From Patescibacteria group bacterium (GTDB lineage: Bacteria; Patescibacteriota; Minisyncoccia; 2-02-FULL-40-12): DNA of 64,000 bases. Position numbers and translations under genes: made by a program. Below the pieces are notes generated by a model. It ran no database searches, had not been told where the DNA came from, and saw nothing but the letters and a program-made list of their open reading frames with translations. How positions within the stretch are numbered: the stretch's first letter is position 1; each line of letters starts with the position of its first letter. Shown here one piece after another: positions 1 to 64,000 of this stretch. The stretch spans positions 7,857 through 71,856 of the forward strand of contig JBBTXZ010000003.1 in NCBI GenBank assembly GCA_038062015.1, written 5' to 3'.

Positions 1-26
1 GAGAGGGCAGAGTTTTTTTAGGAGAG

Positions 27-1805
27 ATGATTAACTATGGTGTCAACTGCGGTCCTGCCCCAACACCTACCCCTAGTCCTTCTCCTACTCCTTCACCAAC
101 ACCCACGCCAACTCCAACCCCTACCTCAAGTCCAACCCCTAGTCCTACCCCTTTTCCTACGCCAACACCTACTCCCACCCCAACCCCAACACCTTTACCT
201 ATCTCAGTAAGCCTAATTGCCAATCCGCCGGTAATCAGAGAGGGGTCAAGCTCAATACTAAGCTGGGTATCTTCAAATGCTAATTCTTGTATTGCTATTG
301 GCGATGGCTGGTTTGGGGTTAGGCCGGTTTCTGGAAATGAAGTTGTGTCGCCAAACCAAACAACTATTTACCGGATAAACTGCACTAATTCGTTTGGTTC
401 TTCAGCCACAGCTCAAACCGTAGTTACGGTTATCAGGGATAATTTAGTCATTGTCGGGCCGACTCTTACTTTAATTGCCAATCCGTCAACAATCAGGCGG
501 AACGAATTATCTATTCTTACTTGGAATACCACAAATGCCACTTCCTGCACTGCTCAAGGCGATGGCTGGTTTGGGGTTAGAAATATTTCCGGCAATGAGA
601 CGGTAGCTTTGAATCAAACCACTACTTTCAGAATGACTTGTTCTAATTCAGCCAGTTCGGCTTCAGCCCAGACGACTGTCAATGTGATAGACGACGGCGG
701 GGGCTTGCCCGGCGTTGATATTACCGCTAACCCAATTAGCATAAACCAAGGGGCAAGCAGCGTTTTAATCTGGAGTTCGGTTAATGCCTCTTCCTGTTTT
801 GCTTCAAATAACTGGTCAGGCTCTAAATCAATTTCAGGCAGCGAAACTGTTACGCCTGCATTTACCGCTACCTATACTATTACTTGCTCTAACAGCCGGG
901 GTTCGGCCTCTGACAGCGTTACAGTGTTTGTTACGTCAACTCCAATAATTGCGCCTCAATCCTTTACGGTTGCCTGTGTTGCTAGTCCATTTGTCGTTTC
1001 AATTGGTCAGGAAACTACTTTAGCTGCCGGCCAAACCGGTGGGATTGAACCAGTAAATTTTGTTTGGGGCGGAATAGTTTCCGGAACCGGAAAAGTGATT
1101 AGACGGGCGATGCATCTTCCAGGCGTTCATACAGTCACAATTACTGCTACGGATGCAACTGGAAGAGTAGCTCGCGGAAGTTGTTTGGTTGACCCGCCAG
1201 CTAAAGCCGCTTCAAATGGCAGCTCCTCAAATAGTAATTCGCTGATTCAAGGAATTAAAAAAGTATTCAGCGGCGAAAAATCTTCAAAGATTAAAACTCC
1301 GACAGGTTTATCTCCCAATGAAAAAGAATACTCAAGTTCAACTTCTTCTGTTAAACTTTCTTGGGATTCAGTTAAAGGAATAAATAATTATGCAGTAAGG
1401 GTTGATTTTACTGGTTCTGAACTTAGAGATTCGAGAAATAACTGTCCGGACAGCCCTCATTATGTCTGTATCAACGGTTTGACTGAAAACAAAATTTCAA
1501 TTGCGGTTAAACCAAGCCAGAAATACAGCTGGTGGGTTCATGCGGTTGATTCTTCGGACAACATAAGCGAACCGGCCTCGGCTTGGTTTACGGTTGAAGC
1601 TAAAGAAACCGGATCAAAAGACAGTTCCTTGGGCAACATTTTCAGCAGCGCCGGAAACAGCATATTTGTTTCGGGATTGGCTGCATTGCTTTTCGTCTTA
1701 GGATATCTATTGGGCAAAAGAAAAAATAGCAGGAGAACAGAATCATTTAATCAATTCAGAATACCGCCTTTGGTTCCGCCGAGCCCGCCCTCTTCAAAAC
1801 AATAA
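27..1805 (+). CDS. Surface/cell-envelope protein: PT-rich linker, three ~95-aa Ig-like repeats, FN3-like region, C-terminal TM anchor. May be 5'-partial, since the frame is open to the window start.
   Basis: N-terminal (TP/SP)n low-complexity run. Three repeats of the pattern [27 protein letters not shown] (near-identical copies). C-terminal hydrophobic stretch followed by KRKNSRR. The mirror-frame ORF 35..223 is an artefact. Confidence 0.6.
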
Positions 1806-1894
1806 AATTATTTGCTACAATAAAAACTTCTTTAGAAGCGTAAAATTTCCCGGGCGATCGCCAGAAAGCGATCGAGGACTTGGCGAAGCCTAAT

Positions 1895-1967
1895 GCCGTT
1901 TTCGTCTAGTGGCCCAGGACACTTGCTTCTCATGCAAGAAACACCGGTTCGACTCCGGTAAGCGGCG
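1895..1967 (+). tRNA. tRNA-Glu (anticodon CUC). CCA is not encoded.
   Basis: Cloverleaf: acceptor GCCGTTT/AAGCGGC, D-arm TCGTCTAGTGGCCCAGGACA typical of tRNA-Glu, anticodon stem CTTGC/GCAAG with loop TTCTCAT, T-arm GGTTCGACTCC. Confidence 0.8.
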
Positions 1968-1981
1968 CTAAATAAAAAATT

Positions 1982-2293
1982 ATGAATTTAGCAGTCATCA
2001 AAACCGGCGGGAAACAATACATTGTTTCCGAGGGCCAAAAATTAAAGATTGAAAAATTAAACCAAAACGAAGGCGACGAATTTGAGTTTGATAAAGTTTT
2101 GCTTTTTGCCAACGGAGAGGAGATAAAAATCGGCCAGCCCTATATTGATGGGGTGAAAATTAAGGCTAAGGTTTTAAAGCAGGGCAGGGGAGAGAAGAAG
2201 ATTGTTTTCAGATACAAGAACAAAACCCGCTATAAAAAGAAAAAGGGGCATCGCCAGCCCTTCACCGAAGTTGAGATTTTAAGTATTTCGTAG
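1982..2293 (+). CDS. rplU: 50S ribosomal protein L21
   Basis: MNLAVIKTGGKQYIVSEGQKLKIEKL matches the L21 N-terminal consensus. Confidence 0.9.
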   Translation: MNLAVIKTGGKQYIVSEGQKLKIEKLNQNEGDEFEFDKVLLFANGEEIKIGQPYIDGVKIKAKVLKQGRGEKKIVFRYKNKTRYKKKKGHRQPFTEVEILSIS

Positions 2294-2312
2294 TTTGCGA
2301 AAAGTTGCTCTC

Positions 2313-2390
2313 GGCACAGTCGATTTCTTCTCTTGAGACACTTCTTGGAAATGGCGCGCTACTTTCTATAATTCTTTACGCCCTCTGATT
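2313..2390 (+). repeat. Half copy (copy 5) of the stop-codon-adjacent structured element family. Begins 20 nt after the rplU stop, in sense orientation.
   Basis: GGCACAGTCGATTTCTTCTCTTGAGACACTTCTTGGAAATGGCGCGC is a near-exact reverse complement of the right arm of copy 1 (3408-3454). Confidence 0.65.
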
Positions 2391-2435
2391 TTAAATACCT
2401 TAGGAAACCCTTGAAAAATGTGGGTTTTTGAGGGA

Positions 2436-2464
2436 TTGACAAATAGTTTATTAGGGTGTATAAT
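2436..2464 (+). promoter_or_regulatory. Sigma70-like promoter for the GC-rich ORF at 2619
   Basis: TTGACA, 17-nt spacer, TATAAT (perfect consensus hexamers). Confidence 0.5.
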
Positions 2465-2618
2465 TAAGATATAATTAAACGGCACCTTAATATATGATAT
2501 CTGCGGTAGCAAAGAGTTCTTAGGCATATTCAATTAAAACTAAAAGTCAGGATTCTTTGTTGTCGCAGATATGGAAAGAGTCAAAAAGATTGGGCATTTT
2601 GCGCAAAAGGAGGGAGTG

Positions 2619-3116
2619 ATGAAGAGAGAAACCTTGTATTTGCTAGCGGCCGTTTTCTTGGCAGCAAGTGTTGGTGCAGGTGTTGGTTTTCTATATCCTT
2701 TGATTCTTCCACCTCCGTCTCAGTCTGTAGAAGAGACATACGCTTCAACGGTCGAGTTCGAGGGTCTAAAGAGAGACGTTTCTAATCTCTACGATCGGAT
2801 CAGCGAGCTTGAAAAGGAAATTGAAACAAATCCTGATTTCTTTATCCGGCGGATGGATCGGGATCTGGATTTGCTCGAAAAAGGGCAAAATCCACACGGC
2901 AGTTTCTCGGACTACTTTGTTCCGAATGCCATGGCGGCCTTGAAAGCCGGAGCTGCGAAGAAAGAAGTGTTAACGAGGCTTGAACGAGTAGTTGCTCTGG
3001 CCGAGAAAAAGGTCTACTTGAGTAGTTACGTCGGTCAGCTTGTCCGGGAGGGCGGGATCGAAGCCGTACGCTCTTACATAGAGGGTGCGACGGGCTTACG
3101 TCTTTCCCGTCCATAG
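2619..3116 (+). CDS. Hypothetical membrane-anchored coiled-coil protein in a GC-rich island. The ORF track starts at 2571; the SD-supported start is the Met at 2619.
   Basis: AAGGAGG sits 5 nt before the ATG at 2619. N-terminal TM helix. About 48% GC against a background of about 35%. Followed by a strong intrinsic terminator. Confidence 0.55.
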   Translation: MKRETLYLLAAVFLAASVGAGVGFLYPLILPPPSQSVEETYASTVEFEGLKRDVSNLYDRISELEKEIETNPDFFIRRMDRDLDLLEKGQNPHGSFSDYFVPNAMAALKAGAAKKEVLTRLERVVALAEKKVYLSSYVGQLVREGGIEAVRSYIEGATGLRLSRP

Positions 3117-3133
3117 TTATGTTCATTTTCGTC

Positions 3134-3190
3134 CCCGCAGGAGCAATTCATCGGTTATACCGGAAACGCTCCTGCGGGGCGTTTTTTTGT
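3134..3190 (+). terminator. Rho-independent terminator
   Basis: CCCCGCAGGAGC ... GCTCCTGCGGGG 12-bp stem followed by TTTTTTTGTTT. Confidence 0.75.
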
Positions 3191-3241
3191 TTAGTATGAC
3201 GAGACCTTGCCGAGATGGAATCTTCTAATAAAGTATTGGGA

Positions 3242-3454
3242 GGGCATGACTGATTTCTGAACCTGAGGGTGTCTTGAGAAATGGCCGCTATCTTTACGCA
3301 GTCCCCATGCGAGTTCCCACAGGGACGAGCTGGGATGTTCTGACAAATTGCCGTTAACAAATCTATGGTGGAGGTATCCTGATTTGTCGGCAATTCAAGT
3401 AAAGTGGCGTGCCATTTCCAAGAAGTGTCTCAAGAGAAGAAATCAGTCATGCCC
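3242..3454 (-). repeat. Structured intergenic element, copy 1 (ends 3 nt before the dnaB stop codon, sense to dnaB)
   Basis: Closing stem GGGCATGACTGATTTCT / AGAAATCAGTCATGCCC. Conserved core TTTCTGAAC ... AATTGCCG-hairpin-CGGCAATT ... CTCAAGAGAAGAAA shared with copies 2 and 3. Confidence 0.75.
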
Positions 3455-3457
3455 GAG

Positions 3458-4804
3458 CTATATATTCTTCGCCAAATTCTTAAAACTCACTTCTTCTTCA
3501 TCGAAATAAAGCTCAACCGCACCGGTGGGTCCGTTGCGGTGTTTGGCAATAATAATTTCGGCGATATTTTTTCTGTCCGAATCATGGTGCCTTACTTTAT
3601 CTTCCCGATGGATGAACATTACTAAATCAGCGGCCTGTTCAATCCCGCCTGATTCTCTTAAATCCGAAAGCCGAGGTCTCTGGTCTGGCCTTGCTTCAAC
3701 TGCCCGGGATAACTGCGAAACGGCGATAATCGGGATATTCAGCTCCCGGGCCAAAGCTTTCAGGGAATTAGCCACGTCCGTCACCTGCTGGACATAACCT
3801 TCAATGTCGCTTCTGGGCTGGACTAACTGTAAGTAATCAATCACTAAAAGCCCGAGTTCGTTTTTGGCTTTTAACCGTCTGGCCATGGCTCTGATCTGTA
3901 AAACCGTGGGCGAAGGCGCGTCATCTATAAAGATAGAAACTTTTGATAAGCTATCCAAAGCCAGAGAAATTTTCGAAAAATCATTGAAGTCGCCCGAGCT
4001 GGTCAAGTGGCCAGTTCTTAATTTCCAAAGGCTCACCCCGGCTTCGGCTGATAAAATTCTATCTATCACCTGGTCTTTGGACATTTCCAGACTAAATAGT
4101 CCAACGCCGGCATTTTCTTTTTTGGCGATATTCCTAACCATATCCAAAGCCAAAGATGTTTTTCCAAGCGAGGGCCTTGCTCCAAGAATGATCAAATCCG
4201 AACGTTGAAGCCCAGCCAGTATATTATCCAAATCCACAAAGCCGGTTGAAAGGCCTCGCAAGGCGCCGTCCCCCCGATGAAGCCTTTCCAGCCGTTCAAA
4301 AGCTTCGTGGAGCTCCTCTTTCAAAGCTGTAAATTCCTGAGTTAAGGAGCGTTGGGAAACAGAGAAAAGATTTTGTTCAGCCTGATCCAGAATTTTTTCA
4401 ATACTTTCGTCTTCCTGATGGCCGAGGGCCGTAATTTTGTGGGCCGAATCTATCAAGTCCCGCAAAATTTTCTTGCGCCGGATTATTTTTCCATAATTTA
4501 ATATGTGGGCTGAAGTCGGCGTGGCGCTTAGAAGAGAAGTAAGGTAAGACGCTCCGCCGGCATTTTCAAGCTCGTCGCCTTCTTCAAGCTTGTTTGAAAC
4601 AGTCAAAATATCTATAGGTTCGTTTTTTTCCAAAAGGCTGACCATTGCTTTGAAAATCAGGTGGTTTTGGCGGGCGTAAAAATCATCGGGCCTTAAAATA
4701 TCAATTATTTTTTCAATTGAGCCTTTATCAATTAAAATAGAGCCCAAAACAGATTTTTCGGCTTCAAGGTTTTGGGGCGGAAGCTTGTCGGGAAGATTAG
4801 CCAT
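3458..4804 (-). CDS. dnaB: Replicative DNA helicase DnaB
   Basis: N-terminal LPPQNLEAEKSVLGSIL. Walker A GARPSLGKTSLAL. RecA-like C-terminal domain. Confidence 0.9.
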   Translation of the reverse strand: MANLPDKLPPQNLEAEKSVLGSILIDKGSIEKIIDILRPDDFYARQNHLIFKAMVSLLEKNEPIDILTVSNKLEEGDELENAGGASYLTSLLSATPTSAHILNYGKIIRRKKILRDLIDSAHKITALGHQEDESIEKILDQAEQNLFSVSQRSLTQEFTALKEELHEAFERLERLHRGDGALRGLSTGFVDLDNILAGLQRSDLIILGARPSLGKTSLALDMVRNIAKKENAGVGLFSLEMSKDQVIDRILSAEAGVSLWKLRTGHLTSSGDFNDFSKISLALDSLSKVSIFIDDAPSPTVLQIRAMARRLKAKNELGLLVIDYLQLVQPRSDIEGYVQQVTDVANSLKALARELNIPIIAVSQLSRAVEARPDQRPRLSDLRESGGIEQAADLVMFIHREDKVRHHDSDRKNIAEIIIAKHRNGPTGAVELYFDEEEVSFKNLAKNI

Positions 4805-4876
4805 GGAGGTATGATAAATGTCTAATTTTAATGAGACAAGGGATAATCTGTGGAGATAACTTATCTTTTTTTACTT

Positions 4877-6283
4877 TTAGCTTTTACTTTTTAACTTTAC
4901 TAGTGGCCCGTAAGGAGTGTCTTCAATGGAATATCCCAAGGCCTGGATCTCATCCCTGGCTTTGTCGGCTTCAAGCCAGGCCTTTTCTTTTCTTAATGTT
5001 TCACGTTTTTCAACCAATTGTAAAATATCGGTAATTTTTAGCCATTCGTCTGGTAAAACCCCTAGAATATCTCTTCCTATCCAATTTAATAATTTTTTGA
5101 TCTCAACCGCCTGTTTTTTTGATATCAAGCCGCTGGATAGAAGTTTGTTTATTTCTTTGATAAAATTGAATAATTCCGAAAGCGCTAGGGGAGTATTAAA
5201 ATCGTTGTCTAATGCACTCTCTATTTTCTCTTTATATTCTTCTATTAATTCTTGCACTCTAGTTATTTCTGTTTCTTTCGGTAAGTCCAGATTTCCAGGA
5301 GTAAGCTTCCAATCAAGCTCGAAAATCCTTTGCACTGCCGCCTCTGATTGTTTCAATAAATTTTCTCTATACTCAACAGGAGAACGGTAGTGAGCATTTA
5401 TAGCCATAAAACGTAGCGATTCGGAAGAATACTTCTTCAGAATGTTTTGGATAGTTATAGTATTTTTGAGTGATTTAGACATTTTTTGGCCATTTATTGT
5501 CACAAGTCCGGAATGAAGCCAGTATTTCACGAAAGGTTTTTTACCAGAGGCGGCTTCTTGTTGAGTAATTTCTGCTTCGTGATGAGGAAATATTAAATCC
5601 TGGCCGCCGCCATGAATATCGTACTGCTGACCCAAATATTTTTCAGTTATAGCTGTATCTTCAATATGCCAGCCAGGTCGGCCAAAACCAAAAGGGCTAC
5701 TCCAACCAGGTTTTCCGGACTCTGATATTCGCCATAAGACAAAGTCGCCTTTATTTCTTTTACTGACCGATTCATCAACTCTGGAAACTGCGTCCTCGGC
5801 CTGCTGGACAGTCCTCTTAGATAATTTTCCGTAGCCTTCAAATTTTGAAATGTCAAAATAAATACCTTCCTCAATTTTGTAAGCATATCCTTTATCAAGC
5901 AGGGTTTGGATTTGTTTAATAATTTCTTTTATGTGGTCAGTGGCTCTGGCTATTTTATTTATACTGTTGATGTTAAGATTTTTAATATCCTCTAAAAAAC
6001 TTGTTTCATAAAGTTTAGCTATATCTTCCCAAGGTTTATTTTCCTGTTTCGCACGGTCAATTATTCTATCATCGATGTCCGTTATATTAAGTACAAAATT
6101 AACTTTATATCCTTTATAGCGTAGGTATTTTACAAAAACATCAAATATAACATAGGTTCTAATATGACCAATGTGTGAAAAATCATATACAGTAGGACCG
6201 CAGACAAAAAGATTAACCTTTTTATTTTTAAATGGCTCAAAAAGCTCTTTTTTAGCCGAAAGTGTATTATAAATTTGAATCAT
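4877..6283 (-). CDS. cysS: Cysteinyl-tRNA synthetase
   Basis: CGPTVYDFSHIGH (HIGH motif) and KMSKS motif. Confidence 0.9.
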   Translation of the reverse strand: MIQIYNTLSAKKELFEPFKNKKVNLFVCGPTVYDFSHIGHIRTYVIFDVFVKYLRYKGYKVNFVLNITDIDDRIIDRAKQENKPWEDIAKLYETSFLEDIKNLNINSINKIARATDHIKEIIKQIQTLLDKGYAYKIEEGIYFDISKFEGYGKLSKRTVQQAEDAVSRVDESVSKRNKGDFVLWRISESGKPGWSSPFGFGRPGWHIEDTAITEKYLGQQYDIHGGGQDLIFPHHEAEITQQEAASGKKPFVKYWLHSGLVTINGQKMSKSLKNTITIQNILKKYSSESLRFMAINAHYRSPVEYRENLLKQSEAAVQRIFELDWKLTPGNLDLPKETEITRVQELIEEYKEKIESALDNDFNTPLALSELFNFIKEINKLLSSGLISKKQAVEIKKLLNWIGRDILGVLPDEWLKITDILQLVEKRETLRKEKAWLEADKARDEIQALGYSIEDTPYGPLVKLKSKS

Positions 6284-6339
6284 AAATAGACTAGTCTAAT
6301 TTTATTTTAACAATATTTATTATATATATATTAAAGGAA

Positions 6340-6363
6340 GAGGTCTCCGCCCTCGGAGACCTC
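6340..6363 (-). terminator. Hairpin/terminator downstream of the GC-rich gene at 6389
   Basis: GAGGTCTCCG-CCCT-CGGAGACCTC perfect 10-bp stem. A/T-rich tract follows on the minus strand. Confidence 0.45.
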
Positions 6364-6388
6364 AAGTGGAATTTGGCTGATCTGGAAG

Positions 6389-6928
6389 TTAGTCAGCGCA
6401 GTAACAACATGACTGGTTGTTCGTTGTTGTCTTCCAGAACAAGCTGTCGGGCGGACCGAAGTACTGCGTGTACCTCGCTATGGTGCCGCTGAGATAATCA
6501 GGCATCAGTGCTATGTTTTCTTCTTCGCTGACAGTGGGTCCGTGATGGATGAACTGTCCGCTCGCGACTTCTGAACAGAACTTGTGGTAGTTTCGTGTGT
6601 TCAGCACGGCCATGTGCCAGAAATCGTCGACATCCTTGGACATCGGAAGGCACTGATCTGGATGCATGATGCGAAGGAACAAGTATTTCTTGAACTCTTG
6701 ATCCATCGCTACAGCTACATCTGGTTCGTAGCCCAGTCGGTTGATGACCAGAAGTCTTTCTCTGGAGAAGTCGAATTCACACACTCTTTTGAAGAGAATG
6801 CGAGCCGCCTCTGGCGCACCTGGCCTCAATTTAGAAAACAACGAGTTACTCCTCGAGTCGACGGGTAACTCCCTTACAATGCAGCTACTGTCATGACTCA
6901 ACCTCCTAAAGAACTGGTTTTGCAACAA
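6389..6928 (-). CDS. Hypothetical protein, GC-rich island, DUF1399/GRDP-like motif. TTG start.
   Basis: Pattern KKYLFL...DVDDFWHMAVL...Y..FC......G.FIHH resembles the DUF1399 core (W-H..L..Y..C..HH/HDD). About 50% GC. Confidence 0.4.
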   Translation of the reverse strand: MLQNQFFRRLSHDSSCIVRELPVDSRSNSLFSKLRPGAPEAARILFKRVCEFDFSRERLLVINRLGYEPDVAVAMDQEFKKYLFLRIMHPDQCLPMSKDVDDFWHMAVLNTRNYHKFCSEVASGQFIHHGPTVSEEENIALMPDYLSGTIARYTQYFGPPDSLFWKTTTNNQSCCYCAD

Positions 6929-7101
6929 CTATGTTGTTTGTGTTGCCTTAAAATAATAATATAATTACTCAGCTAATTGAGTCAAGAGTAATCATAAACT
7001 GTCGGCCCGCATACAAAAATATCGACGTTTTTGCCTTTTATCGGCGAAAATTCTTCTTTTTGTCCGCTTAGAGTGTTTAAAAGTTTAAACATTTTTTTAA
7101 T

Positions 7102-8358
7102 TTAAATCGTGAAAAAAACAATAACCGCCGCGCTCATAAAAAGCAAAGCAATATAACCCAAGAGATTAGAAAATCTTCCGTTGGTGTATGAACCCATGAT
7201 TTTTTTATTATTGGAAATCAGAAGAATAGTTAAGATCAGGGGAGGCAGGACTAAGCCATGGAAGAAAGCGGTGTAGAATAGGAGCCTCACCGGATTAAAG
7301 CCGGCGTAGTTTAAAAACAGAGCCAAAGCGGTTGAAACAATAATTACCAAATAAAATCCCTTTGCTTTTTTGAATTTTTTATCAAGCCCGAGCGGCCAGC
7401 CGAATGTTTCCGAAAGAATATAAGCCGAGCCGGCGGTCAGTATCGGAATTATCAAAAAGCCGGTGCCGATAATTCCGAGAGTAAAAACCAGCTGACCCAA
7501 ATCGCCGAGAAGCGGCTTTAAAAGCTGGGAAATTTCCTCGATGGTCTGAATTTTTATGTTAGTGCCGAAAAATAAAGTCGCTGCCAGAATCATTATGAAA
7601 AACTTGATCAGGTTTGAAAAAAACATTCCAAAAGTGATGTCGCCGGCCATATGCTTGATTTCTTTTTCAAGTTTTTTATCACTGTGAAAATCGTGGTTGT
7701 GGCGATGTTCTTTTTCTTCAAAAGCTTCCTGACTGGTCTGCCAGAAAAACATATAAGGGGCTAAGGTAGTGCCGAATATGGCGATGATTATAGAAATTGT
7801 CTCTTGGTTTAAAATTAAATTCGGGAAAGCGATTTTTCTAAAAATTTCAGGCCAGTCGTGGGATATCATTAAAGCCGCGGCTATATAGAAAAAAAGGGTT
7901 AATGCCAGCCATTTGAAGTATTTTATTATTTTTTTAAAATCCCAGGAGATTATCAAAAGAATTATTATTAAAGCATAGACGATGTCGAGCGCCCTCACCG
8001 GCACTCTCGGGATTATAAGATTTGTGGCAGCGCTCATTCCGGAAAGATCAGCTCCGATATTCAAGACATTAGTGGAAGCCATTATTATCACAATCAAGCC
8101 AAGAAGCCATCGGGAGTAATATTTTTTTAAAACTCCGGCCAAACCCATTTTGGTGACTATACCTATCCGGGCCGACATTTCCTGAACCGCGGTCATCAAA
8201 GGAAAAGTGAAAAAAGCGGTCCATAGAGAAGAAAAACCGAGCCGCGTTCCGGCAATAGTGTAAGTAGTAATGGCGGCGGCGTCGTCATCGGATGCTCCCG
8301 AAATGAATCCGGCTCCTAGATATTTCCAAAACTTCTTTATCCCCTTTACAAAACCCAT
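7102..8358 (-). CDS. NRAMP-family divalent metal (Mn2+/Fe2+) transporter
   Basis: GAGFISGASDDDAAAITTYTIAGTRLGFSSLW matches the Nramp DPGN-region consensus. About 11 TM helices. Confidence 0.7.
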   Translation of the reverse strand: MGFVKGIKKFWKYLGAGFISGASDDDAAAITTYTIAGTRLGFSSLWTAFFTFPLMTAVQEMSARIGIVTKMGLAGVLKKYYSRWLLGLIVIIMASTNVLNIGADLSGMSAATNLIIPRVPVRALDIVYALIIILLIISWDFKKIIKYFKWLALTLFFYIAAALMISHDWPEIFRKIAFPNLILNQETISIIIAIFGTTLAPYMFFWQTSQEAFEEKEHRHNHDFHSDKKLEKEIKHMAGDITFGMFFSNLIKFFIMILAATLFFGTNIKIQTIEEISQLLKPLLGDLGQLVFTLGIIGTGFLIIPILTAGSAYILSETFGWPLGLDKKFKKAKGFYLVIIVSTALALFLNYAGFNPVRLLFYTAFFHGLVLPPLILTILLISNNKKIMGSYTNGRFSNLLGYIALLFMSAAVIVFFTI

Positions 8359-8606
8359 TATATTTTTTTCTCAATTTGTTTTATTTCAATTTTTAAAAAT
8401 TTCATTATTTTTTTCCAAAAATTCGGATGGTCCACAATCAACTCGCTTAAAATTGCAAATGGGATGACAAATAAAAATATTCTTCCCAAAACAGCCGGGG
8501 TGATACCGGCGCCAGCTCCGTATTTGACGGCAATCAGATTATCTAAAGTATTGAAAATCAAACCGAATATCAGGAATTCGATTAGCCTCAATTTTCTTAT
8601 AGTCAT
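8358..8606 (-). CDS. Small hypothetical membrane protein
   Basis: Two predicted TM helices. Start overlaps the NRAMP gene. Confidence 0.35.
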   Translation of the reverse strand: MTIRKLRLIEFLIFGLIFNTLDNLIAVKYGAGAGITPAVLGRIFLFVIPFAILSELIVDHPNFWKKIMKFLKIEIKQIEKKI

Positions 8607-8633
8607 TGTCTTAATTCTATTATAAAATATAAG

Positions 8634-9203
8634 TTATTTTTTCTCCACCCGCTCAGCGTATTCGCCAGTTTGGGTGTTTATCCGGATTATGTCGCCTTCT
8701 TCGATGAAAAGAGGAGTATTGATTAGAGCGCCGGTTTCCAGTTTGATCTGCTTAGTGCCGCCTTGGGCGGTATTACCGCGGACTGATGGCGGGGCTTCAA
8801 TAACTTTAAAATCCATTTTAACCGGCAGTTCTATATTTATGATTTTACCATTAAAAAGCAGGCTGGAAATCAAAGTATTAGGTTTTAAAAAATGCGAAGA
8901 TTCGCCAATAATATCTTCGCCAAGCTTGAACCTTTTTACCGGCTCATCAATTTCCGAAAACCAGAATTCGCCCCGGTGGAAATATAAAAATTTAACCTCT
9001 TTTTTTTGGATGTCAGCCTCTTCGAAATAATCGGACTGCTGGAAATTCCTTTCAACGGTTTTCCCAGTCAGAAGATTTTTTATCTTAGTCTGCATCACCG
9101 GCCGGCGCTGCTGCATTTTTAAATGCTGGGAAAACAAAACCTCAAAGGGCTGCCCTTCTAAAATAAAAAAAATCCCGGTTCTTAAATCATTCATTCCGAG
9201 CAT
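8634..9203 (-). CDS. efp: Elongation factor P
   Basis: MNDLRTGIFF..EGQPFEVLF..H.K.....P.MQTK.KNLLTG typical EF-P N-terminus, with three OB-like domains. Confidence 0.9.
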   Translation of the reverse strand: MLGMNDLRTGIFFILEGQPFEVLFSQHLKMQQRRPVMQTKIKNLLTGKTVERNFQQSDYFEEADIQKKEVKFLYFHRGEFWFSEIDEPVKRFKLGEDIIGESSHFLKPNTLISSLLFNGKIINIELPVKMDFKVIEAPPSVRGNTAQGGTKQIKLETGALINTPLFIEEGDIIRINTQTGEYAERVEKK

Positions 9204-9221
9204 AAAAATAGAACTTAGAAT

Positions 9222-10091
9222 TTAGTAATTAGAATTTAGAACAGAACCGATAAAGTCTTTACGGCCATTCAAAAAATCCTTTATTTCCATTGGTTTTTTA
9301 CCTTCAAGTTGAACGGTTTTCAATAACACAGCGCTATGAAAGCCACACTTTATTGCGGTTTGTCTATTTTCAACCAAAAAAACCTGACCATTTTTAAAAT
9401 TACCATTTTTTTTAGAAATCGGCAATACTTCAAGGATTTTCAATATCTTATTATTCCAAGCAGTCCAGGTTCCGGGTTCAGGATTTAAGGCGCGTATTTG
9501 CCTGTCTATTCCATCGGCAGATTTTGACCAGTCAATTTTTCCGTCTTGCCAAGAAAATTTCTTAGTGTAGATCGCTTCTTGATGATTTTGTTCAGTCGGT
9601 TTTACTTCTCCGTTAATCCATTTCGGCAAAATCTCAATTAAAAGCTTAGTTCCTAATTCTGCGAGTTTTTTTTCCAGTTCTTTATATTTTTCATTTTTCA
9701 TTTTTAATTTTTCATTTGCTATTGTCGGCCCGTGGTCAACTTTTTCATCCATTAAAATTATGGTTACGCCGGTTTCTTTTTCGTCGTTTAAAATCGCTGA
9801 TTGTATTGGGGAGGCCCCGCGGTATTTTGGCAGAAGCGAGGGATGGATATTCAGAAAACCATATTTGGGAATTTCCAAGTATTCTTTGGGAATTATTCTC
9901 CCATAAGCGGCGACAACGCAAATATCCGGGTTTAATTTTTTAAAATCTTCAATGCCTTTTTCTAAATCCCAGAGAATAGGGGAGCAGCCTCGTAAAGGGG
10001 CGTGGCCCCCACGAGGCTTTACGCCCCCTTTTTTCAAAGCCTCAAAAACCGGCTTTGAGAAAGATGATGTTCCGAAAAAAAATAATTTCAT
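9222..10091 (-). CDS. fmt: Methionyl-tRNA formyltransferase
   Basis: FFGTSSFS N-terminus. HPSLLPKYRGASPIQSAIL catalytic motif. C-terminal domain present. Confidence 0.8.
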   Translation of the reverse strand: MKLFFFGTSSFSKPVFEALKKGGVKPRGGHAPLRGCSPILWDLEKGIEDFKKLNPDICVVAAYGRIIPKEYLEIPKYGFLNIHPSLLPKYRGASPIQSAILNDEKETGVTIILMDEKVDHGPTIANEKLKMKNEKYKELEKKLAELGTKLLIEILPKWINGEVKPTEQNHQEAIYTKKFSWQDGKIDWSKSADGIDRQIRALNPEPGTWTAWNNKILKILEVLPISKKNGNFKNGQVFLVENRQTAIKCGFHSAVLLKTVQLEGKKPMEIKDFLNGRKDFIGSVLNSNY

Positions 10092-10155
10092 GAATGAATC
10101 GAATACGCCCTCACGGGCTCCTTTTTATATTAAAACTTCATCCCAAATTCCGCCG

Positions 10156-10184
10156 TTGACATAACTCAAAATAAGGCATAATAT
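10156..10184 (+). promoter_or_regulatory. Sigma70-like promoter for the GC-rich small-gene pair
   Basis: TTGACA, 17-nt spacer, TAATAT. GGAGG SD before the ATG at 10211. Confidence 0.5.
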
Positions 10185-10210
10185 AATTTATTCTGTAAAA
10201 GGGGGAGGCA

Positions 10211-10420
10211 ATGAATATTAACAGTCCGGGAGACGCTAATGAAAAGAATCCAGTACATTGTTATGGGTGTGATGAAATTGTAATTGCGGCTAGAGAACAC
10301 CACAAAGAGAAACACTTCAGAACCACACACAAGTGTCCGAAGTGCGGTTATAGAGGAAGTCTCTTGACCATAAACGGAATACCCCAATTGAGGCATCCTG
10401 GCGAGATACCTGGAGCATAG
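10211..10420 (+). CDS. Small zinc-ribbon protein (CxxC...CxxC), GC-rich island
   Basis: HCYGCDE ... CPKCGY. Strong promoter and SD. Confidence 0.5.
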   Translation: MNINSPGDANEKNPVHCYGCDEIVIAAREHHKEKHFRTTHKCPKCGYRGSLLTINGIPQLRHPGEIPGA

Positions 10421-10452
10421 TCGTAAAATTGTTCTTTTAGGAGGAGATAGCC

Positions 10453-10740
10453 ATGACAGAACAGACAGCGAAGCAACGGCGTCCTTTTCACGAATCCATC
10501 GTCGATGCAATCCGTCGTGCCTCATACAGCGATATGAGGTGTCTAGGAAAACTCATCCAGGAGACCAAGATCCCAAAGGGTCACGACGCAATAATCGCCG
10601 CCTGGAATGATCGAAATGAGGAACTGTCTCGCGAGATGCGCGAGGCCGGTGATGTGTATGGCGATCTTTTCGAACAGAAACAGGAAGCTGAAGAAAAGGA
10701 AAGGGCGAAGAAACAGCAGAATGAAGTCGCCACCACATAA
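10453..10740 (+). CDS. Hypothetical small acidic protein, GC-rich island
   Basis: AGGAGG SD 6 nt upstream. Followed by a terminator. Confidence 0.5.
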   Translation: MTEQTAKQRRPFHESIVDAIRRASYSDMRCLGKLIQETKIPKGHDAIIAAWNDRNEELSREMREAGDVYGDLFEQKQEAEEKERAKKQQNEVATT

Positions 10741-10773
10741 CCTAGGGAGCACTTTTCCCGCCAAGCTTCACAA

Positions 10774-10809
10774 GGCGCCCGACCTACTGGTCCGGCGCCT
10801 TTTTCTTTC
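10774..10809 (+). terminator. Rho-independent terminator
   Basis: GGCGCCCGACC-TACT-GGTCCGGCGCC stem followed by TTTTTCTTT. Confidence 0.65.
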
Positions 10810-10862
10810 GGGTTTCGCTGGCGAGTTCTGACGAGGCGAAATCTTCTAATGATTTAGGTTGT

Positions 10863-11065
10863 GCGGGGCATGCCCGTTTTCTGAACTACAAGGGAGCAGG
10901 AACAAATAACCGAAAGAGGGTGAATAATTTGCCGGTTACAACATAGGGTAGGGGATTCCCTATTTGTCGGCAAATTTTAATGAGGTCAATTTCTTAATTG
11001 CGAATGGTACTCTCTGAGGGTTATTTGTCTGCGACGCTTGAGAGAAGAAAACGGGCATGCCCCGC
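10863..11065 (-). repeat. Structured intergenic element, copy 2 (ends 2 nt before the def stop codon)
   Basis: Closing stem GCGGGGCATGCCCGTTTTCT / AGAAAACGGGCATGCCCCGC. Shared motifs TTTCTGAAC, AATTTGCCG...CGGCAAATT (covarying with copy 1 AATTGCCG/CGGCAATT), CTTGAGAGAAGAAA. Extended left homology TGACGAG...AATCTTCTAATGA from 10829. Confidence 0.75.
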
Positions 11066-11066
11066 G

Positions 11067-11774
11067 CTATTTATCCGTAATCATAACCCCTTGCAGATGG
11101 TCGTATTCGTGCTGCAAGACCCGGGCCAGCATGCCTTTGGCGATAAACTTGTATTTCTTTTCGTTCTCATCCACTGATTTAACCTTCACCTTTTTCGGCC
11201 TTTTGATTTTCAACCATGTCTCCGGAATGCTCAAACAACCCTCTTCAAGCTCTTCAGAATCTTTTGAGTATGGCTTTACTTCCGAATTTATGTAGACGCT
11301 CGGCGCGTTGTGTTCCTTAGCCAATTCTTCATCAATCACAAAAAGGGCCATATCCAAACCGACCTGGTTCGCCGCTAAACCAATGCCATTGGCTTCTTTC
11401 ATCGTTTTTTTCATCTTTAAAATAACCTTTTTCAGTGAAGGCGTTATTAAACCAATTATTTTTAGTTTTTGGGACAGAATTTCAGCCGGTTTTTTGACAA
11501 TTTCCATCTTATTTGTCGATTCGTAAACGAAAAGTTTCCCCGGGGTTTTTACATTTTTGGACTGTTTTATTTTTGAAAATATCCGGTAGGCCGGTCTAAG
11601 CCCTATATTTTTAATTATCCCCAGATACATCGCGAATTTTTTGGATTCCCCGGCGTATTCTGATATTTCTTTGGCCAAGGCGTGGATCGGACCATGAATC
11701 CCGCGCTCCGGCTTTTTCTTCTTTATTTTAGCGAATTCTTTTCCGATTTTAGTCAAACCGGCCGATATTCTCAT
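11067..11774 (-). CDS. def: Peptide deformylase, with an ~89-aa N-terminal extension or a mis-set start (internal Met at 11507)
   Basis: GIGLAANQ, EGCLS and QHEYDHLQG, the three PDF motifs. Confidence 0.8.
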   Translation of the reverse strand: MRISAGLTKIGKEFAKIKKKKPERGIHGPIHALAKEISEYAGESKKFAMYLGIIKNIGLRPAYRIFSKIKQSKNVKTPGKLFVYESTNKMEIVKKPAEILSQKLKIIGLITPSLKKVILKMKKTMKEANGIGLAANQVGLDMALFVIDEELAKEHNAPSVYINSEVKPYSKDSEELEEGCLSIPETWLKIKRPKKVKVKSVDENEKKYKFIAKGMLARVLQHEYDHLQGVMITDK

Positions 11775-11803
11775 TACCTCAAAAATAGTATATTATATTA
11801 ATT

Positions 11804-13249
11804 ATGTCTAACCAAATTCGAGTCAGAATCGCCCCAAGCCCTACCGGGCCACTTCATATAGGCACCGCGCGCACGGCGCTTTTTAATTGGCTTTTTGCCC
11901 GAAAAAACAAAGGGGATTTCATCTTAAGAATTGAAGATACTGATTTGGAACGCTCTGACCCGAAATTTGAGGAAGAAATCAAGGACTCTCTGGATTGGTT
12001 AAACCTGGAATGGGACGAATTTTACAAGCAAAGCGAGCGAATCGGGGTTTATAAAAAATACCTGCAAAAACTTCTGGATGAAGGTAAAGCATTCTGGTGT
12101 TATCACACGATTGAAGAATTAGAACAAGAAAAAAAAGAACAGACAAAACGAAAAGAAGCGCCGCGCCATATTTGTCAGCATAAGTATATGAAACATGAAA
12201 CAAAGAACATGAAACAGGGGATTATTAGATTAGCGGTTGATGAAAATTCAACTAGAATAATTCACTTTAACGACATAATCCGCGGAACGATTGAGTGGCA
12301 AGAACGTTTGATAGGGGATTTGAGCTTAGCTAAAAACTTAGAAACGCCTTTATATAATTTTGCTGCCGTGGTTGACGACTATGAAACAAAAATTTCGCAT
12401 GTAATAAGAGGAGAAGACCATATTTCAAACACGCCGAAACAGATATTAATTCAGGAAGCGCTTGGATTCAATTCTTTCCAATACGTTCATCTGCCTTTAA
12501 TTTTAGGATCGGACAGAACTAAACTTTCAAAAAGACACGGGGCAGAATCGATTCAAGAGTATATGGATATGGGCTATTTGCCAGAAGCAATGATTAACTT
12601 TATGGCTTTGCTTGGATGGCATCAGCCAGAAGATATAAAGAGAAAAGGAGAAAAACCTGAAGATATTTTTACCATAGATGAACTGGCTGCCGTATTTAAT
12701 TTAGAAGACGTCCAAAAGTCGCCGGCTGTTTTTGACATAAAAAAACTGAACTGGATGAACAGTTATTATATTCATCAATTGCCGCCGGAACAATTCAGAG
12801 CGGCGGTAGAGCCATTTATAATTAAAGAACTTGGCGTGAATGGCGTAAGAGACGAGTATTTGGATAAAATCCAGCACCTTATGGCCGAGCGCATGGAAAA
12901 ATTATCCGACGTAAAAAATTTTGATTATTTTTTCAAAGAACCGGAATACAATAGGGGATTACTAATTTGGAAAACATTTACTAACGAAGAAATCAAGAGA
13001 TCGCTCACTTTAACAAAAGAAGCGCTTGAACCGGTTGATTGGGGAATTTTTGACAAAGATTATATTAGAAAAAAAATAGATAATCTGGCTAAGGAAAATT
13101 TTGACGGCGATAGGGGAGCGGTCTACTGGCCTTTAAGGGTGGCCTTGACGGGCAAAGAAGCATCACCTGACCCGATTGATATACTGGCAGTTTTACCGAA
13201 AGAAACAGTCATTAAAAGACTTGAAAATGCTATTAAGCTTACACCATGA
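11804..13249 (+). CDS. gltX: Glutamyl-tRNA synthetase
   Basis: RIAPSPTGPLHIGTARTAL (HIGH motif) and KLSKRHG (KMSKS motif). Confidence 0.9.
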   Translation: MSNQIRVRIAPSPTGPLHIGTARTALFNWLFARKNKGDFILRIEDTDLERSDPKFEEEIKDSLDWLNLEWDEFYKQSERIGVYKKYLQKLLDEGKAFWCYHTIEELEQEKKEQTKRKEAPRHICQHKYMKHETKNMKQGIIRLAVDENSTRIIHFNDIIRGTIEWQERLIGDLSLAKNLETPLYNFAAVVDDYETKISHVIRGEDHISNTPKQILIQEALGFNSFQYVHLPLILGSDRTKLSKRHGAESIQEYMDMGYLPEAMINFMALLGWHQPEDIKRKGEKPEDIFTIDELAAVFNLEDVQKSPAVFDIKKLNWMNSYYIHQLPPEQFRAAVEPFIIKELGVNGVRDEYLDKIQHLMAERMEKLSDVKNFDYFFKEPEYNRGLLIWKTFTNEEIKRSLTLTKEALEPVDWGIFDKDYIRKKIDNLAKENFDGDRGAVYWPLRVALTGKEASPDPIDILAVLPKETVIKRLENAIKLTP

Positions 13250-13336
13250 ATTCTTTAGTTTTATTAGTCCTAAAACCGGCCAGATTTATTTTAATTATTG
13301 GCAAAGAAGCTTAAATCCGTTTGATTATATGTAATT

Positions 13337-14599
13337 ATGACGAACATACTTATTTTGGGAGGAGGTTTTGGAGGAATCAGCGCCGCTTTGAAACTGGAAA
13401 GAGAATTAAAAAATAATTCCGATTTCAAAATTACCTTAATAGACCGCAATAATTTCCATTTATTCACTCCTTCTCTTTACGAAGTCGCTACTGTCTACGG
13501 CCTTATTCAAGATAATTTCGCCCAATATTTGAGAGGTTCGGTGGCTATTCCGATCAACGAAATACTGAAAGGTAAGAAAGTAAATTTCGTCCAAGCGGAA
13601 ATAAAAGAAATAAACCTTAAAGAAAAATTTGTTGCCTCTGGCGGCGGGGCAAAATTAGATTTTGATTATCTGATTATCGCTCTTGGCGGCGAAACAGAGT
13701 TTTATGGCATTCCCGGCGTTCAGGAATATGCTTTTAACTTTAAGTCAATTGATAATGCGATAGGGATTTTCAAAAAAATCCAAGAAATTTATAAAAAATA
13801 TCAAAAAGAGAAAGATGAAAAAGATTTAAGAATCGCAATAATCGGCGGTGGTTTCACTGGGGTAGAATTTGCTGCCGAATTGGGTTGTTGTGTGGGTAAT
13901 ATCATAAAAGATTATAAATTGAGTAAAACATGCACCATAATTTCCTTATTTGAGGCCGGGCCAGTAATTTTATCGGCCATAAATGAAAAATCAAGAAAAG
14001 CTATTGAGAAAAGATTGAAAAATGAGATGGTAAAAATTCAGATAAATTCACCAGTGGCCAAAGTCGGTCCTGATTACATTAAAATCGGAGATGGCGGAGA
14101 AGCATTGAATTTTGATTTAGTTGTCTGGGCAGGCGGAGTCCGCGGCTCAAGATTTTTAGAGAATTTAGGATTAAAGCTGACCAAAAAAGGAACAATTGAA
14201 ATTAATGATTTTCTGCAGACAAAAAATCATGATGATTCTTTAAATGAAAAAATTTTTGCAATAGGGGATAGCGCAACTTTTATTGATCCAAAAACCGGAA
14301 AATCGGTCCCGGCAATGGCTTATGTCGCTTATGACCAGGGTGCGATTGCCGCCGAAAACATAATAAAAGACATTAATAAACAAAAATTAACCCCTTATAA
14401 ACCGTTTTATGATGTCTGGATAGCGCCGGCCGGGGGCAAATGGGCCTACTTTTACTATAAAGGCATCGGCATTGCCGGATTCACGGGTTATTTACTAAAA
14501 CAACTGGTTGATTTTAAATACTTTCTAAGAATTCTGCCGTTAAATAAAGCCCTGGCCCTTTTCTTTAAAGATTTGGTGATTTTTACGAGGAATGATTAA
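13337..14599 (+). CDS. ndh: Type II NADH:quinone oxidoreductase (NDH-2) / FAD-dependent pyridine nucleotide-disulfide oxidoreductase
   Basis: ILILGGGFGG Rossmann motif. Second dinucleotide-binding motif IIGGGFTGVEFAAEL. Confidence 0.7.
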   Translation: MTNILILGGGFGGISAALKLERELKNNSDFKITLIDRNNFHLFTPSLYEVATVYGLIQDNFAQYLRGSVAIPINEILKGKKVNFVQAEIKEINLKEKFVASGGGAKLDFDYLIIALGGETEFYGIPGVQEYAFNFKSIDNAIGIFKKIQEIYKKYQKEKDEKDLRIAIIGGGFTGVEFAAELGCCVGNIIKDYKLSKTCTIISLFEAGPVILSAINEKSRKAIEKRLKNEMVKIQINSPVAKVGPDYIKIGDGGEALNFDLVVWAGGVRGSRFLENLGLKLTKKGTIEINDFLQTKNHDDSLNEKIFAIGDSATFIDPKTGKSVPAMAYVAYDQGAIAAENIIKDINKQKLTPYKPFYDVWIAPAGGKWAYFYYKGIGIAGFTGYLLKQLVDFKYFLRILPLNKALALFFKDLVIFTRND

Positions 14600-15547
14600 T
14601 TATCCGTTTTTAATTCCGTGAAACTTACGATGGATCTCTCGAAGTCGCGGTTTGGTAATATGAGTATATATCTGAGTAGTGACTATACTTTTATGGCCCA
14701 AAAATTCTTGGACAGTTCTTAAATCAACTCCTTTCATTAATAAATCCGTTGCAAAACTGTGACGCAGTGTATGAACTGTAGTGATTATCGGCAGGCCGGC
14801 TAAAATCGCGCATCCCTTGACCGTTCTTTCAATGCTTTTAATGCTCAGCTGGCTGCCCGGAGATTTACCCCTATAGTTTATAAATAAGGCCTTATTATTG
14901 TCTTTTCTTGTTTCAAGGTACTTTCTTAGCCAATTAATTGCCCTTTCCGATAAATAAACCGTTCGTGGCCGGTTGCCTTTGCCGATAATTGATATCTCTA
15001 AATCTTCAGTCGTGTTTTTAATTTTTATTTGCTCGCGATTCAAACTTGCTAATTCAGCGACTCTTAAACCGGTGGAGAAGAGGATTTCCAATATAGACCT
15101 GTCTCTTAATCCAATGACTCTGGAGGTGTCCGGAACGCTGAATAGTTTTTCAAGCTGTTCTAAGTTTAAAAAATGTAGAATTTTTTCTCCTTTTTCTTTT
15201 GGCAGTTTTATTTTTTCGGGGGGCAGAGAAGTGATGTCTTTTTCAGCGAAATAGGTCAGTAAAGATCTTAAAGCGATTAGATAGTAGTTCTGAGTCGTTT
15301 TTTTCAAAGGCCTGCCGTCTCTGGATATGTGATGCCGTGAAAGGTAAAGCTTATATTGCCAAATATGATCAGGGGAGAGATCAGCTGGTTTTACATTATC
15401 TAATTTATTTTTTTTAAGCCAATTTAAAAAAATTTTTAAAAATCTGGCATAGTTCTCCTGTGATTTGCTGGATAATCCTTTTTCTATTTCAAGCCAGTCC
15501 AAAAAATCTGTTAGGTGCTGGGGGAGTGGTTTTTGATTTATATTCAT
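14600..15547 (-). CDS. xerC: Tyrosine recombinase XerC/XerD family
   Basis: C-terminal HTLRHSFATDLLMKGVDLRTVQEFLGHKSIVTTQIYTH with the catalytic R..H..R..Y. Confidence 0.85.
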   Translation of the reverse strand: MNINQKPLPQHLTDFLDWLEIEKGLSSKSQENYARFLKIFLNWLKKNKLDNVKPADLSPDHIWQYKLYLSRHHISRDGRPLKKTTQNYYLIALRSLLTYFAEKDITSLPPEKIKLPKEKGEKILHFLNLEQLEKLFSVPDTSRVIGLRDRSILEILFSTGLRVAELASLNREQIKIKNTTEDLEISIIGKGNRPRTVYLSERAINWLRKYLETRKDNNKALFINYRGKSPGSQLSIKSIERTVKGCAILAGLPIITTVHTLRHSFATDLLMKGVDLRTVQEFLGHKSIVTTQIYTHITKPRLREIHRKFHGIKNG

Positions 15548-15713
15548 GAAATATTTATATCCAAGGTGTATTAATCTACATTATGCGACATTGCATTAAA
15601 TATAGTTCTACTGGTTTTTTAGGTCAATCCTCTCTTATCAACATTGGGATTTTAGGGATTTTAATTTAATTATAAACAATGCTAAATTATTTTTTTAATG
15701 GTAGACTTAAATA

Positions 15714-16466
15714 ATGTTTTACGCTGACCTGAATCATTTCAAGGGCAAGACCGGGTACGAGATAGATGGCATCTGGTATCCCCGAGTTACCTCTATCGTT
15801 TCTATTAAAGCTAAACCGGCCCTTTATAAGTTTTATGCTGATCAGGGCAGTTTTTCGATGGCTGAATCAATTAAATCAAAGTCGGCTGATGAAGGGACTC
15901 TTATCCACGAAACGGTAGAAGCGATACTCGCCGGAAAAACCACAGCTATCCCCCATTCTATCATGCCGGCCATCAGCGCCTTTTTAGAATTTAAGAAAAA
16001 AAATGAAATTATCCCGATGAAAATAGAAGAGCGGGTCGTTTCAAAAAATCACTGGTATGCCGGAACAGTTGATGTTATCGGCAAATTAAACGGTCAGCTC
16101 GGAGTTCTGGATATTAAAACTTCTTATTCCATTTACCGCGACTATGGCCTTCAGACCGCCGCCTATGCGGAAGCAATTAAAGAAAATAATATTTTCCCCA
16201 CGACCAGATGGGTTTTAAGGATTGATCAGGCAAAGATATGCACTAAATGCGGGGCTAAAATGCGCGAAAAAGGCGGCAACGTAAAAGTGAGGGGCGGGGT
16301 TTCGGAATGCCAGCATTCTTTCGGCCCAGTTACCGGCGAAATTGAATTGAAAGAACTGGATAATTTTGAAAATGACATAAAAGCTTTTTTGGCTTGTAAC
16401 AGCTTATGGGTCTGGGAGCACGAGCATTGGATTAAAAGGATTCGAAACGGCCTCTCCCCCTATTAA
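15714..16466 (+). CDS. PD-(D/E)xK (RecB/Cas4-like) nuclease with a C-terminal Cys4 cluster
   Basis: Motifs GTLIHE, GTVDVIGK, LDIKTS and QTAAYAEA (QxxxY). CTKCG...ECQH...C cysteines. Confidence 0.55.
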   Translation: MFYADLNHFKGKTGYEIDGIWYPRVTSIVSIKAKPALYKFYADQGSFSMAESIKSKSADEGTLIHETVEAILAGKTTAIPHSIMPAISAFLEFKKKNEIIPMKIEERVVSKNHWYAGTVDVIGKLNGQLGVLDIKTSYSIYRDYGLQTAAYAEAIKENNIFPTTRWVLRIDQAKICTKCGAKMREKGGNVKVRGGVSECQHSFGPVTGEIELKELDNFENDIKAFLACNSLWVWEHEHWIKRIRNGLSPY

Positions 16467-16939
16467 AGGCAGTTCCCGGCCAAAGAGTAGCCGGCCGAAA
16501 TCGCTTCTTTTTCGGAATTAAAAAATAATTTATTTTCTTCTTTTATCTGTTTAGCGCCGGGGCACCACAAAAAGTGGTATTTTCCAGAAGTTGATTTTTT
16601 AGACGCTACAACTCGAAAATCTACTCTTTCCACTGCCCTATTTTCTATATTATTCGCATCCCCTTCATTTGTATTAATTCGTATATTAGCATTGGGTTGG
16701 AAAATTTCCTGAATGCTTGCTTTTTCTATTTTTATCGGCTGGCTGACGGTTTTTGAAATCCGGCCCAGCTGAAAACTTAAAAGAGTGATTAAAACGATTA
16801 AGAATATAAGGAAGAGGTTTTTCTTGATTGTTTGAAAAAATTCTGTTAACATAAGAAAAAAAGGTGGGCTCCCGCCTTCGCTAAAGCTTGCGCCACCGCT
16901 GAAGCCAGCTATGGCGGCACGCGGTCGGCGGATGCTCAT
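16463..16939 (-). CDS. Hypothetical membrane-anchored protein. The true start is probably the internal Met (about 16852).
   Basis: TM helix FLIFLIVLITLLSF. C-terminal Cys/His motif GKYHFLWCP...AGYSLAGNC. Confidence 0.4.
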   Translation of the reverse strand: MSIRRPRAAIAGFSGGASFSEGGSPPFFLMLTEFFQTIKKNLFLIFLIVLITLLSFQLGRISKTVSQPIKIEKASIQEIFQPNANIRINTNEGDANNIENRAVERVDFRVVASKKSTSGKYHFLWCPGAKQIKEENKLFFNSEKEAISAGYSLAGNCL

Positions 16940-16972
16940 AATTGCAGCTATTCGCTGCGCTCATAGACAATT

Positions 16973-17245
16973 ATGGCACATACAAAACAAAAAGGTTCGT
17001 CTAAAAATAACCGGGAGTCAGAATCAAAACGCCTTGGCGTTAAGCTTTTTGGCGGTCAGGTTGCGCGACCGGGCAATGTAATAATCAGGCAGAGAGGCAC
17101 TAAATATGTACCTGGTCTTGGGGCGAGATTAGGCGGCGATGATACTATTTATGCTATAAAAGAAGGAAAAATATTTTTTAAAACCAAAAAAGTTTCAAAG
17201 TTCGACCGTTCAAAAAGAATCGTTAATATCGTTAATGTAATTTAG
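16973..17245 (+). CDS. rpmA: 50S ribosomal protein L27
   Basis: MAHTKQKGSSKN...RLGVK.FGG......I.RQRGTK L27 consensus. Confidence 0.9.
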   Translation: MAHTKQKGSSKNNRESESKRLGVKLFGGQVARPGNVIIRQRGTKYVPGLGARLGGDDTIYAIKEGKIFFKTKKVSKFDRSKRIVNIVNVI

Positions 17246-17250
17246 CTTCT

Positions 17251-17694
17251 TTAAATTCCAATTACTTCTACTTCAAATTTAGTCTCAATATCATAATATT
17301 TAAATAAGGCCTGATGAACGCCAGCTTTTTTTATCTGATTAAAAGTAATTTCAATATAATCAGGATTAATTTCAATCCCCCGCTCCCTTAATGACTCCCC
17401 TATTTTTTTAGATGTAACTGCGGCGTATAAATTACCTTTTTCATCGGCCCTCGTTTCGATAAGTAATCGAAAATCTTTTAGTTTTCCAGTAACTTCTTTC
17501 ATCTTTTCGATTTCCCGCTGAACCTCTAAATTTTTTAATTTCTTCAACTCGTCGATCTTTTTTAAATTTTCCGCGGTGGCTAAAATCGCCAATTTTTTTG
17601 GCACCAAAAAATTCCTGGCATATCCGTGTTTAACCTCAAGGGTCTCCCCTATCTGCCCAAGGCCTTTGATGTTTTCGGTTAAGATTATTTTCAT
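17251..17694 (-). CDS. rplI: 50S ribosomal protein L9
   Basis: MKIILTENIKGLGQIGETLEVKHGYARNFLVPKKLA L9 N-domain. Confidence 0.9.
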   Translation of the reverse strand: MKIILTENIKGLGQIGETLEVKHGYARNFLVPKKLAILATAENLKKIDELKKLKNLEVQREIEKMKEVTGKLKDFRLLIETRADEKGNLYAAVTSKKIGESLRERGIEINPDYIEITFNQIKKAGVHQALFKYYDIETKFEVEVIGI

Positions 17695-17792
17695 AACTAC
17701 TACGAAATTACGAATCAGTACGAATATACGAATTTGATTTTAACTATTTACTATGATACAACAATTCTAGACCTTTTCAAGGATGGTGATTA

Positions 17793-18026
17793 ATGGCTGA
17801 CCTCAAGTTTCCAAATTTAGACAAAACAAAAAAAACCACGCTGTATATTCAGGCCAATATCGACCTAAATATTGAAATAATAGCCAACTTTGGGAGAAGG
17901 CCAAAAAAAGATATCATAGAGGAGGCTCTGATTTGGTATCTGAAGGAAAAAATAGGTATTCCTGATCCAACTCAACCGCCAACTCTTTCTTGGGCACCAA
18001 AATCTCCACAAGCCATCAAAGCGTAA
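17793..18026 (+). CDS. Small hypothetical protein (possible ribbon-helix-helix fold)
   Basis: 77-aa ORF converging on the structured element. Weak RHH-like pattern only. Confidence 0.3.
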   Translation: MADLKFPNLDKTKKTTLYIQANIDLNIEIIANFGRRPKKDIIEEALIWYLKEKIGIPDPTQPPTLSWAPKSPQAIKA

Positions 18027-18100
18027 GCAATGGTGGCTTCGTTGTTTTTAGCGAACTATAGCCCGTTTGGCGATGCCATATATTAAAAATTTGTAAAAAG

Positions 18101-18273
18101 CGCGAGGCATATGTCTCTCGGGAAGTTCTGGAGACCGAGTAGCAAGGTAAGTCAAGATTGTTTGAACCCCGAGCTTGTCGAGGGGAAGTCTTGACTTTAC
18201 GAGGTCGTAAGTACAGCGAGCAAAACTCGCTGGGTTTTGCGAGCGGTTCCCGAAGACATATGCCGAGAGCAGC
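18101..18273 (-). repeat. Structured inverted-repeat element, copy 4 (diverged). Ends 3 nt before the ctpA stop codon.
   Basis: Outer stem GAGGCATATGTCTCTCGGGAA / TTCCCGAAGACATATGCCGAG. Nested 9-bp hairpin AAGTCAAGA/TCTTGACTT. Shares the 5' motif GCTCTCGGCAyAkTC with copy 5 after the stop codon. Confidence 0.55.
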
Positions 18274-18276
18274 TTT

Positions 18277-19506
18277 TTATAAATTTTTAATCACTTCAAT
18301 CGCCTTTTCCAACTGCGGATCCAGGTCACTTTTGATGTCTTCTTCGGTTCTCTCAACCTTAATGTCCGGCTCGATCCCTTCATCAGAAATTGACCGGCCT
18401 TTTGGCGTCAACCACTTTGCCACTGTAACCTTTAAAGCCGTTTTAAATCTTAATTCTTCAATCTGCTGAACCGAACCTTTGCCAAAAGTCTTTTCCCCTA
18501 TTAATTTAACCCCTTTATTATCGTGTAAAGCGCCAGCCACAATTTCCGATGCCGAAGCTGAACCTTTATTTATCAATATCACGACTTTCACATCCTTCAA
18601 AAAGCCATTTGGTTTAGCTTTCAACTCATCTTTTTGGCCGATGCCCCGCTGAGCGGGGCCGTTGCCGAAATCCTCAATCACCACCACTTGGCCCGGCTCC
18701 AGGAAATAGCTTGAAATATCAATAGCTAAATCAAGAAGCCCGCCCGGATTGTTCCTTAAATCCAAAATCAATTTTTTGGCGGCGCCCTGTTTTTTTAATT
18801 CTTTAAGCGCTTGGTCAAACTCATTTTTAGCTATCTGATTAAAGCTGAAAAGCTGGATATGGCCTATGTCAGGCTCTATTTTTAACCATTTGACCGTCGG
18901 GATTTTTATCCTGTCTCTGGTTAGTTCAAATTCTTTAGTTTCTTCTTGGCTGTCTTTTTTTCTAGAAATAGTTAAAATAACTTTAGTTCCCCGTCGCCCC
19001 CTTATTTTCGAAACTGCTTCTTCTAAAGTGATTCCGGCGGTTGAATCGCTGTCAATTTTTAAAATTTTATCGCCGGCAATTATTCCGGCCCGGTCAGCCG
19101 GCGTATCCTTTAAAGGCGCAATAACTGTCAATACATCTTCCCTCATTCCAATTTCAATTCCTATTCCGGCAAATTCCCCTTTTATGTCTTCCTGCAGTCT
19201 CTTGGATTCTTTAGCTTCTAAAAATACGGTAAAAGGATCGCCGACGCTTTTTACCATTCCCTCAATTGCTCCAAAAATCATTTCTTGAGTGTTTAAATCT
19301 GAACGGCCGACGTATCTTTCGTGGATTAAATTCCAAGCATCCCAAAATAAACTAAAATCAACCGATTCGGGCTGGCCGAGATCTCTATTGATCAACTCTC
19401 TCAACCCGCCGCCAAAAGGCTCCCGGCTTTTTTGAAACTCAATCCCGCCGAAAAAACCGGCTACCAGAGAAATAATTATGATTGTAACGAGAGTTTTTCT
19501 GTTCAT
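18277..19506 (-). CDS. ctpA: Carboxyl-terminal processing protease (S41)
   Basis: PDZ domain and S41 catalytic region (GSASASEI..., K dyad). N-terminal TM anchor. Confidence 0.8.
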   Translation of the reverse strand: MNRKTLVTIIIISLVAGFFGGIEFQKSREPFGGGLRELINRDLGQPESVDFSLFWDAWNLIHERYVGRSDLNTQEMIFGAIEGMVKSVGDPFTVFLEAKESKRLQEDIKGEFAGIGIEIGMREDVLTVIAPLKDTPADRAGIIAGDKILKIDSDSTAGITLEEAVSKIRGRRGTKVILTISRKKDSQEETKEFELTRDRIKIPTVKWLKIEPDIGHIQLFSFNQIAKNEFDQALKELKKQGAAKKLILDLRNNPGGLLDLAIDISSYFLEPGQVVVIEDFGNGPAQRGIGQKDELKAKPNGFLKDVKVVILINKGSASASEIVAGALHDNKGVKLIGEKTFGKGSVQQIEELRFKTALKVTVAKWLTPKGRSISDEGIEPDIKVERTEEDIKSDLDPQLEKAIEVIKNL

Positions 19507-19516
19507 TTAAAGTTTC

Positions 19517-20647
19517 TTAATTATACTTTAAATCTCCTAAAATATCCAGAATTTCTTTTTTGAATCGCTCAAAGCTGAATTTTTTAGAATACTTCCCTAT
19601 TGCCTCTTTATTATAGCGGCCATCTCTTATTTTTCTATCAATTGATTTTATCGCTTCGGCTAACTCGTCTTGTTTTAGTTTGTAAAAAAACTCTCCGGTT
19701 ATGCCTTCTAAAACCGTTTCGGTTGCTCCGCCGGCATTATACGCCAAAACCGGTTTTCCAAAAGACATCGCTTCAATCGGCGAGATTCCAAAATCTTCTT
19801 CATTGCAAATAAGGTAAGCTAAGCAGTTTTGGTAATAAAAAGACAATTCTTCATCCGGCACAAAACTAACTAATTTTATATTCCCGCTCTCCCCTACTAA
19901 TTTTTTCAAATGCTTTTTTTCCGGACCTTCGCCGGCGATAATTAAATTAAACTCCGGTAAATTTTTAAAAGTTTCAACCGCCAAATCAATATTTTTATGC
20001 GGGTAGAGCTGACTGACAATCAAAAAATAATTTTGAAATTTAAAGTTAGCGATTAGCGATTGACGATTAGCGATTGTGTTAACTGGCGGATAAATCACTC
20101 TTACCTCGCGGCCATAATATTTTTTAATCCTTTCAGCCACATGATTTGAGTTGGCGATAACGATATCCGGCCTTTGGCCGGCCGACCAATCCGAAAGCCT
20201 CAATAAATGCTGCCCCAGTTTAATTAAAGACAACTTGAACCCACTCCTGCCTCTTTCTTTAAAATCCCTGACATATTCATGGGTTCTATCCCATAAAATA
20301 CGGGAAGGGCTGTGATAGTAACAAATATGTTTTGAATCTTGTTTTACCAAAATACCGTGGCTGAATTCATGGTTTGAGGAAATAACCAGATCGAATTCTG
20401 ATAAATCAAAAGATTCCACAACCAAAGGCATTAAAACTTTAAACCAAGGATGGAGTTTTTTTATATTCGGGATTTTTTGCAGAAACGAAGGAATTATTTT
20501 TGCACGAGGAAGATATTCGGAAGCGAATTTTTTATCGTAAAAAAGAGTATAGATTGGTGCTTCCGGGGAAATTTTATGCAAGGCGATTAAAACCCTTTCG
20601 GCGCCTCCTAAATGAGTAAGCCAATCGTGGACAAGAGCTATTTTCAT
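19517..20647 (-). CDS. Glycosyltransferase family 4 (GT-B)
   Basis: MKIALVHDWLTHLGGAERV N-terminus and C-terminal GT1 E..FG motif. Contains an in-frame (TAGCGAT)n 7-mer tandem at about 20045-20075. Confidence 0.7.
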   Translation of the reverse strand: MKIALVHDWLTHLGGAERVLIALHKISPEAPIYTLFYDKKFASEYLPRAKIIPSFLQKIPNIKKLHPWFKVLMPLVVESFDLSEFDLVISSNHEFSHGILVKQDSKHICYYHSPSRILWDRTHEYVRDFKERGRSGFKLSLIKLGQHLLRLSDWSAGQRPDIVIANSNHVAERIKKYYGREVRVIYPPVNTIANRQSLIANFKFQNYFLIVSQLYPHKNIDLAVETFKNLPEFNLIIAGEGPEKKHLKKLVGESGNIKLVSFVPDEELSFYYQNCLAYLICNEEDFGISPIEAMSFGKPVLAYNAGGATETVLEGITGEFFYKLKQDELAEAIKSIDRKIRDGRYNKEAIGKYSKKFSFERFKKEILDILGDLKYN

Positions 20648-20672
20648 TCACGGTTTTCTAATCCTAACGATA

Positions 20673-21689
20673 TCATCTTCTCGTGATTATATTCCTCTTA
20701 TAAATATCCAAATTTTCCAGAACCATTCCAGTCCCTTTGGCTACGCAAAGAAGCGGCTCATCGGCGATGTGCGAGGTAACACCAGTCACTCGGGTCACAA
20801 AAACATCCATGTTTTTTAGAAGAGCGCTGCCGCCGGTAAGCATTATCCCCCGTTCAATTATGTCGGCGCAAAGTTCGGGCGGAGTTTCCTGCAAAACCTT
20901 CTTGACCACCTGGCTGATTTCTTTCAGCTGTTCCTGAATAGCTTCATTGACTTCATTAGAAGTAATATCGATCGTTTTAGGAAGACCGGTAACCAGGTCA
21001 CGGCCTCTAATAGATAATGTTTCTTCGCTAGAGATTCTCACCGCTGTCCCGATATTTATTTTAATCAATTCGGCTGTTCTTTCGCCTATCGCCAGATTGT
21101 GCTTTTTTTTGACGTAATCAATAATTCCTTGGTCAATTTTATTGCCGCCACATCTTATGCCGGCGCTTACCACCACTCCGCCCAAACTAATTATGGCTAC
21201 TTCAGTCGTGCCGCCGCCGATATTAACCACCATGTGGCCATAAGAAGAATTAATCGGGATCCCCGCGCCGATTGCCGCCAAAACCGGCTCTTTAACAAGA
21301 TAAACCGCTTTTACTCCGGCATTCATCCCAGCTTCAATCACCGCTCTTCTTTCGGTTGAATTTATGGCCACCGGCACCGAAATCAAAATTTCTTTTTTAG
21401 AAAAATTGAATTTATTGAACGATTTGTTAATAAAGTATTTTATCATTGCCTGAGTCACTTTATAATCGGCAATCACCCCTTCTTTAAGGGGTTTGACCAC
21501 TGAAATCGTATCCGGCGCCCGGCCGACCATTTCTTTGGCTAAGCTGCCCACGGCCAGGATGCGGTTATCAAATAAAGAAATGGCCACCACCGATGGTTCA
21601 TTGATTTTAATGCCGTTGCCCGGAACAAAGACAAGAGTATTGGTTGTTCCTAAATCTATCCCGATTTTTCTGGACATTGTTAGATTCAC
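20673..21689 (-). CDS. mreB: MreB/Mbl actin-like rod-shape protein (paralog 1)
   Basis: IGIDLGTTNTLVFV phosphate-1 motif and MreB-wide similarity. Confidence 0.85.
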   Translation of the reverse strand: MNLTMSRKIGIDLGTTNTLVFVPGNGIKINEPSVVAISLFDNRILAVGSLAKEMVGRAPDTISVVKPLKEGVIADYKVTQAMIKYFINKSFNKFNFSKKEILISVPVAINSTERRAVIEAGMNAGVKAVYLVKEPVLAAIGAGIPINSSYGHMVVNIGGGTTEVAIISLGGVVVSAGIRCGGNKIDQGIIDYVKKKHNLAIGERTAELIKINIGTAVRISSEETLSIRGRDLVTGLPKTIDITSNEVNEAIQEQLKEISQVVKKVLQETPPELCADIIERGIMLTGGSALLKNMDVFVTRVTGVTSHIADEPLLCVAKGTGMVLENLDIYKRNIITRR

Positions 21690-21721
21690 AATTTAACAAA
21701 ATTAGTGTAAAATGACAATCT

Positions 21722-22597
21722 ATGGGTAAAAGGTCGAAAAACCTGATTTTAATCGGTTCGTTTATTTCCTTTTTTATTTTAAGCTATCTGATCGTACTAT
21801 ACGCTTTCGGCTACCAGTTTGATTTTAAAAATTTAAAATGGATAGAAACCGGAGGTATTTTGGTTAAAGCAAATCTAGACGGAGTTAAAGTTTATATCGA
21901 CGGCCAGCTTAAAGGTAAAACTTCGTTTTTATCAAACACATTTGTTGAAAAAAACCTTTTGCCCGGAAAGTACGAATTAGAATTTCAAAAAGAAGGATTC
22001 TCAATTTTAAATAAAATCGTTGAAATTAAATCCGGCGAAGCGAGCCAGTTAGCCAATCTTTATCTGACCGAGGTCGAAGAGATAAACGAATTTATTGAAA
22101 ACTCTAAACCGATAAAAGAAAATCCAGACTATTTTATAAGTAAAACCGACGGCCTCCTTTATCGGGAGTTTGAAAATGAGAAAATAGAAAAAATTTCTTC
22201 CGAGTCGGTTTATATAAAAAATTTCAGTTTAAAAATCCTGCAGGAAAATGTCTATCTGGCTTCCCGCGACTCTAAAGCGCCGGGAGCCTTCCTGCTGGAT
22301 TCGAAAGGCCAATGGCTGGAAATCCATTCTTTGCCGACTAATGACCTTATTTTATCGCCGGACAACAGAAAACTGGCCGTAGTCGGCCCAAATGAGATAA
22401 CTATTTTATGGCTCAAAAATGAGAATGGGCCGCCTTATTTTGAAAAAAGCCACAAAGAAACTTTGAAAATCAGGGAAACAATAAAAAAGGCATTTTGGTT
22501 TAAAACCGGCTGGCATATCATCTACCTGACCGAAAACGGCGAAACCCATTTTTTAGAAATAGACCCTCTTGGCGGCCGGAACGATCTAGTTATTTAG
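21722..22597 (+). CDS. PEGA-domain membrane protein
   Basis: N-terminal TM helix. GVKVYIDGQLKGKT...LLPGKYELEFQKEGF PEGA motif. Confidence 0.5.
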   Translation: MGKRSKNLILIGSFISFFILSYLIVLYAFGYQFDFKNLKWIETGGILVKANLDGVKVYIDGQLKGKTSFLSNTFVEKNLLPGKYELEFQKEGFSILNKIVEIKSGEASQLANLYLTEVEEINEFIENSKPIKENPDYFISKTDGLLYREFENEKIEKISSESVYIKNFSLKILQENVYLASRDSKAPGAFLLDSKGQWLEIHSLPTNDLILSPDNRKLAVVGPNEITILWLKNENGPPYFEKSHKETLKIRETIKKAFWFKTGWHIIYLTENGETHFLEIDPLGGRNDLVI

Positions 22598-22599
22598 AA

Positions 22600-22640
22600 A
22601 AGAAAACCCGCCGAAGCGAGTTTTCCGCTGGCGGGTTGGG
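22600..22640. terminator. Bidirectional hairpin terminator between convergent genes
   Basis: CCCGCCGAAGCGAGTTTTCCGCTGGCGGG with nested stems (CCCGCC/GGCGGG and AGCG/CGCT), flanked by A- and T-tracts. Confidence 0.5.
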
Positions 22641-22792
22641 CTAGTTCTTTTGAACTGGCATTGCTGGTCAGGCATCAGCTATCGCACATTCGTTTGAGCA
22701 ATCGTTCAGTCGCTTTTACTTCATAATCCGAATAGCGAATGTATTGAAGTTAAATTATTGTTTATTTCAATGCGGCGTCGCCCATCTTTAAC

Positions 22793-23404
22793 TCAAAATT
22801 TTTTGAGCTTTTTTCTTAGATCAACTATTCCACTACCAGTTTTAACCCAATTACCTTTTTCGTCTTTCTTTATACCTTCCCAAGACATCGCCCTGCCTTT
22901 ACCATCGGGATAATTAACATCTTCCTGGCCCCAGATCCATTTATAGGCTTTCAATATAACTTCGGGTTCTTCACCATTTATATCTTTCCATTTAACATCT
23001 CTGAGAACGTCATCCGGTTCCTTTCCATTATAGACTTTTTCCAAAGCGTTTATAATTTCTATTGTTCCTTTAGGATCTTTATGGCTCTTTTCTTCTAAAT
23101 CTTCAAATATATTTTTATGAGAAATGAGCCATAATGTTTTATCAGTAGGATTAAATATCCAAACCATAAAATCTTCTCGTTTTATGGTGCCAAAAGTAAA
23201 TTTACCGCCCGGTTTTGTTATTACTATTTTCCTCCCATCTTTTAATGATTCGACTTCGTATCCCCTATAAGCGATACTCTCCAACTCTTTTCTAAATCTG
23301 TCTTTAGGAGCATTCTTAATTTTAAGATCGGTGAGATTAATTTCGTGAGCATAAATATTTATTTTTGCTTTTCTTTTTGTATTTACTTTGTCAACTTTAC
23401 TCAT
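22793..23404 (-). CDS. Hypothetical protein. Candidate cognate restriction endonuclease, overlapping the methyltransferase stop by 4 nt.
   Basis: Operon position directly downstream of a beta-class MTase. Possible PD...ExK-like NPTD(x14)EDLEEK. No recognisable family. Confidence 0.3.
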   Translation of the reverse strand: MSKVDKVNTKRKAKINIYAHEINLTDLKIKNAPKDRFRKELESIAYRGYEVESLKDGRKIVITKPGGKFTFGTIKREDFMVWIFNPTDKTLWLISHKNIFEDLEEKSHKDPKGTIEIINALEKVYNGKEPDDVLRDVKWKDINGEEPEVILKAYKWIWGQEDVNYPDGKGRAMSWEGIKKDEKGNWVKTGSGIVDLRKKLKKF

Positions 23405-24246
23405 ATCGAAGAAAATACAGAATTAGATATAGATGCCTTAAGACGTCTAACAGATAAATCTAAATATTCTTTTTCAGCATCAATGCCTATGAATTTTCTC
23501 CCGTTTTTTATCGCGGCCAATCCAGTTGTTGAACTGCCGGTAAAAGGGTCTAATACTATATCGCTCTTATTAGTGCTGGCTAAAATGATTCTTTCTAATA
23601 AAGCTACTGGTTTTTGAGTCGGGTGCTTGCCGAATTTTTTTTCTTCTTTTTGAGGCGTGATAAATGACCAAATTGTTCTCATTTGTTTATCAGAAACTTT
23701 AATTAAATCTTCCGGCCATTTTCCGGTTCTCATTAAGTTATAATTAAAAGTATGTTTGGCTTTCTTGTCTTTTCTTGCCCAAAGTAATGTTTCGTGGCTT
23801 GCAGTAAAATAACGGCCACTAAGATTCGGTGATGCATTAGGTTTAAACCAGGCAATATCATTGAGTATATGATAGCCGAGTGACTGCAAAGCATAACCGC
23901 ACTGATAAATAGAGTGGTAGGTGCCGCTAATCCAAATAGTTCCGCGAGGTTTTAATACTCTTTTACACTCGCTAATCCAATTTATATGAAACTGGAGATC
24001 TTCTTCAAAGCCATTGCTTTTATCCCAGTCGCCTTTATTCACACTCACTCTTTTACCGGCATGAACGGTAAATCCTCCATTTGATAAGTTATAAGGAGGG
24101 TCGGCAAAAATCATATCTATAGAGTTTTCCGGTAGTTGTTGGAGTAGTTTAAGAGAATCACCGTGATACAAAACAAAATTATCAGCTGTAAAATAAGGCT
24201 TTTCTTTTACCTTGGATAAAATTTTACCGTTAGTCCCGTCCGCCAT
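23401..24246 (-). CDS. DNA methyltransferase, beta-class (N6-adenine or N4-cytosine)
   Basis: Motif IV DPPY (FADPPYNL) lies N-terminal to motif I VLDPFTGSSTTG. Confidence 0.85.
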   Translation of the reverse strand: MADGTNGKILSKVKEKPYFTADNFVLYHGDSLKLLQQLPENSIDMIFADPPYNLSNGGFTVHAGKRVSVNKGDWDKSNGFEEDLQFHINWISECKRVLKPRGTIWISGTYHSIYQCGYALQSLGYHILNDIAWFKPNASPNLSGRYFTASHETLLWARKDKKAKHTFNYNLMRTGKWPEDLIKVSDKQMRTIWSFITPQKEEKKFGKHPTQKPVALLERIILASTNKSDIVLDPFTGSSTTGLAAIKNGRKFIGIDAEKEYLDLSVRRLKASISNSVFSSI

Positions 24247-24317
24247 AAGAAAATTATCTCTATTTTTTGATAATAAATCAATATTAACTTCAACGGCTTA
24301 CCCTAGTCGGTCTATTA

Positions 24318-24346
24318 AGAAAAAGTGCCCAAGTGGGTGCTTTTTC
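24318..24346 (-). terminator. Rho-independent terminator after rpsI
   Basis: GCACCCACTTGGGCAC hairpin flanked by A5 and T5 runs. Confidence 0.6.
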
Positions 24347-24354
24347 AAAACTTT

Positions 24355-24831
24355 TTAGCGCTTCGCCCACTGCGGGGCCTTACGGGCTTTCTTTAATCCA
24401 TATTTCCTGCGTTCTTTGATACGGGAGTCCTGGGTCAGATAGCCGAATTTTTTGAGTTTCTTCTTATAGTTGATGTCAAATAAAACCAAAGCCCGCGATA
24501 TTCCAAGCCGAATCGCCTCGGCTTGCCCTTTTAATCCCCCGCCTCCAACCTTTACAGAGCCCTTGAACCTGTCCAGTGATTTTAATTTTTTCAACGGTTC
24601 TTCAACCTCGTTTTGAAGAAATAGATCTTTGAAATATTCCTGATAAGGCTTTTGATTAATTGAAATCAGGCCTTTGTCTTCGGGAAATTTATCGCCGGCT
24701 TTCTTAGTAAAAAGTCTTACTCGGGCAACTGATTCTTTTCTCCGGCCGACTGCTTCAAGATATCTCTCTCTTTCTTCAACGGCTTCCTCTGTTTTCACCT
24801 CTTTTTTTATCTTCGTTTTTGCTTTAGGCAT
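24355..24831 (-). CDS. rpsI: 30S ribosomal protein S9 (Lys-rich N-terminal extension)
   Basis: C-terminal ...RRKYGLKKARKAPQWAKR and S9 core. Confidence 0.85.
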   Translation of the reverse strand: MPKAKTKIKKEVKTEEAVEERERYLEAVGRRKESVARVRLFTKKAGDKFPEDKGLISINQKPYQEYFKDLFLQNEVEEPLKKLKSLDRFKGSVKVGGGGLKGQAEAIRLGISRALVLFDINYKKKLKKFGYLTQDSRIKERRKYGLKKARKAPQWAKR

Positions 24832-24835
24832 CGGG

Positions 24836-25174
24836 TTATTTTATTTCAAGATTCTTTATCATTTCTTTCCTTAACCTGTTTTTGGGCAGCATTCCCCAGA
24901 CCGCGCGTCTTAAAACTTCGTTTGGATTTTTTTGGAAAACGTCTTTGACTTTTTTCTCTCTTAAGCCCCCGGGGTAGCCGGAATAATGATAATATTTTTT
25001 TTGCTCCATTTTTTTCCCAGTCAGTTTTACTTTTTGAACGTTTTCAACCAAGACTTTTTCACGAGATAAAATATGGGGCTGAAACTTAGGATTAGTCTTG
25101 CCGCGTAAAATAGAGGCTACTTGTGAAGCCAGGCGCCCCAAAGATTGATTTGTTGCATCTATTCTGTAAATCAT
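24836..25174 (-). CDS. rplM: 50S ribosomal protein L13
   Basis: YRIDATNQSLGRLASQVASILRGK L13 N-terminus. Confidence 0.85.
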   Translation of the reverse strand: MIYRIDATNQSLGRLASQVASILRGKTNPKFQPHILSREKVLVENVQKVKLTGKKMEQKKYYHYSGYPGGLREKKVKDVFQKNPNEVLRRAVWGMLPKNRLRKEMIKNLEIK

Positions 25175-25179
25175 GTATC

Positions 25180-25202
25180 TTCCGGAAGCCTTGCTTCCGG
25201 AA
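25180..25202 (-). promoter_or_regulatory. Perfect 10-bp hairpin between rplQ and rplM (processing or attenuation site?)
   Basis: TTCCGGAAGC-CTT-GCTTCCGGAA. Confidence 0.4.
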
Positions 25203-25213
25203 TCTTAAATCTA

Positions 25214-25561
25214 TTACACCAATTCAATAATCGCCATTTTCGCGCCATCAGATTCACGAGGCGCTAATTTTATTATTCTGGTATAGCCGCCACGCCTTTC
25301 TTTGTATGAAGGGGCGATGTCATTGAATAGTTTTTGAGTAATTGAATTGGGTAAATATCTTCTGACCTGGCGTCTTTTATGAAGATCGCCCGCCTTGGCT
25401 TTAGTAATCAGAGGTTCTATGAACCGTCTTAATTCTTTGGCTTTAGCTTCAGTGGTTTTTATTTTTTTATGAAGCACCAGTGAAGAAACAAGGCTTCTGA
25501 ATAAAGCCTTCCGTTGTTCTTTAACTCTCCCGAATTTTCCCCCTTTCTTTCTTTTACGCAT
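25214..25561 (-). CDS. rplQ: 50S ribosomal protein L17
   Basis: [45 protein letters not shown]. Confidence 0.9.
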
Positions 25562-25579
25562 AATTAAACTTTGAAACTT

Positions 25580-26365
25580 TTAAACTTTTTCTTTCTTCGG
25601 TCTTCCTCTTTTCTTCTTAGACTTATCTTCTTTACTTTCAGAAAATATCGGTTTTTCCCCTTTGGCTGGGTCTTCTGACTTTAAATTCACGTTCTCGCCT
25701 ATGGTTTTAAACTGCTCAAGTAAAATTTCAACCGCTTTTTTTAAAACTTCTTCGGGGGCGGCGCTGCCGTCTGTTTCAATATTTATGAATAATTTATTGT
25801 AATCAGTCTTATCTCCTACTCTGATATTTTCAACCTGGAAACTGACCCTTTTTACCGGACTGAAAATCGCATCAATGGCTATTTCTCCCACTGAAAGTTT
25901 TTCCTTCTGTTTTTGTTCAACCGGCACATAGCCAATGCCTTTTTCCACTTCTATTTCCATATTCACTTCGGCACGCTTATCGCTGATTGTTAAGACTAAT
26001 TGATCCGGATTAACTACGCTTGCGCCGGTAGGAAGTTTTAAATCGACGGCTTTAACTTCTCTTTCGCCTTTTACGGCCAATATCGCTTTAGCCGAATCAA
26101 GGCCGGACAATTTAAATCTGACTTTTTTTAAATTTAAAATTATATCCACCACATCTTCTAAAACGCCGGGGATAGTTGTGAATTCATGAGGTACGCCTTC
26201 TATTTTAATTTTAACCGCCGCTGCTCCCTCCATCGATGAAAGCAAAACCCGTCTCAATGAATTCCCTATGGTCGCACCATATCCGGTATAAAGGGGGCTA
26301 ATTTCAAAAACCGTCCGGTTCCCCTGTTTTTCGACTACTTTTAATTCTCCGATAAGTATGGACAT
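25580..26365 (-). CDS. rpoA: RNA polymerase alpha subunit. NTD only, with the alpha-CTD replaced by a short Lys-rich tail.
   Basis: N-terminal domain is conserved (EISPLYTGYGATIGNSLRRVLLSS). Protein ends at 261 aa with KKKRGRPKKEKV. Confidence 0.85.
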   Translation of the reverse strand: MSILIGELKVVEKQGNRTVFEISPLYTGYGATIGNSLRRVLLSSMEGAAAVKIKIEGVPHEFTTIPGVLEDVVDIILNLKKVRFKLSGLDSAKAILAVKGEREVKAVDLKLPTGASVVNPDQLVLTISDKRAEVNMEIEVEKGIGYVPVEQKQKEKLSVGEIAIDAIFSPVKRVSFQVENIRVGDKTDYNKLFINIETDGSAAPEEVLKKAVEILLEQFKTIGENVNLKSEDPAKGEKPIFSESKEDKSKKKRGRPKKEKV

Positions 26366-26367
26366 AT

Positions 26368-27006
26368 TTATCTCGAGTAAAATTCTATTATAGCCTGAAT
26401 ATCTTTGTGATCAAGGCCGCTTTCGGCTAAATTCGGTAAATTTTTTATTCTGCCGATAAAACTTTCTTTATCTACGTCAAGCCAGCTCGGCGGCTGGTAT
26501 TTTTTAAAAAATCTAGGCAAAAAAGAAGAAAAATATCTGTTCCCCAGATTACTTGGCTTTATTTTTATAGTATCTCCGACCTTAACCTTAGAAGAAGGAA
26601 TATTAATAGGCTTTTCATTAACCAAGAAATGACCGTGGCTTACAAGTTGTCTGGCAGTATCTCTGGCGTCTGAAAAACCCATTCTGAAAACGACATTATC
26701 AAGCCTTCTTTCCAAATTTTGGATCAAGGCCTCACCTCTGTCGCCTTTTGATTTCAAAGACTGATCAATGTATTTTCTGAATTGTTTTTCTAAAACCCGA
26801 TAAATAGCTCTGATTTTCTGTTTTGAAATCAGCTGAAGGCCGTACTCGGAAAGTTTTCTGCTTTTTGTTCTTCTGCCGTGCATTCCCGGTGGATAAGGTT
26901 TTTTTACGGTTGCCGCTTTTGGAGAATAAGAACGCTCGCCTTTCAAAAAAAGCTTTTCACCAAGTCGTCTTTCAATTTTTTCTTTTGGTCCGGTGTATCT
27001 GGCCAT
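26368..27006 (-). CDS. rpsD: 30S ribosomal protein S4
   Basis: MARYTGPKEKIERRLGEKLFLKGERS. Confidence 0.9.
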   Translation of the reverse strand: MARYTGPKEKIERRLGEKLFLKGERSYSPKAATVKKPYPPGMHGRRTKSRKLSEYGLQLISKQKIRAIYRVLEKQFRKYIDQSLKSKGDRGEALIQNLERRLDNVVFRMGFSDARDTARQLVSHGHFLVNEKPINIPSSKVKVGDTIKIKPSNLGNRYFSSFLPRFFKKYQPPSWLDVDKESFIGRIKNLPNLAESGLDHKDIQAIIEFYSR

Positions 27007-27011
27007 GATTT

Positions 27012-27038
27012 AGTTGATTAGTTTTAAACTAATCAACT
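27012..27038. promoter_or_regulatory. Perfect 13-bp palindrome between rpsK and rpsD
   Basis: AGTTGATTAGTTT-T-AAACTAATCAACT. Confidence 0.4.
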
Positions 27039-27053
27039 ACTTGATTAACTAAT

Positions 27054-27497
27054 TTATACTCTTCTCGGTTTCGGCGGCTTAACTCCGCCGTGCGGAATAG
27101 CCGTTCTATCAATTATTCCTCTGATATCTATGCCGGCCGAAGAAAGCCCCCTGATTGCCGCTTCACGTCCGGGGCCGACCCCTTTGACATAAACCTCAGC
27201 CTCGGTAAAGCCAAATCTTTTAGCTTTTTCTGCAGCCGCCTTACCGACCAAAGTGGCGGCAAAAGGCGTTGATTTTCTTGTGCCTTTAAATCCGAGATTG
27301 CCGGCCGAAGCCCAAGCGATAACATCTCCTTTTCCATCGGTTACGGCAACAATCGTATTATTAAAACTCGAATTTATAAAAACATTGCCTTTGATTACTT
27401 GTTTTTTAGCGGTTTTTTTTGAAACCTTAACTTCAATCCCTTTGTCAACGGCCAATGTTTCGTCGCTTGATTTTGTAACTATTTTTTTCTTACCCAT
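27054..27497 (-). CDS. rpsK: 30S ribosomal protein S11
   Basis: ASAGNLGFKGTRKSTPFAA...GPGREAAIRGL. Confidence 0.9.
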   Translation of the reverse strand: MGKKKIVTKSSDETLAVDKGIEVKVSKKTAKKQVIKGNVFINSSFNNTIVAVTDGKGDVIAWASAGNLGFKGTRKSTPFAATLVGKAAAEKAKRFGFTEAEVYVKGVGPGREAAIRGLSSAGIDIRGIIDRTAIPHGGVKPPKPRRV

Positions 27498-27510
27498 AAA
27501 ATTTCTGAGT

Positions 27511-27897
27511 TTAAGTCGGGCTTGCCGGCGGTCTTCTTCCGGAACCCATGGTCTTTCTAATATTGCCGCGCAAAGTTCTTGAATTAGTCTTAGTCCGGCC
27601 GCTGATCGGTAATTTTTTGACGTGCCTTATCCCCCGCCAAGCCCCTATTTCTTTTAATCTTTTGATGTTTCCCAAAATTTCCCTTCTTAATTCTCCTTCA
27701 ACCCGATAATTTTTTTCTATAATGCTTTGAATTTTATTTATCTCATCATTGGTCAATTCTTTTGCCCGTTTATCCGGATTCACACCGGCGGTTTTTAAAA
27801 TAAGCTTAGTTAAAGTCGGCCCTATTCCATAGATGTAGGTTAAAGCAATTTCAAGTCTTTTGTTGTCTGGGATGTTAACCCCCGAAATACGCGGCAT
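27511..27897 (-). CDS. rpsM: 30S ribosomal protein S13. The ORF track extends to 27966, but the S13 consensus begins at the internal MPRISGVNIP.
   Basis: MPRISGVNIPDNKRLEIALTYIYGIG. Confidence 0.8.
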   Translation of the reverse strand: MPRISGVNIPDNKRLEIALTYIYGIGPTLTKLILKTAGVNPDKRAKELTNDEINKIQSIIEKNYRVEGELRREILGNIKRLKEIGAWRGIRHVKKLPISGRTKTNSRTLRGNIRKTMGSGRRPPASPT

Positions 27898-28042
27898 GTT
27901 ACTTTTGTCTCTGTTTATGTTTTGAATTCCTGCAAATACAATATAAACGCCCTTTTCTCCGGACAATTTTACAGTTCCGACAGATTTTCTTAATCGAAGA
28001 TTGAACTCTCAAAAAAATATCGATATATCGAAATATCTTATT

Positions 28043-28255
28043 TTATAATCTCTTTACTATTCTCCCTCTTTCGCCGTCCGGGCTTAATTCAACTAAAACC
28101 TTGTCGCCGATCATTACCCGGATATAAAAAAGCCTCATCTTTCCTGAAATATGGGCTAAAATTAATTTGCCGTCTGGAAGCTCAACCCTGAAGTAAGCGT
28201 TAGGCAGGCTTTCCTTGATTAAGCCCTGTTTTATATTTTTAGCTTTATTATTCAA
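28043..28255 (-). CDS. infA: Translation initiation factor IF-1
   Basis: 70-aa S1-like OB fold. [29 protein letters not shown]. Confidence 0.85.
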
Positions 28256-28317
28256 TAGCGCTTAGTAATAATAATATGATTAAAATAAAAAAGCAAGTCA
28301 AAGCAAATCTTTATTCC

Positions 28318-29814
28318 TTATTCAATTATTATTGCTATATTTATTCTATTAGCGTCTTTCGGAATCTTCCTTAGCCAAAAAGGAGGAAAAATCCGGGCTG
28401 ATTCTATTTCGTTCAAACCGCTGAAATAAGAATCAGCTTCACTTATCCTTTTACCGGCAATATCCGAAATTATCTTCTTTTTGTCTATATTTTGGATAGT
28501 CTGGCCGGAAGAAACCAGTTTAAAAGATAATTCCCTTTTTTCTTTGTTCAATTTCGACTGATCATAATTTATTTTAATACCGCTTGCCACTAATAAATTC
28601 TGGGAATTTTTAACATACTGGGAAATAAAATCAACAATATCGCTCTCTTTAAAAACTACCAGGCTCGCTTTAATTTTAAAATCAACCCTAAATTCTTTAG
28701 TTAGATCGCCGGCGTTATTGGAATCACCGGTTTTTTCTATTTCCATGTTCAAAACTTCATCCAAAATTTTAAAATTACCAAGTAAAGCAAGCTCTGCCTT
28801 TATTTGGCTGACTCCTTCTTCTTTTATAATTTCTTCGGCTTTTTCTAAATCCTCTTTGCTTACGAAACTGGACTGGCCGACAAACCCTCCGGAAAGTTTC
28901 TCAAATGATTTTGCGTAAAAACCCTGATATTTTGGATTACCCAGAAACCCAGGTATCCTGAAATCGGAAGGCTCAATATTGTATTCTTCGCCAGCCCGAT
29001 CAGCGACGATTTCAACCTCTATCTCGCCGGGCTTAAACTCACTGCCGATTATCTTACCGGGCACAGTTACGGCCTTTGGGATTCTAAAAGTCAGCCCTTC
29101 GGCTGTTTGAAGCCTTGTCGTGGCCACTAAAATCTGGGGCGAAGCGCTGAAATTATTGTAAATGAAGGCCCTGCCTCTGGCTTTCTGAAAAACATCTTTC
29201 TCGGCGCTTGAAGCAAATGTTTTAGAAATTAATTTTTCAACTTCAATCCATTGGCCCGGCACCATTCCGTAGATTTCATCGTTTTTAGTGATATCAGTTG
29301 AAACGACCACTGGTAAATTAATCGAAAAATCGACTTTACGGGGAATTATTTTTATATTCACTTCGTTTAAAGAAGAAAGGGCGATGAAAATAAATAAACC
29401 GATGGCAGAACCGAGAAGAGCCAGGATGAATTTTTTAGAATCTTTTTGCTTTAGCCTTGCCAGACGGGGCGGGACGCTTAGCGTCCCAAAGGGCCCCGCT
29501 GAACGGGCCACCGGTGTTTTTTCTGAAAACTCTGAATAGAAAGAAAGCAGGTCTTTGTCTTTCTTGGTGTTATTACCTTTAGCGGCAGTCCCGCTCGGCG
29601 GGGCGGCGGCTTTAGCATTTTGCCCGGAAGAAATTATTGAAACTTCTTTTTTTAACTTGTCGAAATGGGCTTTCAACTTTTCCAATTTGTTCTTGTTTTT
29701 AAAGACCGGGTTTGATTTTGGGACAACTAAAATTAAGCTGTCAGATCCGGATTCTTCGACTGCCTCCAAAATGTCTTCGAAATTGTCGCCCGAAGCGATG
29801 TTAATGATTTTCAT
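28318..29814 (-). CDS. Hypothetical single-pass membrane protein inserted upstream of infA in the ribosomal cluster
   Basis: Cytoplasmic N-domain, TM helix LALLGSAIGLFIFIAL, large extracytoplasmic domain. No family recognised. Confidence 0.4.
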   Translation of the reverse strand: MKIINIASGDNFEDILEAVEESGSDSLILVVPKSNPVFKNKNKLEKLKAHFDKLKKEVSIISSGQNAKAAAPPSGTAAKGNNTKKDKDLLSFYSEFSEKTPVARSAGPFGTLSVPPRLARLKQKDSKKFILALLGSAIGLFIFIALSSLNEVNIKIIPRKVDFSINLPVVVSTDITKNDEIYGMVPGQWIEVEKLISKTFASSAEKDVFQKARGRAFIYNNFSASPQILVATTRLQTAEGLTFRIPKAVTVPGKIIGSEFKPGEIEVEIVADRAGEEYNIEPSDFRIPGFLGNPKYQGFYAKSFEKLSGGFVGQSSFVSKEDLEKAEEIIKEEGVSQIKAELALLGNFKILDEVLNMEIEKTGDSNNAGDLTKEFRVDFKIKASLVVFKESDIVDFISQYVKNSQNLLVASGIKINYDQSKLNKEKRELSFKLVSSGQTIQNIDKKKIISDIAGKRISEADSYFSGLNEIESARIFPPFWLRKIPKDANRINIAIIIE

Positions 29815-31100
29815 AGTTTTATAAATTTTTTATCTTGACTTACTCTTGAGACTTTTTTGTGTTTTTCTTCCTCTTTTTTAACTTCTTCCATATTTATTTC
29901 CATTCCTTTTTCCTTAGCAATGTCTTGTACAATCTCAACCCCCACACCAATGCTTGACTGAGTATTAAAAACATAGGCGCCAGGAATAAATTTATACCCT
30001 TTATTTTTAAATTCTTCGACATCTTTTTCAATTTTTGGTATTTCTCTGCTAAGTAATTTTTCAAATTTTTGAAACTCTTCATTAAATACTTCCAATACTT
30101 TTTCCTCATTTTTCTCCAGATCGGGGTAATACTCTTTATAAATGTTTATTATTGTTTTAACAGAACGTTGTAAAAAATCATCGTGCAAATTCAGCTTTTT
30201 TGAATGCCTCATTATTTTTCTGATTAATTTTCTTAAAATATATCCTCGTCCAAGATTCGATGGCATCACTCCGTCAGAAATTACAAAAACGCCTGCTTTC
30301 AGATGATCAGAGATTATTCTTTCAAATTTTTGATTAGATTGATAATCGTATAAATTTTTGTTTCTTAATTCAGTTATTATCGGCGAGAACAAATCAGTTT
30401 CAAAAACTGATTTGCTGCCTTGTAAAACCATAACCAATCTTTCCAATCCCATTCCCGTATCAACCCCCTTTCTTTGAAGGGGAATTAAATGTTTTTCTTT
30501 ATTGCAGTAATATTCATTAAAAACAATATTCCAAACTTCAATCCCATCGATATGAATTTCGGTGGTCGGCCCACAAGGACCTTCCTCGCCGGTTGGACCC
30601 CAAAAATTATCTTTTATTTCGCCGAAAAATATTTTTTCCTCGGGTATGCCCAGTGATTTCCAGATTTCCAACGACTCTTGGTCAATTGAAATATCATTTT
30701 TATCGTCGCCTTTGAAAACCGAAATTTTTATTCTTCTTAGAGGCACGCCAAAATCGTTGACTATCAAATCATAGCTGTGCTTTATCGCTTCTTTTTTAAA
30801 ATATGAATCCTTGGCTTCCGGAAACTTGAAAGAAAAATTGCCGAGCATTTCAAAAAATGTCAGGTGGCTTTCATCACCGACTTCATCAATGTCCACGGTT
30901 CGCAGACATTTTTGAATAGAAGCTATTTTGTTTCCATAAGGCGAGTCGTTATCCAGATAATATTTCTTAAATTGCTGCATTCCGGCAGTAGTAAAAAGAA
31001 CCGACTTATCTTCTGGAACCAATAAAGAAGAAGGTATTATTTTATGTCCCCGTTTCTCAAAAAAATCCAAGAATTTTTTGCGGATCTCTTGATGAGTCAT
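29811..31100 (-). CDS. alaS: Alanyl-tRNA synthetase, short form (catalytic plus tRNA-recognition domains only, 429 aa)
   Basis: FLDFFEKRGHKIIPSSLLVPEDKSVLFTTAGMQQFK and FFEMLGNFSF class II motifs. SDHLKAGVFVISDGVMPSNLGRGYILRKLIRK. No editing or C-Ala domain. Confidence 0.75.
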   Translation of the reverse strand: MTHQEIRKKFLDFFEKRGHKIIPSSLLVPEDKSVLFTTAGMQQFKKYYLDNDSPYGNKIASIQKCLRTVDIDEVGDESHLTFFEMLGNFSFKFPEAKDSYFKKEAIKHSYDLIVNDFGVPLRRIKISVFKGDDKNDISIDQESLEIWKSLGIPEEKIFFGEIKDNFWGPTGEEGPCGPTTEIHIDGIEVWNIVFNEYYCNKEKHLIPLQRKGVDTGMGLERLVMVLQGSKSVFETDLFSPIITELRNKNLYDYQSNQKFERIISDHLKAGVFVISDGVMPSNLGRGYILRKLIRKIMRHSKKLNLHDDFLQRSVKTIINIYKEYYPDLEKNEEKVLEVFNEEFQKFEKLLSREIPKIEKDVEEFKNKGYKFIPGAYVFNTQSSIGVGVEIVQDIAKEKGMEINMEEVKKEEEKHKKVSRVSQDKKFIKL

Positions 31101-31190
31101 TATTAATTGAAATAGAAACCTTCCCTCGGTTTCTCTATATTATATAACAAATGGAAAGCTACTTTCGCGTTTTTCGCTTTAAAATAATAC

Positions 31191-31382
31191 AGAAAGCCGT
31201 GAGCCTGTATCAATTTCTGAGTCGGGCAGTGTTCTTGAGAAATGGCCGCTACCTTTATGAAGAATTGCCGAATGACAATTGCTGGTGGAGGATCCAGAAT
31301 TGTCGGCAATTCGAATAAAGTGGCGCGCCATTTCCAAGAAGGGCTCCCAAACGAAGAAATTGATATAGGCGATAAGGCTTTC
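31191..31382 (-). repeat. Structured intergenic element, copy 3 (ends 3 nt before the mnmA stop codon). Deletion variant lacking about 43 nt of the copy-1 core.
   Basis: Closing stems GAAAGCC/GGCTTTC and GCCTGTATCAATTTCT/AGAAATTGATATAGGC. Near-identical core to copy 1 (TCTTGAGAAATGGCCGCTA..., TGGTGGAGG, TTGTCGGCAATTC.A.TAAAGTGGCG.GCCATTTCCAAGAAG). Confidence 0.75.
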
Positions 31383-31384
31383 GT

Positions 31385-32488
31385 TTAAACAATTATCCCG
31401 CCGCCTAAAACTTCACTACCTTTATAAAATACGGCTGACTGCCCCGGCGCGATTGGAATATTTTCAACGGCAATTTTAACTTCGGCTCTATCTCCGCCAT
31501 TTTTCAAAATCACGCAATCTAAATCCTTTTGCCGATACCGCGTCTTTACCTTGCATCTAAACGGCAGATTTTTATGACCGTTTATCCAACTAAAACTTTT
31601 AATTTGAATTTTGGAATTTAGGATTTGTTTAGAATTTAGAGTTTGGGATTTAGAATTTTCAAAGCTATCAACATGCAAAACATTCTTCAGAATATCTTTC
31701 CCAACCACGTAATATGGCTCCCCGGCATTTAAACTAAATCCATGCCTCTGGCCGATAGTATAAAACCAAGCGCCGTCATGCTCTCCTAAAACTTTGCCGT
31801 CGCTTTTTCTCACGACTAATCCTCTTTTCGGCTCAATGTATCTTTTCAGAAATTTACCAAACTCAAGCGGTCCGACAAAACAAATTCCTTGACTATCTTT
31901 TTTATTCCAATTCGGCAAACCGAATTTCTTAGCCATTCTCCTAACTTCTGTTTTTAGATAATCCCCTACCGGAAACAAACAATGTTTTAATTGATTCTGG
32001 GTAAGGGTGTACAAAAAATACGACTGATCTTTATTTAAATCTCTTGCCTTTAATAATTTTGATTTTTGATGTTTAATGTTTAATTTTCTAACGTAGTGTC
32101 CGGTGGCTATATAATCAACTCCGAACTTTAATGCTCTATCTAAAAACACGCCGAATTTAATGAATTTATTGCACATCACATCGGGATTAGGCGTAATCCC
32201 CATCTGATAGCCTTTAATCATATATTCAGCCACGAACTTCCCGTATTCTTTTGAAAAATCCCAAGTCAAAAGCGGAATTTCAAGTTTCGCCGCCACTCGT
32301 AAAGCATCTTCTCTATCTTGTTTCCATAAACAATCTATCTGATTATTTGTTATTTGTTTTTTATCATTTGTTGGTTGCCATGGACGCATAAAAACACCAG
32401 TTACATTGTAATTTTGTTTTTTCATCAAAGCCGCAACTACGCTTGAATCCACGCCGCCACTTATTGCTACCAAAACCTTCTTAGCCAT
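31385..32488 (-). CDS. mnmA: tRNA-specific 2-thiouridylase MnmA. The track ORF extends to 32593; the conserved start is MAKKVLVAISGGVDSS.
   Basis: SGGVDSS PP-loop and catalytic Cys residues. Confidence 0.85.
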   Translation of the reverse strand: MAKKVLVAISGGVDSSVVAALMKKQNYNVTGVFMRPWQPTNDKKQITNNQIDCLWKQDREDALRVAAKLEIPLLTWDFSKEYGKFVAEYMIKGYQMGITPNPDVMCNKFIKFGVFLDRALKFGVDYIATGHYVRKLNIKHQKSKLLKARDLNKDQSYFLYTLTQNQLKHCLFPVGDYLKTEVRRMAKKFGLPNWNKKDSQGICFVGPLEFGKFLKRYIEPKRGLVVRKSDGKVLGEHDGAWFYTIGQRHGFSLNAGEPYYVVGKDILKNVLHVDSFENSKSQTLNSKQILNSKIQIKSFSWINGHKNLPFRCKVKTRYRQKDLDCVILKNGGDRAEVKIAVENIPIAPGQSAVFYKGSEVLGGGIIV

Positions 32489-32508
32489 TAAAGTATATTG
32501 ACAACTTT

Positions 32509-33831
32509 TTAGATGCGGGGCAAGTCTTTTTCTATCTGGCCCGCTTTCTGTAAGACAAGATTTGAGTAATAACGGCAAATGCTCTGGCGGCAATTCGCTT
32601 TTCCACTCAAATAGGCGTTGGCTGCTTTTATTTCGGCTGTTTGATTTTGACTAGTGGCTCCGGCATTGGCCAAGTAAACGGCCGCGGCCATAAAAGCATC
32701 TTCAATACTCCAGGGATTAGGCGGGTTATGGCCGGTAAGTCTTGCAACCTCGGCTTCGTAGATAAGCCATGTTGAAGGAATAAACTGGGCCGGCCCGAGC
32801 GCTCCGCCGCAGCCGTAATTCGGCGCTCTTGAAACTTTAACTGAGTCAGAGTTTAATCCAAGCTTCCCGATTACCGCGAAAAAAGCGCTTTTTTCAGTTT
32901 CGGCCCGAGTCGGTTTGCCTCTTCTTTTATAGCAATTATACATATCATCAAGCCAATTGCCAGTGCCGACATTACGGCCAAGTCCTGATTCAACATCTAA
33001 AATGGCCAGTAAAAACGCTGGCCTGATGCCGACTCTTATCGCCGCGAGCTGGCCGAATTTCAGAGCTTCTTCTAAGGTAATCCCCTGCTCAAGTAAAAAT
33101 CTGATCTGGTTCCTTATTTTTTCAATATCCTGATCAGTCTGTTTGGCCAGCTGTTGGAATTTTTTTTCTTCTCCTTTGGTTACTTTAAGAATATTATCTT
33201 TCTCTTTTTTTCTTGAATCGACTTCCCGTTTCTGAATTTCCTGAATATTTCTCAAGCCGACTTGTTCGGTCCGCCTTTGACCTAACTGATCCTGTCTTTG
33301 TTCAAGCTCTGTTTTTAATTGTTTTAACTCTTTAATAGTGAACTGGGCTTTTTCTTGGGAATCCCTGATACTTTCAAGATTACCAAAAAAATCGGAAAGG
33401 TCCCGATTTTTAAGCAAAATTTCAAATAGGTTTTCCTGATCGCTTTGATAAACCAACCTCAAGAACTCACCCAGGCTTCTTTTTATTTTTTCAATTTTAG
33501 AAAGGGCTTCATCTATACTTTTCACCGTTTCATCTATTTCTAGTCCGGTTTTCTGAATGGCTAAATCAAGAGTTCTTATTTCAAGCTGAAGCTGTTTAAT
33601 CCGGGTGTCAAAAATAAAAATTTCGTTTTGGAGCGTTTTGGCCGCACCCTGTTTTTCGAGTATCTCTCTTTCATATTCCTCTTTCTGCCTTTCCAATTCC
33701 TGAATCTGACGCTCTCTTTCTGAAATTTCCTGCTGAACATCAGCCGAAGAACTAGAAGTTAGAAAATAGAAAATAGAAAATAGAAACAAAGAAATAAAAA
33801 ATAATGATTTTTTATTATTCATTGAACTCAA
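32509..33831 (-). CDS. Secreted coiled-coil protein with a C-terminal lytic-transglycosylase/lysozyme-like domain
   Basis: Signal/TM N-terminus, about 250 aa of heptad-rich E/Q/K sequence, then LLAILDVESGLGRNVG...GPAQFIPSTW. Confidence 0.5.
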   Translation of the reverse strand: MSSMNNKKSLFFISLFLFSIFYFLTSSSSADVQQEISERERQIQELERQKEEYEREILEKQGAAKTLQNEIFIFDTRIKQLQLEIRTLDLAIQKTGLEIDETVKSIDEALSKIEKIKRSLGEFLRLVYQSDQENLFEILLKNRDLSDFFGNLESIRDSQEKAQFTIKELKQLKTELEQRQDQLGQRRTEQVGLRNIQEIQKREVDSRKKEKDNILKVTKGEEKKFQQLAKQTDQDIEKIRNQIRFLLEQGITLEEALKFGQLAAIRVGIRPAFLLAILDVESGLGRNVGTGNWLDDMYNCYKRRGKPTRAETEKSAFFAVIGKLGLNSDSVKVSRAPNYGCGGALGPAQFIPSTWLIYEAEVARLTGHNPPNPWSIEDAFMAAAVYLANAGATSQNQTAEIKAANAYLSGKANCRQSICRYYSNLVLQKAGQIEKDLPRI

Positions 33832-33834
33832 AAA

Positions 33835-34305
33835 TTACCGGACTATTATTTTCCCTTTAGCCGACGGAGCTAAGTGATCGTGATAAGGCCAAGTGCCTTT
33901 CTCGTTAAAAGTGAAAGAAAAACTTTCTCCTTTTTGAAGGCCGCGGCAAGCATCAAAAATTGTCATAGATCCGGGTGAATTGCATTTTGAAATACTGGAG
34001 CCGGGGTAAAATTCATGAGTTGGGTGTACGGCCGAGGCCGGCCAATGGCCCTGACTGCTTTGATTAATAAATCTGACTGTGTTGCCGGCATTGATGACGA
34101 TTTCAGCCGGGTTAAAACCGCTATCAATCATATCAATAACGTATTCCAGAGGCGGAGACGGGAATAGTGAAACCTGTTGTTGAGTCGGAGTAGCCGTCGT
34201 TTGTCTAAAACCAATCTCTTCCCTTTCTCCTCTATTCCTTAAAAATACAATAACCCCGGCAAAAAAGACTATCAAAATAATAATTACTAAAAGATTCCTA
34301 TTCAT
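33835..34305 (-). CDS. Hypothetical membrane-anchored protein (possible cupredoxin-like fold)
   Basis: N-terminal TM helix. His-rich segment HWPASAVHPTHEF...YHDH. Confidence 0.3.
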   Translation of the reverse strand: MNRNLLVIIILIVFFAGVIVFLRNRGEREEIGFRQTTATPTQQQVSLFPSPPLEYVIDMIDSGFNPAEIVINAGNTVRFINQSSQGHWPASAVHPTHEFYPGSSISKCNSPGSMTIFDACRGLQKGESFSFTFNEKGTWPYHDHLAPSAKGKIIVR

Positions 34306-34323
34306 AATTCAATTATACCAATC

Positions 34324-35466
34324 TTAAAATATTGTGTAAACTGCTCCGGCGGCGAATAGAATTAAAACAATATTTAACAACCAGGGCGGGAGATTTAAAG
34401 AATACTCTGGATCCCGAGTGCCTGATTTTCTCGCTGATTTATAAATAGAAACTAAAATTATGCCTTCAATCCCAATAGCCACCGACCCAGCCAATGATAT
34501 CACCTCAATAAAATTTCTGACTCCAAACCAAAATAGAAAGAAAGGCACAAAAACGGTTAAAGCCCAGGAATTCAATTTTTTAAAACCGTAGTCGAGGCGG
34601 AAGGTTTCAGCTAAAACCAAGGCCAGAGCTAAAAAAGAAGTAGTGATAGCCAAAAGACCAAAAATAGATACTAAAAAAATAATCCGGTAGTCAAGAAAAT
34701 CAGCTAGCCCGCTGACCACATCCGGCGAAGTGGTCTCTCCAGAAATACCGACCACTGACAGAGTAAAAACAAAGTAAAGAATCGCTGGAATTAAACTCCC
34801 CCACAAAATTGCTTTCTTCAAAAGATCCGGTCTTCCTTTGATTATTTCTTTCTGAATCGGAATCGCCGAAAAACCGGCATAAGCAAAAAGTAAAACCCCG
34901 TAGGGCAAAAACCAAAATTCTCTATTAAACAAAGTGATCAAATTCTGAAGTTCAATTTTCGGCGCGCTCAAAATTAAAATTAATAAAACAATAACCATAA
35001 AAAAAATAACCATAAAAAATTCAAACCAGACCACCGTCCTCAAACCGGCCAAAACCGCTAAAGAAGCAAAAATAAAAAACAGGGCGCTATAAAAAGCGGG
35101 GGAAGCGTAAAATTGAGAAACAAAAATATTAAAAAGAAAACTTCCGCTTATTATTATGTAGGCTAGGAGTGCCCCATAAATTCCGATAAACCAGGCAAGG
35201 GTGGCTATTATTTTTGCTCCTTGGCCCAAATAAATTTTGGCGTAGCCGGTGAATTGATGCATTTCTTTGGTCCTTAAAACCACTTCGCCGAAAATCAAAT
35301 TTATTAATAAGCTGACCGCGCCGATAAAAACCAAAAACAAAAAACCGGTCAAAAAACCGGCCTTGGCGAATGAAAATGGGATTCCGAAAACACCGACTCC
35401 GACAATCGTTCCGGTTAAAATTGAACTGGCGTATAAAAAATCTTTTCGGCCTCCTCTAAAAAGCAA
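34324..35466 (-). CDS. Amino acid permease-family transporter (about 11 TM)
   Basis: GTIVGVGVFGIPFSFAKAGF N-terminal motif typical of amino-acid/aromatic permeases. Confidence 0.55.
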   Translation of the reverse strand: MLFRGGRKDFLYASSILTGTIVGVGVFGIPFSFAKAGFLTGFLFLVFIGAVSLLINLIFGEVVLRTKEMHQFTGYAKIYLGQGAKIIATLAWFIGIYGALLAYIIISGSFLFNIFVSQFYASPAFYSALFFIFASLAVLAGLRTVVWFEFFMVIFFMVIVLLILILSAPKIELQNLITLFNREFWFLPYGVLLFAYAGFSAIPIQKEIIKGRPDLLKKAILWGSLIPAILYFVFTLSVVGISGETTSPDVVSGLADFLDYRIIFLVSIFGLLAITTSFLALALVLAETFRLDYGFKKLNSWALTVFVPFFLFWFGVRNFIEVISLAGSVAIGIEGIILVSIYKSARKSGTRDPEYSLNLPPWLLNIVLILFAAGAVYTIF

Positions 35467-35653
35467 TTATAAAAATAAAAGTCAGCCACAATACTGCGAC
35501 CAAAAGAATACTTCTCCCTTCTTTATTCAACTGGGGCCTTTTCAAAAAGTAAAGCCCCAAAATCAGTCCGACGATCGGCGCCAAAATGGCCGAAATCAGG
35601 CCGACTATCAATAAAGACTTTGATGACGGAAAAACTATAAATTCTGAATTCAT
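35456..35653 (-). CDS. Small hypothetical 2-TM protein
   Basis: Overlaps neighbouring genes at both ends. Hydrophobic. Confidence 0.3.
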   Translation of the reverse strand: MNSEFIVFPSSKSLLIVGLISAILAPIVGLILGLYFLKRPQLNKEGRSILLVAVLWLTFIFIIAF

Positions 35654-38067
35654 GAAAGGTAAGCTCTCTGCCCTGCAATCAGGTTTCGGGTTTGAATTTT
35701 TTGCTCCTTAGAATCTTTAGGCCATCTCAAAGCCGCTTTTAAAACATCGTCCATGTGTTCGACAAAAATAAAATCCACTTCTTTTTTGATTTCTTGGGGT
35801 ACATCATCAAGGTCTTTTTCATTGTCTTTAGGCAGAATTATATTCTTAATGCCAGCCCGGTGAGCAGCCAGAACTTTTTCTTTAAGTCCGCCGATTTCAA
35901 GAACCTTGCCTCTTAAAGTTACCTCTCCAGTCATGGCCACGTCTTTTCTGACTTTAACTCCGGCAAAAAGCGAAACCAAGGCAGTAGAAATGGTTATCCC
36001 CGCTGAGGGACCGTCTTTGGGAATTGCGCCTGAAGGAACATGGATGTGGATGTCGTAATTGTAAAAGTTTTTTGCCAATCTTCCGATGCTTGAAGTGTGA
36101 GCCCGGGAAAAAGATAAAGCCGTCTTAGCCGACTCCTTCATCACATTGCCTAAATGACCAGTAAGTTCCAGCTTCCCTTTACCCGGCATTTTGGTTACTT
36201 CAACAGCCAAAACTTCCCCGCCGACTGAAGTCCAGGCCAATCCCGTGGCTACCCCAATTTCGTCTCTTTTTTCGGCTAATTGGGAAGTGTACCTTTCCGG
36301 ACCCAAGAATTTCCTCAAAGAAGTAGCTTCAACTGAAATTTTTCCGCCTTTCCGATGATTTTCAACTATATCTCTGACATTTTTCCTAACCACTTTGGCT
36401 AATTGCCTTTCCAAATCCCTGACTCCGGCTTCGCGGGTGTATTTAGCGATTATCTCTTTGACTGCCGGGCCGGTGAAATTAACTATTTTCTCGACTCCAT
36501 GCTCTTTAACAAGCTTGGGAATCAGGAACCCCTCGGCAATATGAAATTTTTCATGCTCGGTATAGCCGGGGAATTCTATTATTTCAAGCCGGTCTCTCAA
36601 GGCCGGCGGAATGGTATCTAAAACATTGGCCGTAGTAATGAATAAAACATTAGACAAATCAAATGACACCTCTAGATAATGGTCTGAAAAAGAATAGTTT
36701 TGCTGGGGATCAAGCGCCTCTAAAAGAGCGGCTGACGGATCACCCCTGAAGTCGTAGCCAATCTTATCTATTTCATCAAGCATGAAAACGGGATTATTTA
36801 CTTTAACTGTATGAATGCCCTGAATAATCCGGCCGGGCAAAGCGCCGACATAAGTCCGGCGGTGCCCTCTTATTTCGGCCTCATCCCTTACTCCGCCCAA
36901 AGAAATTCTTAAAAATTTACGGCCTAAAGCCCTTGCAATCGACTGGCCGATTGAAGTTTTTCCGGTTCCGGGCGGACCGATGAAACAAAGAATCGGGCCT
37001 TTAATTTTACCAACCTGCTTTTGAACGGCCAAATATTCTAAAATTCTCTCCTTGGCTTTTTCAAGACCGTAGTGGTCTTCTTCCAGAATTTGGGAAGCTT
37101 TTTTAATGTCTATTTTGCTTTTAGTCGAATCTGACCAAGGAACTTCAACCAACCAATCAAGATAAGTCCTGATATAGGAAACCTCGGGGCTGAAAGACGG
37201 CATTTTTTCCATCCGCTCAAGTTCTTTAGATGCCTTAGCCTCGACTTCTTTAGGCATTTTCGCGTCTTTTATTTTTTTGCGGAGGGTTTCAAATTCAGTT
37301 TTTTCGCCGGAGAGTCCCAGTTCTTTCTCAATACTCCTAAGCTGCTCACGGAGATAAACTTCCTTCTGCATTTTACCAAGCTGTTTTCTGGTTTCTTTAG
37401 CTAGTTTTTTCTCCGTTTCTAAAATCTCGACTTCTTTAAGAAGCTTCTTATTGATTTCCCTAAGGGGCCCCCTTATATCAACCGTTTCGAGTATCTTTTG
37501 TTGATCGACAACACTAAGATAACCAAGCATAGAAAGCTGGGAAACGAGTATGTAAAGAACCTGTTCATAATCCTTGATATTTTTGATTAAATTGAGAAAA
37601 TCCTGGGGAAGAGGCCTTATGACTTCGGAAATCTTGGCGAAATTTTCCAAAATTGACCTGATTAAAGCTCCGGCTTCAACTTCTCCACTGAATTCAATAG
37701 CCAAGGGTTCTATTTTGGCTGAAAGATAAGGCTCGGTTTGGGGATAGTTTAAAATTCTAACTCTTTTAATGCCTTCTACTTCCACCCGAGCTTGACCGCC
37801 GCTCATTTTCATAACCATATTTATTTTGCCCAGTGTCCCGACAGAGTAAAGATTTTCCGGAATAATATCTTCGGAGTGGTTTTTTTGGGTTACGAAGACA
37901 GCCAGTTTGTCTTCTGACATAGCTTTGTCCAAAGCGGCCATGGTTTTAGACCGGCCGATTAAAAGAGGCAGAGGCACGATTAAAGTGGGAAGCAAAACCA
38001 CTTCCCGCAAAGCGATTACCGGAAGTTCTTCTTTAACTATAAAATTATTTGCTTTAAATTCTGCCAT
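35650..38067 (-). CDS. lon: ATP-dependent Lon protease
   Basis: GPPGTGKTS Walker A. LON N-domain. Catalytic KDGPSAGITISTALVS. Confidence 0.95.
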   Translation of the reverse strand: MAEFKANNFIVKEELPVIALREVVLLPTLIVPLPLLIGRSKTMAALDKAMSEDKLAVFVTQKNHSEDIIPENLYSVGTLGKINMVMKMSGGQARVEVEGIKRVRILNYPQTEPYLSAKIEPLAIEFSGEVEAGALIRSILENFAKISEVIRPLPQDFLNLIKNIKDYEQVLYILVSQLSMLGYLSVVDQQKILETVDIRGPLREINKKLLKEVEILETEKKLAKETRKQLGKMQKEVYLREQLRSIEKELGLSGEKTEFETLRKKIKDAKMPKEVEAKASKELERMEKMPSFSPEVSYIRTYLDWLVEVPWSDSTKSKIDIKKASQILEEDHYGLEKAKERILEYLAVQKQVGKIKGPILCFIGPPGTGKTSIGQSIARALGRKFLRISLGGVRDEAEIRGHRRTYVGALPGRIIQGIHTVKVNNPVFMLDEIDKIGYDFRGDPSAALLEALDPQQNYSFSDHYLEVSFDLSNVLFITTANVLDTIPPALRDRLEIIEFPGYTEHEKFHIAEGFLIPKLVKEHGVEKIVNFTGPAVKEIIAKYTREAGVRDLERQLAKVVRKNVRDIVENHRKGGKISVEATSLRKFLGPERYTSQLAEKRDEIGVATGLAWTSVGGEVLAVEVTKMPGKGKLELTGHLGNVMKESAKTALSFSRAHTSSIGRLAKNFYNYDIHIHVPSGAIPKDGPSAGITISTALVSLFAGVKVRKDVAMTGEVTLRGKVLEIGGLKEKVLAAHRAGIKNIILPKDNEKDLDDVPQEIKKEVDFIFVEHMDDVLKAALRWPKDSKEQKIQTRNLIAGQRAYLS

Positions 38068-38085
38068 CTTTTTACTTATTATTTT

Positions 38086-38367
38086 TTACTTATTACTTAA
38101 ATAAACTTCGTCGCCTTCTTTCACTTTCTCCTTCACTTTTATCCCGACCACGTCACCTTTTCCGGCCTCGTCAATCTGGTCATGCTCAATCTGCATTGAA
38201 TCAACTGTTTGTTCAAAATCGACGCTCTTGCCCTTTAAATGAACAGTATCTCCCTTTTTCAGCTTATCCGATAATTCAACGATTCCGACGCCGATACCGT
38301 TATAATAATGAGTTATTTTACCAATTAATTTTTCATCCACCCCGTTAAGAAGTAGTATCAGCCACAC
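38086..38367 (-). CDS. Small EF-Tu-domain-2-like beta-barrel protein. GTG start.
   Basis: KITHYYNGIGVGIVEL...GDTVHLKG...GKGDVVGIKV pattern. Confidence 0.5.
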   Translation of the reverse strand: MWLILLLNGVDEKLIGKITHYYNGIGVGIVELSDKLKKGDTVHLKGKSVDFEQTVDSMQIEHDQIDEAGKGDVVGIKVKEKVKEGDEVYLSNK

Positions 38368-38424
38368 ACAGGTTTCACCGATGTATCTTTGATACTTACT
38401 TAAATTATACTATCACTTTGTGAT

Positions 38425-38510
38425 GCTCCCCGCTAGGCCCCGTTAGAGGCCGCAAGGGCTCACAGCGTGCCTCTGCCTCTAACAGGGTAGGGCTACTTCT
38501 AACGGGGTCC
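38425..38510 (-). ncRNA. GC-rich structured RNA candidate (family not identified)
   Basis: Outer 10-bp stem CCCCGTTAGA/TCTAACGGGG enclosing the GAGGC...GCCTC stem and a third GTTAGAGG repeat. About 65% GC in a 35% GC genome. Lies 3' of the LOG-family gene and 5' of the small EF-Tu-like gene. Confidence 0.35.
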
Positions 38511-38549
38511 ATCAAGTTTTTATGTAAACATTATAAACTCTTTCGACCG

Positions 38550-39134
38550 TTATTCTCCTGCTGGCGGAGAAATTTTAAGTTCTTCTTGTTCTTGTTCGAT
38601 TAATTTTACGAGCTTAGTCACCAGTTCTTTCGGTTCATTAGAAAAAACCACTTTGCCGGCGCCGTGCCGATGAGGATCTTTGATATTAATCAAAAGGTTC
38701 GAAATTTCTTCGGCCGCGCCGCCGGTGCCGGTTAAGATCCCGATTGGCTTATTGTCTTCCAAAGCAATCGTAAATTCATTCAAAGTTCCAAAGCCGCCGC
38801 ATATAACTATAACAGCGTCGGCAGACTTTGTCAATAATAAATTCCTTCCTGAATAATCAAATCCAGTAAAAATAATAGTGTCATAATATTGGATCGGAAG
38901 TTTATAGGTTTTCAGGTGGTGCTGATAAGAAGCGGCTGGGCTCACGCCGATGACAATGCCGCCTTCCTCTTTCGCTCCCTTAGCTGAAAAATCAGGAATA
39001 CCGCTAGTGGCGCCGGTAAGCAGTATCCCGCCTTGGCGGATTATTTCCCGGCCGACTTCTTCGGCTTTTTGGGGCGCGTCTATTTCACAAAAACCCGGAT
39101 CAGCCGCTCCGGAAACAGCAAACTTATATTTCAT
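38550..39134 (-). CDS. LOG/TIGR00725-family Rossmann-fold protein
   Basis: GGILLTGATSGIP ... VIVICGGFGTLNEF. Confidence 0.65.
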   Translation of the reverse strand: MKYKFAVSGAADPGFCEIDAPQKAEEVGREIIRQGGILLTGATSGIPDFSAKGAKEEGGIVIGVSPAASYQHHLKTYKLPIQYYDTIIFTGFDYSGRNLLLTKSADAVIVICGGFGTLNEFTIALEDNKPIGILTGTGGAAEEISNLLINIKDPHRHGAGKVVFSNEPKELVTKLVKLIEQEQEELKISPPAGE

Positions 39135-39156
39135 TATTTAAATATACTCCGTACTT

Positions 39157-39972
39157 TTAAAAAAATAAAGCTACAAGATATCCTACTATCGACATAGCTG
39201 CAATCGGCGGCAAGGCCGCCATCGGCCGCCTGGTTTTCTGGGTAATGAAAAGATAATAAGTCAAAAAGAGGCCGAGCATAGAAAAAAGGAAAACAACCAG
39301 TCCGCTGGCCAAACCGTGAAATCCGATAACCGAGGCAATCAAAAGAAGCGGCATAACTATATCGCCTGAGCCTAAAATCATAAACTCGCTACCGGGCACT
39401 CTGACATTTCTAAGATTTTCTTTCCAGCCCTGAAATTTTTTGGGAATAACCAGACCGAAAATCGCCCTTGATTTAATCATATCCTCGGCCATCTTGACCA
39501 TATGGCCGGTTTTATAGACAGCGATGATGTCGTAAAAAGATAAAATCAGCAAAAGAATAATAACTGACAAAGGTTTAAGCGAAATTCCTAAAACAGCACC
39601 GATGCCAGCCAGAGCCAGGACAATTCCGATATTGTGAAGCAGGACTATTTTTGCTTTCAAAACCCCGAAAGTAAGCAAAACGGCGATAAGAGTGGAAACA
39701 ATAACTTCGTTAAAAAGAAGAGAAAAAACCGTCTGGCTACCGGCAAAAACAGCAAGACCGAGAATCAATCTGAAAAAGAAAGCTGATTTGCGGGAAAATT
39801 TTCTGGTAAAATAAATAAAAAGAGTTAAGAAAATCAGGAAAAAAACTATTTCGCCGGCGGTCAAATCAAAGGCAATCTGATTTTGGATTAAAGTCTGGCT
39901 TTTCAAAACTACAAAAATCCCAATCAACTGGGTCATCGCAAAAAGTAATAATTCTTGAAAAAACAAAATCAA
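39157..39972 (-). CDS. Presenilin/signal-peptide-peptidase-like intramembrane aspartyl protease (A22)
   Basis: YD motif (LSFYDIIAVY), GxGD motif (ILGSGDIVMP), PAL-like AALPPIA. About 8 TM helices. Confidence 0.55.
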   Translation of the reverse strand: MILFFQELLLFAMTQLIGIFVVLKSQTLIQNQIAFDLTAGEIVFFLIFLTLFIYFTRKFSRKSAFFFRLILGLAVFAGSQTVFSLLFNEVIVSTLIAVLLTFGVLKAKIVLLHNIGIVLALAGIGAVLGISLKPLSVIILLLILSFYDIIAVYKTGHMVKMAEDMIKSRAIFGLVIPKKFQGWKENLRNVRVPGSEFMILGSGDIVMPLLLIASVIGFHGLASGLVVFLFSMLGLFLTYYLFITQKTRRPMAALPPIAAMSIVGYLVALFF

Positions 39973-39974
39973 AG

Positions 39975-40757
39975 TTATCTATAATAAATCCTATTATTCA
40001 CCCGCAGATCGATGTATTGAAGGTTTTGGCGGCGGTCAGCCGGAAGTTTTTCTTCTAAAAATTTCTTCAACGCCACCAACTGGGTCGGGATATCGCTTTC
40101 TTTATCCAAATAGACATACCAGCCTTCCTTGGTCTTTATCCAAAACTCAAACGAGCCCGGCGCTAGAAAAAAATTATTATAAGCAACTATTTTCAACTCG
40201 TCTAAGATTTTTTTAGCTGAATTTATCTTTTCAAGAAATTCCCGATCGTCAAGACTGTCGGTCAAATTAAAGTCCCTTTCCCGACCGTCTTCTATAGCCA
40301 GAAGCGCTTCGCCTGAAAATCGGGCAGCTGGTTTAAATAAAAACCCGTCTTTATCTAAATAGAAGCATTGGTCCTGCCCGCTTTTGCACCATATTCCGGC
40401 CGCCTTCCTTTCATCTATCCGGACGCTTAAATATTTATTGAAAAAATTTTTGCTGACGTCGGCTTGGCCAATGATCGGAAAATTTTCTTTGAGAGAATCC
40501 TCTATCTTTTTAGAACTGGAAAAAAGAATATTTGAAAACGGCTTGGTTATTTTTTTAATCTCTTCTTCGCTTATTTCCTGATTGCCGCTTAATTCAATTC
40601 CTTTTACTGAAAACCAGCCGGAAAAAAATAAGGCATAAGCCCCAAATATGATAAAGGTTGCCAGCGAAGAAACAACCAAAAAAGCGACTCTGATTTTTCG
40701 CTTTTTTCTTTTACTTCTTAACTCGTCGCGGTAGCCATGTTGTAAATATCTATCCAT
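39975..40757 (-). CDS. ftsQ: Cell division protein FtsQ/DivIB-like (POTRA)
   Basis: Basic N-terminus, single TM helix, VKGIELSGNQEISEEEI POTRA start. Confidence 0.6.
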   Translation of the reverse strand: MDRYLQHGYRDELRSKRKKRKIRVAFLVVSSLATFIIFGAYALFFSGWFSVKGIELSGNQEISEEEIKKITKPFSNILFSSSKKIEDSLKENFPIIGQADVSKNFFNKYLSVRIDERKAAGIWCKSGQDQCFYLDKDGFLFKPAARFSGEALLAIEDGRERDFNLTDSLDDREFLEKINSAKKILDELKIVAYNNFFLAPGSFEFWIKTKEGWYVYLDKESDIPTQLVALKKFLEEKLPADRRQNLQYIDLRVNNRIYYR

Positions 40758-40816
40758 ATTCCAGTCTCATTTTTATGCTATAGCATAAAAATGAGACTCA
40801 TAAAATTATGTGGAAA

Positions 40817-42091
40817 TTATAAATTTTTCAAAGCTTTCGGGATTTTTATTGAGCCGTCTTTTTGCTGGTAGTTTTCGAGAATAGCCAAAATAGGTCTTTC
40901 GGGAAAGACGGTCCCATTCAACATATGGACAAATTCCAAATCGCCGTTTTTTCTTCTTAGCCTGATATTCAGACGGCGCGACTGAAAGTCGGTCGCGTTT
41001 GAAGTCGAATGGGTCTCCTTGTATTCGCCTAATCCCGGAAACCAGGTTTCAATGTCAAAAGTTGACGCCGAGGGCCTTGCTAAATCTCCAGTTGAAAGAT
41101 GAACCACTCTGTAAAACAGACCAAGCTCTTTCATTAATTCTTCTTCAACCGCCAAAAATAATTTATGCTCGGAAACAGAATCTTCCGGTCTGGTGTATGA
41201 AAACATCTCCAGTTTATTAAATTGATGAACCCGCATTATTCCACGGACATCTTTTCCATAACTGCCGGCTTCGCGCCGGAAACAGGAAGAAAAAGCGAGA
41301 TACCGAACCGGCAAATCTTTTTCCTCAAAAATTTCATCCATGTGCATCGGTCCGATTGATTGTTCTGAAGTGCCGACCAGATACTTTTTATCTTTTTCCA
41401 AAAAATATCTCTCTTCGCGGTCAGCTTCCGTATCAATATAGCCCATTCCTTTCATTGCTTTTTCGCTTATTAAAACCGGCGGAATCACTGGAATAAATTC
41501 TTGGTCGGAAACATTTAACTTATTTTTCCTGGCAATTTTCCCGACCCACTTTTTGTGTGTTAATCTAGCTAAAGTAAAATTTATCAGGGCAAATTCGAGC
41601 CGGGCGCCAAGCCCTTTCAGATAACCGAAACGGGAACCAGAAACTTTAGCCGCTCTTTCAATATCAATAATTTCCAGCGACTCCCCTATTTCATAATGTT
41701 TTTTTGGTTCAAAACTAAATTTCGGCCTCTCCCCTGCTTCATATAAAATTTTGTTGCTTTTCTCGTCTTTGCCGACCGGCACATCAGCCAAAGGCAGATT
41801 CGGCAACTGATATAAACTTTCATTTAAATTCTTTTCAACCAACTCCAATTCGCTTTCGAGAATTTTGATTTCTTCTTTCAGTTTTTTGAGATTCTCAATC
41901 TCAATCGGATTCGGAATCTTTTTTGACCCCCTATTCATTTCTGCCCTCCCCTCTTCCAATTCCTTCAAAACATGCCTCCGCCTTTCATCTAAACTCAAAA
42001 TGCTATCTACTGACTCGGCGTCAAAATTCCGCTTCTTCAAGCCTTCTTTGACTTCTTCTGGATTTTGTCGGATAAATTTGATGTCAAGCAT
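40817..42091 (-). CDS. serS: Seryl-tRNA synthetase
   Basis: MLDIKFIRQNPE coiled-coil N-domain and class II motifs. Confidence 0.9.
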   Translation of the reverse strand: MLDIKFIRQNPEEVKEGLKKRNFDAESVDSILSLDERRRHVLKELEEGRAEMNRGSKKIPNPIEIENLKKLKEEIKILESELELVEKNLNESLYQLPNLPLADVPVGKDEKSNKILYEAGERPKFSFEPKKHYEIGESLEIIDIERAAKVSGSRFGYLKGLGARLEFALINFTLARLTHKKWVGKIARKNKLNVSDQEFIPVIPPVLISEKAMKGMGYIDTEADREERYFLEKDKKYLVGTSEQSIGPMHMDEIFEEKDLPVRYLAFSSCFRREAGSYGKDVRGIMRVHQFNKLEMFSYTRPEDSVSEHKLFLAVEEELMKELGLFYRVVHLSTGDLARPSASTFDIETWFPGLGEYKETHSTSNATDFQSRRLNIRLRRKNGDLEFVHMLNGTVFPERPILAILENYQQKDGSIKIPKALKNL

Positions 42092-42128
42092 AATTTATTA
42101 TACGATGATATATCATTATATCATCGTG

Positions 42129-43442
42129 CTATTCTTTCAGTTTCATCGTTGGGAATAGGATTATTTCGCGCAAATTTTTCGAATTAGTCAAAAACATAAC
42201 CAGACGGTCTATGCCGATGCCAATTCCGGCCGCCGGCGGCATTCCGTATTCCAAGGCCTCCAGAAATTCCTTATCATAAGGATGAATTTCGTCGCCTTTT
42301 AATTTTTTTTGTTCATTAAACCTTTCTTTTTGGTCCAAGGGATCATTAAGTTCTGAAAAGGCGTTGCATAATTCAAAACCGCCGGCAATAAGCTGGAACC
42401 GGGCAACATGATGTTCATCTCCTTCTAATTTCTTGGCCAAGGGCGATAGATTAATTGGATGGTCAATTACAAAAGTAGGCTCAATGATTTCCGGCCGGAT
42501 TTTTTTAAAAATTTCATCGGGATTATCTTTTTCTTTCACCAATTCATTAAACTTAATTCTTTTGAAAGGCTTTTTAAAGTTTTCATTTAAATGAACAAAA
42601 AGGTCTTCTGTAAATTCCATTAACCAATTATAATCTTTGTAGGCAAAGTAAGCTTCTAACATTGTAAATTCAGGATTATGGTCGCGGTCAATGCCCTCGT
42701 TCCTGAAATTCCGGCCGATTTCAAAAACGCTTTCAAAACCGCCGATTAAAAGCCGCTTAAGAAAAAGTTCTGGTGCCACTCGAAGATATAAATCCAAATC
42801 AAGAGTGTTTAAATAAGTCTTAAAAGGCTTAGCCAAAGCTCCGCCAGGAATAGTCTGGAGAATCGGCGTTTCAACTTCAATACATCCCCGGTCTAAAAAA
42901 TACTGCCTGATTTTTTGGATTATTTTAAACCTGGATTCAAACCTGCTTTTAACATCCTCGCTGAATATCAAATCCAGATATCTTTTTCTGAATCTCTCTT
43001 CTATATCCTGCAAGCCGTGCCATTTTTCCGGCAAAGGCAAAAGCGTTTTTGTCAGCATTCGGAAACTTTGAACTTCCAGAGTCGGTTCGCCGGCTTTGGT
43101 TTTCATTAAGACGCCGTCTGCTTCAATAAAATCGCCGATGTCGAAATTTTCAACAAAAAATTGGTATTTTTTTTCGCCGAGAACGTCTTTTTTGAAAAAA
43201 AGCTGAATCTTGCCGCTCTCGTCTTTTAAATCGTTGAACAAAGAACCGCCATGCTCCCGCAAAGACATTAAACGGCCAGTCAGAGTCACTTTTTCGCCAA
43301 TTCCTGATAAATCATCAAAATTTTCCAAAACTTCCGAAACCCTATGTGAACGAAAACTCTCCGCCGGATATGGATCAACTCCGGCTTTTCTTATATTTTC
43401 CAGTTTCTTCAGCCTCGCTTTTCTTATTTCTTCCAAAGCCAT
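42129..43442 (-). CDS. lysS: Lysyl-tRNA synthetase (class II)
   Basis: OB anticodon-binding domain. EYGMPPAAGIGIGIDRLVMFLTNS motif 3. Confidence 0.9.
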   Translation of the reverse strand: MALEEIRKARLKKLENIRKAGVDPYPAESFRSHRVSEVLENFDDLSGIGEKVTLTGRLMSLREHGGSLFNDLKDESGKIQLFFKKDVLGEKKYQFFVENFDIGDFIEADGVLMKTKAGEPTLEVQSFRMLTKTLLPLPEKWHGLQDIEERFRKRYLDLIFSEDVKSRFESRFKIIQKIRQYFLDRGCIEVETPILQTIPGGALAKPFKTYLNTLDLDLYLRVAPELFLKRLLIGGFESVFEIGRNFRNEGIDRDHNPEFTMLEAYFAYKDYNWLMEFTEDLFVHLNENFKKPFKRIKFNELVKEKDNPDEIFKKIRPEIIEPTFVIDHPINLSPLAKKLEGDEHHVARFQLIAGGFELCNAFSELNDPLDQKERFNEQKKLKGDEIHPYDKEFLEALEYGMPPAAGIGIGIDRLVMFLTNSKNLREIILFPTMKLKE

Positions 43443-43513
43443 GATTTTAGGATAGCAAAAAAACTTGCTCGGGTATAGCCAATTTCTAAAAGAATAATAG
43501 TGGAGGATTCCTT

Positions 43514-43966
43514 CTATAATATCTCCAAAATCTTGTACCTCGCTTTGCCTCTAAGCGTTTCCACTTCTATTTCATCTCCTTTCTTATGCCCCAAAAACGC
43601 CTTGCCCAGAGGCGACTCGTCGGAAATAAAACCCTTAGCCGGATCTGCCTCGGACGAACCGACAATGGTGAATTGCTGAATCCCGAACTTAGATTCAACT
43701 TTCACTTGAGCACTGACTTCAACAGCTTCATGATTGTGGCCGGCTTCCCTGGAAACCAACTGGGCCCGCCTTAAAATCTCCTCCATTTCCAAAATCCTTC
43801 CCTCATTGAAAGACTGAATCGACAAGGCCTCCTGATATTCGGCATTTTCAGAGAAATCTCCGAGCGCTTTCGCTTCCTGGATTTTTTGGGAAATTTCGAG
43901 GCGCGAAAACTTTCTCTTCTCAAGTTCGTCTTTTATTTTTTTTAGTCCTTCCTGGCTTAAGTACAT
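43514..43966 (-). CDS. greA: Transcription elongation factor GreA
   Basis: LSQEGLKKIKDELE...GDFSENAEY. Confidence 0.85.
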   Translation of the reverse strand: MYLSQEGLKKIKDELEKRKFSRLEISQKIQEAKALGDFSENAEYQEALSIQSFNEGRILEMEEILRRAQLVSREAGHNHEAVEVSAQVKVESKFGIQQFTIVGSSEADPAKGFISDESPLGKAFLGHKKGDEIEVETLRGKARYKILEIL

Positions 43967-45826
43967 TTATTTAAAATAGTTTTTTAGAATCCGATACGCT
44001 ATCTGATGCGGTATGTAACTTCCTTCTTTACCCGATTCTATCATTATTGTCAACGCAATCTGTGGATTATCATAGGGAGCGAAAACAGAAATCCAGGAAT
44101 TAGTGCTTTGGCCCTTGATCACTTCGGCCGTTCCACTCTTAGCCCCAACTTCAAAAGGCAGACCAGATAAAACCTTGGCGGTGCCGATCTCGGCGGCCAG
44201 CTTCATGCCCTCTCGGACAACCTTCAGGCTTTCTTCATTGAAATTTAATTCCTGGATAATTTCCGGCTCAAAAGTTTTAATGACGGCGCCTTTTTCATCT
44301 AAAACCTTATCCGCTATGAAAGGCCGATATAAAGCATGGCCGTTGCCAAAAGCCCCGATAAAAGAAGCAACCCAAAGAGGTGTAGCCAATAAATCGCCTT
44401 GGCCGATTGAAACATTAAAAGTATCGCCCTGATACCAGGTTTCTCCGCGAAAATCTTTTTTCCATTCCTGACTCGGCACAAAACCGGCCACCTCGCCTGC
44501 TAAATCTATGCCCAGAAGTGAATTAATTCTAAAAAGCTTAAAATACTCGGCGATCTTTTGAATGCCAAGTCCTTCAACGTCGTAAAAGCCGCCGCCGACG
44601 GTGTAAAAATAAATATCAGAGGAATTAGCGATAGCTTCTTTCATATTCACCCAGCCGTGGTTTTTCCAATCTCTGAAAGTATAAATAATTTCAGGATTAA
44701 AAGGATTGGGAATAGTGATTAGGCCGGGAGCGTTGATTTTTTTTAACGGACTAATCACCTTTTCCTCCAAAGCCGCCAAAGCGATAATCGGTTTTATCGT
44801 TGAACCCGGGGCGAATCGACCAGAAATTACCCGATTAAGCAAAGGCTCTCTCCGATTCTCAAAAAATAATCTAAATTCTTCGGAACTTAATCCATCAGTG
44901 AAGCTCGAATTGTCATATGAAGGCAGGCTGACTAAAGATAAGATCCGGCCATCTCTCGGATCTAAAGCCAAAGCCGTTCCGGAGCGCGAACCAATTTCTT
45001 TTAAGGCCCCATCTAATTCCCGATAGATATTTTTTTGCAATTCAGAATCTATATTTAAAACTAAGCTGTTCCCTTTTTGAGGCACCGAAATCTGATTTTC
45101 GTCTTTGAAACGATTGATAAGAACCTGGCCCCGCCGACCTTTTAACTCGCTTTCATAAAAACTCTCAAGGCCTTCGCGACCGATCTGATCATTGATTTTA
45201 TAATAACCGTCCCTATTGAGATCGTCTTGACTGACCAAACTCACATAACCGATTAAATGTGAAAAAATCTCGCCGTCCGGATAAATTCTGGTACTGCTAA
45301 TGGCAACAAGAAGATTCGTAAAATTCAAGGCCAGAATTCTTTCTTTCTCTTCTTCAGTAAGATCTTTTTTCACTAAAAAAGAAGCCCTGTTCATGTTCTT
45401 TTCAATCAGCTCTGAAAGAAAGTCATGAGGCAAGCCGATAGCTTCAGATAATTTTGAAATTAACTCCTCTTTTTTGCCAGAGCCGACCGGAATTTTTGAA
45501 GGAATCAACCAAAGACTGAAACTTTCTTTATTTGAAGCCAGAAGATTCCCTTCTTTCGAATAAATCAATCCGCGCTGGGGAGGAAGCGGTATTGAAATAA
45601 ATTGATTTTTAGCCGAAAGATCGGCGAAATAACCGCCTTTTACAATCCCAAGATTAAAACCGGCAATCGTAAAAACTCCTAATAGTATCAGAATCCCAAA
45701 ATAAAAAATAATAAAAAAAACAGACATTATCGGTCTTTCAATCTTTGATTCGGGCGAAACTGATTCTAAAAACGACTCTTCTGGATTAAGAGCGTCGCTG
45801 TCTAAACTAACCTTATAGTTTCTCAT
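43967..45826 (-). CDS. mrdA: Penicillin-binding protein 2 (transpeptidase)
   Basis: SGSTIKP (SxxK), S-x-N and KSGT motifs. N-terminal TM helix. Confidence 0.85.
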   Translation of the reverse strand: MRNYKVSLDSDALNPEESFLESVSPESKIERPIMSVFFIIFYFGILILLGVFTIAGFNLGIVKGGYFADLSAKNQFISIPLPPQRGLIYSKEGNLLASNKESFSLWLIPSKIPVGSGKKEELISKLSEAIGLPHDFLSELIEKNMNRASFLVKKDLTEEEKERILALNFTNLLVAISSTRIYPDGEIFSHLIGYVSLVSQDDLNRDGYYKINDQIGREGLESFYESELKGRRGQVLINRFKDENQISVPQKGNSLVLNIDSELQKNIYRELDGALKEIGSRSGTALALDPRDGRILSLVSLPSYDNSSFTDGLSSEEFRLFFENRREPLLNRVISGRFAPGSTIKPIIALAALEEKVISPLKKINAPGLITIPNPFNPEIIYTFRDWKNHGWVNMKEAIANSSDIYFYTVGGGFYDVEGLGIQKIAEYFKLFRINSLLGIDLAGEVAGFVPSQEWKKDFRGETWYQGDTFNVSIGQGDLLATPLWVASFIGAFGNGHALYRPFIADKVLDEKGAVIKTFEPEIIQELNFNEESLKVVREGMKLAAEIGTAKVLSGLPFEVGAKSGTAEVIKGQSTNSWISVFAPYDNPQIALTIMIESGKEGSYIPHQIAYRILKNYFK

Positions 45827-46875
45827 TATTGAAACTCTTCTTTATCGGTGCTGATTAAAATATCTTTTAATTTATCAACATCTTCTAAAACTATGCCGCA
45901 ACCTCTGACCACAGCCGTCAAAGGATCATCGATTATTTTAACCGGCAGTTTTGTCTCATGAGCCAATAAAACGTCAAGCCCTCTTAAAAGGCTTCCGCCG
46001 CCAGCCAGATATATTCCCTTTTTTGTCAAATCAGAGATAAGCTCCGGCGGAGCATCTTCGATAGTGTCTTTGACGGCGTTAATTATGATCCTGGTAGAAT
46101 GCATCAACGCTTTTTTGATTTCCGAAGAAGTAATTTTTATCTCCTTGGGCAGGCCGCTCGCGGTGTCGCGGCCGCTTATTTCCATATCCAGCTCTTCGAC
46201 TTCCGGCCAGACCGAACCGATGGAAATTTTTATGTCTTCAGCCATCCGTTCGCCAATTAAGAGCTTAAATTCGTCCTTGATGTATTGAATTATATCTTCA
46301 TTAAACTTATCGCCGGCTATTCTAATGCTTCTTAATGCCACCATCCCGCCTAAGGAGATTAAAGCCACTTCGGTCGTGCCGCCGCCGATATCAACTATAA
46401 GATTGGCTTTAGGATCATAAATCGGGAGCCTTGCGCCGATGGCCGCAGCCATTGGTTCTTCAATCAGATAAACTTCTCTCGCTCCGGCGTTGAAAACCGC
46501 ATCCTCCACGGCTCTTTTTTCAACTTCGGTCACGCCAGAAGGAATTCCGATAATCACTCTTGGCCGCGGCACCAGAGTAAAAGATTCTTTGTGAACCTTA
46601 TCAATGAAATATTTGAGCATCTGTTCGGTGATTTCAAAATCCGATACGACTCCGGAAACGAGAGGCCGCGAAGCAACAATGAAGCCGGGCGTTTTTCCAA
46701 TCATTTTCTGGGCCTCGCTTCCAATAGCGATAATCTGGCCGGTCTTTTTATTGACCGACACGACCGAAGGCTCATTAATGACAATCCCCCGCCCCTTAAC
46801 ATAAACAAGGGTATTAGCCGTACCCAAGTCTATGCCGATATCTTTTGAAAAAGCACCGAAAAGTTTATCTAACAT
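45826..46875 (-). CDS. mreB: Rod shape-determining protein MreB (paralog 2, adjacent to mrdA)
   Basis: IGIDLGTANTLVYV and actin-fold motifs. Confidence 0.9.
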   Translation of the reverse strand: MLDKLFGAFSKDIGIDLGTANTLVYVKGRGIVINEPSVVSVNKKTGQIIAIGSEAQKMIGKTPGFIVASRPLVSGVVSDFEITEQMLKYFIDKVHKESFTLVPRPRVIIGIPSGVTEVEKRAVEDAVFNAGAREVYLIEEPMAAAIGARLPIYDPKANLIVDIGGGTTEVALISLGGMVALRSIRIAGDKFNEDIIQYIKDEFKLLIGERMAEDIKISIGSVWPEVEELDMEISGRDTASGLPKEIKITSSEIKKALMHSTRIIINAVKDTIEDAPPELISDLTKKGIYLAGGGSLLRGLDVLLAHETKLPVKIIDDPLTAVVRGCGIVLEDVDKLKDILISTDKEEFQ

Positions 46876-46879
46876 CCAT

Positions 46880-48115
46880 CTATCTTAGTTGATTAGATAA
46901 TTTATTCAAGTTGACTAAAATAGATTTATCTTCTGCCCTTTTTTTAAACTCAACCGAATCTTTTTCCAAAGTCTTTTCGCTTACTATCACCCTAAAAGGG
47001 CAGCCTATTAAATCCGCATCGGCGAATTTTTCACCCGGGCTTTGATCCAGACGATCATCATACAAAACTTCAACTCCGGCATTTTGCAGATCTTCGTAAA
47101 TTTTACCTGCTTCTTGATTCCTATGATTTAAAGCAATCAAATGAACTTTGAAGGGCGCCACATTTTCAGGCCAAAGAATTCCGATTCCGTCATTATGAAT
47201 TTCGACGATCGTTCCCATAAGCCGGCTGATTCCAATTCCATACGAACCCATTACTACATGCTTTTGGCCGCCGTCTTTATCTAAGTATTTTAAACCGAAA
47301 GCTTCGGAATATTTTAAGCCTAATGGAAAGATATTGCCGACTTCGATTGATTTTTTTTCTTGGACAAAGCCGCCGCATTTAGAACACTGGCCGCCGTCTT
47401 TTAATTTTGAAATTTCAGAATTTTCCGCATATTCGCATTTTAAACAAATAAAAACAGTATCTTCGCCGACATCGGACAAAACCTGAAACTCATGGGTATT
47501 AGAAATAGTAAAGGCTCCGCCGCCAGCCAAAGTATATATCGTTTTCAAGCCGCAACGTTCAAAAATTTTAAAATAGGCTTGTTTTACCGAATCATAATAT
47601 CGAAATAAGTCTTTTTCGGATTCGTGGAAGCTATATAAATCTTTCATCAAGAATTCGCGGCCGCGCAATAGACCCGATTTGGCTCTCGGCTCATTCCTGA
47701 ATTTAGTCTGGAATTGATAAACCGCTTTAGGCAGATCTTTATACGAATTAATAAACTTTGAAGCCATAAAAGACAAAATATCCTCATGAGACCAGCCGAG
47801 CGTGAAATTTGATTCTTTTTCTTTTTTGCCTCTAACTTCAAAACCGATATCCACATCCCATCTTCCGGTGGCGTCCCAGTATTTTTTTTCAACCAGAGCC
47901 GGCATAGAAATTTTTTCGCCGCCGACGGCATCCATTTCTTCATCCACGATCTTTAATATTTTTTCAATCACCCGCCAGCCTAATGAGAAAAAAGTGTAAA
48001 CTCCGGCCGAGTTCTTAAAAATAAAACCGCCCCGAATCAATAATTTAGCGTTGATGCTTTCTTCGTCTTTGGGGGCTTCGCGTAGAGTTTTAGTGAAAAG
48101 TTTAGATAATCTCAA
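46880..48115 (-). CDS. proS: Prolyl-tRNA synthetase, short form lacking the INS editing domain
   Basis: YQFQTKFRNEPRAKSGLLRGREFLMKDLYSFH class II motif 2. Zn-ribbon CLKCEY...CSKCGG. Confidence 0.8.
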   Translation of the reverse strand: MRLSKLFTKTLREAPKDEESINAKLLIRGGFIFKNSAGVYTFFSLGWRVIEKILKIVDEEMDAVGGEKISMPALVEKKYWDATGRWDVDIGFEVRGKKEKESNFTLGWSHEDILSFMASKFINSYKDLPKAVYQFQTKFRNEPRAKSGLLRGREFLMKDLYSFHESEKDLFRYYDSVKQAYFKIFERCGLKTIYTLAGGGAFTISNTHEFQVLSDVGEDTVFICLKCEYAENSEISKLKDGGQCSKCGGFVQEKKSIEVGNIFPLGLKYSEAFGLKYLDKDGGQKHVVMGSYGIGISRLMGTIVEIHNDGIGILWPENVAPFKVHLIALNHRNQEAGKIYEDLQNAGVEVLYDDRLDQSPGEKFADADLIGCPFRVIVSEKTLEKDSVEFKKRAEDKSILVNLNKLSNQLR

Positions 48116-48145
48116 GGTTTTAAAAGTGAGGCTATAGCCGAACTT

Positions 48146-49225
48146 CTAAAAGAACTTTGTAACATCTTTAACTGTAATCCAAATCATCAAAGCAATCAAA
48201 AAGGCGAATCCAGCCGCGTTCACGAATCCTTCAATTTTTTTTGGAACCGGCGAACCTTTTAATTTCTCAATGCCGATAAAAAGCAGCCGGCCGCCGTCTA
48301 AAGCCGGAAAGGGAATAATATTTAAAACCGCCAGATTGATTGAAAGCAGAGCTACGAATTGAATCAAATAATTAAAACCCAGCCCGGCGGCCTGACCAGT
48401 CAAAACGGCAATCCCGATTGGCCCGGAAACATCGGCAATTAAACGGGAATCAACAAAAAGATTTCTGAAAAAAAGGCCGAGGGCAATCATAATATTGACG
48501 GCCATCACGCCGGTATCACGAATTCCCCGCCAAATTGCCTCATACCAGGGATAAGATACCACTCCGGTCTTAGCCAGATTAACGCCGATGGCACCCTGAC
48601 CGACCGGCGGATTTTTTCTTGGAATCAATTTTAAATTAACTTCAGTTCCATTTCTTCCAATAATTAAAACAATTTCTTCGCCGCCGTATTTCTTTACAAA
48701 GTCCTGAACCTCTTCAACATTTTTCGGTCGCACTAAATCTTCGCCTTTTTGAAGCTGTTTAATTTCGTCTAAGATTTTTAATCCGGCGGCGCGGGCGGGT
48801 GAATCCTGGGAAACCTGAATTATTTGGATTTTTATGTCTTTGGCGGTAAAATCTTCATTACCGGCCAATCCGATTCTCAAACCCAAAAAATTTCCTAAAC
48901 CGAGAAGAACCGCCGCTAAAAAAAGATTCATCAAAACTCCGGCGACGATGACTTTAGCCCGTTGTCCGGCCGGCTTTGAAGCGAAACTTCTTGAATTGTC
49001 CCGATCTTCACCGTCTTCGCCGTAAATCTTCACAAAACCACCGAAAGGAATCCAATTGATTGAATAAACCGTTTCGCCCCTTTTGATCCCGAAAAGGCGT
49101 GGCGGAAACCCGAAACCGAATTCTTCCACCTTCATTCCGGCTTTCTTGGCCACATAAAAATGCCCGAACTCATGGGCTAAAACTAAAACCCCTAAAACAA
49201 TGATAAAAATTATTGCGGTTAGCAT
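48146..49225 (-). CDS. rseP: RIP site-2 metalloprotease RseP (M50)
   Basis: HEFGHFYVAK HExxH in TM1. PDZ domain. LDGG motif. Confidence 0.85.
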   Translation of the reverse strand: MLTAIIFIIVLGVLVLAHEFGHFYVAKKAGMKVEEFGFGFPPRLFGIKRGETVYSINWIPFGGFVKIYGEDGEDRDNSRSFASKPAGQRAKVIVAGVLMNLFLAAVLLGLGNFLGLRIGLAGNEDFTAKDIKIQIIQVSQDSPARAAGLKILDEIKQLQKGEDLVRPKNVEEVQDFVKKYGGEEIVLIIGRNGTEVNLKLIPRKNPPVGQGAIGVNLAKTGVVSYPWYEAIWRGIRDTGVMAVNIMIALGLFFRNLFVDSRLIADVSGPIGIAVLTGQAAGLGFNYLIQFVALLSINLAVLNIIPFPALDGGRLLFIGIEKLKGSPVPKKIEGFVNAAGFAFLIALMIWITVKDVTKFF

Positions 49226-49226
49226 T

Positions 49227-49559
49227 TTATAACTCGGCTCTTCGTCTTGCTAAAAACATAAACGGGGAAAAGTATTTTTCTAAATCTTTTAAAGTAGTAT
49301 TATAAATTTTGCCCTTTTCGGCGGCTTCGCAAAATAACTCACGCGCTCTTCCTATTTCCCAAAGATGACCCTGCCATCGCTGGTCGTCTAAAGTAAGTTC
49401 GAAAAGTTCTATGGACCGACTCACCGCACCTTCAAAAAGTTTTTCATCTTTCCCTTGCCATTTAGCCGCTCTCCCGACTTCGGCGCCTATATTCGCCATT
49501 TGTTCTTCCAAAGAAAATTTACCCCAACTTTTTTTTAAATCTTGGATATATTGATTCAT
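49227..49559 (-). CDS. Hypothetical protein
   Basis: 110-aa ORF in an operon with rseP. No family recognised. Confidence 0.4.
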   Translation of the reverse strand: MNQYIQDLKKSWGKFSLEEQMANIGAEVGRAAKWQGKDEKLFEGAVSRSIELFELTLDDQRWQGHLWEIGRARELFCEAAEKGKIYNTTLKDLEKYFSPFMFLARRRAEL

Positions 49560-49564
49560 ACTTT

Positions 49565-49918
49565 TCAGTCTAAAATTAATTTAGCCACAATTTCTTTTAT
49601 TTTTTCTCTAATTTGCGGATCTTCTACGCCGCGGGAACGGTTATTTTGCAATGGTTTTAAATTTATTATCGAATCAAATTCTATCATTTCTTCCTTCGGT
49701 TTGTCAGGATAAAGATTAATCCCCCAGGTATCTTCGCCCTTTGAATCATGTTTTTCAATCAAAAACACCTGTTCGTCGGAATGAAAGGCGCCGCCAAGAG
49801 CAATAATTTCTTGTTTCAGGTCTATCACTGCCTTCACTAAATCGCCAAATCTTTCTTTGGCAATCTCTTTAAGCTCCGATTTAGTAATAGGTTTTTTAAT
49901 TAAATTAATTTCCGCCAT
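49565..49918 (-). CDS. Hypothetical protein
   Basis: 117-aa conserved-looking ORF. No family recognised. Confidence 0.4.
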   Translation of the reverse strand: MAEINLIKKPITKSELKEIAKERFGDLVKAVIDLKQEIIALGGAFHSDEQVFLIEKHDSKGEDTWGINLYPDKPKEEMIEFDSIINLKPLQNNRSRGVEDPQIREKIKEIVAKLILD

Positions 49919-49990
49919 ATTTTGGCCGGCTGAATTTTAATAAATCGAGGCCGAACGTTTTCGAAATGGCTGTACCCGAGAAGATTTTTG

Positions 49991-50548
49991 CTATCCGCTT
50001 AATTCTCTTTCTTTACTCTCCCCTATTTCCTTTACTTTTTTATTAAACTCATCGACCGCTTTTTGAAGTTCGTCTTTAGCCCTGAATTTATCATCCTCTG
50101 AAATCTTCTTCTCCTTTTCTAGATTCTGGACCTTGTGCCAAACCTCGTCCCGGCCGCGCCTTATTCTTATCCGGGCCTGTTCAAGTTTATCATGCAAAAG
50201 TTTTATCATTTCTTTCCTCCTTTCATCCACCAAAGGCGGCAACACCAATTTTATATTCTGGCCGTCAATACTCGGATTCAAGCCGAGCCGGCTTTCTTCA
50301 ATCGCTTTAGCTACGGCGCCAACCCCATTTTTATCCCAGACCTGGATAATCAGAGTCTTTGCGTCCGGAACCATTATCGTCGCGACCTCTTTTAAATTCA
50401 ATCTACCCCCGTAAGCGTCAACTTTTAGATTTTCAACTAAGATCGGGCTGGCCCGGCCGCCTCTTAACTGGGCGAGATCATTTTTTAAAAAATCCAAAGT
50501 CTTATCCAGCTCTTTTTTTAAATTTTCTATTAATAGCTTATCAATCAT
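49991..50548 (-). CDS. frr: Ribosome recycling factor
   Basis: LRGGRASPILVENLKVDAYG ... IRRGRDEV. Confidence 0.9.
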   Translation of the reverse strand: MIDKLLIENLKKELDKTLDFLKNDLAQLRGGRASPILVENLKVDAYGGRLNLKEVATIMVPDAKTLIIQVWDKNGVGAVAKAIEESRLGLNPSIDGQNIKLVLPPLVDERRKEMIKLLHDKLEQARIRIRRGRDEVWHKVQNLEKEKKISEDDKFRAKDELQKAVDEFNKKVKEIGESKERELSG

Positions 50549-51366
50549 AGATTGATCATAAAATTCTCAAGAGCCAGGCGATGATTAAACTGCGGCCTTG
50601 AAAGAATGTTCGATAAATGCAAAATTTCTTTAGCCAGCCTTTTATCCACCAACGAAGCCGAATAAATAAACCAATCTCCGGCCGTCTTTTTTAAATCTTC
50701 AAAACTGTCCGAAATTTTTTTAGCCGCCTCAAATCGCTCTTTTAAATCGGCCCTCATCAGTTTATTTAATAAATTAATATTTTTTTGGAAGCCCTCAAAA
50801 TTATTTGCCAGCTCCAAGGCCAAGCCCAAAGAACCATTAGAAAGTTTGGAGCAAGTTTCAGCGACATCTTTTTTGATTTTGTTAATACCCCGCTCAGCGA
50901 GGCCGGCCAAATGATCTAAAATCTCCTGTTCTCTTAATGGCCTGAATCTTACCGGCTGGCAGCGCGAGACCACCGTAGAAAGAAGCATTTTCGGAAGATG
51001 GCTTACTAAAAATAAGATGGATTTTCCCGGCGGTTCCTCCAAAATTTTAAGCAGGGCGTTTGAAGCGTCGTGGCCGAGGTTATTGGCATTATTAATGATT
51101 GCGATTTTATACTTTCCAAAAGGAGTCAGATGGATAAAATCTTTCAGCTCTCTGATATCAGCGATATGAATTTCATCTTTTTCTTTATCAATTACTTTTA
51201 AATCGGGATTACTGACTGTCGGTCCGGCGATTAGTTCCGAAATTTTAAAAGCAAGCAGTTTTTTGCCGACTCCTTCCGGTCCGTAAAAAAGATAGGCATG
51301 GCTTAAACTACCTTGTTTTATCAAATTTTCAAAATAGTTCTGAATTTGTTGATTTCCTATAAGCAT
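50545..51366 (-). CDS. holB: DNA polymerase III delta-prime subunit
   Basis: HAYLFYGPEGVGKKLLA AAA+ clamp-loader motif. Confidence 0.75.
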   Translation of the reverse strand: MLIGNQQIQNYFENLIKQGSLSHAYLFYGPEGVGKKLLAFKISELIAGPTVSNPDLKVIDKEKDEIHIADIRELKDFIHLTPFGKYKIAIINNANNLGHDASNALLKILEEPPGKSILFLVSHLPKMLLSTVVSRCQPVRFRPLREQEILDHLAGLAERGINKIKKDVAETCSKLSNGSLGLALELANNFEGFQKNINLLNKLMRADLKERFEAAKKISDSFEDLKKTAGDWFIYSASLVDKRLAKEILHLSNILSRPQFNHRLALENFMINL

Positions 51367-51461
51367 GGTTTATAAATTCAAAACTCAAATTTTAAATTTT
51401 AATTGAATGTTTAAAGATTTTAAATTTAAAACATTTCTGCATTTGATTTAAAATTTGTAAT

Positions 51462-52589
51462 TTAAAATTGGAATTTATTTAGTATCTCCCCGGCTATTAC
51501 CTCCCCCGCATCTAACCTCGCAAATCGCTTGATTTCCCCGCCGACCAAAGGGTTATTTAACAAATGTTTAATCTGGTCTATCAAAATATGAGGCTTTAGA
51601 TTTTGCTCTTCCAAAACCACCGCGCCGAATTTAGCGAACTCGGCCGCGTTTCCTTTCTGGTGGTTTCCGGCCGAATAAGGATAAGGTATCACAATTGATG
51701 GTTTCGCTAAAGCGGCGATCTCAAAAATACTGGAACCAGAACGCGAAACTACTAAATCCGACATGGCAAAAGCATTTTTCAATTTTTCTTCGTTTAAAAA
51801 ACTATAAGCCCGGTAATTTTTTTCTATATTCTCATCATATTTCCCCTTGCCTTCATTTTTAATAATATCCGTTTCCTTTTTAACCAGCTCAAAATTATTA
51901 ATTCCGGCTTGATGGATAATCTGGAAATCTTTAACCAGATGAATCAAAGAATTAATCAAAAGATTATTTATAAACACGGCTCCCTGGCTTCCGGCTAAAA
52001 ATAAAATCGTTTTTTTACCGAAATCAAAATTAAAAAAACCGGCCGCTTCGGCTTTATTCCCGTTAAATAAATTTTCCCTTACCGGATTGCCGCTTAAAAC
52101 GGTTTTTTGGACAGGAAAATATCTAGCCGCGTTTTCAAAAGAAATAAATATCCTTTTGGCAAATTTAGCCGCAAGCCGATTAACTAGACCGGGTACAGAA
52201 TCGGATTCATGAATGAAAAAAGGGATAAAGTAGAGCATGGCAACAAAAGTCGGAATAAACGAAGCAAAGCCGCCTTTTGAAAGAACAAGGTTGGGCATAA
52301 AAACAAAAAGAATCCAGAGGGCCTGAATAAAAGCAAAAGGAATCGCTAAAAAGGCAAGAAAATTCAGGCGGCCGCCTTCAACCCGCCTTAATCTGGGGGC
52401 TAAAATTTTTTTAAACCGGATGCTTTGGCTTTCAAACTCGCTTCTCCAACTAGACGAATCAGCCACGGCCATCAATTCCAAATTTATCCCTTTTTCGCCG
52501 GCCAGTTTTTGAAGCTCCCGGCCAACCGCGACTAAAGGATAAATATGTCCGCCAGTTCCTCCGCCAACCAGTAAAATTCTATAACTCAT
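51462..52589 (-). CDS. murG: Undecaprenyl-PP-MurNAc-pentapeptide GlcNAc transferase MurG
   Basis: ILLVGGGTGGHIYPLVAV. Confidence 0.85.
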   Translation of the reverse strand: MSYRILLVGGGTGGHIYPLVAVGRELQKLAGEKGINLELMAVADSSSWRSEFESQSIRFKKILAPRLRRVEGGRLNFLAFLAIPFAFIQALWILFVFMPNLVLSKGGFASFIPTFVAMLYFIPFFIHESDSVPGLVNRLAAKFAKRIFISFENAARYFPVQKTVLSGNPVRENLFNGNKAEAAGFFNFDFGKKTILFLAGSQGAVFINNLLINSLIHLVKDFQIIHQAGINNFELVKKETDIIKNEGKGKYDENIEKNYRAYSFLNEEKLKNAFAMSDLVVSRSGSSIFEIAALAKPSIVIPYPYSAGNHQKGNAAEFAKFGAVVLEEQNLKPHILIDQIKHLLNNPLVGGEIKRFARLDAGEVIAGEILNKFQF

Positions 52590-52837
52590 AAAAAGCCTTC
52601 CTTTTTTAATAATCCAATTTTCGCCCTATTCCCGTATGCGTAACCGCCGATTTTGCCATCCGACCTTATCACCCGATGGCAGGGTACATTTTTAAAAGGA
52701 TTTTTATTTAAAACATTGCCAACGGCCCGGCAAGCGCGCGGCGAACCCGCAAATCTAGCCACCTCTTTATAATTTAAAACTTTTCCTTTAGGAATTTTCT
52801 TTACTATATTATACACTTTTTTTTGAAATTCAGTCAT
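52586..52837 (-). CDS. ogt: Methylated-DNA-protein-cysteine methyltransferase, C-terminal (DNA-binding/active-site) domain only
   Basis: VPCHRVIRSDGKIGGY with the PCHR active site. Confidence 0.75.
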   Translation of the reverse strand: MTEFQKKVYNIVKKIPKGKVLNYKEVARFAGSPRACRAVGNVLNKNPFKNVPCHRVIRSDGKIGGYAYGNRAKIGLLKKEGFL

Positions 52838-54543
52838 TTTAAAAACTTAAGCATATCTTGCCACTTTCTGATATTTAGAATATCTTTCGCTTCTGCCCAG
52901 CCACGCCTGGCTTGAGCAATTCCCAATTCCAAATACTGAAAATGCAAAATACTGTGAGCGTCTGAATCAATTGACAGTTTCACTCCGGCTTCAACCGCTT
53001 TTCTGATATGCTGATCTTTCAAATCCAGCCGGCTCGGATAAGCGTCTATTTCCAAAACGGTTTTGGTTCTTTTGGCCGCCTTGATTAAAGCATCAATATC
53101 TATTTTATAGGATTCTCTTTTCTGAATCACCCGGCCGGTCGGATGAAAGATTACATCAATGTTCGGATTTTCCATCGCTCTAACTATTCTTTGGGTCTGT
53201 TCTTTTTCAGATAAATTAAAGTTAGAATGAACCGCTCCGCCGGCAACATCCAGTTTAGCTAAAATTTCATCGGAAATATCCATCTGGCCATCTTTCAAAA
53301 TATTAACCTCGGCGCCTTTTAAAATTTTAATACCGCTGACTTGTTTCTGGACTTCGTCTATTTCTCTCATTTGCCGAAGAAGTTTCTTCTCATCCAAGCC
53401 GCCGGTCATGGCCAGACTCTTTGTATGGTCGGTGATGACGATATATTCCAAGTCTGCTTTTTTGGCGGCTTCGGCCATTTCCTTGATTGAATTCTGGCCA
53501 TCAGTCCAGTTGGTTTGAACCTGCAGATCGCCCTTCAACGAACCATATTCAATTAATTTTGGCAGTTTGCCTTCTTGGGCCGCTTTAATTTCACCAGAAT
53601 TTATTCTGATTTCCGGCGGAATCCATTCAAGGCCGAGTTTTTTATAAATTTCTTCTTCCGTTTTCCCGGCCGCTAATTTTTTGCCCTTATATAATCCATA
53701 TTCATTCAGTTTATATCCCTTCTTGATTGCAATTTCGCGCAAAGCGATATTGTGGTACTTATCGCCGGTGAAATATTGCAAAGCCGCACCGAATGACTTC
53801 GGCTCTAAAACCCTCAAGTCCGCGTCCATTCCGTTGTTAAGCCGAATATTGGCTTTGGTTGAGCCCTTGGCGTAGATGTAGCTGGCTTCCGGCATCTTAA
53901 CAAAATAATCAATCACTTTTTCCGGCTCTTTGGAAATCGCCAAAATATCCAAGTCCCCCACTGTCTCCTGCATCCGTCTTATTGAACCGGCCGGCTCGGC
54001 AATCTCAACATAAGGCAAAGATCTTAAACGTTCTAAAATAGAGTTGACTAAAGGCCAGACAAAACCCAAAATAAAACGGCCTTGGCCGCTTTTTAAAAAT
54101 TCAATGCCTTTTAAAATTTTCTCCTCCGACTTTTCACCAAAACCTTCGAGGTCTCTTAGCTTCCCGGCTTTAGCCGCTTTTTCAAGCTCGCCGATTGTTT
54201 TGATTCCAAGTTTCTTATAAAGCTTATAGACGCTTTTAGGGCCGAGGCCTTCAACAGAAGTCAACTCGCTGACATCAACCGGCACCTGCTTTTTTAGATG
54301 TTCGTAATCTTTAATCCGCTTTGTTTTTATGTATTCTTCAATCTTTTCGGCAATCCCCTGCCCTATTCCTGAAATATCCATCAGAGCTTTCAAACCGCCT
54401 TTTTTGTAAATGTCCCTTACATCTTCTTCCAAGGTCTCAATTATTAACGCCGCTTTCTCATACGCCCGCGGCTTAAAAGGAACCTCTTTCATTTCCAGTA
54501 ACATGGCTATCTCAAAAAGGATTTTAGAGATTTCTTCATTCAT
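52834..54543 (-). CDS. polX: DNA polymerase X family with PHP domain
   Basis: HhH/8-kDa and palm motifs (GIG, GSIRR..ETVGDLDIL). C-terminal PHP histidines. Confidence 0.8.
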   Translation of the reverse strand: MNEEISKILFEIAMLLEMKEVPFKPRAYEKAALIIETLEEDVRDIYKKGGLKALMDISGIGQGIAEKIEEYIKTKRIKDYEHLKKQVPVDVSELTSVEGLGPKSVYKLYKKLGIKTIGELEKAAKAGKLRDLEGFGEKSEEKILKGIEFLKSGQGRFILGFVWPLVNSILERLRSLPYVEIAEPAGSIRRMQETVGDLDILAISKEPEKVIDYFVKMPEASYIYAKGSTKANIRLNNGMDADLRVLEPKSFGAALQYFTGDKYHNIALREIAIKKGYKLNEYGLYKGKKLAAGKTEEEIYKKLGLEWIPPEIRINSGEIKAAQEGKLPKLIEYGSLKGDLQVQTNWTDGQNSIKEMAEAAKKADLEYIVITDHTKSLAMTGGLDEKKLLRQMREIDEVQKQVSGIKILKGAEVNILKDGQMDISDEILAKLDVAGGAVHSNFNLSEKEQTQRIVRAMENPNIDVIFHPTGRVIQKRESYKIDIDALIKAAKRTKTVLEIDAYPSRLDLKDQHIRKAVEAGVKLSIDSDAHSILHFQYLELGIAQARRGWAEAKDILNIRKWQDMLKFLK

Positions 54544-55166
54544 TAATGATGCTTCCGGCCGGGCTCTGGGAAAACTTGACCGCGCCCGACTTTTTCCCTT
54601 AACTCCGAATAAATTTTAATCAAAGTTATGGCGCCGGCGATAGCCACCAAACCAGCCACCAGAAAAACAATTTTAAAACCGAATTTCTCGGCTAAAATTC
54701 CGCCAAGCGCCGCCGCCGAAGCGGCGCCGATGCCAATAGAAACCGATTCTATCGCCCAATCAGTGCTCTCATGCATTTTATCAATATGGCGGGTGAAAAT
54801 TGCGTTCCAAGGCGGAATGGCAAAAGCCGCGCCCATCCCGTAAATCGCGTTAATAAAATAAAGATGAATCGGCTTAAAAGCAAAAATATATAAAAAAGGC
54901 ACTAAGGCGATTAAAAAAGAACCGATGATTAAAGAATAAAAATCGTCTTTCTCGCCGTGGTTTTTATCAAGGTAGTTGGCGATCGGAATCTGCAAAGATG
55001 ATTTTACGATTTGAAAAATAGCGGCCGTAAAACCGATAATGGCCAAAGTTCCGCCTTCAATTTTTTGAGTGATAAAAACGGCGAAAACCGGACCAAAAAC
55101 CGCAAATCCTGAAACCAATAAAAAATCGGAAGTAACTAAAGTGCGGATTACGCGGTTGATACGCAT
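54543..55166 (-). CDS. MFS-like 6-TM membrane protein
   Basis: Six predicted TM helices. MFS-like loop motifs. Confidence 0.45.
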   Translation of the reverse strand: MRINRVIRTLVTSDFLLVSGFAVFGPVFAVFITQKIEGGTLAIIGFTAAIFQIVKSSLQIPIANYLDKNHGEKDDFYSLIIGSFLIALVPFLYIFAFKPIHLYFINAIYGMGAAFAIPPWNAIFTRHIDKMHESTDWAIESVSIGIGAASAAALGGILAEKFGFKIVFLVAGLVAIAGAITLIKIYSELREKVGRGQVFPEPGRKHH

Positions 55167-55174
55167 AAAATAAT

Positions 55175-55277
55175 TGTAATATAGAATATAGAATGTAGGA
55201 AGTAGAATATAAGTTTAATGAAACTTAAAAAAAACGAGTGAGCTCGTTTTGTTCTATATTCTATATTCTATATTCTA
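55175..55277. repeat. Inverted tandem heptamer arrays (TAGAATA)n / (TTCTATA)n flanking the terminator
   Basis: tagaatatagaatgtaggaagtagaata ... ttctatattctatattctatattcta. Confidence 0.6.
55227..55252 (-). terminator. Rho-independent terminator (bidirectional potential)
   Basis: A8-AACGAG-TGAG-CTCGTT-T4. Confidence 0.7.
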
Positions 55278-55278
55278 A

Positions 55279-56631
55279 TTACTTAACTTGCGGCAGTCCA
55301 AAACCGGTGGCGTCATCGTCGCCAAGAGACCAAATATCTTTAGCCATCTGGTGAAGTAAGTCACGGGTAGCTGAAGCTCTTCCCCCTTCCAAGGCAGTTA
55401 GCTGCCAAAACTTAGCTGCCAGACCAGCTATATGCGGCGAAGCCATCGAGGTCCCGGATAAAACTGCGTAGCCGCCGTTTTTCCAGGTTGACTCAATACT
55501 AACTCCGGGCGCGCCGAATTCCATATCTTTCTCTTCAACTACATAGGCCTGAGTTAATGGGTTTATGCCTCGCGAACTCCAGTCAGGAACAGAAATTGAA
55601 ATATCTATCGCCCCAACGGCAATAGCATTAGTATTAGCCGCCGGATAATCAATACTCGCCGGATAAGGACCGTCATTGCCTCCGGCGGCAACGATTAAAA
55701 CATCTTTCGAAACGGCATAATCCATGGCTTCCCGAATCAACAAACTCTCGGCATCACCTCCCAAACTCATATTTATAACATTTGCTCCGTTATCAGCGGC
55801 AACTCTTATTGCATAGGCAATATCATCAGCCCAACAAGAACCGTCATTGCCGCAGACTTTATAGCTGAATAAGTTCGCTTCTGGGGCCACTCCGTAGATT
55901 CCTAATTTGTCAGAACCGGCGTCAGCCAAAATAATTCCCGAAACATGGGTGCCGTGGCCATGTTTATCTTCACAAGATCCATCTTTGACAAGAACTTTTA
56001 GAGAAGTAAAATCCTTGCATTGCTTGACTCTATTCTTTAAATCAGGATGAGTCTTTAAAACTCCAGTATCTAAAACCGCCACATTTACATTGGCGCCGCC
56101 GGAAGTCGAAGTTATGGCTGAATTATTATAAATAAGAGCGATGCCCCAAGGAGTTTCATCTGAAGGTATTGGCCGGGTTCTTCTGACTTTGGCCTTGATG
56201 CTTTCTAAAATATCAATCTTATCTTGATTTTTTTCTTCGCTTTTTTCTTCGCTGGTAATGACCGGCTCTTCACTGGGCAAAGGTTCTAGCGGTGTTTGAA
56301 TCGCCTTCGGCAAAACATGAAGCTGACCAACCGGCTCGACTTCCACTCCAAAAATTTTAGTTAAGGTCAGCTGAATTCCTGATAAATCTGTAGTAAATCC
56401 GTCATCAAAAGAATGTCTTTTACCAAAACTTTTCTCCCAAAATTGATTTTTAGTTTTAATAAAATAGCGAGGGCCGTCTTGATCTAAAATGGCGGCAGTT
56501 GTATTTGCGGCCTGGGCCTGAAAAGAACCAAAAAAGAAACAGGCATATAAAATATATGCCGATAAAACACCCCAAAATATTGAGTTTTTAGATGCTTGGA
56601 GCCTTATCACGAACGATATTAACCTTATCAA
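55279..56631 (-). CDS. Secreted subtilisin-like serine protease (S8)
   Basis: VAVLDTGV (Asp), HGTHVSG (His), GTSMASPHIAG (Ser). Confidence 0.85.
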   Translation of the reverse strand: MIRLISFVIRLQASKNSIFWGVLSAYILYACFFFGSFQAQAANTTAAILDQDGPRYFIKTKNQFWEKSFGKRHSFDDGFTTDLSGIQLTLTKIFGVEVEPVGQLHVLPKAIQTPLEPLPSEEPVITSEEKSEEKNQDKIDILESIKAKVRRTRPIPSDETPWGIALIYNNSAITSTSGGANVNVAVLDTGVLKTHPDLKNRVKQCKDFTSLKVLVKDGSCEDKHGHGTHVSGIILADAGSDKLGIYGVAPEANLFSYKVCGNDGSCWADDIAYAIRVAADNGANVINMSLGGDAESLLIREAMDYAVSKDVLIVAAGGNDGPYPASIDYPAANTNAIAVGAIDISISVPDWSSRGINPLTQAYVVEEKDMEFGAPGVSIESTWKNGGYAVLSGTSMASPHIAGLAAKFWQLTALEGGRASATRDLLHQMAKDIWSLGDDDATGFGLPQVK

Positions 56632-56679
56632 TCCAAACCCGTTAAGTCAAGGTAATTATCCACAGTCTGTAAGTTTAGT

Positions 56680-59205
56680 TCAGAGCAATTGCCCCTGTTT
56701 TGAAGCATTTTCCCTCTCGTCAGCTGTAAAAATCCTTATTTTTCCGTACTCGCCGTCATAACCGGGCTCAATATGAACCCGTCCATCTCTAACTTTAGTA
56801 ATACCCTCAGCGATTTCGGGCAGGGTCGATTTTTTCAAATTATCGGCCGAAGCATCAAGTAAAACATTGAACTCATTGCCAAAACTTCTAATCAATTTTT
56901 CATATTCCTGTAAAACTCTTTTAGGCCAGCCAGTATTAGAAGTGACACTAAGGCCTATTGAATCAGAAATTATTTGGTCTAAAGGAATAACATTTTTATA
57001 AGACACGCGGCTGACGGGTTTAAGGCCGCTTGGGCGGTCGGCAAGCTCGGCCACTCTGGCCAAAACGCCGACGGTTAGAGGCCTTTTACATTTAGGGCAG
57101 AGGAAATTATGTTTTTTTGTTTCTTCCGGCTCGAACGAAATATTGCATAATCGATGGCCGTCATAGTGATATTTTCCCTCTTCCGGAAAAAACTCCACGG
57201 TAAAAAGAAATTTTTTCGGATCTTTTGATTTTATTGATTCAATAATTTTGTAATAATCAAGTTCAGCGTCGAAGACATTAGCCTCCCGCCCGATTCGGGT
57301 CAACGAATGAGAATCGGAATTAGAAACTAAAGTAACGTTGTCTAATTTGGAAAGGCGCCAATTCATTGCCGGATCCGAAGAAAGACCGGTCTCAACCGCG
57401 TAAATATATTTGGACAAATCATCAAAGCATTCTTCAATTGAATCAAAACCTGATTTGGAGCCGAAAATAGAGAACCAGGGTGTCCAACAATTATGAACTG
57501 TAGCGAACTCCGTGACGTATGAATTATCATCTTCAACTTCCAGATTATAAACCGGACCTTTATAATCTTTTTCTTCAATATCCCTAACCGGCAGGTAAAC
57601 ATGATCTTTATCAATCCATCCGTGTTTAATTTTTGTTTTATAATTAAACTGTTTAAATTCCGGCTCCGACAGTAGACTAAATTTATCATCAAAAAACGTA
57701 AGACGGTTTAAGACATAACAATCGCCATTGGCCCTAATTATTCTATTTTGATATTTGTGTTTTCCCCTACTAAAATGTGACTTCATTGAATCAACGTAAA
57801 TTGACGGGACTATTCCTAACTTTAACAAAACAATTTTCATTTGATTCATTAATTCTTTTGATACGGTATAACCTTTATCTCCCCGCCACCATCCTTTAAA
57901 TAATTCTGCCAGTAATTCATCCGACAAACCTAAAAACCAGCTTGGCAACATTTTTGTATGAGCATCCTTAACTTCTTCTGAACTGTAAAAAAGTTTTTCA
58001 AAAAGCTCCTGAACTATTTTTGAGTAAAATACCAATTCTATTCCGTTCTCTTCTCTTCTTTTATAATTTTTGATTCCAAAAACAAAATCCATCAAGCTAA
58101 CCACGTCGGCAACGTAATTTTCTTCTTTTTTGCTAAACATAAAACCTATGGCATCTCTACCGTTAGTATACCCCTCTGCCATGTAGTATCCGATTAATCT
58201 GCTAAAATCCTCATTCACGTTAATTATATCCGGAACTGCTTTTGTTCGATTCCCTCTCATTAATAGTCCTTTCTGAACTGGGATTAATGATATATGACGA
58301 AGCGCCTCGGCCACAGATATAACGGAGTGATTTGAATATGCATTATTAAAACGAGGAAAAACTAAAACATCCCCCTTTTCAATATTTTCTGCCGTAACCC
58401 AAGAATGTTTATATGATTTATAGTGTTTTTTTGTACATTTTAAATAAGTTTCATGTACCGGCTTGCATATTCCTTTAGACCAGTGGCAGTTTTTTTTAGT
58501 TTTAATAACATAAAATGGATGTTCGGGCGTTACCGTCAATCCTTCTCTGAAATAATATGGTTTAATAGAAAAAACTTTTCCTTTATAAGGTCTTCTTAAA
58601 ACTTCTGTAACTTTCCTCCATCTATTTTTATGAGTAAAAACGCATTCTCCTTCTTTAATGTTTTGAATTTTTGTCAATAAGTTATTTTTTGTATGAACGG
58701 CTGTATCTGGTAATAAGCAATGAGCCGGAATAACCATTATATCCGGTGAAATTTCAAGACAGATTTCCAAAAACTTTTTTGAATCAAGACCTAGAATCGG
58801 CCGGCCGTCGGATTTCAGATTGCCGATGAAAGAAAGCTTGGCGTTTATTTTTTCGGCTGTTTCAATATCCGGAACTAAATAAAGATGATGAACTCTCCTC
58901 ACCTTCCCGCCTTTTGAGTAAATGCAGCTTATTTCGCCGGTCAGCATGAAGCGGGGCTCAGCTTCATTATCCAAGCGGCCGAATGAATCAACTTTGAATT
59001 CCTTTTTCAGCTTGAAAAGGCCCGGTTCAGCCGGCTCCAATTTTTGTTTTATTTCTTTCAGCCACAAAGGATGAGTCAAATCGCCGGTCCCCAAAACATG
59101 AATACCCTTGATTTTTGCCCACTTATCCAGATTTTCAAGCACCATTTCCGGCGACACCGCCCGCGAGTATTTTGAGTGGATCTGCATGTCTACGACTAAT
59201 TTCAT
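56680..59205 (-). CDS. EndoQ-like PHP-domain nuclease (Zn-ribbon C-terminus) interrupted by a 410-aa intein
   Basis: Extein MKLVVDMQIHSKYS...IPAH | CWTPWF...NSDSHS...CPKCKRP is about 431 aa, matching EndoQ/TIGR00375 architecture. Intein described separately. Confidence 0.6.
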   Translation of the reverse strand: MKLVVDMQIHSKYSRAVSPEMVLENLDKWAKIKGIHVLGTGDLTHPLWLKEIKQKLEPAEPGLFKLKKEFKVDSFGRLDNEAEPRFMLTGEISCIYSKGGKVRRVHHLYLVPDIETAEKINAKLSFIGNLKSDGRPILGLDSKKFLEICLEISPDIMVIPAHCLLPDTAVHTKNNLLTKIQNIKEGECVFTHKNRWRKVTEVLRRPYKGKVFSIKPYYFREGLTVTPEHPFYVIKTKKNCHWSKGICKPVHETYLKCTKKHYKSYKHSWVTAENIEKGDVLVFPRFNNAYSNHSVISVAEALRHISLIPVQKGLLMRGNRTKAVPDIINVNEDFSRLIGYYMAEGYTNGRDAIGFMFSKKEENYVADVVSLMDFVFGIKNYKRREENGIELVFYSKIVQELFEKLFYSSEEVKDAHTKMLPSWFLGLSDELLAELFKGWWRGDKGYTVSKELMNQMKIVLLKLGIVPSIYVDSMKSHFSRGKHKYQNRIIRANGDCYVLNRLTFFDDKFSLLSEPEFKQFNYKTKIKHGWIDKDHVYLPVRDIEEKDYKGPVYNLEVEDDNSYVTEFATVHNCWTPWFSIFGSKSGFDSIEECFDDLSKYIYAVETGLSSDPAMNWRLSKLDNVTLVSNSDSHSLTRIGREANVFDAELDYYKIIESIKSKDPKKFLFTVEFFPEEGKYHYDGHRLCNISFEPEETKKHNFLCPKCKRPLTVGVLARVAELADRPSGLKPVSRVSYKNVIPLDQIISDSIGLSVTSNTGWPKRVLQEYEKLIRSFGNEFNVLLDASADNLKKSTLPEIAEGITKVRDGRVHIEPGYDGEYGKIRIFTADERENASKQGQLL
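57490..58719 (-). mobile_element. Intein with LAGLIDADG homing-endonuclease domain (aa 163-572 of the host ORF)
   Basis: N-terminal splice-junction Cys in AH|CLLPDT. C-terminal TVHN|C. Two LAGLIDADG motifs: LIGYYMAEGY and LAELFKGWWRGDG. Confidence 0.75.
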
Positions 59206-59207
59206 GA

Positions 59208-59281
59208 TGTCCCCGGCGCGATTCGAACGCGCAATCTTCGGCTTCGGAGGCCGACGCTTTATCCAGTTAAGCTACGGGGAC
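59208..59281 (-). tRNA. tRNA-Arg (anticodon CCG). CCA is not encoded.
   Basis: Minus-strand GTCCCCG...TAGCTTAACTGGATAAAGC...TCGGC-CTCCGAA-GCCGA...GCGCGTTCGAATCGCGC...CGGGGAC-A cloverleaf. Confidence 0.8.
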
Positions 59282-60734
59282 TCATAGCGGCCAAGAGGCC
59301 GCTTACTAACCAAAATATAATCTGACCTTGCTGTAATGTCCAGAGAAAATGGTCAAAAAGACCTAAGAATAAAACCGAAGTAAAAATTATAAATAATGAG
59401 TAATGGAACGGCCGGTTAAAAGAAATTCTTAAATAATTTTTAATTAAAAAAAATAAAAACAATAAAAGCGCCGCCAGCCCTAAAATTCCGGTTTCGGAAA
59501 AAATCAGTAAATAAATATTATGGACCGGCTGGTAAAGATTCAGGGCAAGGCCCGGATTTTTTTCTTTCAGCCAGTTTACAAAATTACCCGGCCCAACCCC
59601 GAAAAACGGTTTCCCCTGAAAAGCAATCTGATTGTAAAAACCGCGCAAAGACAGAGCCTCTTCTTGAGGCGAAATTTTTATCCGAGCTAAAACTTGCGGC
59701 CAGAACAATAAAGAAAAAACAAATACTAAGACAAGAGTGACTAATGCCAACTTTTTAACATCCGATCTTTGAATTATCCCCCTGAATTCATTTTTCCAAT
59801 AAAGCCAGCCAAATCTATAAATAACGCCGATAAGCCAGACAAAAATTATTATCCGAGAAAAAGTGAAAAACAATCCAAAAATCAAAATTGCATAACCGAC
59901 CAGCCAAAACCATAATTCTTTCCCGCTCTTATTGATTCGGGAGATATATAGAAAATAAAAAATAAAAATTGAGATGAATAAAAAGAAGGCCAGAACATTC
60001 GGGTGGGGCAAAGTGCCGTAAGCGCGCATCACTTTCTCGCCTTCAACCGTAAATACGGCCACATTGAATAAATCGGAATTTAAAATTGTTTCGCCCAAAA
60101 ATCGCAGGCCCAAATCTGACTGTTTGACATACTGGAGAATTGATAGAATCGCCTGAAAAATTCCGGAAGCCAAAAAAACGAAAAACGCCGTCGCCAAATT
60201 AAAAACGACGCCAAGATTGGATTTTACATAAAAATACAAAAGAGAAAATTCAACAAGTTTTATTAACTGATAAAATCCGAGAGCTGGATTAATGGCATTT
60301 TTAATTGAAATTGCAGAAATTACCAAAAATCCGATTAAAAACCAGTCATAATTGAATGAAAATATATTTCTAATTTCAACACGAGTACTTTGTGACATAG
60401 CATAAAATACTCGTGTTCGTAGAAACCAGGCTAAAATAAGAGTTAAAATCAATAAATCCGTCAAATATAAAAACGCCGAATTCCATTCATTAAACCCAAT
60501 CCCCCACGAACGTAAAATCACTCTCGTCTGAAACGGAATTGAAAAAATCAAGGCATAGAAAAAAAGTTTTTCTATATTCAAGCTTTTCTGGCTATATTGG
60601 CTAAAATCCCGACTCCCAGCATTAACACTGCCAAAGCAGTGCCGCCGTAACTGATGAACGGCAAAGGAATCCCGGTCAAGGGCGCTAACCCGCTTAAAGA
60701 AGCGACATTGATAAAAGATTGGATGCCAACCCAC
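59259..60734 (-). CDS. O-antigen ligase/polymerase (Wzy_C)-like membrane protein. Start is over-called: the N-terminal ~50 aa overlap ftsW, and the likely start is TTG near 60581.
   Basis: About 10 TM helices with a large periplasmic loop, as in the RfaL/Wzy family. Confidence 0.5.
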   Translation of the reverse strand: MGWHPIFYQCRFFKRVSALDRDSFAVHQLRRHCFGSVNAGSRDFSQYSQKSLNIEKLFFYALIFSIPFQTRVILRSWGIGFNEWNSAFLYLTDLLILTLILAWFLRTRVFYAMSQSTRVEIRNIFSFNYDWFLIGFLVISAISIKNAINPALGFYQLIKLVEFSLLYFYVKSNLGVVFNLATAFFVFLASGIFQAILSILQYVKQSDLGLRFLGETILNSDLFNVAVFTVEGEKVMRAYGTLPHPNVLAFFLFISIFIFYFLYISRINKSGKELWFWLVGYAILIFGLFFTFSRIIIFVWLIGVIYRFGWLYWKNEFRGIIQRSDVKKLALVTLVLVFVFSLLFWPQVLARIKISPQEEALSLRGFYNQIAFQGKPFFGVGPGNFVNWLKEKNPGLALNLYQPVHNIYLLIFSETGILGLAALLLFLFFLIKNYLRISFNRPFHYSLFIIFTSVLFLGLFDHFLWTLQQGQIIFWLVSGLLAAMSPRSLTG

Positions 60735-61687
60735 GAGGCCAGCCCCACAGCATATAAAGAAGCAAACTTATTCCCGGCTCTTTTTGCAATTTTTAATGAA
60801 ATCGTTACAAAAAACAAAAGCATAAAAAGCACGGCAGTCATGCCGATAAAACCGAGCTCCTCCCCGATAACCGCAAAAATTGAGTCGCCTACCGGTTCAG
60901 GCAAAAAACCCAGTTTTTGTTCGCCCTTGCCAAATCCAGAACCTAAAAATCCGCCTTTGCCGATAGCGATCAAAGATTGGTTAAAATGGTAGCCGATTCC
61001 CTTGACGTCAAAATCCGGATTTAAAAGAACAAAAACCCGATCAAACCGGTAAGGTTCGAAAAATATTAAGAGAGCGAAGGCGACGGCGATTAAAAGCAGA
61101 ATCCCGACAATATGCTTAAATCCAGCGCCGGAAGCAAAAAACATTGAAATGGCAATGCCGATAATAATGCTTAAAGTCCCGATATCGGGCTGGGCGGCGA
61201 TGAGAATGCCGATGAAAAAAATAATAATAGTGAAAGCGGTGGTAGAGCCGGCGGGACGCTGAGCGCCCCAAATGGCCCCGCTAAGCGGGGCGGCGAACTT
61301 GCGGCCCTCAAGCCAACTGGCCAGGTAAATTATTAAAGTAAGCTTCAAAATTTCTGCCGGCTGAAAAGAGAAAAGATTAAAGAAGTTAACCCATCTTTTT
61401 GCGCCGCCTAAATTTATTCCAAAGCCCGGGGCGAAAACAAGAAATAAAAAGAAGACGGATCCTAGAATCAAAGGCAGGGAAATTTTTTTCCAGATTTTAT
61501 AATCCATCCTGGATGCGGCGAAAAAAAGAGCGAGGCCGGGCAAGAAACCGAAAAAAAACTGATGGCCCAAATAGTAATAATTGGTTCCGAAATTCTTCTG
61601 GGAGGGATAAATTCCGGCCGAAGAAATCATCGCCAGGCCGAAAACGATTAAAATAAAAGCAGGCCAGATTAAAGATTTTGTGTTCAT
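60578..61687 (-). CDS. ftsW: SEDS-family peptidoglycan glycosyltransferase FtsW/RodA
   Basis: GGAKRWVNF and PAE conserved SEDS motifs. 10 TM helices. Confidence 0.85.
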   Translation of the reverse strand: MNTKSLIWPAFILIVFGLAMISSAGIYPSQKNFGTNYYYLGHQFFFGFLPGLALFFAASRMDYKIWKKISLPLILGSVFFLFLVFAPGFGINLGGAKRWVNFFNLFSFQPAEILKLTLIIYLASWLEGRKFAAPLSGAIWGAQRPAGSTTAFTIIIFFIGILIAAQPDIGTLSIIIGIAISMFFASGAGFKHIVGILLLIAVAFALLIFFEPYRFDRVFVLLNPDFDVKGIGYHFNQSLIAIGKGGFLGSGFGKGEQKLGFLPEPVGDSIFAVIGEELGFIGMTAVLFMLLFFVTISLKIAKRAGNKFASLYAVGLASWVGIQSFINVASLSGLAPLTGIPLPFISYGGTALAVLMLGVGILANIARKA

Positions 61688-62790
61688 CGAAAGAGAGGCG
61701 GAATTCTTGAATCAACTAAAAATAAAATTAGCCCAAAAATCACTCCGACGGCCGAGACCATCCAAAGCCGCATCGTCACCTGGCTCTCCGGCCAGCCCAA
61801 AGCCTCAAAATGATGATGGATCGGCGTGGAAAGGAAAATTTTTCTGCCTCTGAATTTCTTCGACAAAAGCTGAATCAAAACCGAGCCGGATTCAATTACG
61901 AAGATTACCCCAATAATCGGAAGAAGAAGAGGAATATTCAGAAACATAGCGATAACGCCGATGGTCGTTCCTAAAGCCATTGCCCCGGTATCGCCCATAA
62001 AGAATTTGGCCGGATAAATATTATGCCACAAAAAAGCGATCAAGGCGCCGATGATCGAAGAAATGAAAACTACTAAATCCATCCTTTCCTGGACAAAGGC
62101 AATCACGCCCAAAGCGGTAAAAATAGTCAAAGCCACTCCGCCCAAAAGTCCGTCCAAGCCGTCCGTCTCATTAGCCGAAAAAGTACTGGCCACAATTACA
62201 AAAACAAAAAACAGCATATACCAAAAACCTAAGGTAATATCGCCGAAAAAAGGAATATTAATGAAATTCCAATCAAGCTTATAGTAAAACCACCAAGCTC
62301 CGCCTAACCCGATCAAAGTGTAAAAAACAAACCGGTCGCGCATTCTTAGTCCTCTGCCCTTTTCTCCTTTTCCTTTAATGCTCCAAATATCGTCAACTAA
62401 TCCCAATATCGCGCTTATGACTAAAGCCCCCAAAGGCAAAAAGGTCTGGCTTCTTGATAAAAAATTTAATTTTGCTAAAGAAGTTCCGGGAGAAATCTGG
62501 GCCAAAAACCAAAAACCGAAAATAATAATCAATAAAGTGGCCCAGATTATCACTCCTCCGCCTATGGGAATACCCTGTTTTTTTTGGTGGAGCTTGGAAA
62601 AAATAGGGGCCACGTCCTCTCTGATTACTTTCTTTTTGGAAAAATTGTATTTATCAAGAACTTTTTTCCAAAAAGGCGTGATAATTAAAGCAACAAAAAA
62701 ACTTATCGTGGCAACGATGAAAATGCGAAGAACATTTACAACTGTGAAAACTCCATCAACTACTTCCATATATATGATTTGGCGGCCCAC
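61684..62790 (-). CDS. mraY: Phospho-N-acetylmuramoyl-pentapeptide transferase MraY
   Basis: NETDGLDGL and HHHFE motifs. Confidence 0.9.
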   Translation of the reverse strand: MGRQIIYMEVVDGVFTVVNVLRIFIVATISFFVALIITPFWKKVLDKYNFSKKKVIREDVAPIFSKLHQKKQGIPIGGGVIIWATLLIIIFGFWFLAQISPGTSLAKLNFLSRSQTFLPLGALVISAILGLVDDIWSIKGKGEKGRGLRMRDRFVFYTLIGLGGAWWFYYKLDWNFINIPFFGDITLGFWYMLFFVFVIVASTFSANETDGLDGLLGGVALTIFTALGVIAFVQERMDLVVFISSIIGALIAFLWHNIYPAKFFMGDTGAMALGTTIGVIAMFLNIPLLLPIIGVIFVIESGSVLIQLLSKKFRGRKIFLSTPIHHHFEALGWPESQVTMRLWMVSAVGVIFGLILFLVDSRIPPLFR

Positions 62791-63707
62791 TCAACCAGTT
62801 TTTGAGCATCAAAGAATCTGCCGCTTGAACCAAGAACCACGGCAATCAAGCGGCTTGAATCACTCGGTGATTCGGTTACTAAAATCATAGATCCTCCGCT
62901 CAATTCGGTAAATCCGGTTTTGCCGCCGATAATATTGAACAGTTTTCCAAGAAGTTCATTGGTATTGAAAACTTGGTGCTTTAATTTCCCGTCAATCGAA
63001 ACAATTTCAGTCTTCTGGATTTTAAGAATGTCGTACAGATTAACGTATCTAAATGAATATTTTATCAGTTTAACCAGATCCTGGCCCGTGGAAAAGCTTT
63101 TTTGGTCGTCCAGTCCGGCCGCTTCAGTGAAAAAAGTGTCGTTCATTTCCAGCGACTCCGCTTTTTCGTTCATTTTTTCAACCAGATTGATTCCGTAATT
63201 TTTCGCCAGATGTTCTTCAAAAGCATAAGCCGCGACATTGGATGATTCTATCAACATTAATTTTAATAGGTCAGCCGCCTTTATTCTCTCGCCTTGATAC
63301 AAATCGTTTCCACCGCCTTCTTTTTCAGATTTTTCAATAACTGATTTTTTAATGATCGCAATATCGTTCAAATTCATATTTTCAATAACCGCGACTGCAG
63401 TCATAAGTTTAGTCAAAGAAGCAATCGGCATTTTAACTCCGGAGTTTTTATCAAATAAAACTTTTTCCGAGGCAAAATCGAAAAGAATAGCCGAACGGGC
63501 GAAAATATCGGGGTCCGGGATGCCCCAATCCCTGATTGGAAAATAATTGGTTTCGGCGGCTGGGAGCAGATAAGGAGCATTTTGAGGGCTGGAATCAACA
63601 TAAGGGCTTTCATCCCCCAAAGAATTGCGGACTAAAACTACTGGACTTAAAAAATTCAACCCCAAAAACAAATCCAGAATTGAAACAAAAAGGAATTTGA
63701 CAGTCAT
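62760..63707 (-). CDS. dacA: D-alanyl-D-alanine carboxypeptidase (S11, PBP5/6-like)
   Basis: ASLTKLMT (SxxK), SSN, KTGFT. Confidence 0.75.
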   Translation of the reverse strand: MTVKFLFVSILDLFLGLNFLSPVVLVRNSLGDESPYVDSSPQNAPYLLPAAETNYFPIRDWGIPDPDIFARSAILFDFASEKVLFDKNSGVKMPIASLTKLMTAVAVIENMNLNDIAIIKKSVIEKSEKEGGGNDLYQGERIKAADLLKLMLIESSNVAAYAFEEHLAKNYGINLVEKMNEKAESLEMNDTFFTEAAGLDDQKSFSTGQDLVKLIKYSFRYVNLYDILKIQKTEIVSIDGKLKHQVFNTNELLGKLFNIIGGKTGFTELSGGSMILVTESPSDSSRLIAVVLGSSGRFFDAQKLVEWAAKSYIWK

Positions 63708-63712
63708 TGCGA

Positions 63713-64000
63713 TTACTTATCTTTTTCAACTTTCAAATGCAGTTCTTTCAGCTGTTTTTTATCTATTTCCGAAGGACTTTCCATCATCGGATCCCTGGCA
63801 TCGCCGGTTTTTGGAAAGGCGATCACTTCGCGGATGTTCGGCTCATTAGCAAAAATTGATAATAACCGATCAATACCCAAAGCAATGCCTCCGTGAGGGG
63901 GACCGCCGTAAGCATATGCTTCCAAAAGGTGGCTGAATTTTTCTTTTATTTCTTCATCAGAATACCCAAGAATATTGAAAACTTTCATTTGAAGCTCGGG
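63713..64000 (-). CDS. aspS: Aspartyl-tRNA synthetase, C-terminal fragment (gene continues beyond the window end)
   Basis: GGPPHGGIALGIDRLLSIFANEPNIREVIAFPKT class II motif 3, AspRS-type. Confidence 0.7.
   Translation of the reverse strand, partial: PELQMKVFNILGYSDEEIKEKFSHLLEAYAYGGPPHGGIALGIDRLLSIFANEPNIREVIAFPKTGDARDPMMESPSEIDKKQLKELHLKVEKDK

Follow-up and report, generated by a model that had tools for sequence, protein, structure and literature searches.

The window (that is, the whole 64-kb stretch of DNA that was analysed) carries a family of ~200-base hairpin-forming repeats that lie directly 3' of the stop codons of ordinary genes. All five copies described in an earlier note, after rplU, dnaB, def, ctpA and mnmA, were found at about the positions given there (bounds were redrawn from the stems and from relatives), and they have, as that note held, the orientation of the gene that they follow, with 5' ends 0–3 nt from the stop codons. 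Two more remnants were found, one of them between greA and aspS and the other after frr.

2297–2365, + strand: A-type element, 5' half only (5' arm GCGAAAAGTTGCTCTCGGCACAGTCG and the first part of the A core)
3186–3241, − strand: module E motif (ATTAGAAGATTCC...CTCGTCA) on the 3' side of the A element (by-eye sequence comparison, modest similarity)
3242–3457, − strand: A-type element, full, with a 45-nt internal insertion (−100 kcal/mol, z −10.6)
10806–10859, − strand: module E copy (ATTAGAAGATTTCGCCTCGTCAGAACTCGCCAGCGAA) on the 3' side of the B element (from sequence)
10860–11066, − strand: B-type element, full (−90.3 kcal/mol, z −11.9)
18093–18280, − strand: C-type element, full (−68.4 kcal/mol, z −6.6; 219 bits)
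31190–31385, − strand: A-type element, full, without the 45-nt insertion (−77.9 kcal/mol, z −9.9)
43443–43513, − strand: degraded A-type remnant (GGAATCCTCCAC loop piece and AGAAATTGGCTATACCC 3' arm) that fills the greA–aspS spacer
49946–49990, − strand: D-type element, 5' 45 nt only (TAG followed by CAAAAATCTTCTCGGGTACAGCCATTTCGAAAACGTTCGGCCTCG), directly 3' of the frr stop TAG

The rplU copy (nhmmer E 7e-13) begins 3 nt past the stop TAG and is indeed a half copy, 44 nt of which are 95% complementary to 3401–3444. The dnaB copy starts at the stop TAG with no gap and lacks the outermost GCGAAAAGC terminus; the def stop TAG likewise adjoins the 5' end of its copy (gap 0), the mnmA stop TAA adjoins a copy that has TA on either side, and the first stem bases of the ctpA copy contain the ctpA stop TAA, with a T-rich tail after the element. 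The common core proposed for copies 1–3 holds for the two A copies but not for the def copy, which has a different core (B): it has only the arms, the TTTCT/AGAAA stem and the internal C-rich-loop hairpin in common with A, whereas its flanking helices differ and TCTTGAGAAATGGCCGC is absent. A 43-nt difference, previously read as a deletion, is instead an insertion in the dnaB copy (and in L097:5331–5575), because 11 of 13 A copies do not have it; the mnmA copy is thus not deleted. Nor is the ctpA copy a diverged A element, as had been supposed; its core places it in a distinct family (C) that is itself well conserved. Both the outer-stem pairs and the AATTGCCG/AATTTGCCG variation proved to have been quoted correctly. 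Beyond the window, copies in two other metagenome-assembled genomes (MAGs) are 85–92% identical to the def copy, the mnmA copy has 91% identity to one in another species (L044), module E, which in the window stands next to the def copy too, appears to recur in relatives (by eye, with modest similarity), and the site in L008 that is orthologous to the greA–aspS remnant is occupied by an O+B copy together with a B copy in inverted orientation.

Across contigs of related Patescibacteria there are ~40 non-redundant copies. Two inverted arms of ~35 nt, 5'-(T)AGCGAAAAGC-YYCCTC-GG[8–10 variable nt]-(A)TTTC... on one side and ...GCTTTTCGCT-3', which complements it imperfectly, on the other, flank a central core. 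At least four kinds of core (A, B, C and D) occur, unrelated to one another and each with its own structure. The outermost stems vary in sequence between copies but remain complementary, and in many copies GTAG, TTAG or ATAG stands right before the stem foot, with the complement CTA at the end. Among 100 sources, a covariance model (R1) matched only Patescibacteria loci and none of ~65 unrelated control loci; the superfamily occurs in a clade of groundwater Patescibacteria.

Each full copy in the window folds as one long rod (between −68 and −100 kcal/mol; z from −6.6 to −12), and none of 200 shuffles folds as well. The compensatory changes claimed earlier hold statistically: with 22 doubly changed pairs in each family, 94.3% of cells are paired in A (covariation score 0.281 versus 0.127 shuffled) and 95.8% in C (0.229 versus 0.093), the observed score being reached by 0 of 500 shuffles in either case. 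On the sense strand of the C family A·C cells (18) outnumber G·U cells (8), and fold z-scores are equal for the two strands (−8.4 sense, −8.6 antisense), so that there is no strand-specific structural signal. Covariation does not separate RNA from DNA here, because compensatory changes are also common in the DNA hairpins of REPINs (PMC3116915).

The placement rule extends to the relatives, in which 30 of 38 copies are in sense orientation and have their 5' end between −7 and +32 nt of a stop codon, mostly 0–8 nt (binomial p 5e-4), whereas the 3' gaps are far larger (typically tens to hundreds of nucleotides). The stop codons that adjoin elements are TAG in 17 cases, TAA in 12 and TGA in 2, against a background of 55, 97 and 61, respectively; TAG is enriched (Fisher p 2e-4) and TGA depleted (Fisher p 2e-3), and within the window 5 of 11 genes that end in TAG bear an element, compared with 2 of 36 for TAA and 0 of 13 for TGA. 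Exceptions to the rule arise where the second member of a tail-to-tail pair points at a gene start, and in L104, where dnaB and rplU converge, a single element adjoins the stop codons of the two. The ends of dnaB, rplU, lepA and greA are occupied in several species, sometimes apparently by one inherited copy (for example, after dnaB in the window and in L104).

The elements are mobile, or were so recently, with the arm-delimited unit being copied to new sites. Two loci of one MAG, L008 (after greA) and L022 (after another gene), carry a 272-nt O+B copy with 100% identity, and the identity ends sharply at CGAAAAGC... and ...GCTTTTCGCT between unrelated flanks. The fmt–efp spacer has no element in two species (18 nt long in the window, 29 nt in L104), but in a third, L085, it measures 512 nt and holds a C element and an inverted A element (junction ACT TAG[CGAAAAGC...GCTTTTCGC TAG]ATTAAG). 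Copies up to 92% identical occur at non-orthologous loci in species with ~75% nucleotide identity in housekeeping genes, and nested (O+A, O+B), truncated, chimeric (L087) and solo-arm copies are all present. The REP/BIME- or MITE-like mobile reading offered in the earlier note fits this combination of identical copies at unrelated loci, filled and empty orthologous sites, nested and truncated copies, and unrelated cores with the same termini, although gene conversion could be another source of the identical copies. TA or TAG on either side of the copies in L085, L008 and a few more is a candidate target-site duplication; it is absent from the 100%-identical L022 copy, and TA flanks are indistinguishable from an extension of the stem because TA is self-complementary. 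As the window copies are only ~84–86% alike among themselves, apart from the 44-nt stretch at 95%, this genome gives no sign of a very recent burst, and the occupation of the same gene ends across species, together with divergent yet complementary outer stems, fits long residence under selection and not free transposition.

Neither a DDE nor a Y1 transposase turned up in the 64-kb window, in the adjoining ~20 kb of contig or among multi-copy ORFs in ~400 kb of related loci, which together cover ~10% of any one genome. A tblastn search of the related loci with approximate sequences of IS200 TnpA and E. coli YafM (a weak test) gave nothing at E<0.1. The elements matched no Rfam family and no phage or plasmid. 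An IS200/IS605 or PATE origin, which had also been suggested, was not borne out, given the ~35-nt terminal inverted repeats, the non-palindromic arms and, by the same weak test, the lack of a Y1 transposase in the sequence examined.

The elements could instead be first and foremost functional structured RNAs, either 3'UTR modules that act in cis or small RNAs derived from 3'UTRs (with, for instance, anti-Shine–Dalgarno-like CCUCC loops), with structure as the selected product and spread as a secondary effect of duplication or inter-arm recombination without a transposase. We regard this as possible but unlikely. The multi-helix cores, in which unpaired stretches are conserved, hairpins vary in length and further hairpins may be inserted, recall riboswitch and ribozyme families, and the strong covariation, the sense-orientation bias, the C-rich sense-strand loops of all four cores, the G·U pairs kept at fixed positions of the A family (for example, columns 41–225, GU in 7 of 13) and the occupation of the same gene ends in different species all accord with it, as would the apparent similarity of the A/B hairpin loop GGAUACCUCCACC to the 16S 3' end. 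However, no Rfam family matches, the structural signal is not strand specific, the covariation has its parallel in REPIN DNA, and a quarter of the copies are antisense and face gene starts; solo arms, nested copies and chimaeras resemble the debris of mobile DNA, and four unrelated cores with only their termini in common are the signature of elements mobilized in trans. In E. coli, many REPs are found no more than ~15 nt from stop codons and influence both mRNA stability and the termination of translation. Like the REP, BIME and REPIN elements of Enterobacteria and Pseudomonas, which are mobilized by RAYT (Y1) enzymes, those described here are intergenic, palindromic and multi-copy, prefer gene 3' ends, alternate in unit orientation with mosaic linker motifs, and form one long hairpin from two inverted units. 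A strict REPIN–RAYT system, in which each arm would be an xTAG-headed REP unit and a domesticated Y1 (HUH) transposase, present as a single gene elsewhere in the genome, would copy the arms in the form of single-stranded DNA hairpins, nevertheless seems improbable to us. It would account for the TAG-containing head beside the stem foot and the terminal CTA in many copies, for the BIME-like tail-to-tail clusters, for the apparent long-term, partly vertical inheritance, and for a symmetric two-arm hairpin with frequent compensatory changes as in REPINs (PMC3116915). Yet the arms, as read from the sequence, are not individually palindromic as REPs are, and the elements (180–270 nt) are two to three times longer than REPINs (~100 nt, short spacers); their multi-helix cores are large and conserved and fall into four or more unrelated types, their orientation bias to the upstream gene is strong, and their host is patescibacterial. 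No RAYT was found (again by the weak test), and no gene flanked by elements resembles one, ORF181 (between the rplU and dnaB copies) being a membrane-anchored protein with no Pfam match.

It is highly doubtful that the elements are attC-like or Xer-like recombination sites or hot spots that receive small accessory genes and do not themselves transpose. Variable small ORFs without Pfam matches that are absent or different in relatives do lie beside elements (for example, ORF181, two small ORFs at the def copy, ORF77 at the ctpA copy and a RelE/ParE-like pair in L090), an XerC-like recombinase is encoded at 14600–15547, and integron attC sites similarly are imperfect inverted repeats in fixed orientation directly 3' of a stop codon, with structure more conserved than sequence and possibly variable terminal structure. 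However, the genes that precede the elements are housekeeping genes on both strands, without cassette arrays; R''/R' core sites (RYYYAAC/GTTRRRY) and an integron integrase (IntI) are absent; it is the termini that are conserved here; many copies (for example, mnmA, frr and L085 fmt–efp) have no accessory gene nearby; and the Xer-like gene seems to be the ordinary chromosomal one.

The best explanation overall, to which we give a probability of roughly 0.6, is that the repeats form a superfamily of mobile DNA elements that are small and non-autonomous, fold into hairpins and are delimited by their arms, inserted at or after stop codons and kept as 3'-end hairpins. The terminal inverted repeats common to all make the elements MITE-like, and their mosaic, palindromic and long-lived character makes them REP/BIME/REPIN-like. 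The Correia/NEMIS elements of Neisseria are similarly hairpin-forming MITEs (100–155 bp) with long terminal inverted repeats, a TA insertion site, subtypes distinguished by an internal segment and no known cognate transposase; they are intergenic and co-transcribed with their neighbours, and their RNA stem-loops have been proposed to be RNase III substrates that modulate mRNA levels (PMC2229807; PMC2649163). They have no sequence similarity to the present elements, which differ in their several unrelated cores, extensive covariation, terminus fused to stop codons and TAG enrichment, and for which a TA duplication is only a candidate. RUP of Streptococcus pneumoniae and other IS630/Tc1-type MITEs are also non-autonomous and ORF-less (~100–300 bp) with common terminal inverted repeats and a TA target (PMC2229807); RUP, however, has a recognizable parent with matching inverted repeats (IS630-Spn1), whereas no parent IS was seen here, and it has no known structural conservation or stop-codon rule. 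The ERIC/IRU elements of enterobacteria are imperfect palindromes of ~127 bp that are co-transcribed with the genes on either side and affect upstream mRNA stability in an orientation-dependent manner (PMC2229807), but form a single family, placed independently of stop codons and without sequence similarity to ours.

For such mobile elements we envision that a trans-acting enzyme places the unit at, or immediately 3' of, a stop codon, that the terminal (T)AG of the element would then often serve as the stop codon of the gene, and that copies would survive mainly in sense orientation. The transcript of the upstream gene would end in a rod with a 30–35-bp stem that has the stop codon within its base, followed in solo copies by a U-rich tract (6.4 T per 12 nt after the stem, compared with a base frequency of 31%). 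The rod may act as a terminator, although its stem is far longer than those of canonical intrinsic terminators, and/or keep 3' exonucleases out, and it might hinder the ribosome at termination as well. In the five window copies (A, B and C cores) the sense strand is rich in C and poor in G (skew −0.17 versus +0.12 in coding sense), and per-copy base counts give more C than G in each of the four core types, D among them. A role at the transcript level, as in the earlier suggestion of a 3'UTR structural RNA, is plausible in view of the orientation bias, the T-rich tails and the loops that are C-rich on the sense strand, but the orientation rule has exceptions in the copies that face gene starts.

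In summary, these repeats most likely represent a small mobile element, non-autonomous and MITE/REP-like, that doubles as a transcript-end hairpin, and our best reading is that of a new MITE/REP-BIME-like superfamily, co-opted or tolerated at gene 3' ends, that is noteworthy for its host lineage, its strict placement and its RNA-like conservation of structure.

We place the hairpin repeats that follow stop codons in this window in a MITE/REP-BIME-like superfamily of Patescibacteria, and regard the finding as real and statistically solid; the general phenomenon of such repeats is already well known in other bacteria. The window contig comes from Hainich groundwater (well H51; deposited also under GCA_964359985.1). 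All five repeats reported in the earlier note were found again, its gene names proved right by Pfam (L21 (rplU), DnaB, peptide deformylase (def), S41 peptidase (ctpA) and the tRNA methyltransferase MnmA), and the claim that each copy abuts the stop of the upstream gene in the same direction holds, as every copy starts 0–3 nt past the stop codon. Each of the four full copies folds into one long rod, at -100, -77.9, -90.3 and -68.4 kcal/mol; relative to dinucleotide shuffles, the z-scores are -10.6, -9.9, -11.9 and -6.6. Related elements (see below) have four core types, which are represented in the window as follows, and no further copies occur in about 20 kb of contig past each window end.

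Core types and remnants of the hairpin elements (window positions)
Core A: the dnaB, mnmA and rplU-half copies
Core B: the def copy
Core C: the ctpA copy
Core D: detected by covariance model
49946-49990: 5' 45 nt of another core type (D), after frr, directly past the TAG stop
43443-43513: decayed A copy filling the greA-aspS spacer, directly past the TAG stop

Just past the 3' end of the ctpA element, CTATAGCCCGTTTGGCGATGCC at 18056-18077 matches the atypical 3' arm of a D-type copy that follows rplU at the related locus L085, and may be a further arm fragment.

Relatives were collected by two pattern scans, one of a genome collection and one of metagenomes. The internal-hairpin pattern returned 73 stretches from the genome collection, real only in three groundwater Patescibacteria MAGs from the same aquifer (H51-bin010_1, H51-bin021_1 and one MAG labelled Saccharibacteria); a Peribacteria match to this pattern (L050) was due to chance. 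The scan of metagenomes contributed contigs from Hainich and two JGI metagenomes, and both scans combined gave ~40 non-redundant elements of 176-272 nt with four core families (A, B, C and D). Common to all four are ~35-nt inverted arms ((T)AGCGAAAAGC..CTCGG.. / ..GCTTTTCGCT(A)), through which alone the covariance model R1 matches the other core types. The 5' arm runs from (T)AGCGAAAAGC through a conserved internal-loop strand (YYCCTC) and GG with 8-10 variable nucleotides to (A)TTTC; in the complementary 3' arm the loop strand is shorter (TCGC) and the terminus is GCTTTTCGCT(A). A and B both have an internal hairpin whose loop is C-rich (GGAUACCUCCACC), and the cores are otherwise unrelated. 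Derivatives include nested forms (that is, a C-type shell enclosing an A or B core), deletion forms, solo arms and one chimera with mismatched arms. Where two elements occupy one spacer they lie tail to tail, with the 5' arms toward the flanking genes, and additional short modules recur next to elements, so that the overall architecture is a mosaic, as in BIMEs. Protein-coding cores can be ruled out, given that frames are broken by indels and substitutions are compensatory, following pairing and not codons. The cysS-dnaB spacer of one related locus (L103, 1530-1920) holds a 400-nt G+C-rich insert, one stretch of which (GGTGGCTCTCCAGAACTTTCGGC) resembles part of the C core; the insert is missing from the other three syntenic genomes (spacers of 43-89 nt).

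Placement ties the elements to gene ends. A 5' neighbour could be identified for 38 elements, of which 30 are in sense and have the 5' end -7 to +32 nt from the stop codon, mostly 0-8 nt (p 5e-4), and the distances from element 3' ends to genes are much larger; the remaining eight have the 5' end toward a gene start, most of them being second in a tail-to-tail pair. Stop codons adjoining elements (TAG 17, TAA 12, TGA 2) differ from the background (TAA 97, TGA 61, TAG 55), TAG being over-represented (Fisher p 2e-4) and TGA under-represented (Fisher p 2e-3), and in about eleven cases the consensus terminus TAGCGAAAAGC opens with the TAG of the gene. Given this placement, the TAG enrichment and the TAG within the terminus, element terminus and stop codon are mechanistically linked. 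Insertion could have occurred into the TA of a stop codon, with the first base of the element completing TAG, or the stop codon could have been brought in by the element. As TAG results from either orientation, the orientation bias needs a separate cause, for which transcript-level selection is the most economical explanation. Replication strand is rejected as the cause: opposite orientations occur 100-1000 nt apart, each following the adjacent gene (the rplU and dnaB copies; related locus L022).

Several comparisons point to mobility. A 272-nt nested element (O+B) is 100% identical at two loci with unrelated flanks on different contigs of H51-bin010_1 (L008 and L022), the identity beginning exactly at CGAAAAGC and stopping at GCTTTTCGCT. 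Within the def-to-rplU synteny common to four species, the fmt-efp spacer is empty in the window (18 nt) and in L104 (29 nt), and is 512 nt long in L085, where it contains a C copy together with an A copy in inverse orientation. The junction of that C copy, ACT TAG[CGAAAAGC...GCTTTTCGC TAG]ATTAAG, fits an insertion at the stop codon that duplicated TA or TAG. Copies at non-orthologous loci are 85-92% identical, compared with ~75% for housekeeping DNA of the same species. TA or TAG flanks both sides of the L085 C copy, the L008 O+B copy, L082, two L097 copies, L070:1980-2177 and the mnmA copy; the L022 twin lacks it, and so, on the 3' side, do 8 of 13 C copies. Simple ongoing transposition is countered by the lack of a TA/TAG duplication in one of two identical twins, by the window copies being only ~85% alike, and by the filling of the same gene ends with different cores in several species: the dnaB end carries A, A, C or arm fragments only, the rplU end an A half, C or D, and the lepA and greA ends also vary. 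The post-dnaB copies of the window and L104 look as if inherited from a common ancestor. To judge from the nested copies, further insertions may be drawn to existing elements, and this would account for the shared hot-spot gene ends. At L090, a second, diverged copy of the last 12 lepA codons plus TAG (1655-1690) lies 85 nt past the real lepA stop, fused to an element arm, and resembles a scar left by recombination with foreign DNA; beside this duplicate is a RelE/ParE-like toxin-antitoxin pair (522-975), whose stop codon is also immediately followed by an arm-like motif.

No mobilising enzyme came to light in the parts of the genomes covered. Arm pairs enclosing an ORF were absent from every related locus examined (part of each genome), transposase Pfam matches from the window and its flanks, and multi-copy ORFs that could be an autonomous partner from the related loci; a Pfam search of the window ORFs lacking an assignment found no such partner either. 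A tblastn search for Y1 enzymes with approximate IS200 TnpA and YafM queries gave nothing below E 0.26 in the ~10% of each genome covered. The RAYT/TnpA(Y1) gene envisaged in the earlier note was thus not seen, as far as approximate queries over ~10% of each genome extend. Four pattern scans of viral contigs returned no match or chance coding matches only, and blastn against phages and plasmids returned no match.

The closest described families are REP/BIME/REPIN and the hairpin MITEs Correia/NEMIS, RUP and ERIC (PMC2229807, PMC2649163, PMC3116915). Like MITEs, the elements are small (<300-400 bp) and without coding capacity, have conserved terminal inverted repeats around an interior that is free to differ, and show both filled and empty orthologous sites and near-identical copies at unrelated loci. 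As to the fixed-length target duplication of MITEs (TA in the IS630/Tc1 type), TA/TAG stands on both flanks in some copies and not in others, and no autonomous IS with matching inverted repeats occurs in the part of each genome covered. A REPIN is defined as two inverted REPs forming a hairpin in which pairing is kept by compensatory change (PMC3116915), and the elements have just such a two-arm hairpin with compensatory change. Most copies also carry an xTAG head, comparable to the 5' GTAG head of the short imperfect palindrome that constitutes a REP unit; unlike REP units, single arms are not palindromic, except for a GGGGCATGCCCC variant in the def copy. In RAYT systems the same genome carries a single-copy gene for a Y1 HUH transposase, usually with REPs on its flanks. 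The IS200/IS605-derived (PATE) origin that the earlier note offered as an option fails: PATEs lack terminal inverted repeats, have subterminal hairpins that differ between left and right end, and insert 3' of a fixed tetranucleotide without duplication, whereas here long terminal inverted repeats pair with each other and two identical copies are preceded by GTAG and TGAA. Integron attC sites, with their R'' (RYYYAAC) and R' (GTTRRRY) core sites, cassette arrays and nearby IntI, are likewise ruled out, as the termini here are AGCG.../...CGCT, the genes followed are dnaB, def, rplU, ctpA, mnmA, frr and greA on both strands, and the sole tyrosine recombinase is Xer-like. We found no relevant report on MITE or REP repeats in Patescibacteria/CPR in the literature.

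The structure of the elements is real. A hand-built model of the C family (15 sequences, 56 pairs) and an RNAalifold model of the A family (13 sequences, 53 pairs) have 95.8% and 94.3% of cells paired, respectively, each with 22 pairs changed on both sides. Covariation scores are 0.229 for C (shuffle mean 0.093) and 0.281 for A (shuffle mean 0.127), none of 500 shuffles reaching the observed score in either family, which confirms the compensatory changes described in the earlier note; with partners slid, the highest scores are 0.073 (C) and 0.088 (A). Whole helices have been swapped (for instance GCAAAAC/GUUUUGC to UCCGCC/GGCGGA to GCCGAC/GUCGGC), one hairpin is free to vary in both length and sequence, and the outermost stem differs in sequence among copies while keeping its complementarity, sometimes extending to 13-16 bp that include the stop codon. 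This covariation does not prove an RNA, because compensatory changes are reported to be common in REPIN DNA hairpins too (PMC3116915). A strand test gives contradictory answers in the two families (G.U exceeds A.C in A, A.C exceeds G.U in C). Antisense folds are ~12 kcal/mol lower than sense folds in 38 of 39 copies, from which an antisense RNA might be inferred; we reject this, as sense and antisense z-scores are equal (-8.4 and -8.6), shuffled controls show the same energy gap and base composition explains it fully. The strand oriented as the upstream gene is C-rich and G-poor in the five window copies (GC skew -0.17, versus +0.12 for coding sense strands), and C exceeds G in all four core types by per-copy base counts; the C-rich unpaired positions of the sense strand, with their CCUC motifs, therefore follow from this compositional asymmetry. 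Rfam 15 yielded only 2 tRNAs for the entire window at the gathering threshold, and permissive E-value scans of A, C and related copies yielded chance miRNA-like matches only, so that no Rfam family matched the elements.

Intrinsic terminators have a G+C-rich stem followed by a U tract; here solo sense copies have a T-rich tail (6.4 T in 12 nt past the stem, against a base frequency of 31%), which is missing in paired copies, and the stems are 30-35 bp with large interiors. A simple terminator scan matches only small sub-hairpins within the arms. A single element in L104 abuts the stop codons of both convergent genes (dnaB and rplU), and no other terminator-like hairpins occur at element-bearing gene ends. 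From the T-rich tails, the convergent L104 element and the lack of another hairpin, we infer that a transcribed element would act as a large terminator and/or a 3'-exonuclease block. Termination could also be slowed, because the stop codon lies in the stem base; slowed termination has reportedly been seen for E. coli REPs near stop codons. It is speculation that the C-rich sense loops serve Rho loading or pair with Shine-Dalgarno sequences. We consider it improbable that the cores are functional RNA modules, for example anti-Shine-Dalgarno mimics or 'punctuation' RNAs for processing, carried by a shared mobile chassis that places them specifically at stop codons.

There seems to be a build-up of variable accessory genes beside elements. 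Between the rplU and dnaB elements lies a ~900-nt island, missing from the orthologous L085 and L104 spacers, with a perfect sigma-70 consensus promoter (TTGACA, 17 nt, TATAAT; 2436-2464) ahead of a 181-aa membrane-anchored ORF (2571-3116) that has no Pfam match and is followed by an intrinsic terminator (3133-3190). Small ORFs of 69, 95 and 77 aa (10211-10740 and 17793-18026) lie just past the def and ctpA elements, convergent to these genes; none has a Pfam family, and the 69-aa ORF is zinc-ribbon-like. The orthologous def-fmt spacer in L085 has a different small ORF. Elsewhere in the window, a 180-nt G+C-rich, hairpin-rich region (38368-38549, minus strand) ahead of a 93-aa ORF (weak EF-Tu domain-2 match) has no Rfam match at the gathering threshold and may be a leader or small RNA. 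Stop-codon-rich short repeats of the TAGAAT / TTAGTAA / ATAGAAA type are stacked just upstream of many start codons (9205-9245, 33752-33801 and 55168-55284; also the L085 and L103 cysS-dnaB spacers) and look like a lineage-specific spacer or promoter motif that is unrelated to the hairpin elements. The 12-nt tandem repeats at 54-209 encode a Pro/Thr-rich stretch of low complexity with which a 592-aa ORF begins (27-1805); this ORF has no Pfam match, and its homologues among relatives vary in length. A large ORF at 56680-59205 (minus strand), which is annotated in L112 with weak Pfam matches to intein-splicing and LAGLIDADG domains, may harbour an intein. A gene for an N6/N4 DNA methyltransferase (23401-24246) and the 203-aa ORF without a family match that follows it (22793-23404) are probably a restriction-modification pair amid ribosomal-protein and cell-shape genes.

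Patescibacteria (CPR) genomes are tiny and densely packed, and repeated DNA is expected to be rare in them; ~10% of the gene ends in this 64-kb window bear a 200-nt structured repeat, with dozens in relatives. Should these be mobile hairpins that were co-opted as transcript ends, they would show how streamlined symbionts gain and replace terminators, and they could serve as lineage-specific typing markers. Were the RNA-module reading true, CPR would have a mobile, modular 3'-end RNA system in which one insertion gives a stop codon, a terminator and a regulatory RNA, possibly by an insertion mechanism not yet described. The elements go beyond described REP, Correia, RUP and ERIC repeats in the fusion of terminus and stop codon with TAG enrichment, in strict orientation and in four unrelated, strongly covarying cores on one chassis, and these three features provide a concrete system for asking whether selection on a DNA hairpin or on RNA maintains such repeats.

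What the first reader, a model, noticed from the sequence alone, without database searches (positions are those of the whole stretch)
2313..3454. Near-perfect 40-47 bp inverted repeats bracket a GC-rich cargo gene (composite-element-like architecture)
The half copy at 2313-2359 (GGCACAGTCGATTTCTTCTCTTGAGACACTTCTTGGAAATGGCGCGC) is an almost exact reverse complement of the right arm of copy 1 (3408-3454). These inverted repeats enclose, across about 1.1 kb, a consensus promoter (TTGACA-17-TATAAT), a strong-SD GC-rich ORF (2619-3116, about 48% GC against about 35% background), an intrinsic terminator, and the rest of the structured element. This looks like either a mobile unit carrying a foreign gene, or two independent insertions, one after rplU and one after dnaB. 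Copy 2 has the same local layout without the upstream inverted partner: a GC-rich small-gene pair with promoter and terminator, then TGACGAG...AATCTTCTAAT, then the element. The homology between copies 1 and 2 extends about 45 nt leftward of the closing stem, up to the cargo terminator. This suggests the cargo and the element may move or function together.
Basis: partly seen in the sequence, partly recalled or inferred. Interest (0 to 1): 0.65.

Follow-up and report, generated by a model that had tools for sequence, protein, structure and literature searches.

The report
Two hairpin repeats flank accessory gene
The inverted repeat is real, but it is made by two separate copies of an apparently undescribed, strongly conserved, roughly 200-base hairpin element that sits at gene ends in a small group of groundwater Patescibacteria, and the gene between the copies is an independently acquired orphan rather than the cargo of one transposon.

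Summary
Arms 2322-2365 and 3401-3444 are 44 nt long and 95% complementary. A perfect TTGACA-17-TATAAT promoter, a strong-SD ORF and a terminator lie between them.

The arms are not the ends of one mobile unit. The right arm belongs to a complete 225-nt rod-like hairpin (3236-3460). The left arm is a truncated 3' half of another copy on the minus strand (2296-2366). Two further full copies lie at 10860-11068 and 31197-31376.

A covariance model finds about 30 copies, all in a few related Patescibacteria MAGs. It finds none in Rfam, in viral contigs, or in the 46 pattern-hit loci from other phyla.

In most copies the 3' end abuts the end of a neighbouring gene. Here the two neighbours are the rplU stop and the dnaB stop, so two independent copies face each other.

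Four orthologous rplU-dnaB loci differ. One keeps the same right-hand rod with a different gene and a different left module. One keeps a rod of a different subtype next to dnaB, with another gene. Two have no rod next to dnaB, and their gaps are 140 and 347 nt.

The rod is 88.8% identical between orthologous loci, against 44% identity at dnaB four-fold sites. Its closing stem covaries, with 19 G.U against 1 A.C on the sense strand. This points to a functional, probably RNA-level, element.

What moves these elements and what they do remain inferred.

The parts
1982..2293 (+). rplU (ribosomal protein L21). It is convergent with dnaB, and its stop codon lies 3 nt from the tail of the truncated module.
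   Evidence: ORF. Pfam Ribosomal_L21p on the identical gene in L063.
2296..2366 (-). Truncated hairpin module: the 3' arm plus the 3' frame/tail (GAAGAAAT-CGACTGTG-CCGAGAG-CAACTTTTCGC on the minus strand). This is the left arm of the inverted repeat. Its 5' half is missing.
   Evidence: Covariance-model hit 2306-2406 (-), 25.5 bits. The alignment shows homology only from AAAGTAGCGCGCC to the tail. No partner for its closing-stem strand exists in the window.
2345..2372 (+). Promoter-like site TTGGAA-16-TATAAT. It is formed partly by the truncated arm and lies at the truncation breakpoint.
   Evidence: 10 of 12 matches. Consensus match only.
2436..2464 (+). Consensus sigma-70-type promoter TTGACA-17-TATAAT for the accessory gene.
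   Evidence: 12 of 12 matches.
2496..2573 (+). Long hairpin in the 5' UTR of the accessory gene.
   Evidence: Seen in the sequence. It gives spurious miRNA-like Rfam hits only because it is a hairpin.
2619..3116 (+). Accessory ('cargo') ORF of 165 aa with an N-terminal hydrophobic segment. Its homologs are lipoprotein-like orphans. GC 0.49.
   Evidence: no Pfam, PHROG or PADLOC family, and only 3 homologs at 45-60% identity.
3133..3192 (+). Intrinsic terminator of the accessory gene: the CCCCGCAGGAGC...GCTCCTGCGGGG stem followed by a T run.
   Evidence: (3162-3186 plus T run) and the sequence.
3198..3235 (+). Leader (TGACGAG..GGAATCTTCTAAT..), conserved upstream of cargo-linked rods.
   Evidence: the same leader occurs in 8 cargo-linked copies from about 5 genomes.
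3236..3460 (+). Complete rod-like hairpin module, copy 1. The closing stem pairs 3242-3258 with 3436-3452. The right arm of the inverted repeat is 3401-3444. The 3' end abuts the dnaB stop codon.
   Evidence: Covariance-model hit of 162.9 bits. Fold -108.2 kcal/mol, z -7.2. 88.8% identical to the orthologous copy in L054.
3458..4804 (-). dnaB (replicative helicase), convergent with rplU.
   Evidence: Pfam DnaB/DnaB_C on the identical gene.
10860..11068 (+). Copy 2, subtype B. It is preceded by a promoter (10156-10184), two small ORFs (10211-10420 and 10453-10740), a terminator and the leader. Its 3' end abuts the stop of the deformylase gene (11067-11774, -).
31197..31376 (+). Copy 3, subtype A, with no cargo. 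It lies between two minus-strand genes, and its 3' end is 8 nt from the stop of gene 31385-32593.
18098..18277 (+). Different structured module ('type C') inside the same kind of outer frame (AAAAGCGCGAGGCATATGTC...GACATATGCCGAGAGCAGCTTTT). It follows a small + strand ORF and abuts the stop of gene 18277-19506.
   Evidence: z -8.15, and about 81% identical copies in L031 and L054 (BLAST; aligned). No Rfam hit.

Best explanation
The inverted repeat is a by-product of two independent members of a dispersed family of framed, rod-like hairpin modules. These are 180-225 nt long and occur at about one per 15-20 kb in this genome.

Each module has four parts:
- a conserved 5' frame;
- a locus-specific closing stem;
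- a conserved, asymmetric interior;
- a conserved 3' frame.

Modules sit at the edges of the short non-essential spaces between housekeeping genes, and in most copies the 3' end is pressed against the neighbouring gene's end. rplU and dnaB converge, so one module on each gene end gives a head-to-head pair. The 165-aa gene between them is a separate, self-contained accessory cassette with its own promoter, structured 5' UTR, ORF and terminator. It occupies this turnover hot spot and has replaced the 5' half of the left module.

These steps are shown:
- family membership;
- truncation of the left copy;
- gene-end placement;
- independent turnover of modules and cargo at orthologous loci;
- strong purifying selection;
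- covariation biased towards the sense strand.

These steps are inferred. The modules act as RNA on the sense strand, co-directional with the cargo. The most likely role is in cis, as a giant 3' hairpin that ends or insulates transcription running out of the accessory islet towards the convergent essential gene, or that stabilises the transcript. The modules spread or exchange by nested insertion or replacement inside one another, in the manner of ERIC, REPIN or MITE repeats.
For: - **Inverted repeat and family.** Searches show the repeat and place both arms in one family.
- **Truncation.** The half copy has only the 3' arm plus tail, and its closing-stem strand has no partner.
- **Placement.** The module's 3' end lies -2 to +8 nt from the stop of a convergent gene in 9 of 18 full copies, and the downstream gene is convergent in 13 of 18. 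The half copy follows the same rule at rplU.
- **Orthologous loci, all with DnaB 85-86% identical.**
  - L054 has the same rod next to dnaB, but a 62-aa zinc-ribbon gene and a 'type D' module next to rplU.
  - L031 has a rod, a 103-aa ORF on the other strand and a tail remnant.
  - L070 has no rod by dnaB.
  - L071 has a 140-nt gap with only remnants.
- **Other presence/absence sites.** L031 has modules between cysS and dnaB where the window has 72 nt. L061 has a rod where the window has 22 nt.
- **Selection.** The rod is 88.8% identical between the window and L054, against 44% at dnaB four-fold sites.
- **Structure.**
  - 98% of closing-stem cells are paired, and 13 of 17 pairs change on both sides. 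None of 500 shuffles reach the observed values.
  - Subtype A has 51 consensus pairs, 19 of them compensatory.
- **Strand.**
  - There are 19 G.U against 1 A.C in the closing stem.
  - The sense strand folds better in 19 of 19 copies.
- **Cargo independence.**
  - Homologs of the 165-aa protein have their own promoter and terminator but no rod.
  - The 95-aa cargo of copy 2 recurs at def-fmt and at rplO-secY, followed by different module types or by none.
- **Nesting.** Modules sit inside the closing stems of other modules.
- **Reality of the layout.** The same arrangement appears in three independent assemblies.
Against: - No transcription data exist, and no conserved promoter was seen upstream of cargo-less rods.
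- Most rods lie antisense to the neighbouring housekeeping genes (10 against 3 in tandem-gene contexts). It is therefore unclear how the sense strand is expressed.
- The sequence conservation of the interior exceeds what a plain terminator needs.
- Head-to-head pairing of modules, with cargo in the middle, recurs in the window (three sites) and in L031, L054 and L043. That could mean the pair is itself a unit.
- No mobilising enzyme was identified. The ten ORFs I scanned in the window gave only a Xer-like tyrosine recombinase.
- Copies are related, so counts of G.U pairs and orientations are not fully independent.
Confidence: 0.6

Rival explanations
1. Composite or TIR-bounded mobile unit. The two inverted modules are the ends of one element, [module(-)] [cargo] [module(+)], which transposes as a whole and carries the accessory gene.
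For: - The arms are 44 nt long and 95% complementary.
- The same head-to-head layout, with + strand cargo in the middle, recurs at copy 2 (as a degenerate remnant read by eye), in L054 and in L043. It recurs without cargo in L031, L054 and L070.
- In several copies, though not at the dnaB end of this locus, the outer frames form short terminal inverted repeats (GCGAAAAGC...GCTTTTCGC).
- A short public contig (L066) is bounded by the two arms.
Against: - The closing-stem parts of the two arms differ, and the left copy is a truncated half.
- There is no target-site duplication.
- L054 shares the orthologous right module but not the cargo or the left module.
- The two modules of a pair are often of different types: C with rod, D with rod, B with A.
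- The cargo's homologs occur without modules.
- Four contigs that carry the gene (L063-L066) show it in the same orientation relative to the modules.
Confidence: 0.12
2. Cassette-capture system. The framed hairpins are recombination sites analogous to integron attC or VCR sites, acted on by a tyrosine recombinase. Small promoter-bearing genes are captured or exchanged at the 5' side of a resident hairpin.
For: - Unrelated small orphan ORFs always lie upstream of a module and are co-oriented with it. Homology among units begins at the terminator T run and leader.
- The cargo differs at orthologous sites while the module stays.
- The hairpins have conserved frames and variable stems, as attC sites do.
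- A Xer-like tyrosine recombinase is encoded at 14600-15547.
Against: - No attC signature (RYYYAAC...GTTRRRY) is evident by eye in the copies read; I ran no pattern search for it.
- The sites are dispersed singly next to housekeeping genes. They do not form an array next to an integrase and attI.
- The cargo genes carry their own promoters.
- The recombinase looks like ordinary XerC/D and is not adjacent to any module.
- Many rods have no cargo.
- At the def-fmt locus the cargo is conserved while the module changes.
Confidence: 0.13
3. Stand-alone trans-acting small RNA genes. Each rod is transcribed from its own promoter and processed at the closing stem, for example by RNase III. The conserved interior, with its CUGA / GAAGAAA internal loop and GGAGG apical loop, binds a protein or the ribosome. 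Multi-copy status would reflect dosage, and placement would be incidental.
For: - Strong purifying selection on the interior sequence.
- Conserved asymmetric internal loops, with about 250 non-complementary positions kept across copies.
- Sense-strand G.U bias.
- The closing stem varies freely but always pairs, like a processing stem.
Against: - No conserved promoter was found.
- Truncated, nested and remnant copies are common, which is typical of selfish repeats.
- There is no Rfam relative.
- The family is confined to a very narrow clade.
Confidence: 0.15

Closest known systems
ERIC / IRU elements of enterobacteria (127-bp imperfect palindromes)
   Same: Both are dispersed, intergenic, long imperfect palindromes. 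Both show presence/absence at orthologous intergenic sites and unusually high sequence conservation, consistent with RNA-level constraint. Orientation matters in both. (The ERIC properties are from my own knowledge; I did not check them in a paper.)
   Different: The rods are longer (180-225 nt). They have conserved outer frames and a locus-specific closing stem, they are nested inside one another, and they are often paired head-to-head around small genes. No TA target duplication was seen. There is no sequence similarity, and the host is a Patescibacteria clade.
REP / BIME / REPIN elements mobilised by RAYT transposases
   Same: Both are extragenic palindromes, often at the 3' ends of convergent genes. 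Both occur as inverted doublets and persist over long times at orthologous sites.
   Different: The REP unit is about 35 nt with a GTAG head, whereas these modules are about 200 nt with a complex interior. The ten window ORFs I scanned gave no RAYT (Y1 HUH) match, and the rest of the genome is unseen.
MITEs such as Neisseria Correia elements
   Same: Both are small, non-coding and multi-copy, with inverted ends. Both show nested and truncated copies and can create promoter-like sites at junctions.
   Different: No target-site duplication and no parent insertion sequence were found. Conservation is far above neutral, and covariation with G.U bias points to selection on RNA rather than on transposase-binding ends.
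Integron attC sites / Vibrio cholerae repeats with gene cassettes
   Same: Both are hairpin sites with conserved frames and variable stems, placed at the 3' side of small orphan ORFs. Cargo varies at a fixed site.
   Different: There is no R''/R' core, no array, and no intI or attI. The cargo genes have their own promoters, and the modules are dispersed at housekeeping gene ends.
TIGR stem-loop arrays (TIGR-Tas, PMC12045711)
   Same: Both are found in CPR bacteria. Both are hairpin units with variable palindromic stems flanking conserved short motifs.
   Different: TIGR units are tandem arrays next to a Tas (Nop-domain) gene, and they carry two unpaired 8-12-nt spacers in the loop. The rods are dispersed, almost fully paired, and have no adjacent Tas-like gene.

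Membership tests
Composite transposon / TIR-bounded transposon | Two matching terminal repeats that are the ends of one element | tested here: not met
   The inner 44 nt match at 95%. The outermost closing-stem parts differ, the left copy is a truncated half, and both arms belong to a multi-copy family.
Composite transposon / TIR-bounded transposon | Target-site duplication flanking the ends | tested here: not met
   The flanks are ...CGTAGTTT|GCGAAAAG and ...CCCGAG|CTATATAT, with no direct repeat. Both ends abut stop codons.
Composite transposon / TIR-bounded transposon | The bounded segment is present or absent as one block in related genomes, or occurs at other loci | tested here: not met
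   L054 keeps the right module with a different cargo and a different left module. L031, L070 and L071 show other combinations.
Composite transposon / TIR-bounded transposon | A transposase encoded inside the element or elsewhere | tested here: not met
   The only internal ORF is a 165-aa orphan with no Pfam, PHROG or PADLOC family. The ten other window ORFs I scanned gave no transposase. The rest of the genome was not examined.
MITE | Short non-coding multi-copy element with terminal inverted repeats | tested here: met
   There are about 30 copies of 180-225 nt. Outer frames GCGAAAAGC...GCTTTTCGC are present in many copies.
MITE | Target-site duplication and a related autonomous insertion sequence | tested here: not met
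   No duplication was seen at any inspected junction. No parent element was found in the window or loci.
REP/REPIN | Short (~35 nt) palindromic unit with a conserved 5' tetranucleotide, plus a RAYT gene flanked by units | tested here: not met
   The unit length and sequence are different. The ten window ORFs I scanned gave no Y1 transposase match.
Integron gene cassette / attC | R''(RYYYAAC) and R'(GTTRRRY) core sites at the hairpin base | not tested
   No pattern search for the core sites was run. By eye, the frames in the copies I read are GCAGGG / CCCGAGAG or GTGAGG / CGATTCAGG.
Integron gene cassette / attC | Array of co-oriented cassettes next to intI and attI | tested here: not met
   The modules are dispersed at 2.3, 3.2, 10.9, 18.1 and 31.2 kb next to housekeeping genes. 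The only tyrosine recombinase (14600-15547) is Xer-like and not adjacent to any module.
Any Rfam RNA family | Covariance-model match | tested here: not met
   Only two tRNAs pass the gathering score in the window. Nothing relevant appears at E <= 10 over 2250-3520 or 18050-18320.
TIGR stem-loop array | Tandem units with two unpaired spacers flanked by box C/D-like motifs, next to a Tas gene | tested here: not met
   The units are dispersed and almost fully paired. No adjacent Nop-domain gene was seen. The defining features were taken from PMC12045711.
Conserved structured RNA (generic) | Base pairs kept through compensatory changes beyond shuffled and slid controls | tested here: met
   97.8% of cells are paired, against 86.4% in shuffles and 25-44% in slid controls. 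16 of 28 pairs change on both sides, and none of 500 shuffles reach the observed values.
Conserved structured RNA (generic) | Evidence of transcription of the modelled strand | not testable with these tools
   No RNA-seq data were available. The only support is indirect: 19 G.U against 1 A.C in the closing stem.
Intrinsic (bidirectional) terminator | Stable hairpin followed by a U run (and preceded by an A run) at a gene's 3' end | tested here: inconclusive
   The position at gene ends is met. By eye, A and T runs flank the outermost stem in some copies (L036, L015, L014, type C) but not in others, including copy 1.

The most novel reading that the evidence does not exclude
The framed hairpins are a new kind of self-nesting mobile RNA/DNA module in Patescibacteria. 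A conserved frame plus a locus-specific stem acts as a docking hairpin. Into it, different structured cores (rod A/B, type C, type D) and small promoter-bearing gene cassettes are inserted or exchanged. This would give these tiny genomes insulated accessory-gene islets between essential genes. It would be functionally analogous to integrons or REPINs, but with its own, still unidentified, machinery.
Probability: 0.2. Interest if true: 0.8.

Novelty: new variant of a known kind. Interest (0 to 1): 0.5.

Why it matters
Patescibacteria have tiny, streamlined genomes in which non-coding DNA is scarce. Despite this, the clade keeps many copies of a 200-nt hairpin. By rough extrapolation from the window's density, that could be dozens per genome, although only 64 kb was seen. 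The hairpin evolves far more slowly than silent sites.

If the modules are RNA-level insulators, they show how accessory genes can be wedged, on the opposite strand, between essential genes without harming them. If they are recombination sites, they would be a new route of gene-cassette turnover in a phylum where mobile elements are poorly known.

For annotation, they also explain why assemblies of these genomes break at such sites.

Tried and rejected
- **Rfam.** The gathering-score search and two permissive searches gave no family.
- **Hammerhead idea.** CUGACGAG...GAAA in the leader suggested a hammerhead. I rejected it because there is no stem II and no Rfam hit.
- **Leader as promoter.** I rejected this because the spacing between the hexamer-like parts differs by about 11-12 nt between copies 1 and 2.
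- **TIGR-Tas stem arrays.** Rejected after reading the paper.
- **Retron ncRNA.** Rejected by eye: the genes flanking the copies are housekeeping genes and I saw no adjacent reverse transcriptase, and the element is multi-copy. I ran no RT-specific search.
- **Viral origin.** The pattern gave 6 hits in viral contigs, and none matched the model.
- **Chance hits in other phyla.** 46 pattern hits from other phyla gave no model match.
- **Cargo function.** Pfam, PHROGs and PADLOC found nothing for ten small proteins, apart from a weak Arc-like hit for the 77-aa ORF.
- **Literature.** Searches for Patescibacteria repeats or MITEs found no description.
- **Automatic frame detection.** A regex scan for framed hairpins and a motif scan for head-to-head partners were too strict or too noisy to use as statistics.
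- **Divergent promoter.** Spacers between head-to-head modules are 18-40 nt, too short for a divergent promoter pair.
Full report
**Observation**

The repeat is real. The repeat finder lists arms 2322-2365 and 3401-3444, 44 nt long, 95% complementary and 1035 nt apart. It is the longest inverted repeat in the 64-kb window.
- a 12/12 consensus promoter at 2436-2464;
- a Shine-Dalgarno sequence plus the ORF 2619-3116;
- a terminator at 3162-3186;
- a structured element that folds at -108 kcal/mol, z = -7.2.

Two details need correcting. Second, the GC contrast is modest: the ORF is 0.49, the window mean is 0.40 and dnaB next door is 0.45.

**What the arms are**

The right arm is the 3' arm of a complete rod-like hairpin, 3236-3460. 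The same kind of element occurs at 10860-11068 and 31197-31376. All three are on the + strand, with fold z-scores of -7 to -11.5.

The left arm is the 3' arm of a fourth copy on the minus strand, plus its 3' frame (GAAGAAAT-CGACTGTG-CCGAGAG-CAACTTTTCGC). Its 5' half is missing. Homology stops at 2366, and its closing-stem strand has no partner anywhere in the window.

No Rfam family matches.

**Distribution of the family**

I scanned one genome per species (185,579 genomes) with a pattern built from the conserved apical part. It returned 62 loci, 16 of them from five Patescibacteria MAGs. A covariance model built from 19 copies finds the following:
- about 30 copies in those 16 loci and in related loci fetched later, with up to three per 8 kb;
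- none in the other 46 loci;
- none in viral contigs;
- copies in only two of 80 metagenomic loci that encode DnaB relatives, and those two carry the closest DnaB sequences.

The window comes from a Hainich groundwater Patescibacteria MAG. Three independent assemblies show the same arrangement.

**Anatomy and conservation**

Each copy has these parts:
- a 5' frame (GCAGGG or GTGAGG);
- a closing stem of 17-22 bp that differs from copy to copy;
- the conserved junction ATTTCUGA / GAAGAAAU;
- a conserved, asymmetric interior of two main subtypes, ending in UUGCCG...GGUGGAGG...UGUCGGCAA;
- a 3' frame (CCCGAGAG or CGAUUCAGG).

In the 28-copy alignment, 97.8% of cells in the modelled pairs are standard pairs. 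The controls give 86% for shuffled and 25-44% for slid partners. In the closing stem, 13 of 17 pairs change on both sides. Subtype A alone has 51 consensus pairs, 19 of them compensatory.

The strands are not equivalent:
- The closing stem has 19 G.U against 1 A.C.
- Arm-against-arm comparison gives 64 G.U against 36 A.C.
- The sense strand folds more stably in 19 of 19 copies.

The copy next to dnaB is 88.8% identical to its ortholog in L054 and has the same closing stem, including one G.U. Over the same comparison, dnaB four-fold degenerate sites are 44% identical. The rod is therefore under strong purifying selection and is not decaying junk.

**Why the copies form an inverted repeat**

Across 18 full copies, the 3' end lies -2 to +8 nt from the stop codon of a convergent gene in nine cases, and the downstream gene is convergent in 13. 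In the window:
- copy 1 abuts the dnaB stop;
- copy 2 abuts the deformylase stop;
- copy 3 lies 8 nt from the stop of gene 31385-32593;
- the half copy, on the other strand, lies 3 nt from the rplU stop.

rplU and dnaB converge. This arrangement is kept in 49 of the 50 Patescibacteria loci that carry both genes, with 112-3795 nt between their 3' ends. One module on each gene end therefore yields an inverted pair.

**Test of the composite-element idea**

Four loci with DnaB 85-86% identical to the window's give four different states:
- **L054.** The same rod lies by dnaB, and the leader is shared. The gene is a 62-aa zinc-ribbon protein, and a different module ('type D') lies by rplU.
- **L031.** A rod of another subtype, a 103-aa ORF on the other strand, and a tail remnant by rplU.
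- **L070.** Type D lies by rplU, and only tail remnants lie by dnaB.
- **L071.** A 140-nt gap holding only short remnants.

The modules and the gene therefore turn over independently, and there is no target-site duplication. In 42 of the 50 loci a conserved ~200-aa gene lies between dnaB and rplU. The window's clade lacks it there, and the space has become a hot spot.

Two other sites show presence/absence. L031 has type C plus a rod between cysS and dnaB, where the window has 72 nt. L061 has a rod where the window has 22 nt.

**The cargo**

The 165-aa protein has no Pfam, PHROG or PADLOC family. It has only three homologs, at 45-60% identity, and they look like lipoproteins. Two of the three loci show their own consensus promoter and terminator. 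None of the three has a rod.

Eight cargo-linked rods from several genomes share a conserved stretch. It begins at the terminator's T run and continues into a leader (TTTTTCTTTTCGGGCTTCGCCGGCGAGTTCTGACGAGACGGAATCT). The ORFs upstream of it are unrelated small proteins, always co-oriented with the rod.

The 95-aa protein of copy 2 has 27 homologs. At the orthologous def-fmt site it is followed by:
- a type D module inside a rod-type closing stem (L156);
- a rod nested in the stem of another rod (L159);
- nothing (L158).

It also occurs between rplO and secY, followed by a subtype-B variant (L157). Cargo and module thus tend to sit together but vary independently.

**A wider pattern**

Other structured cores use the same frames. 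One is 'type C' at 18098-18277. It has z = -8.15, about 81% identical copies in two other genomes, and no Rfam hit. Another is 'type D'.

Modules are nested inside each other. They are also often arranged head-to-head, filling the whole space between two housekeeping genes, with any cargo in the middle on the strand opposite to the neighbours. In the window, 53 of 59 long ORFs are on the minus strand. The three cargo units and all three full rods are on the plus strand.

However, the two modules of a pair are usually of different types, and orthologous comparisons break the pair apart.

**Mechanism**

Shown:
- a conserved, strand-asymmetric structured element at gene ends;
- independent turnover of modules and cargo;
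- nesting and truncation.

Inferred:
- The modules act as RNA on the cargo-sense strand.
- The most plausible role is a very stable 3' hairpin. It would end or insulate transcription leaving an accessory islet before it runs antisense into the convergent essential gene, or it would stabilise the transcript.
- The modules spread or swap interiors by insertion into one another, in the way ERIC, REPIN or MITE repeats behave.

Points that weaken this:
- There are no expression data.
- No conserved promoter was found for cargo-less rods.
- The interior is more conserved in sequence than a terminator requires.
- No mobilising enzyme was found. Among the ten window ORFs I scanned, the only recombinase-like protein is a Xer-like tyrosine recombinase at 14600-15547.

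**Comparison with known systems**

The family behaves most like ERIC, REPIN or Correia-type intergenic hairpin repeats. In its association with small orphan genes it resembles integron attC/VCR sites. It fails the defining tests I ran for each:
- no target duplication and no parent insertion sequence;
- no RAYT among the ten window ORFs I scanned;
- no cassette array and no intI; attC core sites were not evident by eye, though I ran no pattern search for them;
- no TIGR-type spacers and no Tas gene.

Literature searches found no description. I therefore rate it a new variant of a known kind. The flagged inverted repeat itself is an ordinary consequence of two copies. The family behind it is the interesting part.

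Noticed in passing
window 18098-18277 (+); L031 3382-3561 (-); L054 5368-5550 (-): 'Type C' is a multi-branched structured element of about 180 nt inside the same outer frame as the rods. Copies are about 81% identical across three genomes, with a covarying outer stem and inner hairpin. The fold z-score is -8.15 and there is no Rfam match.
   Followed up: partly
window 17794-18027 (+): A 77-aa + strand ORF with its own terminator lies directly upstream of type C. It has a weak Arc-like (ribbon-helix-helix) repressor match (E 0.004). This is a third 'small ORF plus module' unit in the window.
   Followed up: partly
window 2496-2573 (+): A long hairpin sits in the 5' UTR of the 165-aa gene. By eye, the homolog in L069 also seems to have a structured 5' UTR. 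It may be a regulatory or processing element.
   Followed up: no
window 2345-2372 (+): A promoter-like TTGGAA-16-TATAAT has its -35 part inside the truncated module arm and its -10 part exactly at the truncation breakpoint.
   Followed up: no
window 10092-10125 (-) and about 31113-31178 (-): Read by eye only, with no tool test: degenerate 'solo frame' remnants of minus-strand modules. They lie head-to-head with copies 2 and 3 and abut the start codons of fmt and of gene 29811-31100.
   Followed up: partly
L156 2395-2695; L159 2395-2865: Nested modules. In L156 a rod-type closing stem encloses a complete type D element. In L159 a rod sits inside the stem of another rod.
   Followed up: partly
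L043 4112-4300; also L008 and L058: Truncated left-half modules end at the apical stem and abut or fuse with neighbouring genes. In L043 the module runs in frame into rplI, replacing its first ~23 codons, and by eye has a GGAGG about 9 nt before a TTG. This could be real, or it could be an assembly join at a repeat.
   Followed up: no
window 6389-6928 (-): A GC-rich (0.49) 179-aa orphan ORF between cysS and a membrane protein gene has no Pfam, PHROG or PADLOC family. It may be another accessory gene.
   Followed up: partly
window 27-1805 (+): A 592-aa protein has an N-terminal Pro-Thr-Ser-rich 12-nt tandem repeat region and repeated ~86-aa domains. It has no Pfam match and is probably a surface protein.
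   Followed up: no
window whole; about 12-16 kb: 53 of 59 long ORFs are on the minus strand. GC skew is negative on the + strand from 16 kb onward and positive at 12-16 kb. A DnaA-box-like TTATC(T)CCACA lies upstream of dnaB (about 4845-4860). Perfect TTATCCACA boxes follow rods in L048 and L023.
   Followed up: no
window 22793-24246 (-): An N6/N4 DNA methylase (23401-24246) overlaps a 203-aa orphan (22793-23404) by a few bases. This may be a restriction-modification pair.
   Followed up: no
L074-L149 (dnaB-rplU gaps): In 42 of the 50 loci with both dnaB and rplU, a conserved ~200-aa gene lies immediately downstream of dnaB, between dnaB and rplU. The window's clade lacks it at this site.
   Followed up: partly

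What the first reader, a model, noticed from the sequence alone, without database searches (positions are those of the whole stretch)
10156..10809. GC-rich islands of small hypothetical genes with textbook expression signals in an AT-rich, SD-poor genome
Three segments stand out at about 48-50% GC: 2571-3116, 6389-6928, and 10211-10740. They carry near-consensus sigma70 promoters, AGGAGG/AAGGAGG Shine-Dalgarno sites, and strong GC-rich intrinsic terminators. Surrounding housekeeping genes mostly lack such strong SDs. Products are a membrane-anchored coiled-coil protein, a DUF1399/GRDP-like protein with a TTG start, a 69-aa CxxC...CxxC zinc-ribbon protein, and a 95-aa acidic protein. Two of the three islands directly abut copies of the structured element. 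The compositional contrast suggests recent horizontal acquisition. The zinc-ribbon plus small acidic protein pair could be a two-gene module, for example toxin-antitoxin-like or a phage-derived regulator.
Basis: partly seen in the sequence, partly recalled or inferred. Interest (0 to 1): 0.55.

Follow-up and report, generated by a model that had tools for sequence, protein, structure and literature searches.

The report
Self-contained small-gene cassettes in a Patescibacteria genome
The three GC-rich patches are real, self-contained gene units, each with its own promoter, ribosome-binding site and terminator, that were inserted between housekeeping genes; they are not recent imports and not a toxin-antitoxin pair, and the protein functions remain unknown.

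Summary
The three segments contain the three most GC-rich genes in the window (0.49-0.50; gene mean 0.405, sd 0.04). Each has a near-consensus or perfect sigma70-type promoter, a strong Shine-Dalgarno (SD) site and an intrinsic terminator. Elsewhere the genome looks leaderless: 26 of 67 genes have a -10 box 4-10 nt before the start codon. Only 7 of 67 have any SD core, and 4 of those are island genes.

- **95-aa protein ("X").** It belongs to a large uncurated family found here only in Patescibacteria (890 clusters at 50% identity). The family is nearly always a stand-alone unit with the same signals. X sits between fmt and def in three related genomes and has diverged about as much as its neighbours.
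- **Zinc-ribbon ORF.** It is an orphan inserted between X's conserved promoter and X. None of 56 other X loci has such a partner, so there is no two-gene module.
- **Island 2.** Its "TTG start" comes from a 1-nt deletion. The real start is an ATG after AGGAGG, and the family is PF27765. A 36-codon relic of cysS lies beside it.
- **Islands 1 and 2.** One relative lacks island 2 and carries different cargo at the island-1 site.

These are therefore old, occasionally exchanged accessory cassettes.

The parts
10107..10129 (+). Small hairpin plus T-run just upstream of the island-3 promoter. It lies within the roughly 45 nt upstream of the -35 box that is homologous in W, L005 and L006.
   Evidence: Sequence; alignment; coordinates
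10156..10184 (+). Sigma70-type promoter of island 3 (TTGACA, 17 nt, TAATAT). It is homologous to the X promoter in relatives.
10201..10208 (+). SD-like GGGGGAGG, only 2 nt before the zinc-ribbon ATG (short spacing).
10211..10420 (+). 69-aa CxxC..CxxC ORF. It is an orphan, specific to this lineage, inserted into the leader of X.
   Evidence: only itself found; absent in relatives
10439..10444 (+). AGGAGG SD of X, 8 nt before the ATG.
10453..10740 (+). X: a 95-aa helical protein with core motifs RPFHE(S/T)IVDAI ... TKIPKGHD.I..AW ... LLEQK and a K/E-rich tail. It belongs to a large uncurated family found here only in Patescibacteria.
10773..10809 (+). Intrinsic terminator of island 3: GC-rich hairpin plus TTTTTCTTTC.
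   Evidence: conserved in L001, L005 and L006
10839..11072 (+). Conserved leader (AAATCTTCTAATGA...) plus rod-like hairpin element, copy 2. Its 3' end overlaps the def stop codon.
2322..2365 (-). Half copy (3' half) of the hairpin element in inverted orientation, just after the rplU stop codon.
   Evidence: I1: 44 nt, 95% complementary to 3401-3444; a full copy sits at this site in L068
2436..2464 (+). Perfect sigma70 promoter of island 1 (12 of 12 matches).
2497..2572 (+). 24-bp hairpin in the island-1 5'UTR. It sequesters the upstream ATG at 2571.
   Evidence: z = -3.6
2619..3116 (+). Island-1 ORF, 165 aa counted from the SD-led ATG: an N-terminal TM helix followed by a helical or coiled-coil part. 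No relatives were found.
3133..3189 (+). Island-1 terminator.
3242..3454 (+). Hairpin element, copy 1. Its 3' end abuts the dnaB stop codon (3458).
6982..7092 (-). 36-codon relic of a cysS N-terminus. It ends in a stop codon that overlaps the island-2 -35 box.
   Evidence: 86% identical to L068 cysS, 61% to the window's own cysS
6958..6985 (-). Island-2 promoter (TTGACT, 16 nt, TATATT).
6389..6907 (-). Island-2 gene with its AGGAGG SD (6902-6907) and ATG 6894. It is a PF27765/UCP032817-like protein of 168 aa. In this assembly a 1-nt deletion between 6877 and 6878 breaks the reading frame.
6333..6363 (-). Island-2 terminator.
31203..31370 (+). Hairpin element, copy 3. It abuts the stop codon of the mnmA-like gene and has no island next to it.

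Best explanation
Window 10156-10809 is a self-contained transcription unit with a 5' leader whose translation depends on a Shine-Dalgarno site. Its parts are a consensus-like promoter, a leader, SD sites, ORFs and an intrinsic terminator.

Its conserved core is X, a roughly 95-aa four-helix protein. X belongs to a large, uncurated family found here only in Patescibacteria. In most genomes the family is a stand-alone unit with its own TTGACA-type promoter, a leader of about 50 nt, an AGGAG SD and a terminator. In this lineage an orphan zinc-ribbon ORF has been inserted between X's promoter and X.

Islands 1 and 2 are units of the same design with unrelated cargo: a TM/coiled-coil orphan and a PF27765 protein. 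All three are accessory cassettes placed between, or into, housekeeping genes of a genome that otherwise starts translation without SD sites and often without leaders.

They arrived by insertion or replacement and are exchanged only occasionally among related Patescibacteria. X has been vertically inherited at fmt-def in this clade. The high GC and canonical signals travel with the cassettes and are maintained; they do not mark a recent foreign origin.

Shown: the anatomy, the family distribution, synteny, variable presence, the cysS scar and the frameshift.

Inferred: that the cassettes are expressed; how they are exchanged (probably homologous recombination in flanking conserved genes); and the protein functions. 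X is most likely a soluble small helical binding or regulatory protein, possibly metal-binding through the near-invariant H13/E14 and H44/D45 residues.
For: - Anatomy.
- X family: 27 close and 890 distant clusters, no Pfam domain precomputed for any of the 27 close homologues, confident helical model at pLDDT 84.
- X is found in 56 species, all Patescibacteria, with no conserved neighbour.
- Cassette signals are a family trait: 39 of 58 loci have a strong SD, 22 of 56 a promoter matching 10 or more of 12 positions, and 30 of 56 a terminator.
- X is GC-richer than its flanks in 39 of 58 loci, by 10-19 points in the nearest relatives.
- The order fmt-X-def is kept in L001/L008/L068, L004/L010 and L005. 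Divergence equals that of the flanks.
- The same cassette, including about 45 nt upstream of the -35 box, lies between secY and rplO in L006/L007.
- The zinc-ribbon ORF is inserted downstream of the conserved promoter only in the window.
- Island 2 is absent from L068, shared with L066, and marked by the cysS relic.
- The island-1 site holds different cargo in L068.
- Ribosomal protein genes have bulk-like GC3, so simple expression bias does not explain the contrast.
- The arrangement is reproduced in independent assemblies.
Against: - No transcription or protein data exist. Promoters and terminators are consensus matches only.
- No function could be assigned to any of the four proteins. Fold searches found nothing significant.
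- Island 1 has no known relatives, so its history rests on a single comparison with L068.
- Why GC3 and G/C-ending two-fold codons stay high over roughly 25-35% protein divergence is not explained. At four-fold sites in conserved residues, housekeeping genes are also about 0.4-0.6 GC, so part of the contrast comes from amino-acid composition.
- The order of divergence among W, L066 and L068 is unresolved. Loss of island 2 in L068 cannot be fully excluded, although the relic argues for insertion.
Confidence: 0.6

Rival explanations
1. Recent horizontal acquisition from outside Patescibacteria, for example from a phage or plasmid. In this reading the islands are young foreign DNA that has not yet drifted to the host's composition.
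For: Composition and codon use are atypical: G-ending K/E/Q codons 0.45-0.54 against 0.27 +/- 0.08. The signals are canonical, unlike the host's style. Islands 1 and 2 differ from, or are absent in, L068. The island-2 family has weak partial phage matches.
Against: X and island 2 are shared with relatives at 63-75% identity, with synonymous sites as diverged as in flanking genes and the GC contrast intact. All X homologues are in Patescibacteria. There are no phage or IMG/VR hits for X, the zinc-ribbon ORF or island 1. No integrase or transposase lies within 14 kb.
Confidence: 0.06
2. The zinc-ribbon ORF and X form a functional two-gene module, either toxin-antitoxin-like or a phage-derived regulator pair.
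For: The two ORFs appear to be co-transcribed from one promoter, 32 nt apart, each with an SD. Rare X homologues carry C-terminal Cys-rich or zinc-ribbon extensions: 3 of 169, for example P0121 and P0050.
Against: The zinc-ribbon ORF is unique to this genome. None of 56 X loci has such a neighbour or any recurrent small partner. Relatives have the promoter directly followed by the leader and X. There is no match to TA or defence families. The SD spacing of the zinc-ribbon ORF is only 2 nt.
Confidence: 0.04
3. The islands are native, vertically inherited genes. Their GC, codon use and strong signals reflect selection for very high or specially regulated expression, in the way rpsU is one of the few SD-led genes in Bacteroidota.
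For: The GC contrast and signals persist in relatives and across the X family. L21 shows similar codon preferences. X diverges in step with its neighbours.
Against: Five ribosomal protein genes and IF-1 have bulk-like GC3 of 0.35-0.44. Island 2 is absent and island 1 replaced in L068. There is a cysS scar. X occupies different loci in different lineages.
Confidence: 0.15
4. The cassettes are cargo of a mobile or recombination system defined by the rod-like hairpin element. The cargo, its terminator, the conserved leader and the hairpin would move or be exchanged as a unit, loosely like an integron cassette with its attC site or a MITE-flanked composite.
For: Four different cargo contexts are followed by terminator, conserved leader and hairpin: islands 1 and 3, the L068 site, and L006 secY-rplO. 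The rplU-dnaB site is bracketed by two inverted element copies with different cargo in W and L068. The hairpin is under structural selection.
Against: Copy 3 has no cargo, and island 2 has no element. The element follows X only in the nearest relatives. Its constant feature is that it abuts the stop codon of a convergent housekeeping gene, which fits a role at the 3' end or as an antisense RNA. No recombinase was seen nearby. The G-U strand bias points to RNA rather than a DNA site.
Confidence: 0.12
5. The islands are an assembly or binning artefact, such as chimeric contigs or contaminant inserts.
For: This is a MAG, and there is a 1-nt indel in island 2.
Against: The same junctions appear in independent assemblies: L065 is identical over 810 nt apart from the indel, and the proteins are seen on 4-5 contigs. 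Syntenic cassettes occur in other MAGs.
Confidence: 0.02

Closest known systems
Phage 'morons' and other autonomous accessory gene units
   Same: A single ORF or a few ORFs bracketed by their own promoter and intrinsic terminator, with base composition unlike the neighbouring genes, inserted between functional genes.
   Different: These units are not in a prophage. No phage homologues were found for three of the four proteins. They sit between chromosomal housekeeping genes, and X has been stably inherited in its clade.
Pfam PF27765 (UCP032817-like), uncharacterised; island 2 only
   Same: All nine homologues, including one 98% identical, carry a precomputed PF27765 hit. Conserved motifs are W-H...NTRNY...G.FIHH.P and a C-terminal CCxC.
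   Different: The function is unknown. The copy in this assembly is frameshifted.
Type II toxin-antitoxin modules
   Same: Two small adjacent ORFs that appear co-transcribed, one of them acidic.
   Different: The pair is not conserved, neither protein matches a TA family, and X is stand-alone in other genomes.
Integron gene cassettes with attC sites; REP/BIME/ERIC and MITE-like intergenic palindromes (relevant to the neighbouring hairpin element)
   Same: A structured imperfect palindrome lies just 3' of variable cargo. There are several diverged copies per genome, in intergenic regions at gene 3' ends.
   Different: The hairpin is 170-270 nt and rod-like. It shows a strand-specific G-U bias, which suggests RNA. 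The cargo has its own promoter. No integrase or array is present, and copies occur without cargo.
Rare SD-led genes in genomes with few SD sites (for example rpsU in Bacteroidota; cited from my own knowledge, not tested here)
   Same: A few genes keep a strong SD in a genome where most genes lack one.
   Different: Here the SD-led genes are accessory genes of unknown function. The 16S anti-SD sequence could not be examined because no rRNA gene is in the window.

Membership tests
Type II toxin-antitoxin module | Two adjacent genes conserved as a pair across genomes | tested here: not met
   The zinc-ribbon ORF has no homologue. None of 56 X loci has a CxxC..CxxC neighbour or a recurrent small partner.
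Type II toxin-antitoxin module | Homology of at least one partner to a known toxin or antitoxin family | tested here: not met
   Pfam, NCBIfam, PADLOC and PHROGs gave nothing at or above their cut-offs.
Recently acquired genomic island | Composition unlike the host genome | tested here: met
   GC 0.49-0.50 against 0.405 +/- 0.04, with distinct use of two-fold codons.
Recently acquired genomic island | Absent from close relatives at the same locus | tested here: inconclusive
   Island 1 is replaced by other cargo and island 2 is absent in L068. Island 2 is shared with L066, and X is present in all three related genomes.
Recently acquired genomic island | Lower synonymous divergence than flanking genes, or unameliorated composition found only in this genome | tested here: not met
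   Identity at four-fold sites is 0.33-0.71 against 0.38-0.50 for the flanks, and the GC contrast is kept in relatives.
Recently acquired genomic island | Mobility genes, or a tRNA gene directly next to the island | tested here: not met
   No integrase or transposase is among the ORFs at 1-14600. tRNA-Glu at 1895-1968 is separated from island 1 by rplU.
Recently acquired genomic island | Nearest homologues lie outside the host phylum | tested here: not met
   All 56 species with X are Patescibacteria MAGs. X has no phage or IMG/VR relatives.
Phage moron | ORF bracketed by its own promoter and terminator | tested here: met
   (consensus matches only).
Phage moron | Located inside a prophage or phage genome | tested here: not met
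   The neighbours are rplU, dnaB, cysS, Nramp, efp, fmt, def and gltX. No phage matches were found.
Pfam PF27765 (UCP032817-like), island 2 | Significant match to the family model | tested here: met
   Precomputed PF27765 hits on all 9 homologues, including the 98%-identical P0171. The local Pfam copy lacks the model, so the window protein was not scored directly.
DUF1399 / GRDP-like | Match to the Pfam DUF1399 model | tested here: not met
   No Pfam family at E<=1 for the 179-aa ORF.
Zinc-ribbon proteins (69-aa ORF) | Two CxxC pairs about 20 residues apart, plus a match to a curated zinc-ribbon family | tested here: inconclusive
   CxxC at residues 18-21 and 42-45. The best hits fall far below the cut-offs: NF011481 18.9 bits against 61, DnaJ_CXXCXGXG 15.7 against 32.7.
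Integron gene cassette | An attC-like hairpin 3' of promoterless cargo, next to an intI gene or in an array | tested here: not met
   A hairpin is present, but it is 170-270 nt long. The cargo has its own promoter, there is no array, and no recombinase lies within 14 kb. The rest of the genome was not searched.

The most novel reading that the evidence does not exclude
In this clade of Patescibacteria, GC-rich cassettes with SD-led translation and their own promoters may be mechanistically tied to a new family of rod-like structured RNAs of about 200 nt. Each RNA is antisense to the 3' end of a convergent housekeeping gene. The unit of cargo, terminator, conserved leader and hairpin would be what is inserted or exchanged. 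That would make it a previously undescribed cassette system, and X would be its most widespread cargo.
Probability: 0.12. Interest if true: 0.7.

Novelty: new variant of a known kind. Interest (0 to 1): 0.4.

Why it matters
The result suggests that the flexible gene pool in this ultra-small bacterium is packaged as autonomous units with canonical promoter, SD and terminator signals, while the core genome uses leaderless or SD-free initiation. That offers a sequence signature for finding accessory genes in Patescibacteria MAGs. It also singles out a large uncurated small-protein family (X), found here only in Patescibacteria, for experimental work. In addition, the analysis corrects one gene model, exposes a probable cysS replacement event, and documents a covarying structured RNA family that is not in Rfam.

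Tried and rejected
- Rfam, at gathering and at E-value thresholds, found no family for the hairpin element.
- Pfam, NCBIfam, PHROGs and PADLOC found nothing for any of the four proteins. Scanning all 27 X homologues gave no recurrent weak family.
- A PDB sequence-profile search, Foldseek against PDB for X and for island 2, and Foldseek against BFVD for X gave nothing significant.
- Longer X homologues were scanned for fused domains. Only one showed a weak match, to a peptidoglycan-binding domain.
- Clustering of neighbouring genes across 58 loci found no conserved neighbour of X.
- A raw folding-energy scan of the loci was dominated by GC content and was not informative. A long-stem search then showed that the element follows X only in the nearest relatives.
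- A six-sequence MAFFT alignment of whole elements was too gappy to build a covariance model. The basal stem was analysed instead.
- A metagenome scan with the island-1 protein found nothing. A DNA pattern scan for the element found only the L001-type genome and one chance hit inside a methyltransferase gene.
- Comparing L004 with L005 to look for precise excision of the element showed an imprecise deletion of about 240 nt instead.
- A literature search on SD or leaderless usage in Patescibacteria returned nothing specific. A search for UCP032817/DUF1399 returned only plant GRDP papers.
Full report
**1. Checking the observation**

The window is 40.0% GC. In 500-nt windows the mean is 0.40 with sd 0.039.

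Per gene they are the three most GC-rich genes of 70 ORFs once two spurious ORFs are set aside: 0.487, 0.493 and 0.503 against 0.405 +/- 0.040. Their GC3 values are 0.49, 0.62 and 0.53 against 0.40 +/- 0.06. The contrast is moderate, and 29 other 500-nt windows reach 0.45 or more.

- Island 3 has TTGACA-17-TAATAT at 10156-10184, GGGGGAGG at 10201-10208 before ATG 10211, AGGAGG at 10439-10444 before ATG 10453, and a GC-rich hairpin plus T-run at 10773-10809.
- Island 1 has a perfect 12-of-12 promoter at 2436-2464, AAGGAGGGAG before ATG 2619 and a terminator at 3133-3189.
- Island 2, on the minus strand, has TTGACT-16-TATATT at 6985-6958, AGGAGG at 6907-6902 and a terminator at 6363-6333.

The claim of an SD-poor genome holds inside the window. 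A strong SD followed by the start of a long ORF occurs at real gene starts only in the islands. An SD core of 4 nt or more precedes 7 of 67 genes, and 4 of these are island genes. By contrast, 26 of 67 genes have a TAnnnT box 4-10 nt before the start codon, against 13.6% at background ATGs. This is the signature of leaderless mRNAs.

**2. Corrections to the gene models**

The 181-aa ORF probably starts at ATG 2619, giving 165 aa. The upstream ATG at 2571 lies in the 3' arm of a 24-bp hairpin in the 5'UTR.

The 'TTG start' of island 2 is an artefact. An independent contig from the same population (L065) is identical over 810 nt except for one extra base. That base restores an ATG-initiated, SD-led ORF of 168 aa beginning MTVAALVRELPV, which matches all homologues. 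Those homologues carry Pfam PF27765 (UCP032817-like). No DUF1399 match was obtained.

**3. What island 3 encodes**

I call the 95-aa protein X. It has 27 close homologues, and a profile search finds 890 clusters at 50% identity (534 at E<=1e-10), mostly 75-125 aa long.

Near-invariant positions give the signature R-P-F-H-E-[ST]-I-V-D-A-I ... L..LI..T-K-I-P-K-G-H-D-x-I..A-W ... G-V..L-L-E-Q-K, followed by a K/E/A-rich tail. AlphaFold predicts four helices with mean pLDDT 84.

Nothing significant matched in Pfam, NCBIfam, PHROGs, PADLOC, PDB sequences, PDB folds or BFVD.

A scan of one genome per species found X in 56 species. All are Patescibacteria MAGs, including Paceibacterota and other Parcubacteria groups, Berkelbacteria and Kazan. 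IMG/VR and GenBank phages hold no relative.

There is no conserved neighbouring gene.

The cassette design is a trait of the family. A strong SD is present in 39 of 58 loci, a promoter matching 10 or more of 12 positions (usually with an exact TTGACA) in 22 of 56, and a terminator within 120 nt in 30 of 56. X is GC-richer than its flanks in 39 of 58 loci, with a mean of +5 points and +10 to +19 points in the nearest relatives.

**4. The zinc-ribbon ORF**

It has two CxxC pairs, so it is plausibly a real small protein. Its only match among 5.8 billion proteins is itself.

In relatives, the region homologous to window 10110-10161, including the TTGACA box, is followed directly by a leader of about 50 nt and then X. 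In the window the zinc-ribbon ORF therefore lies between X's ancestral promoter and X.

None of 56 other X loci has a same-strand CxxC..CxxC ORF within 450 nt, and no small partner recurs. Only 3 of 169 homologues carry Cys-rich C-terminal extensions.

The reading as a toxin-antitoxin or regulator module is therefore not supported.

**5. Age and history of the islands**

Three related genomes keep the order Nramp-efp-fmt-X-def-gltX. Identity of X between them (63-70%) is similar to that of fmt (68%). It is below efp, def and gltX (76-86%). Identity at four-fold sites is comparable to that of the flanks. X is thus an old, vertically inherited resident at this locus.

The same cassette, with about 45 nt of homology upstream of the -35 box, also lies between secY and rplO on the opposite strand in L006/L007. 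So it can relocate.

Island 2 followed by cysS is shared with L066 at 75% and 70% identity, and the GC contrast there is intact: 0.51-0.53 against 0.29-0.36. A closer-looking relative, L068, has Nramp and cysS 10 nt apart with no island. L068 is 85% identical in dnaB, 87% in rplU and 77% in Nramp.

In the window, a 36-codon ORF at 6982-7092 lies directly upstream of the island-2 promoter. It is a cysS N-terminus (BLASTP E = 3e-15). It is 86% identical to L068's cysS but only 61% identical to the window's own cysS. The window's own cysS is unusually divergent (63% to L068) and has the lowest GC in the region, 0.355. The simplest reading is that an incoming segment carrying island 2 and a replacement cysS displaced the native gene from codon 37 onwards.

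At the rplU-dnaB site, L068 carries different GC-rich cargo: a 79-aa ORF and a 126-aa lipoprotein-like ORF. This cargo again has a perfect TTGACA-17-TATAAT promoter, GGAGG SD sites and terminators.

Islands 1 and 2 are therefore variable accessory cargo. The shared arrangements and the saturated synonymous sites show that the insertions are not recent.

**6. Why the GC stays high**

Simple expression bias does not explain it. S9, L13, L17, S11, S13 and IF-1 have GC3 of 0.35-0.44, although L21 resembles the islands.

Island genes use G-ending K/E/Q codons at 0.45-0.54, against 0.27 +/- 0.08 for the rest of the window. Islands 1 and 2 also use C-ending two-fold codons at 0.48 and 0.70, against 0.29 +/- 0.07.

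At four-fold sites in conserved residues, housekeeping genes are themselves about 0.4-0.6 GC. Amino-acid composition and two-fold codons therefore carry much of the contrast.

Why this persists remains open. Possible causes are selection on the mRNA or on translation of SD-led messages, or repeated exchange within a GC-richer gene pool.

**7. The neighbouring structured element**

The window has three full copies (3242-3454, 10861-11067, 31203-31370) and one half copy (2322-2365). They fold into rod-like hairpins with free energy of about -100 kcal/mol and z-scores of -9 to -11. Rfam has no match.

The 3' end of every copy, and of five further copies in relatives, abuts the stop codon of a convergent gene: dnaB, def, mnmA, rplO or rplU. 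In 8 of 8 copies the strand antisense to that gene folds better and has more G-U pairs.

The 17-bp basal stem is 97.8% paired. Eleven of its pairs show compensatory double changes, and 0 of 500 shuffles reached the observed values. One caveat is that I extracted the stem arms myself by their complementarity.

A conserved leader of about 45 nt (..CGAAATCTTCTAATGA..) precedes the hairpin wherever it follows a cargo terminator. The element follows X only in the nearest relatives. Copy 3 has no cargo, and island 2 has no element.

A mechanistic link between the cassettes and the element is possible but unproven.

**8. Verdict**

The islands are insertions and variable cargo, but they are not recent, not from outside the phylum, and not a two-gene module.

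What is there is a set of autonomous, canonically signalled small-gene cassettes in a genome that otherwise uses leaderless or SD-free initiation. One cassette carries a member of a large uncurated protein family found here only in Patescibacteria.

No function could be assigned to any product. I commit to a small soluble helical binding or regulatory protein for X, possibly metal-binding through H13/E14 and H44/D45. This is inference only.

Noticed in passing
window 6982-7092 (-): A 36-codon relic of a cysS N-terminus lies between the Nramp stop codon and the island-2 promoter. It is 86% identical to the cysS of relative L068 but only 61% identical to the window's own cysS (4877-6283). The window's cysS is unusually divergent (63% to L068, against 77-87% for dnaB, Nramp and rplU in the same comparison) and has the lowest GC in the region (0.355). 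A xenologous replacement of cysS is likely.
   Followed up: partly
window 6877/6878 (-): A 1-nt deletion, relative to the otherwise identical contig L065, frameshifts codon 7 of the island-2 gene. It is either an assembly error or a strain-level pseudogene.
   Followed up: yes
window 3242-3454, 10861-11067, 31203-31370 (+); half copy 2322-2365 (-); L001 4420-4690, L005 4412-4650, L006 4460-4685, L068 10255-10480 and 11470-11727: A family of rod-like hairpin elements of 170-270 nt that is not in Rfam. Each copy abuts the stop codon of a convergent housekeeping gene. The basal stem covaries, and the strand antisense to that gene folds better in 8 of 8 copies.
   Followed up: partly
whole window: A leaderless signature: 26 of 67 genes have a TAnnnT box 4-10 nt upstream of the start codon (background 13.6%), and almost no gene has an SD. 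Examples are gltX at 11804, and the genes starting at 42091, 34305 and 22597/21722.
   Followed up: partly
window 2497-2572 (+): A 24-bp hairpin in the roughly 150-nt 5'UTR of island 1 (z = -3.6). X leaders in relatives also contain a small hairpin before the SD. These may be regulatory structures.
   Followed up: no
L068 10255-11727: In a relative, the rplU-dnaB site is bracketed by two inverted full hairpin elements. It holds different GC-rich cargo (79-aa and 126-aa lipoprotein-like ORFs) with a perfect consensus promoter.
   Followed up: partly
L004 4352-4480 against L005 4450-4700: Two near-identical assemblies differ by a deletion of about 240 nt. It removes most of the hairpin element and the 3' end of def, leaving an altered def C-terminus in L004. 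It could be an assembly artefact or a real variant.
   Followed up: partly
L020 3256-3631: A small GIY-YIG-like ORF of 120 aa lies immediately downstream of X, bracketed by a perfect 26-bp inverted repeat (3322/3631). Similar small GIY-YIG ORFs lie near X in 4 loci.
   Followed up: no
proteins P0121, P0050, P0022: Rare X homologues carry C-terminal Cys-rich or zinc-ribbon extensions (for example CPYC...CKHCGGTG). This is a weak hint of a functional link between the X domain and zinc ribbons.
   Followed up: partly
window 29453-29507 and 61235-61289; 55178-55274; 18082-18291: Other repeats were seen: a 55-nt GC-rich direct repeat (78% identity) inside two different ORFs, and two AT-rich inverted repeats of about 20 bp.
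   Followed up: no
window 27-1805 (+): A large GC-rich ORF with a PT-repeat linker, three repeated Ig-like-looking modules and a C-terminal TM anchor. It is a likely surface protein and one reason why GC of 0.45 or more is not unique to the islands.
   Followed up: no
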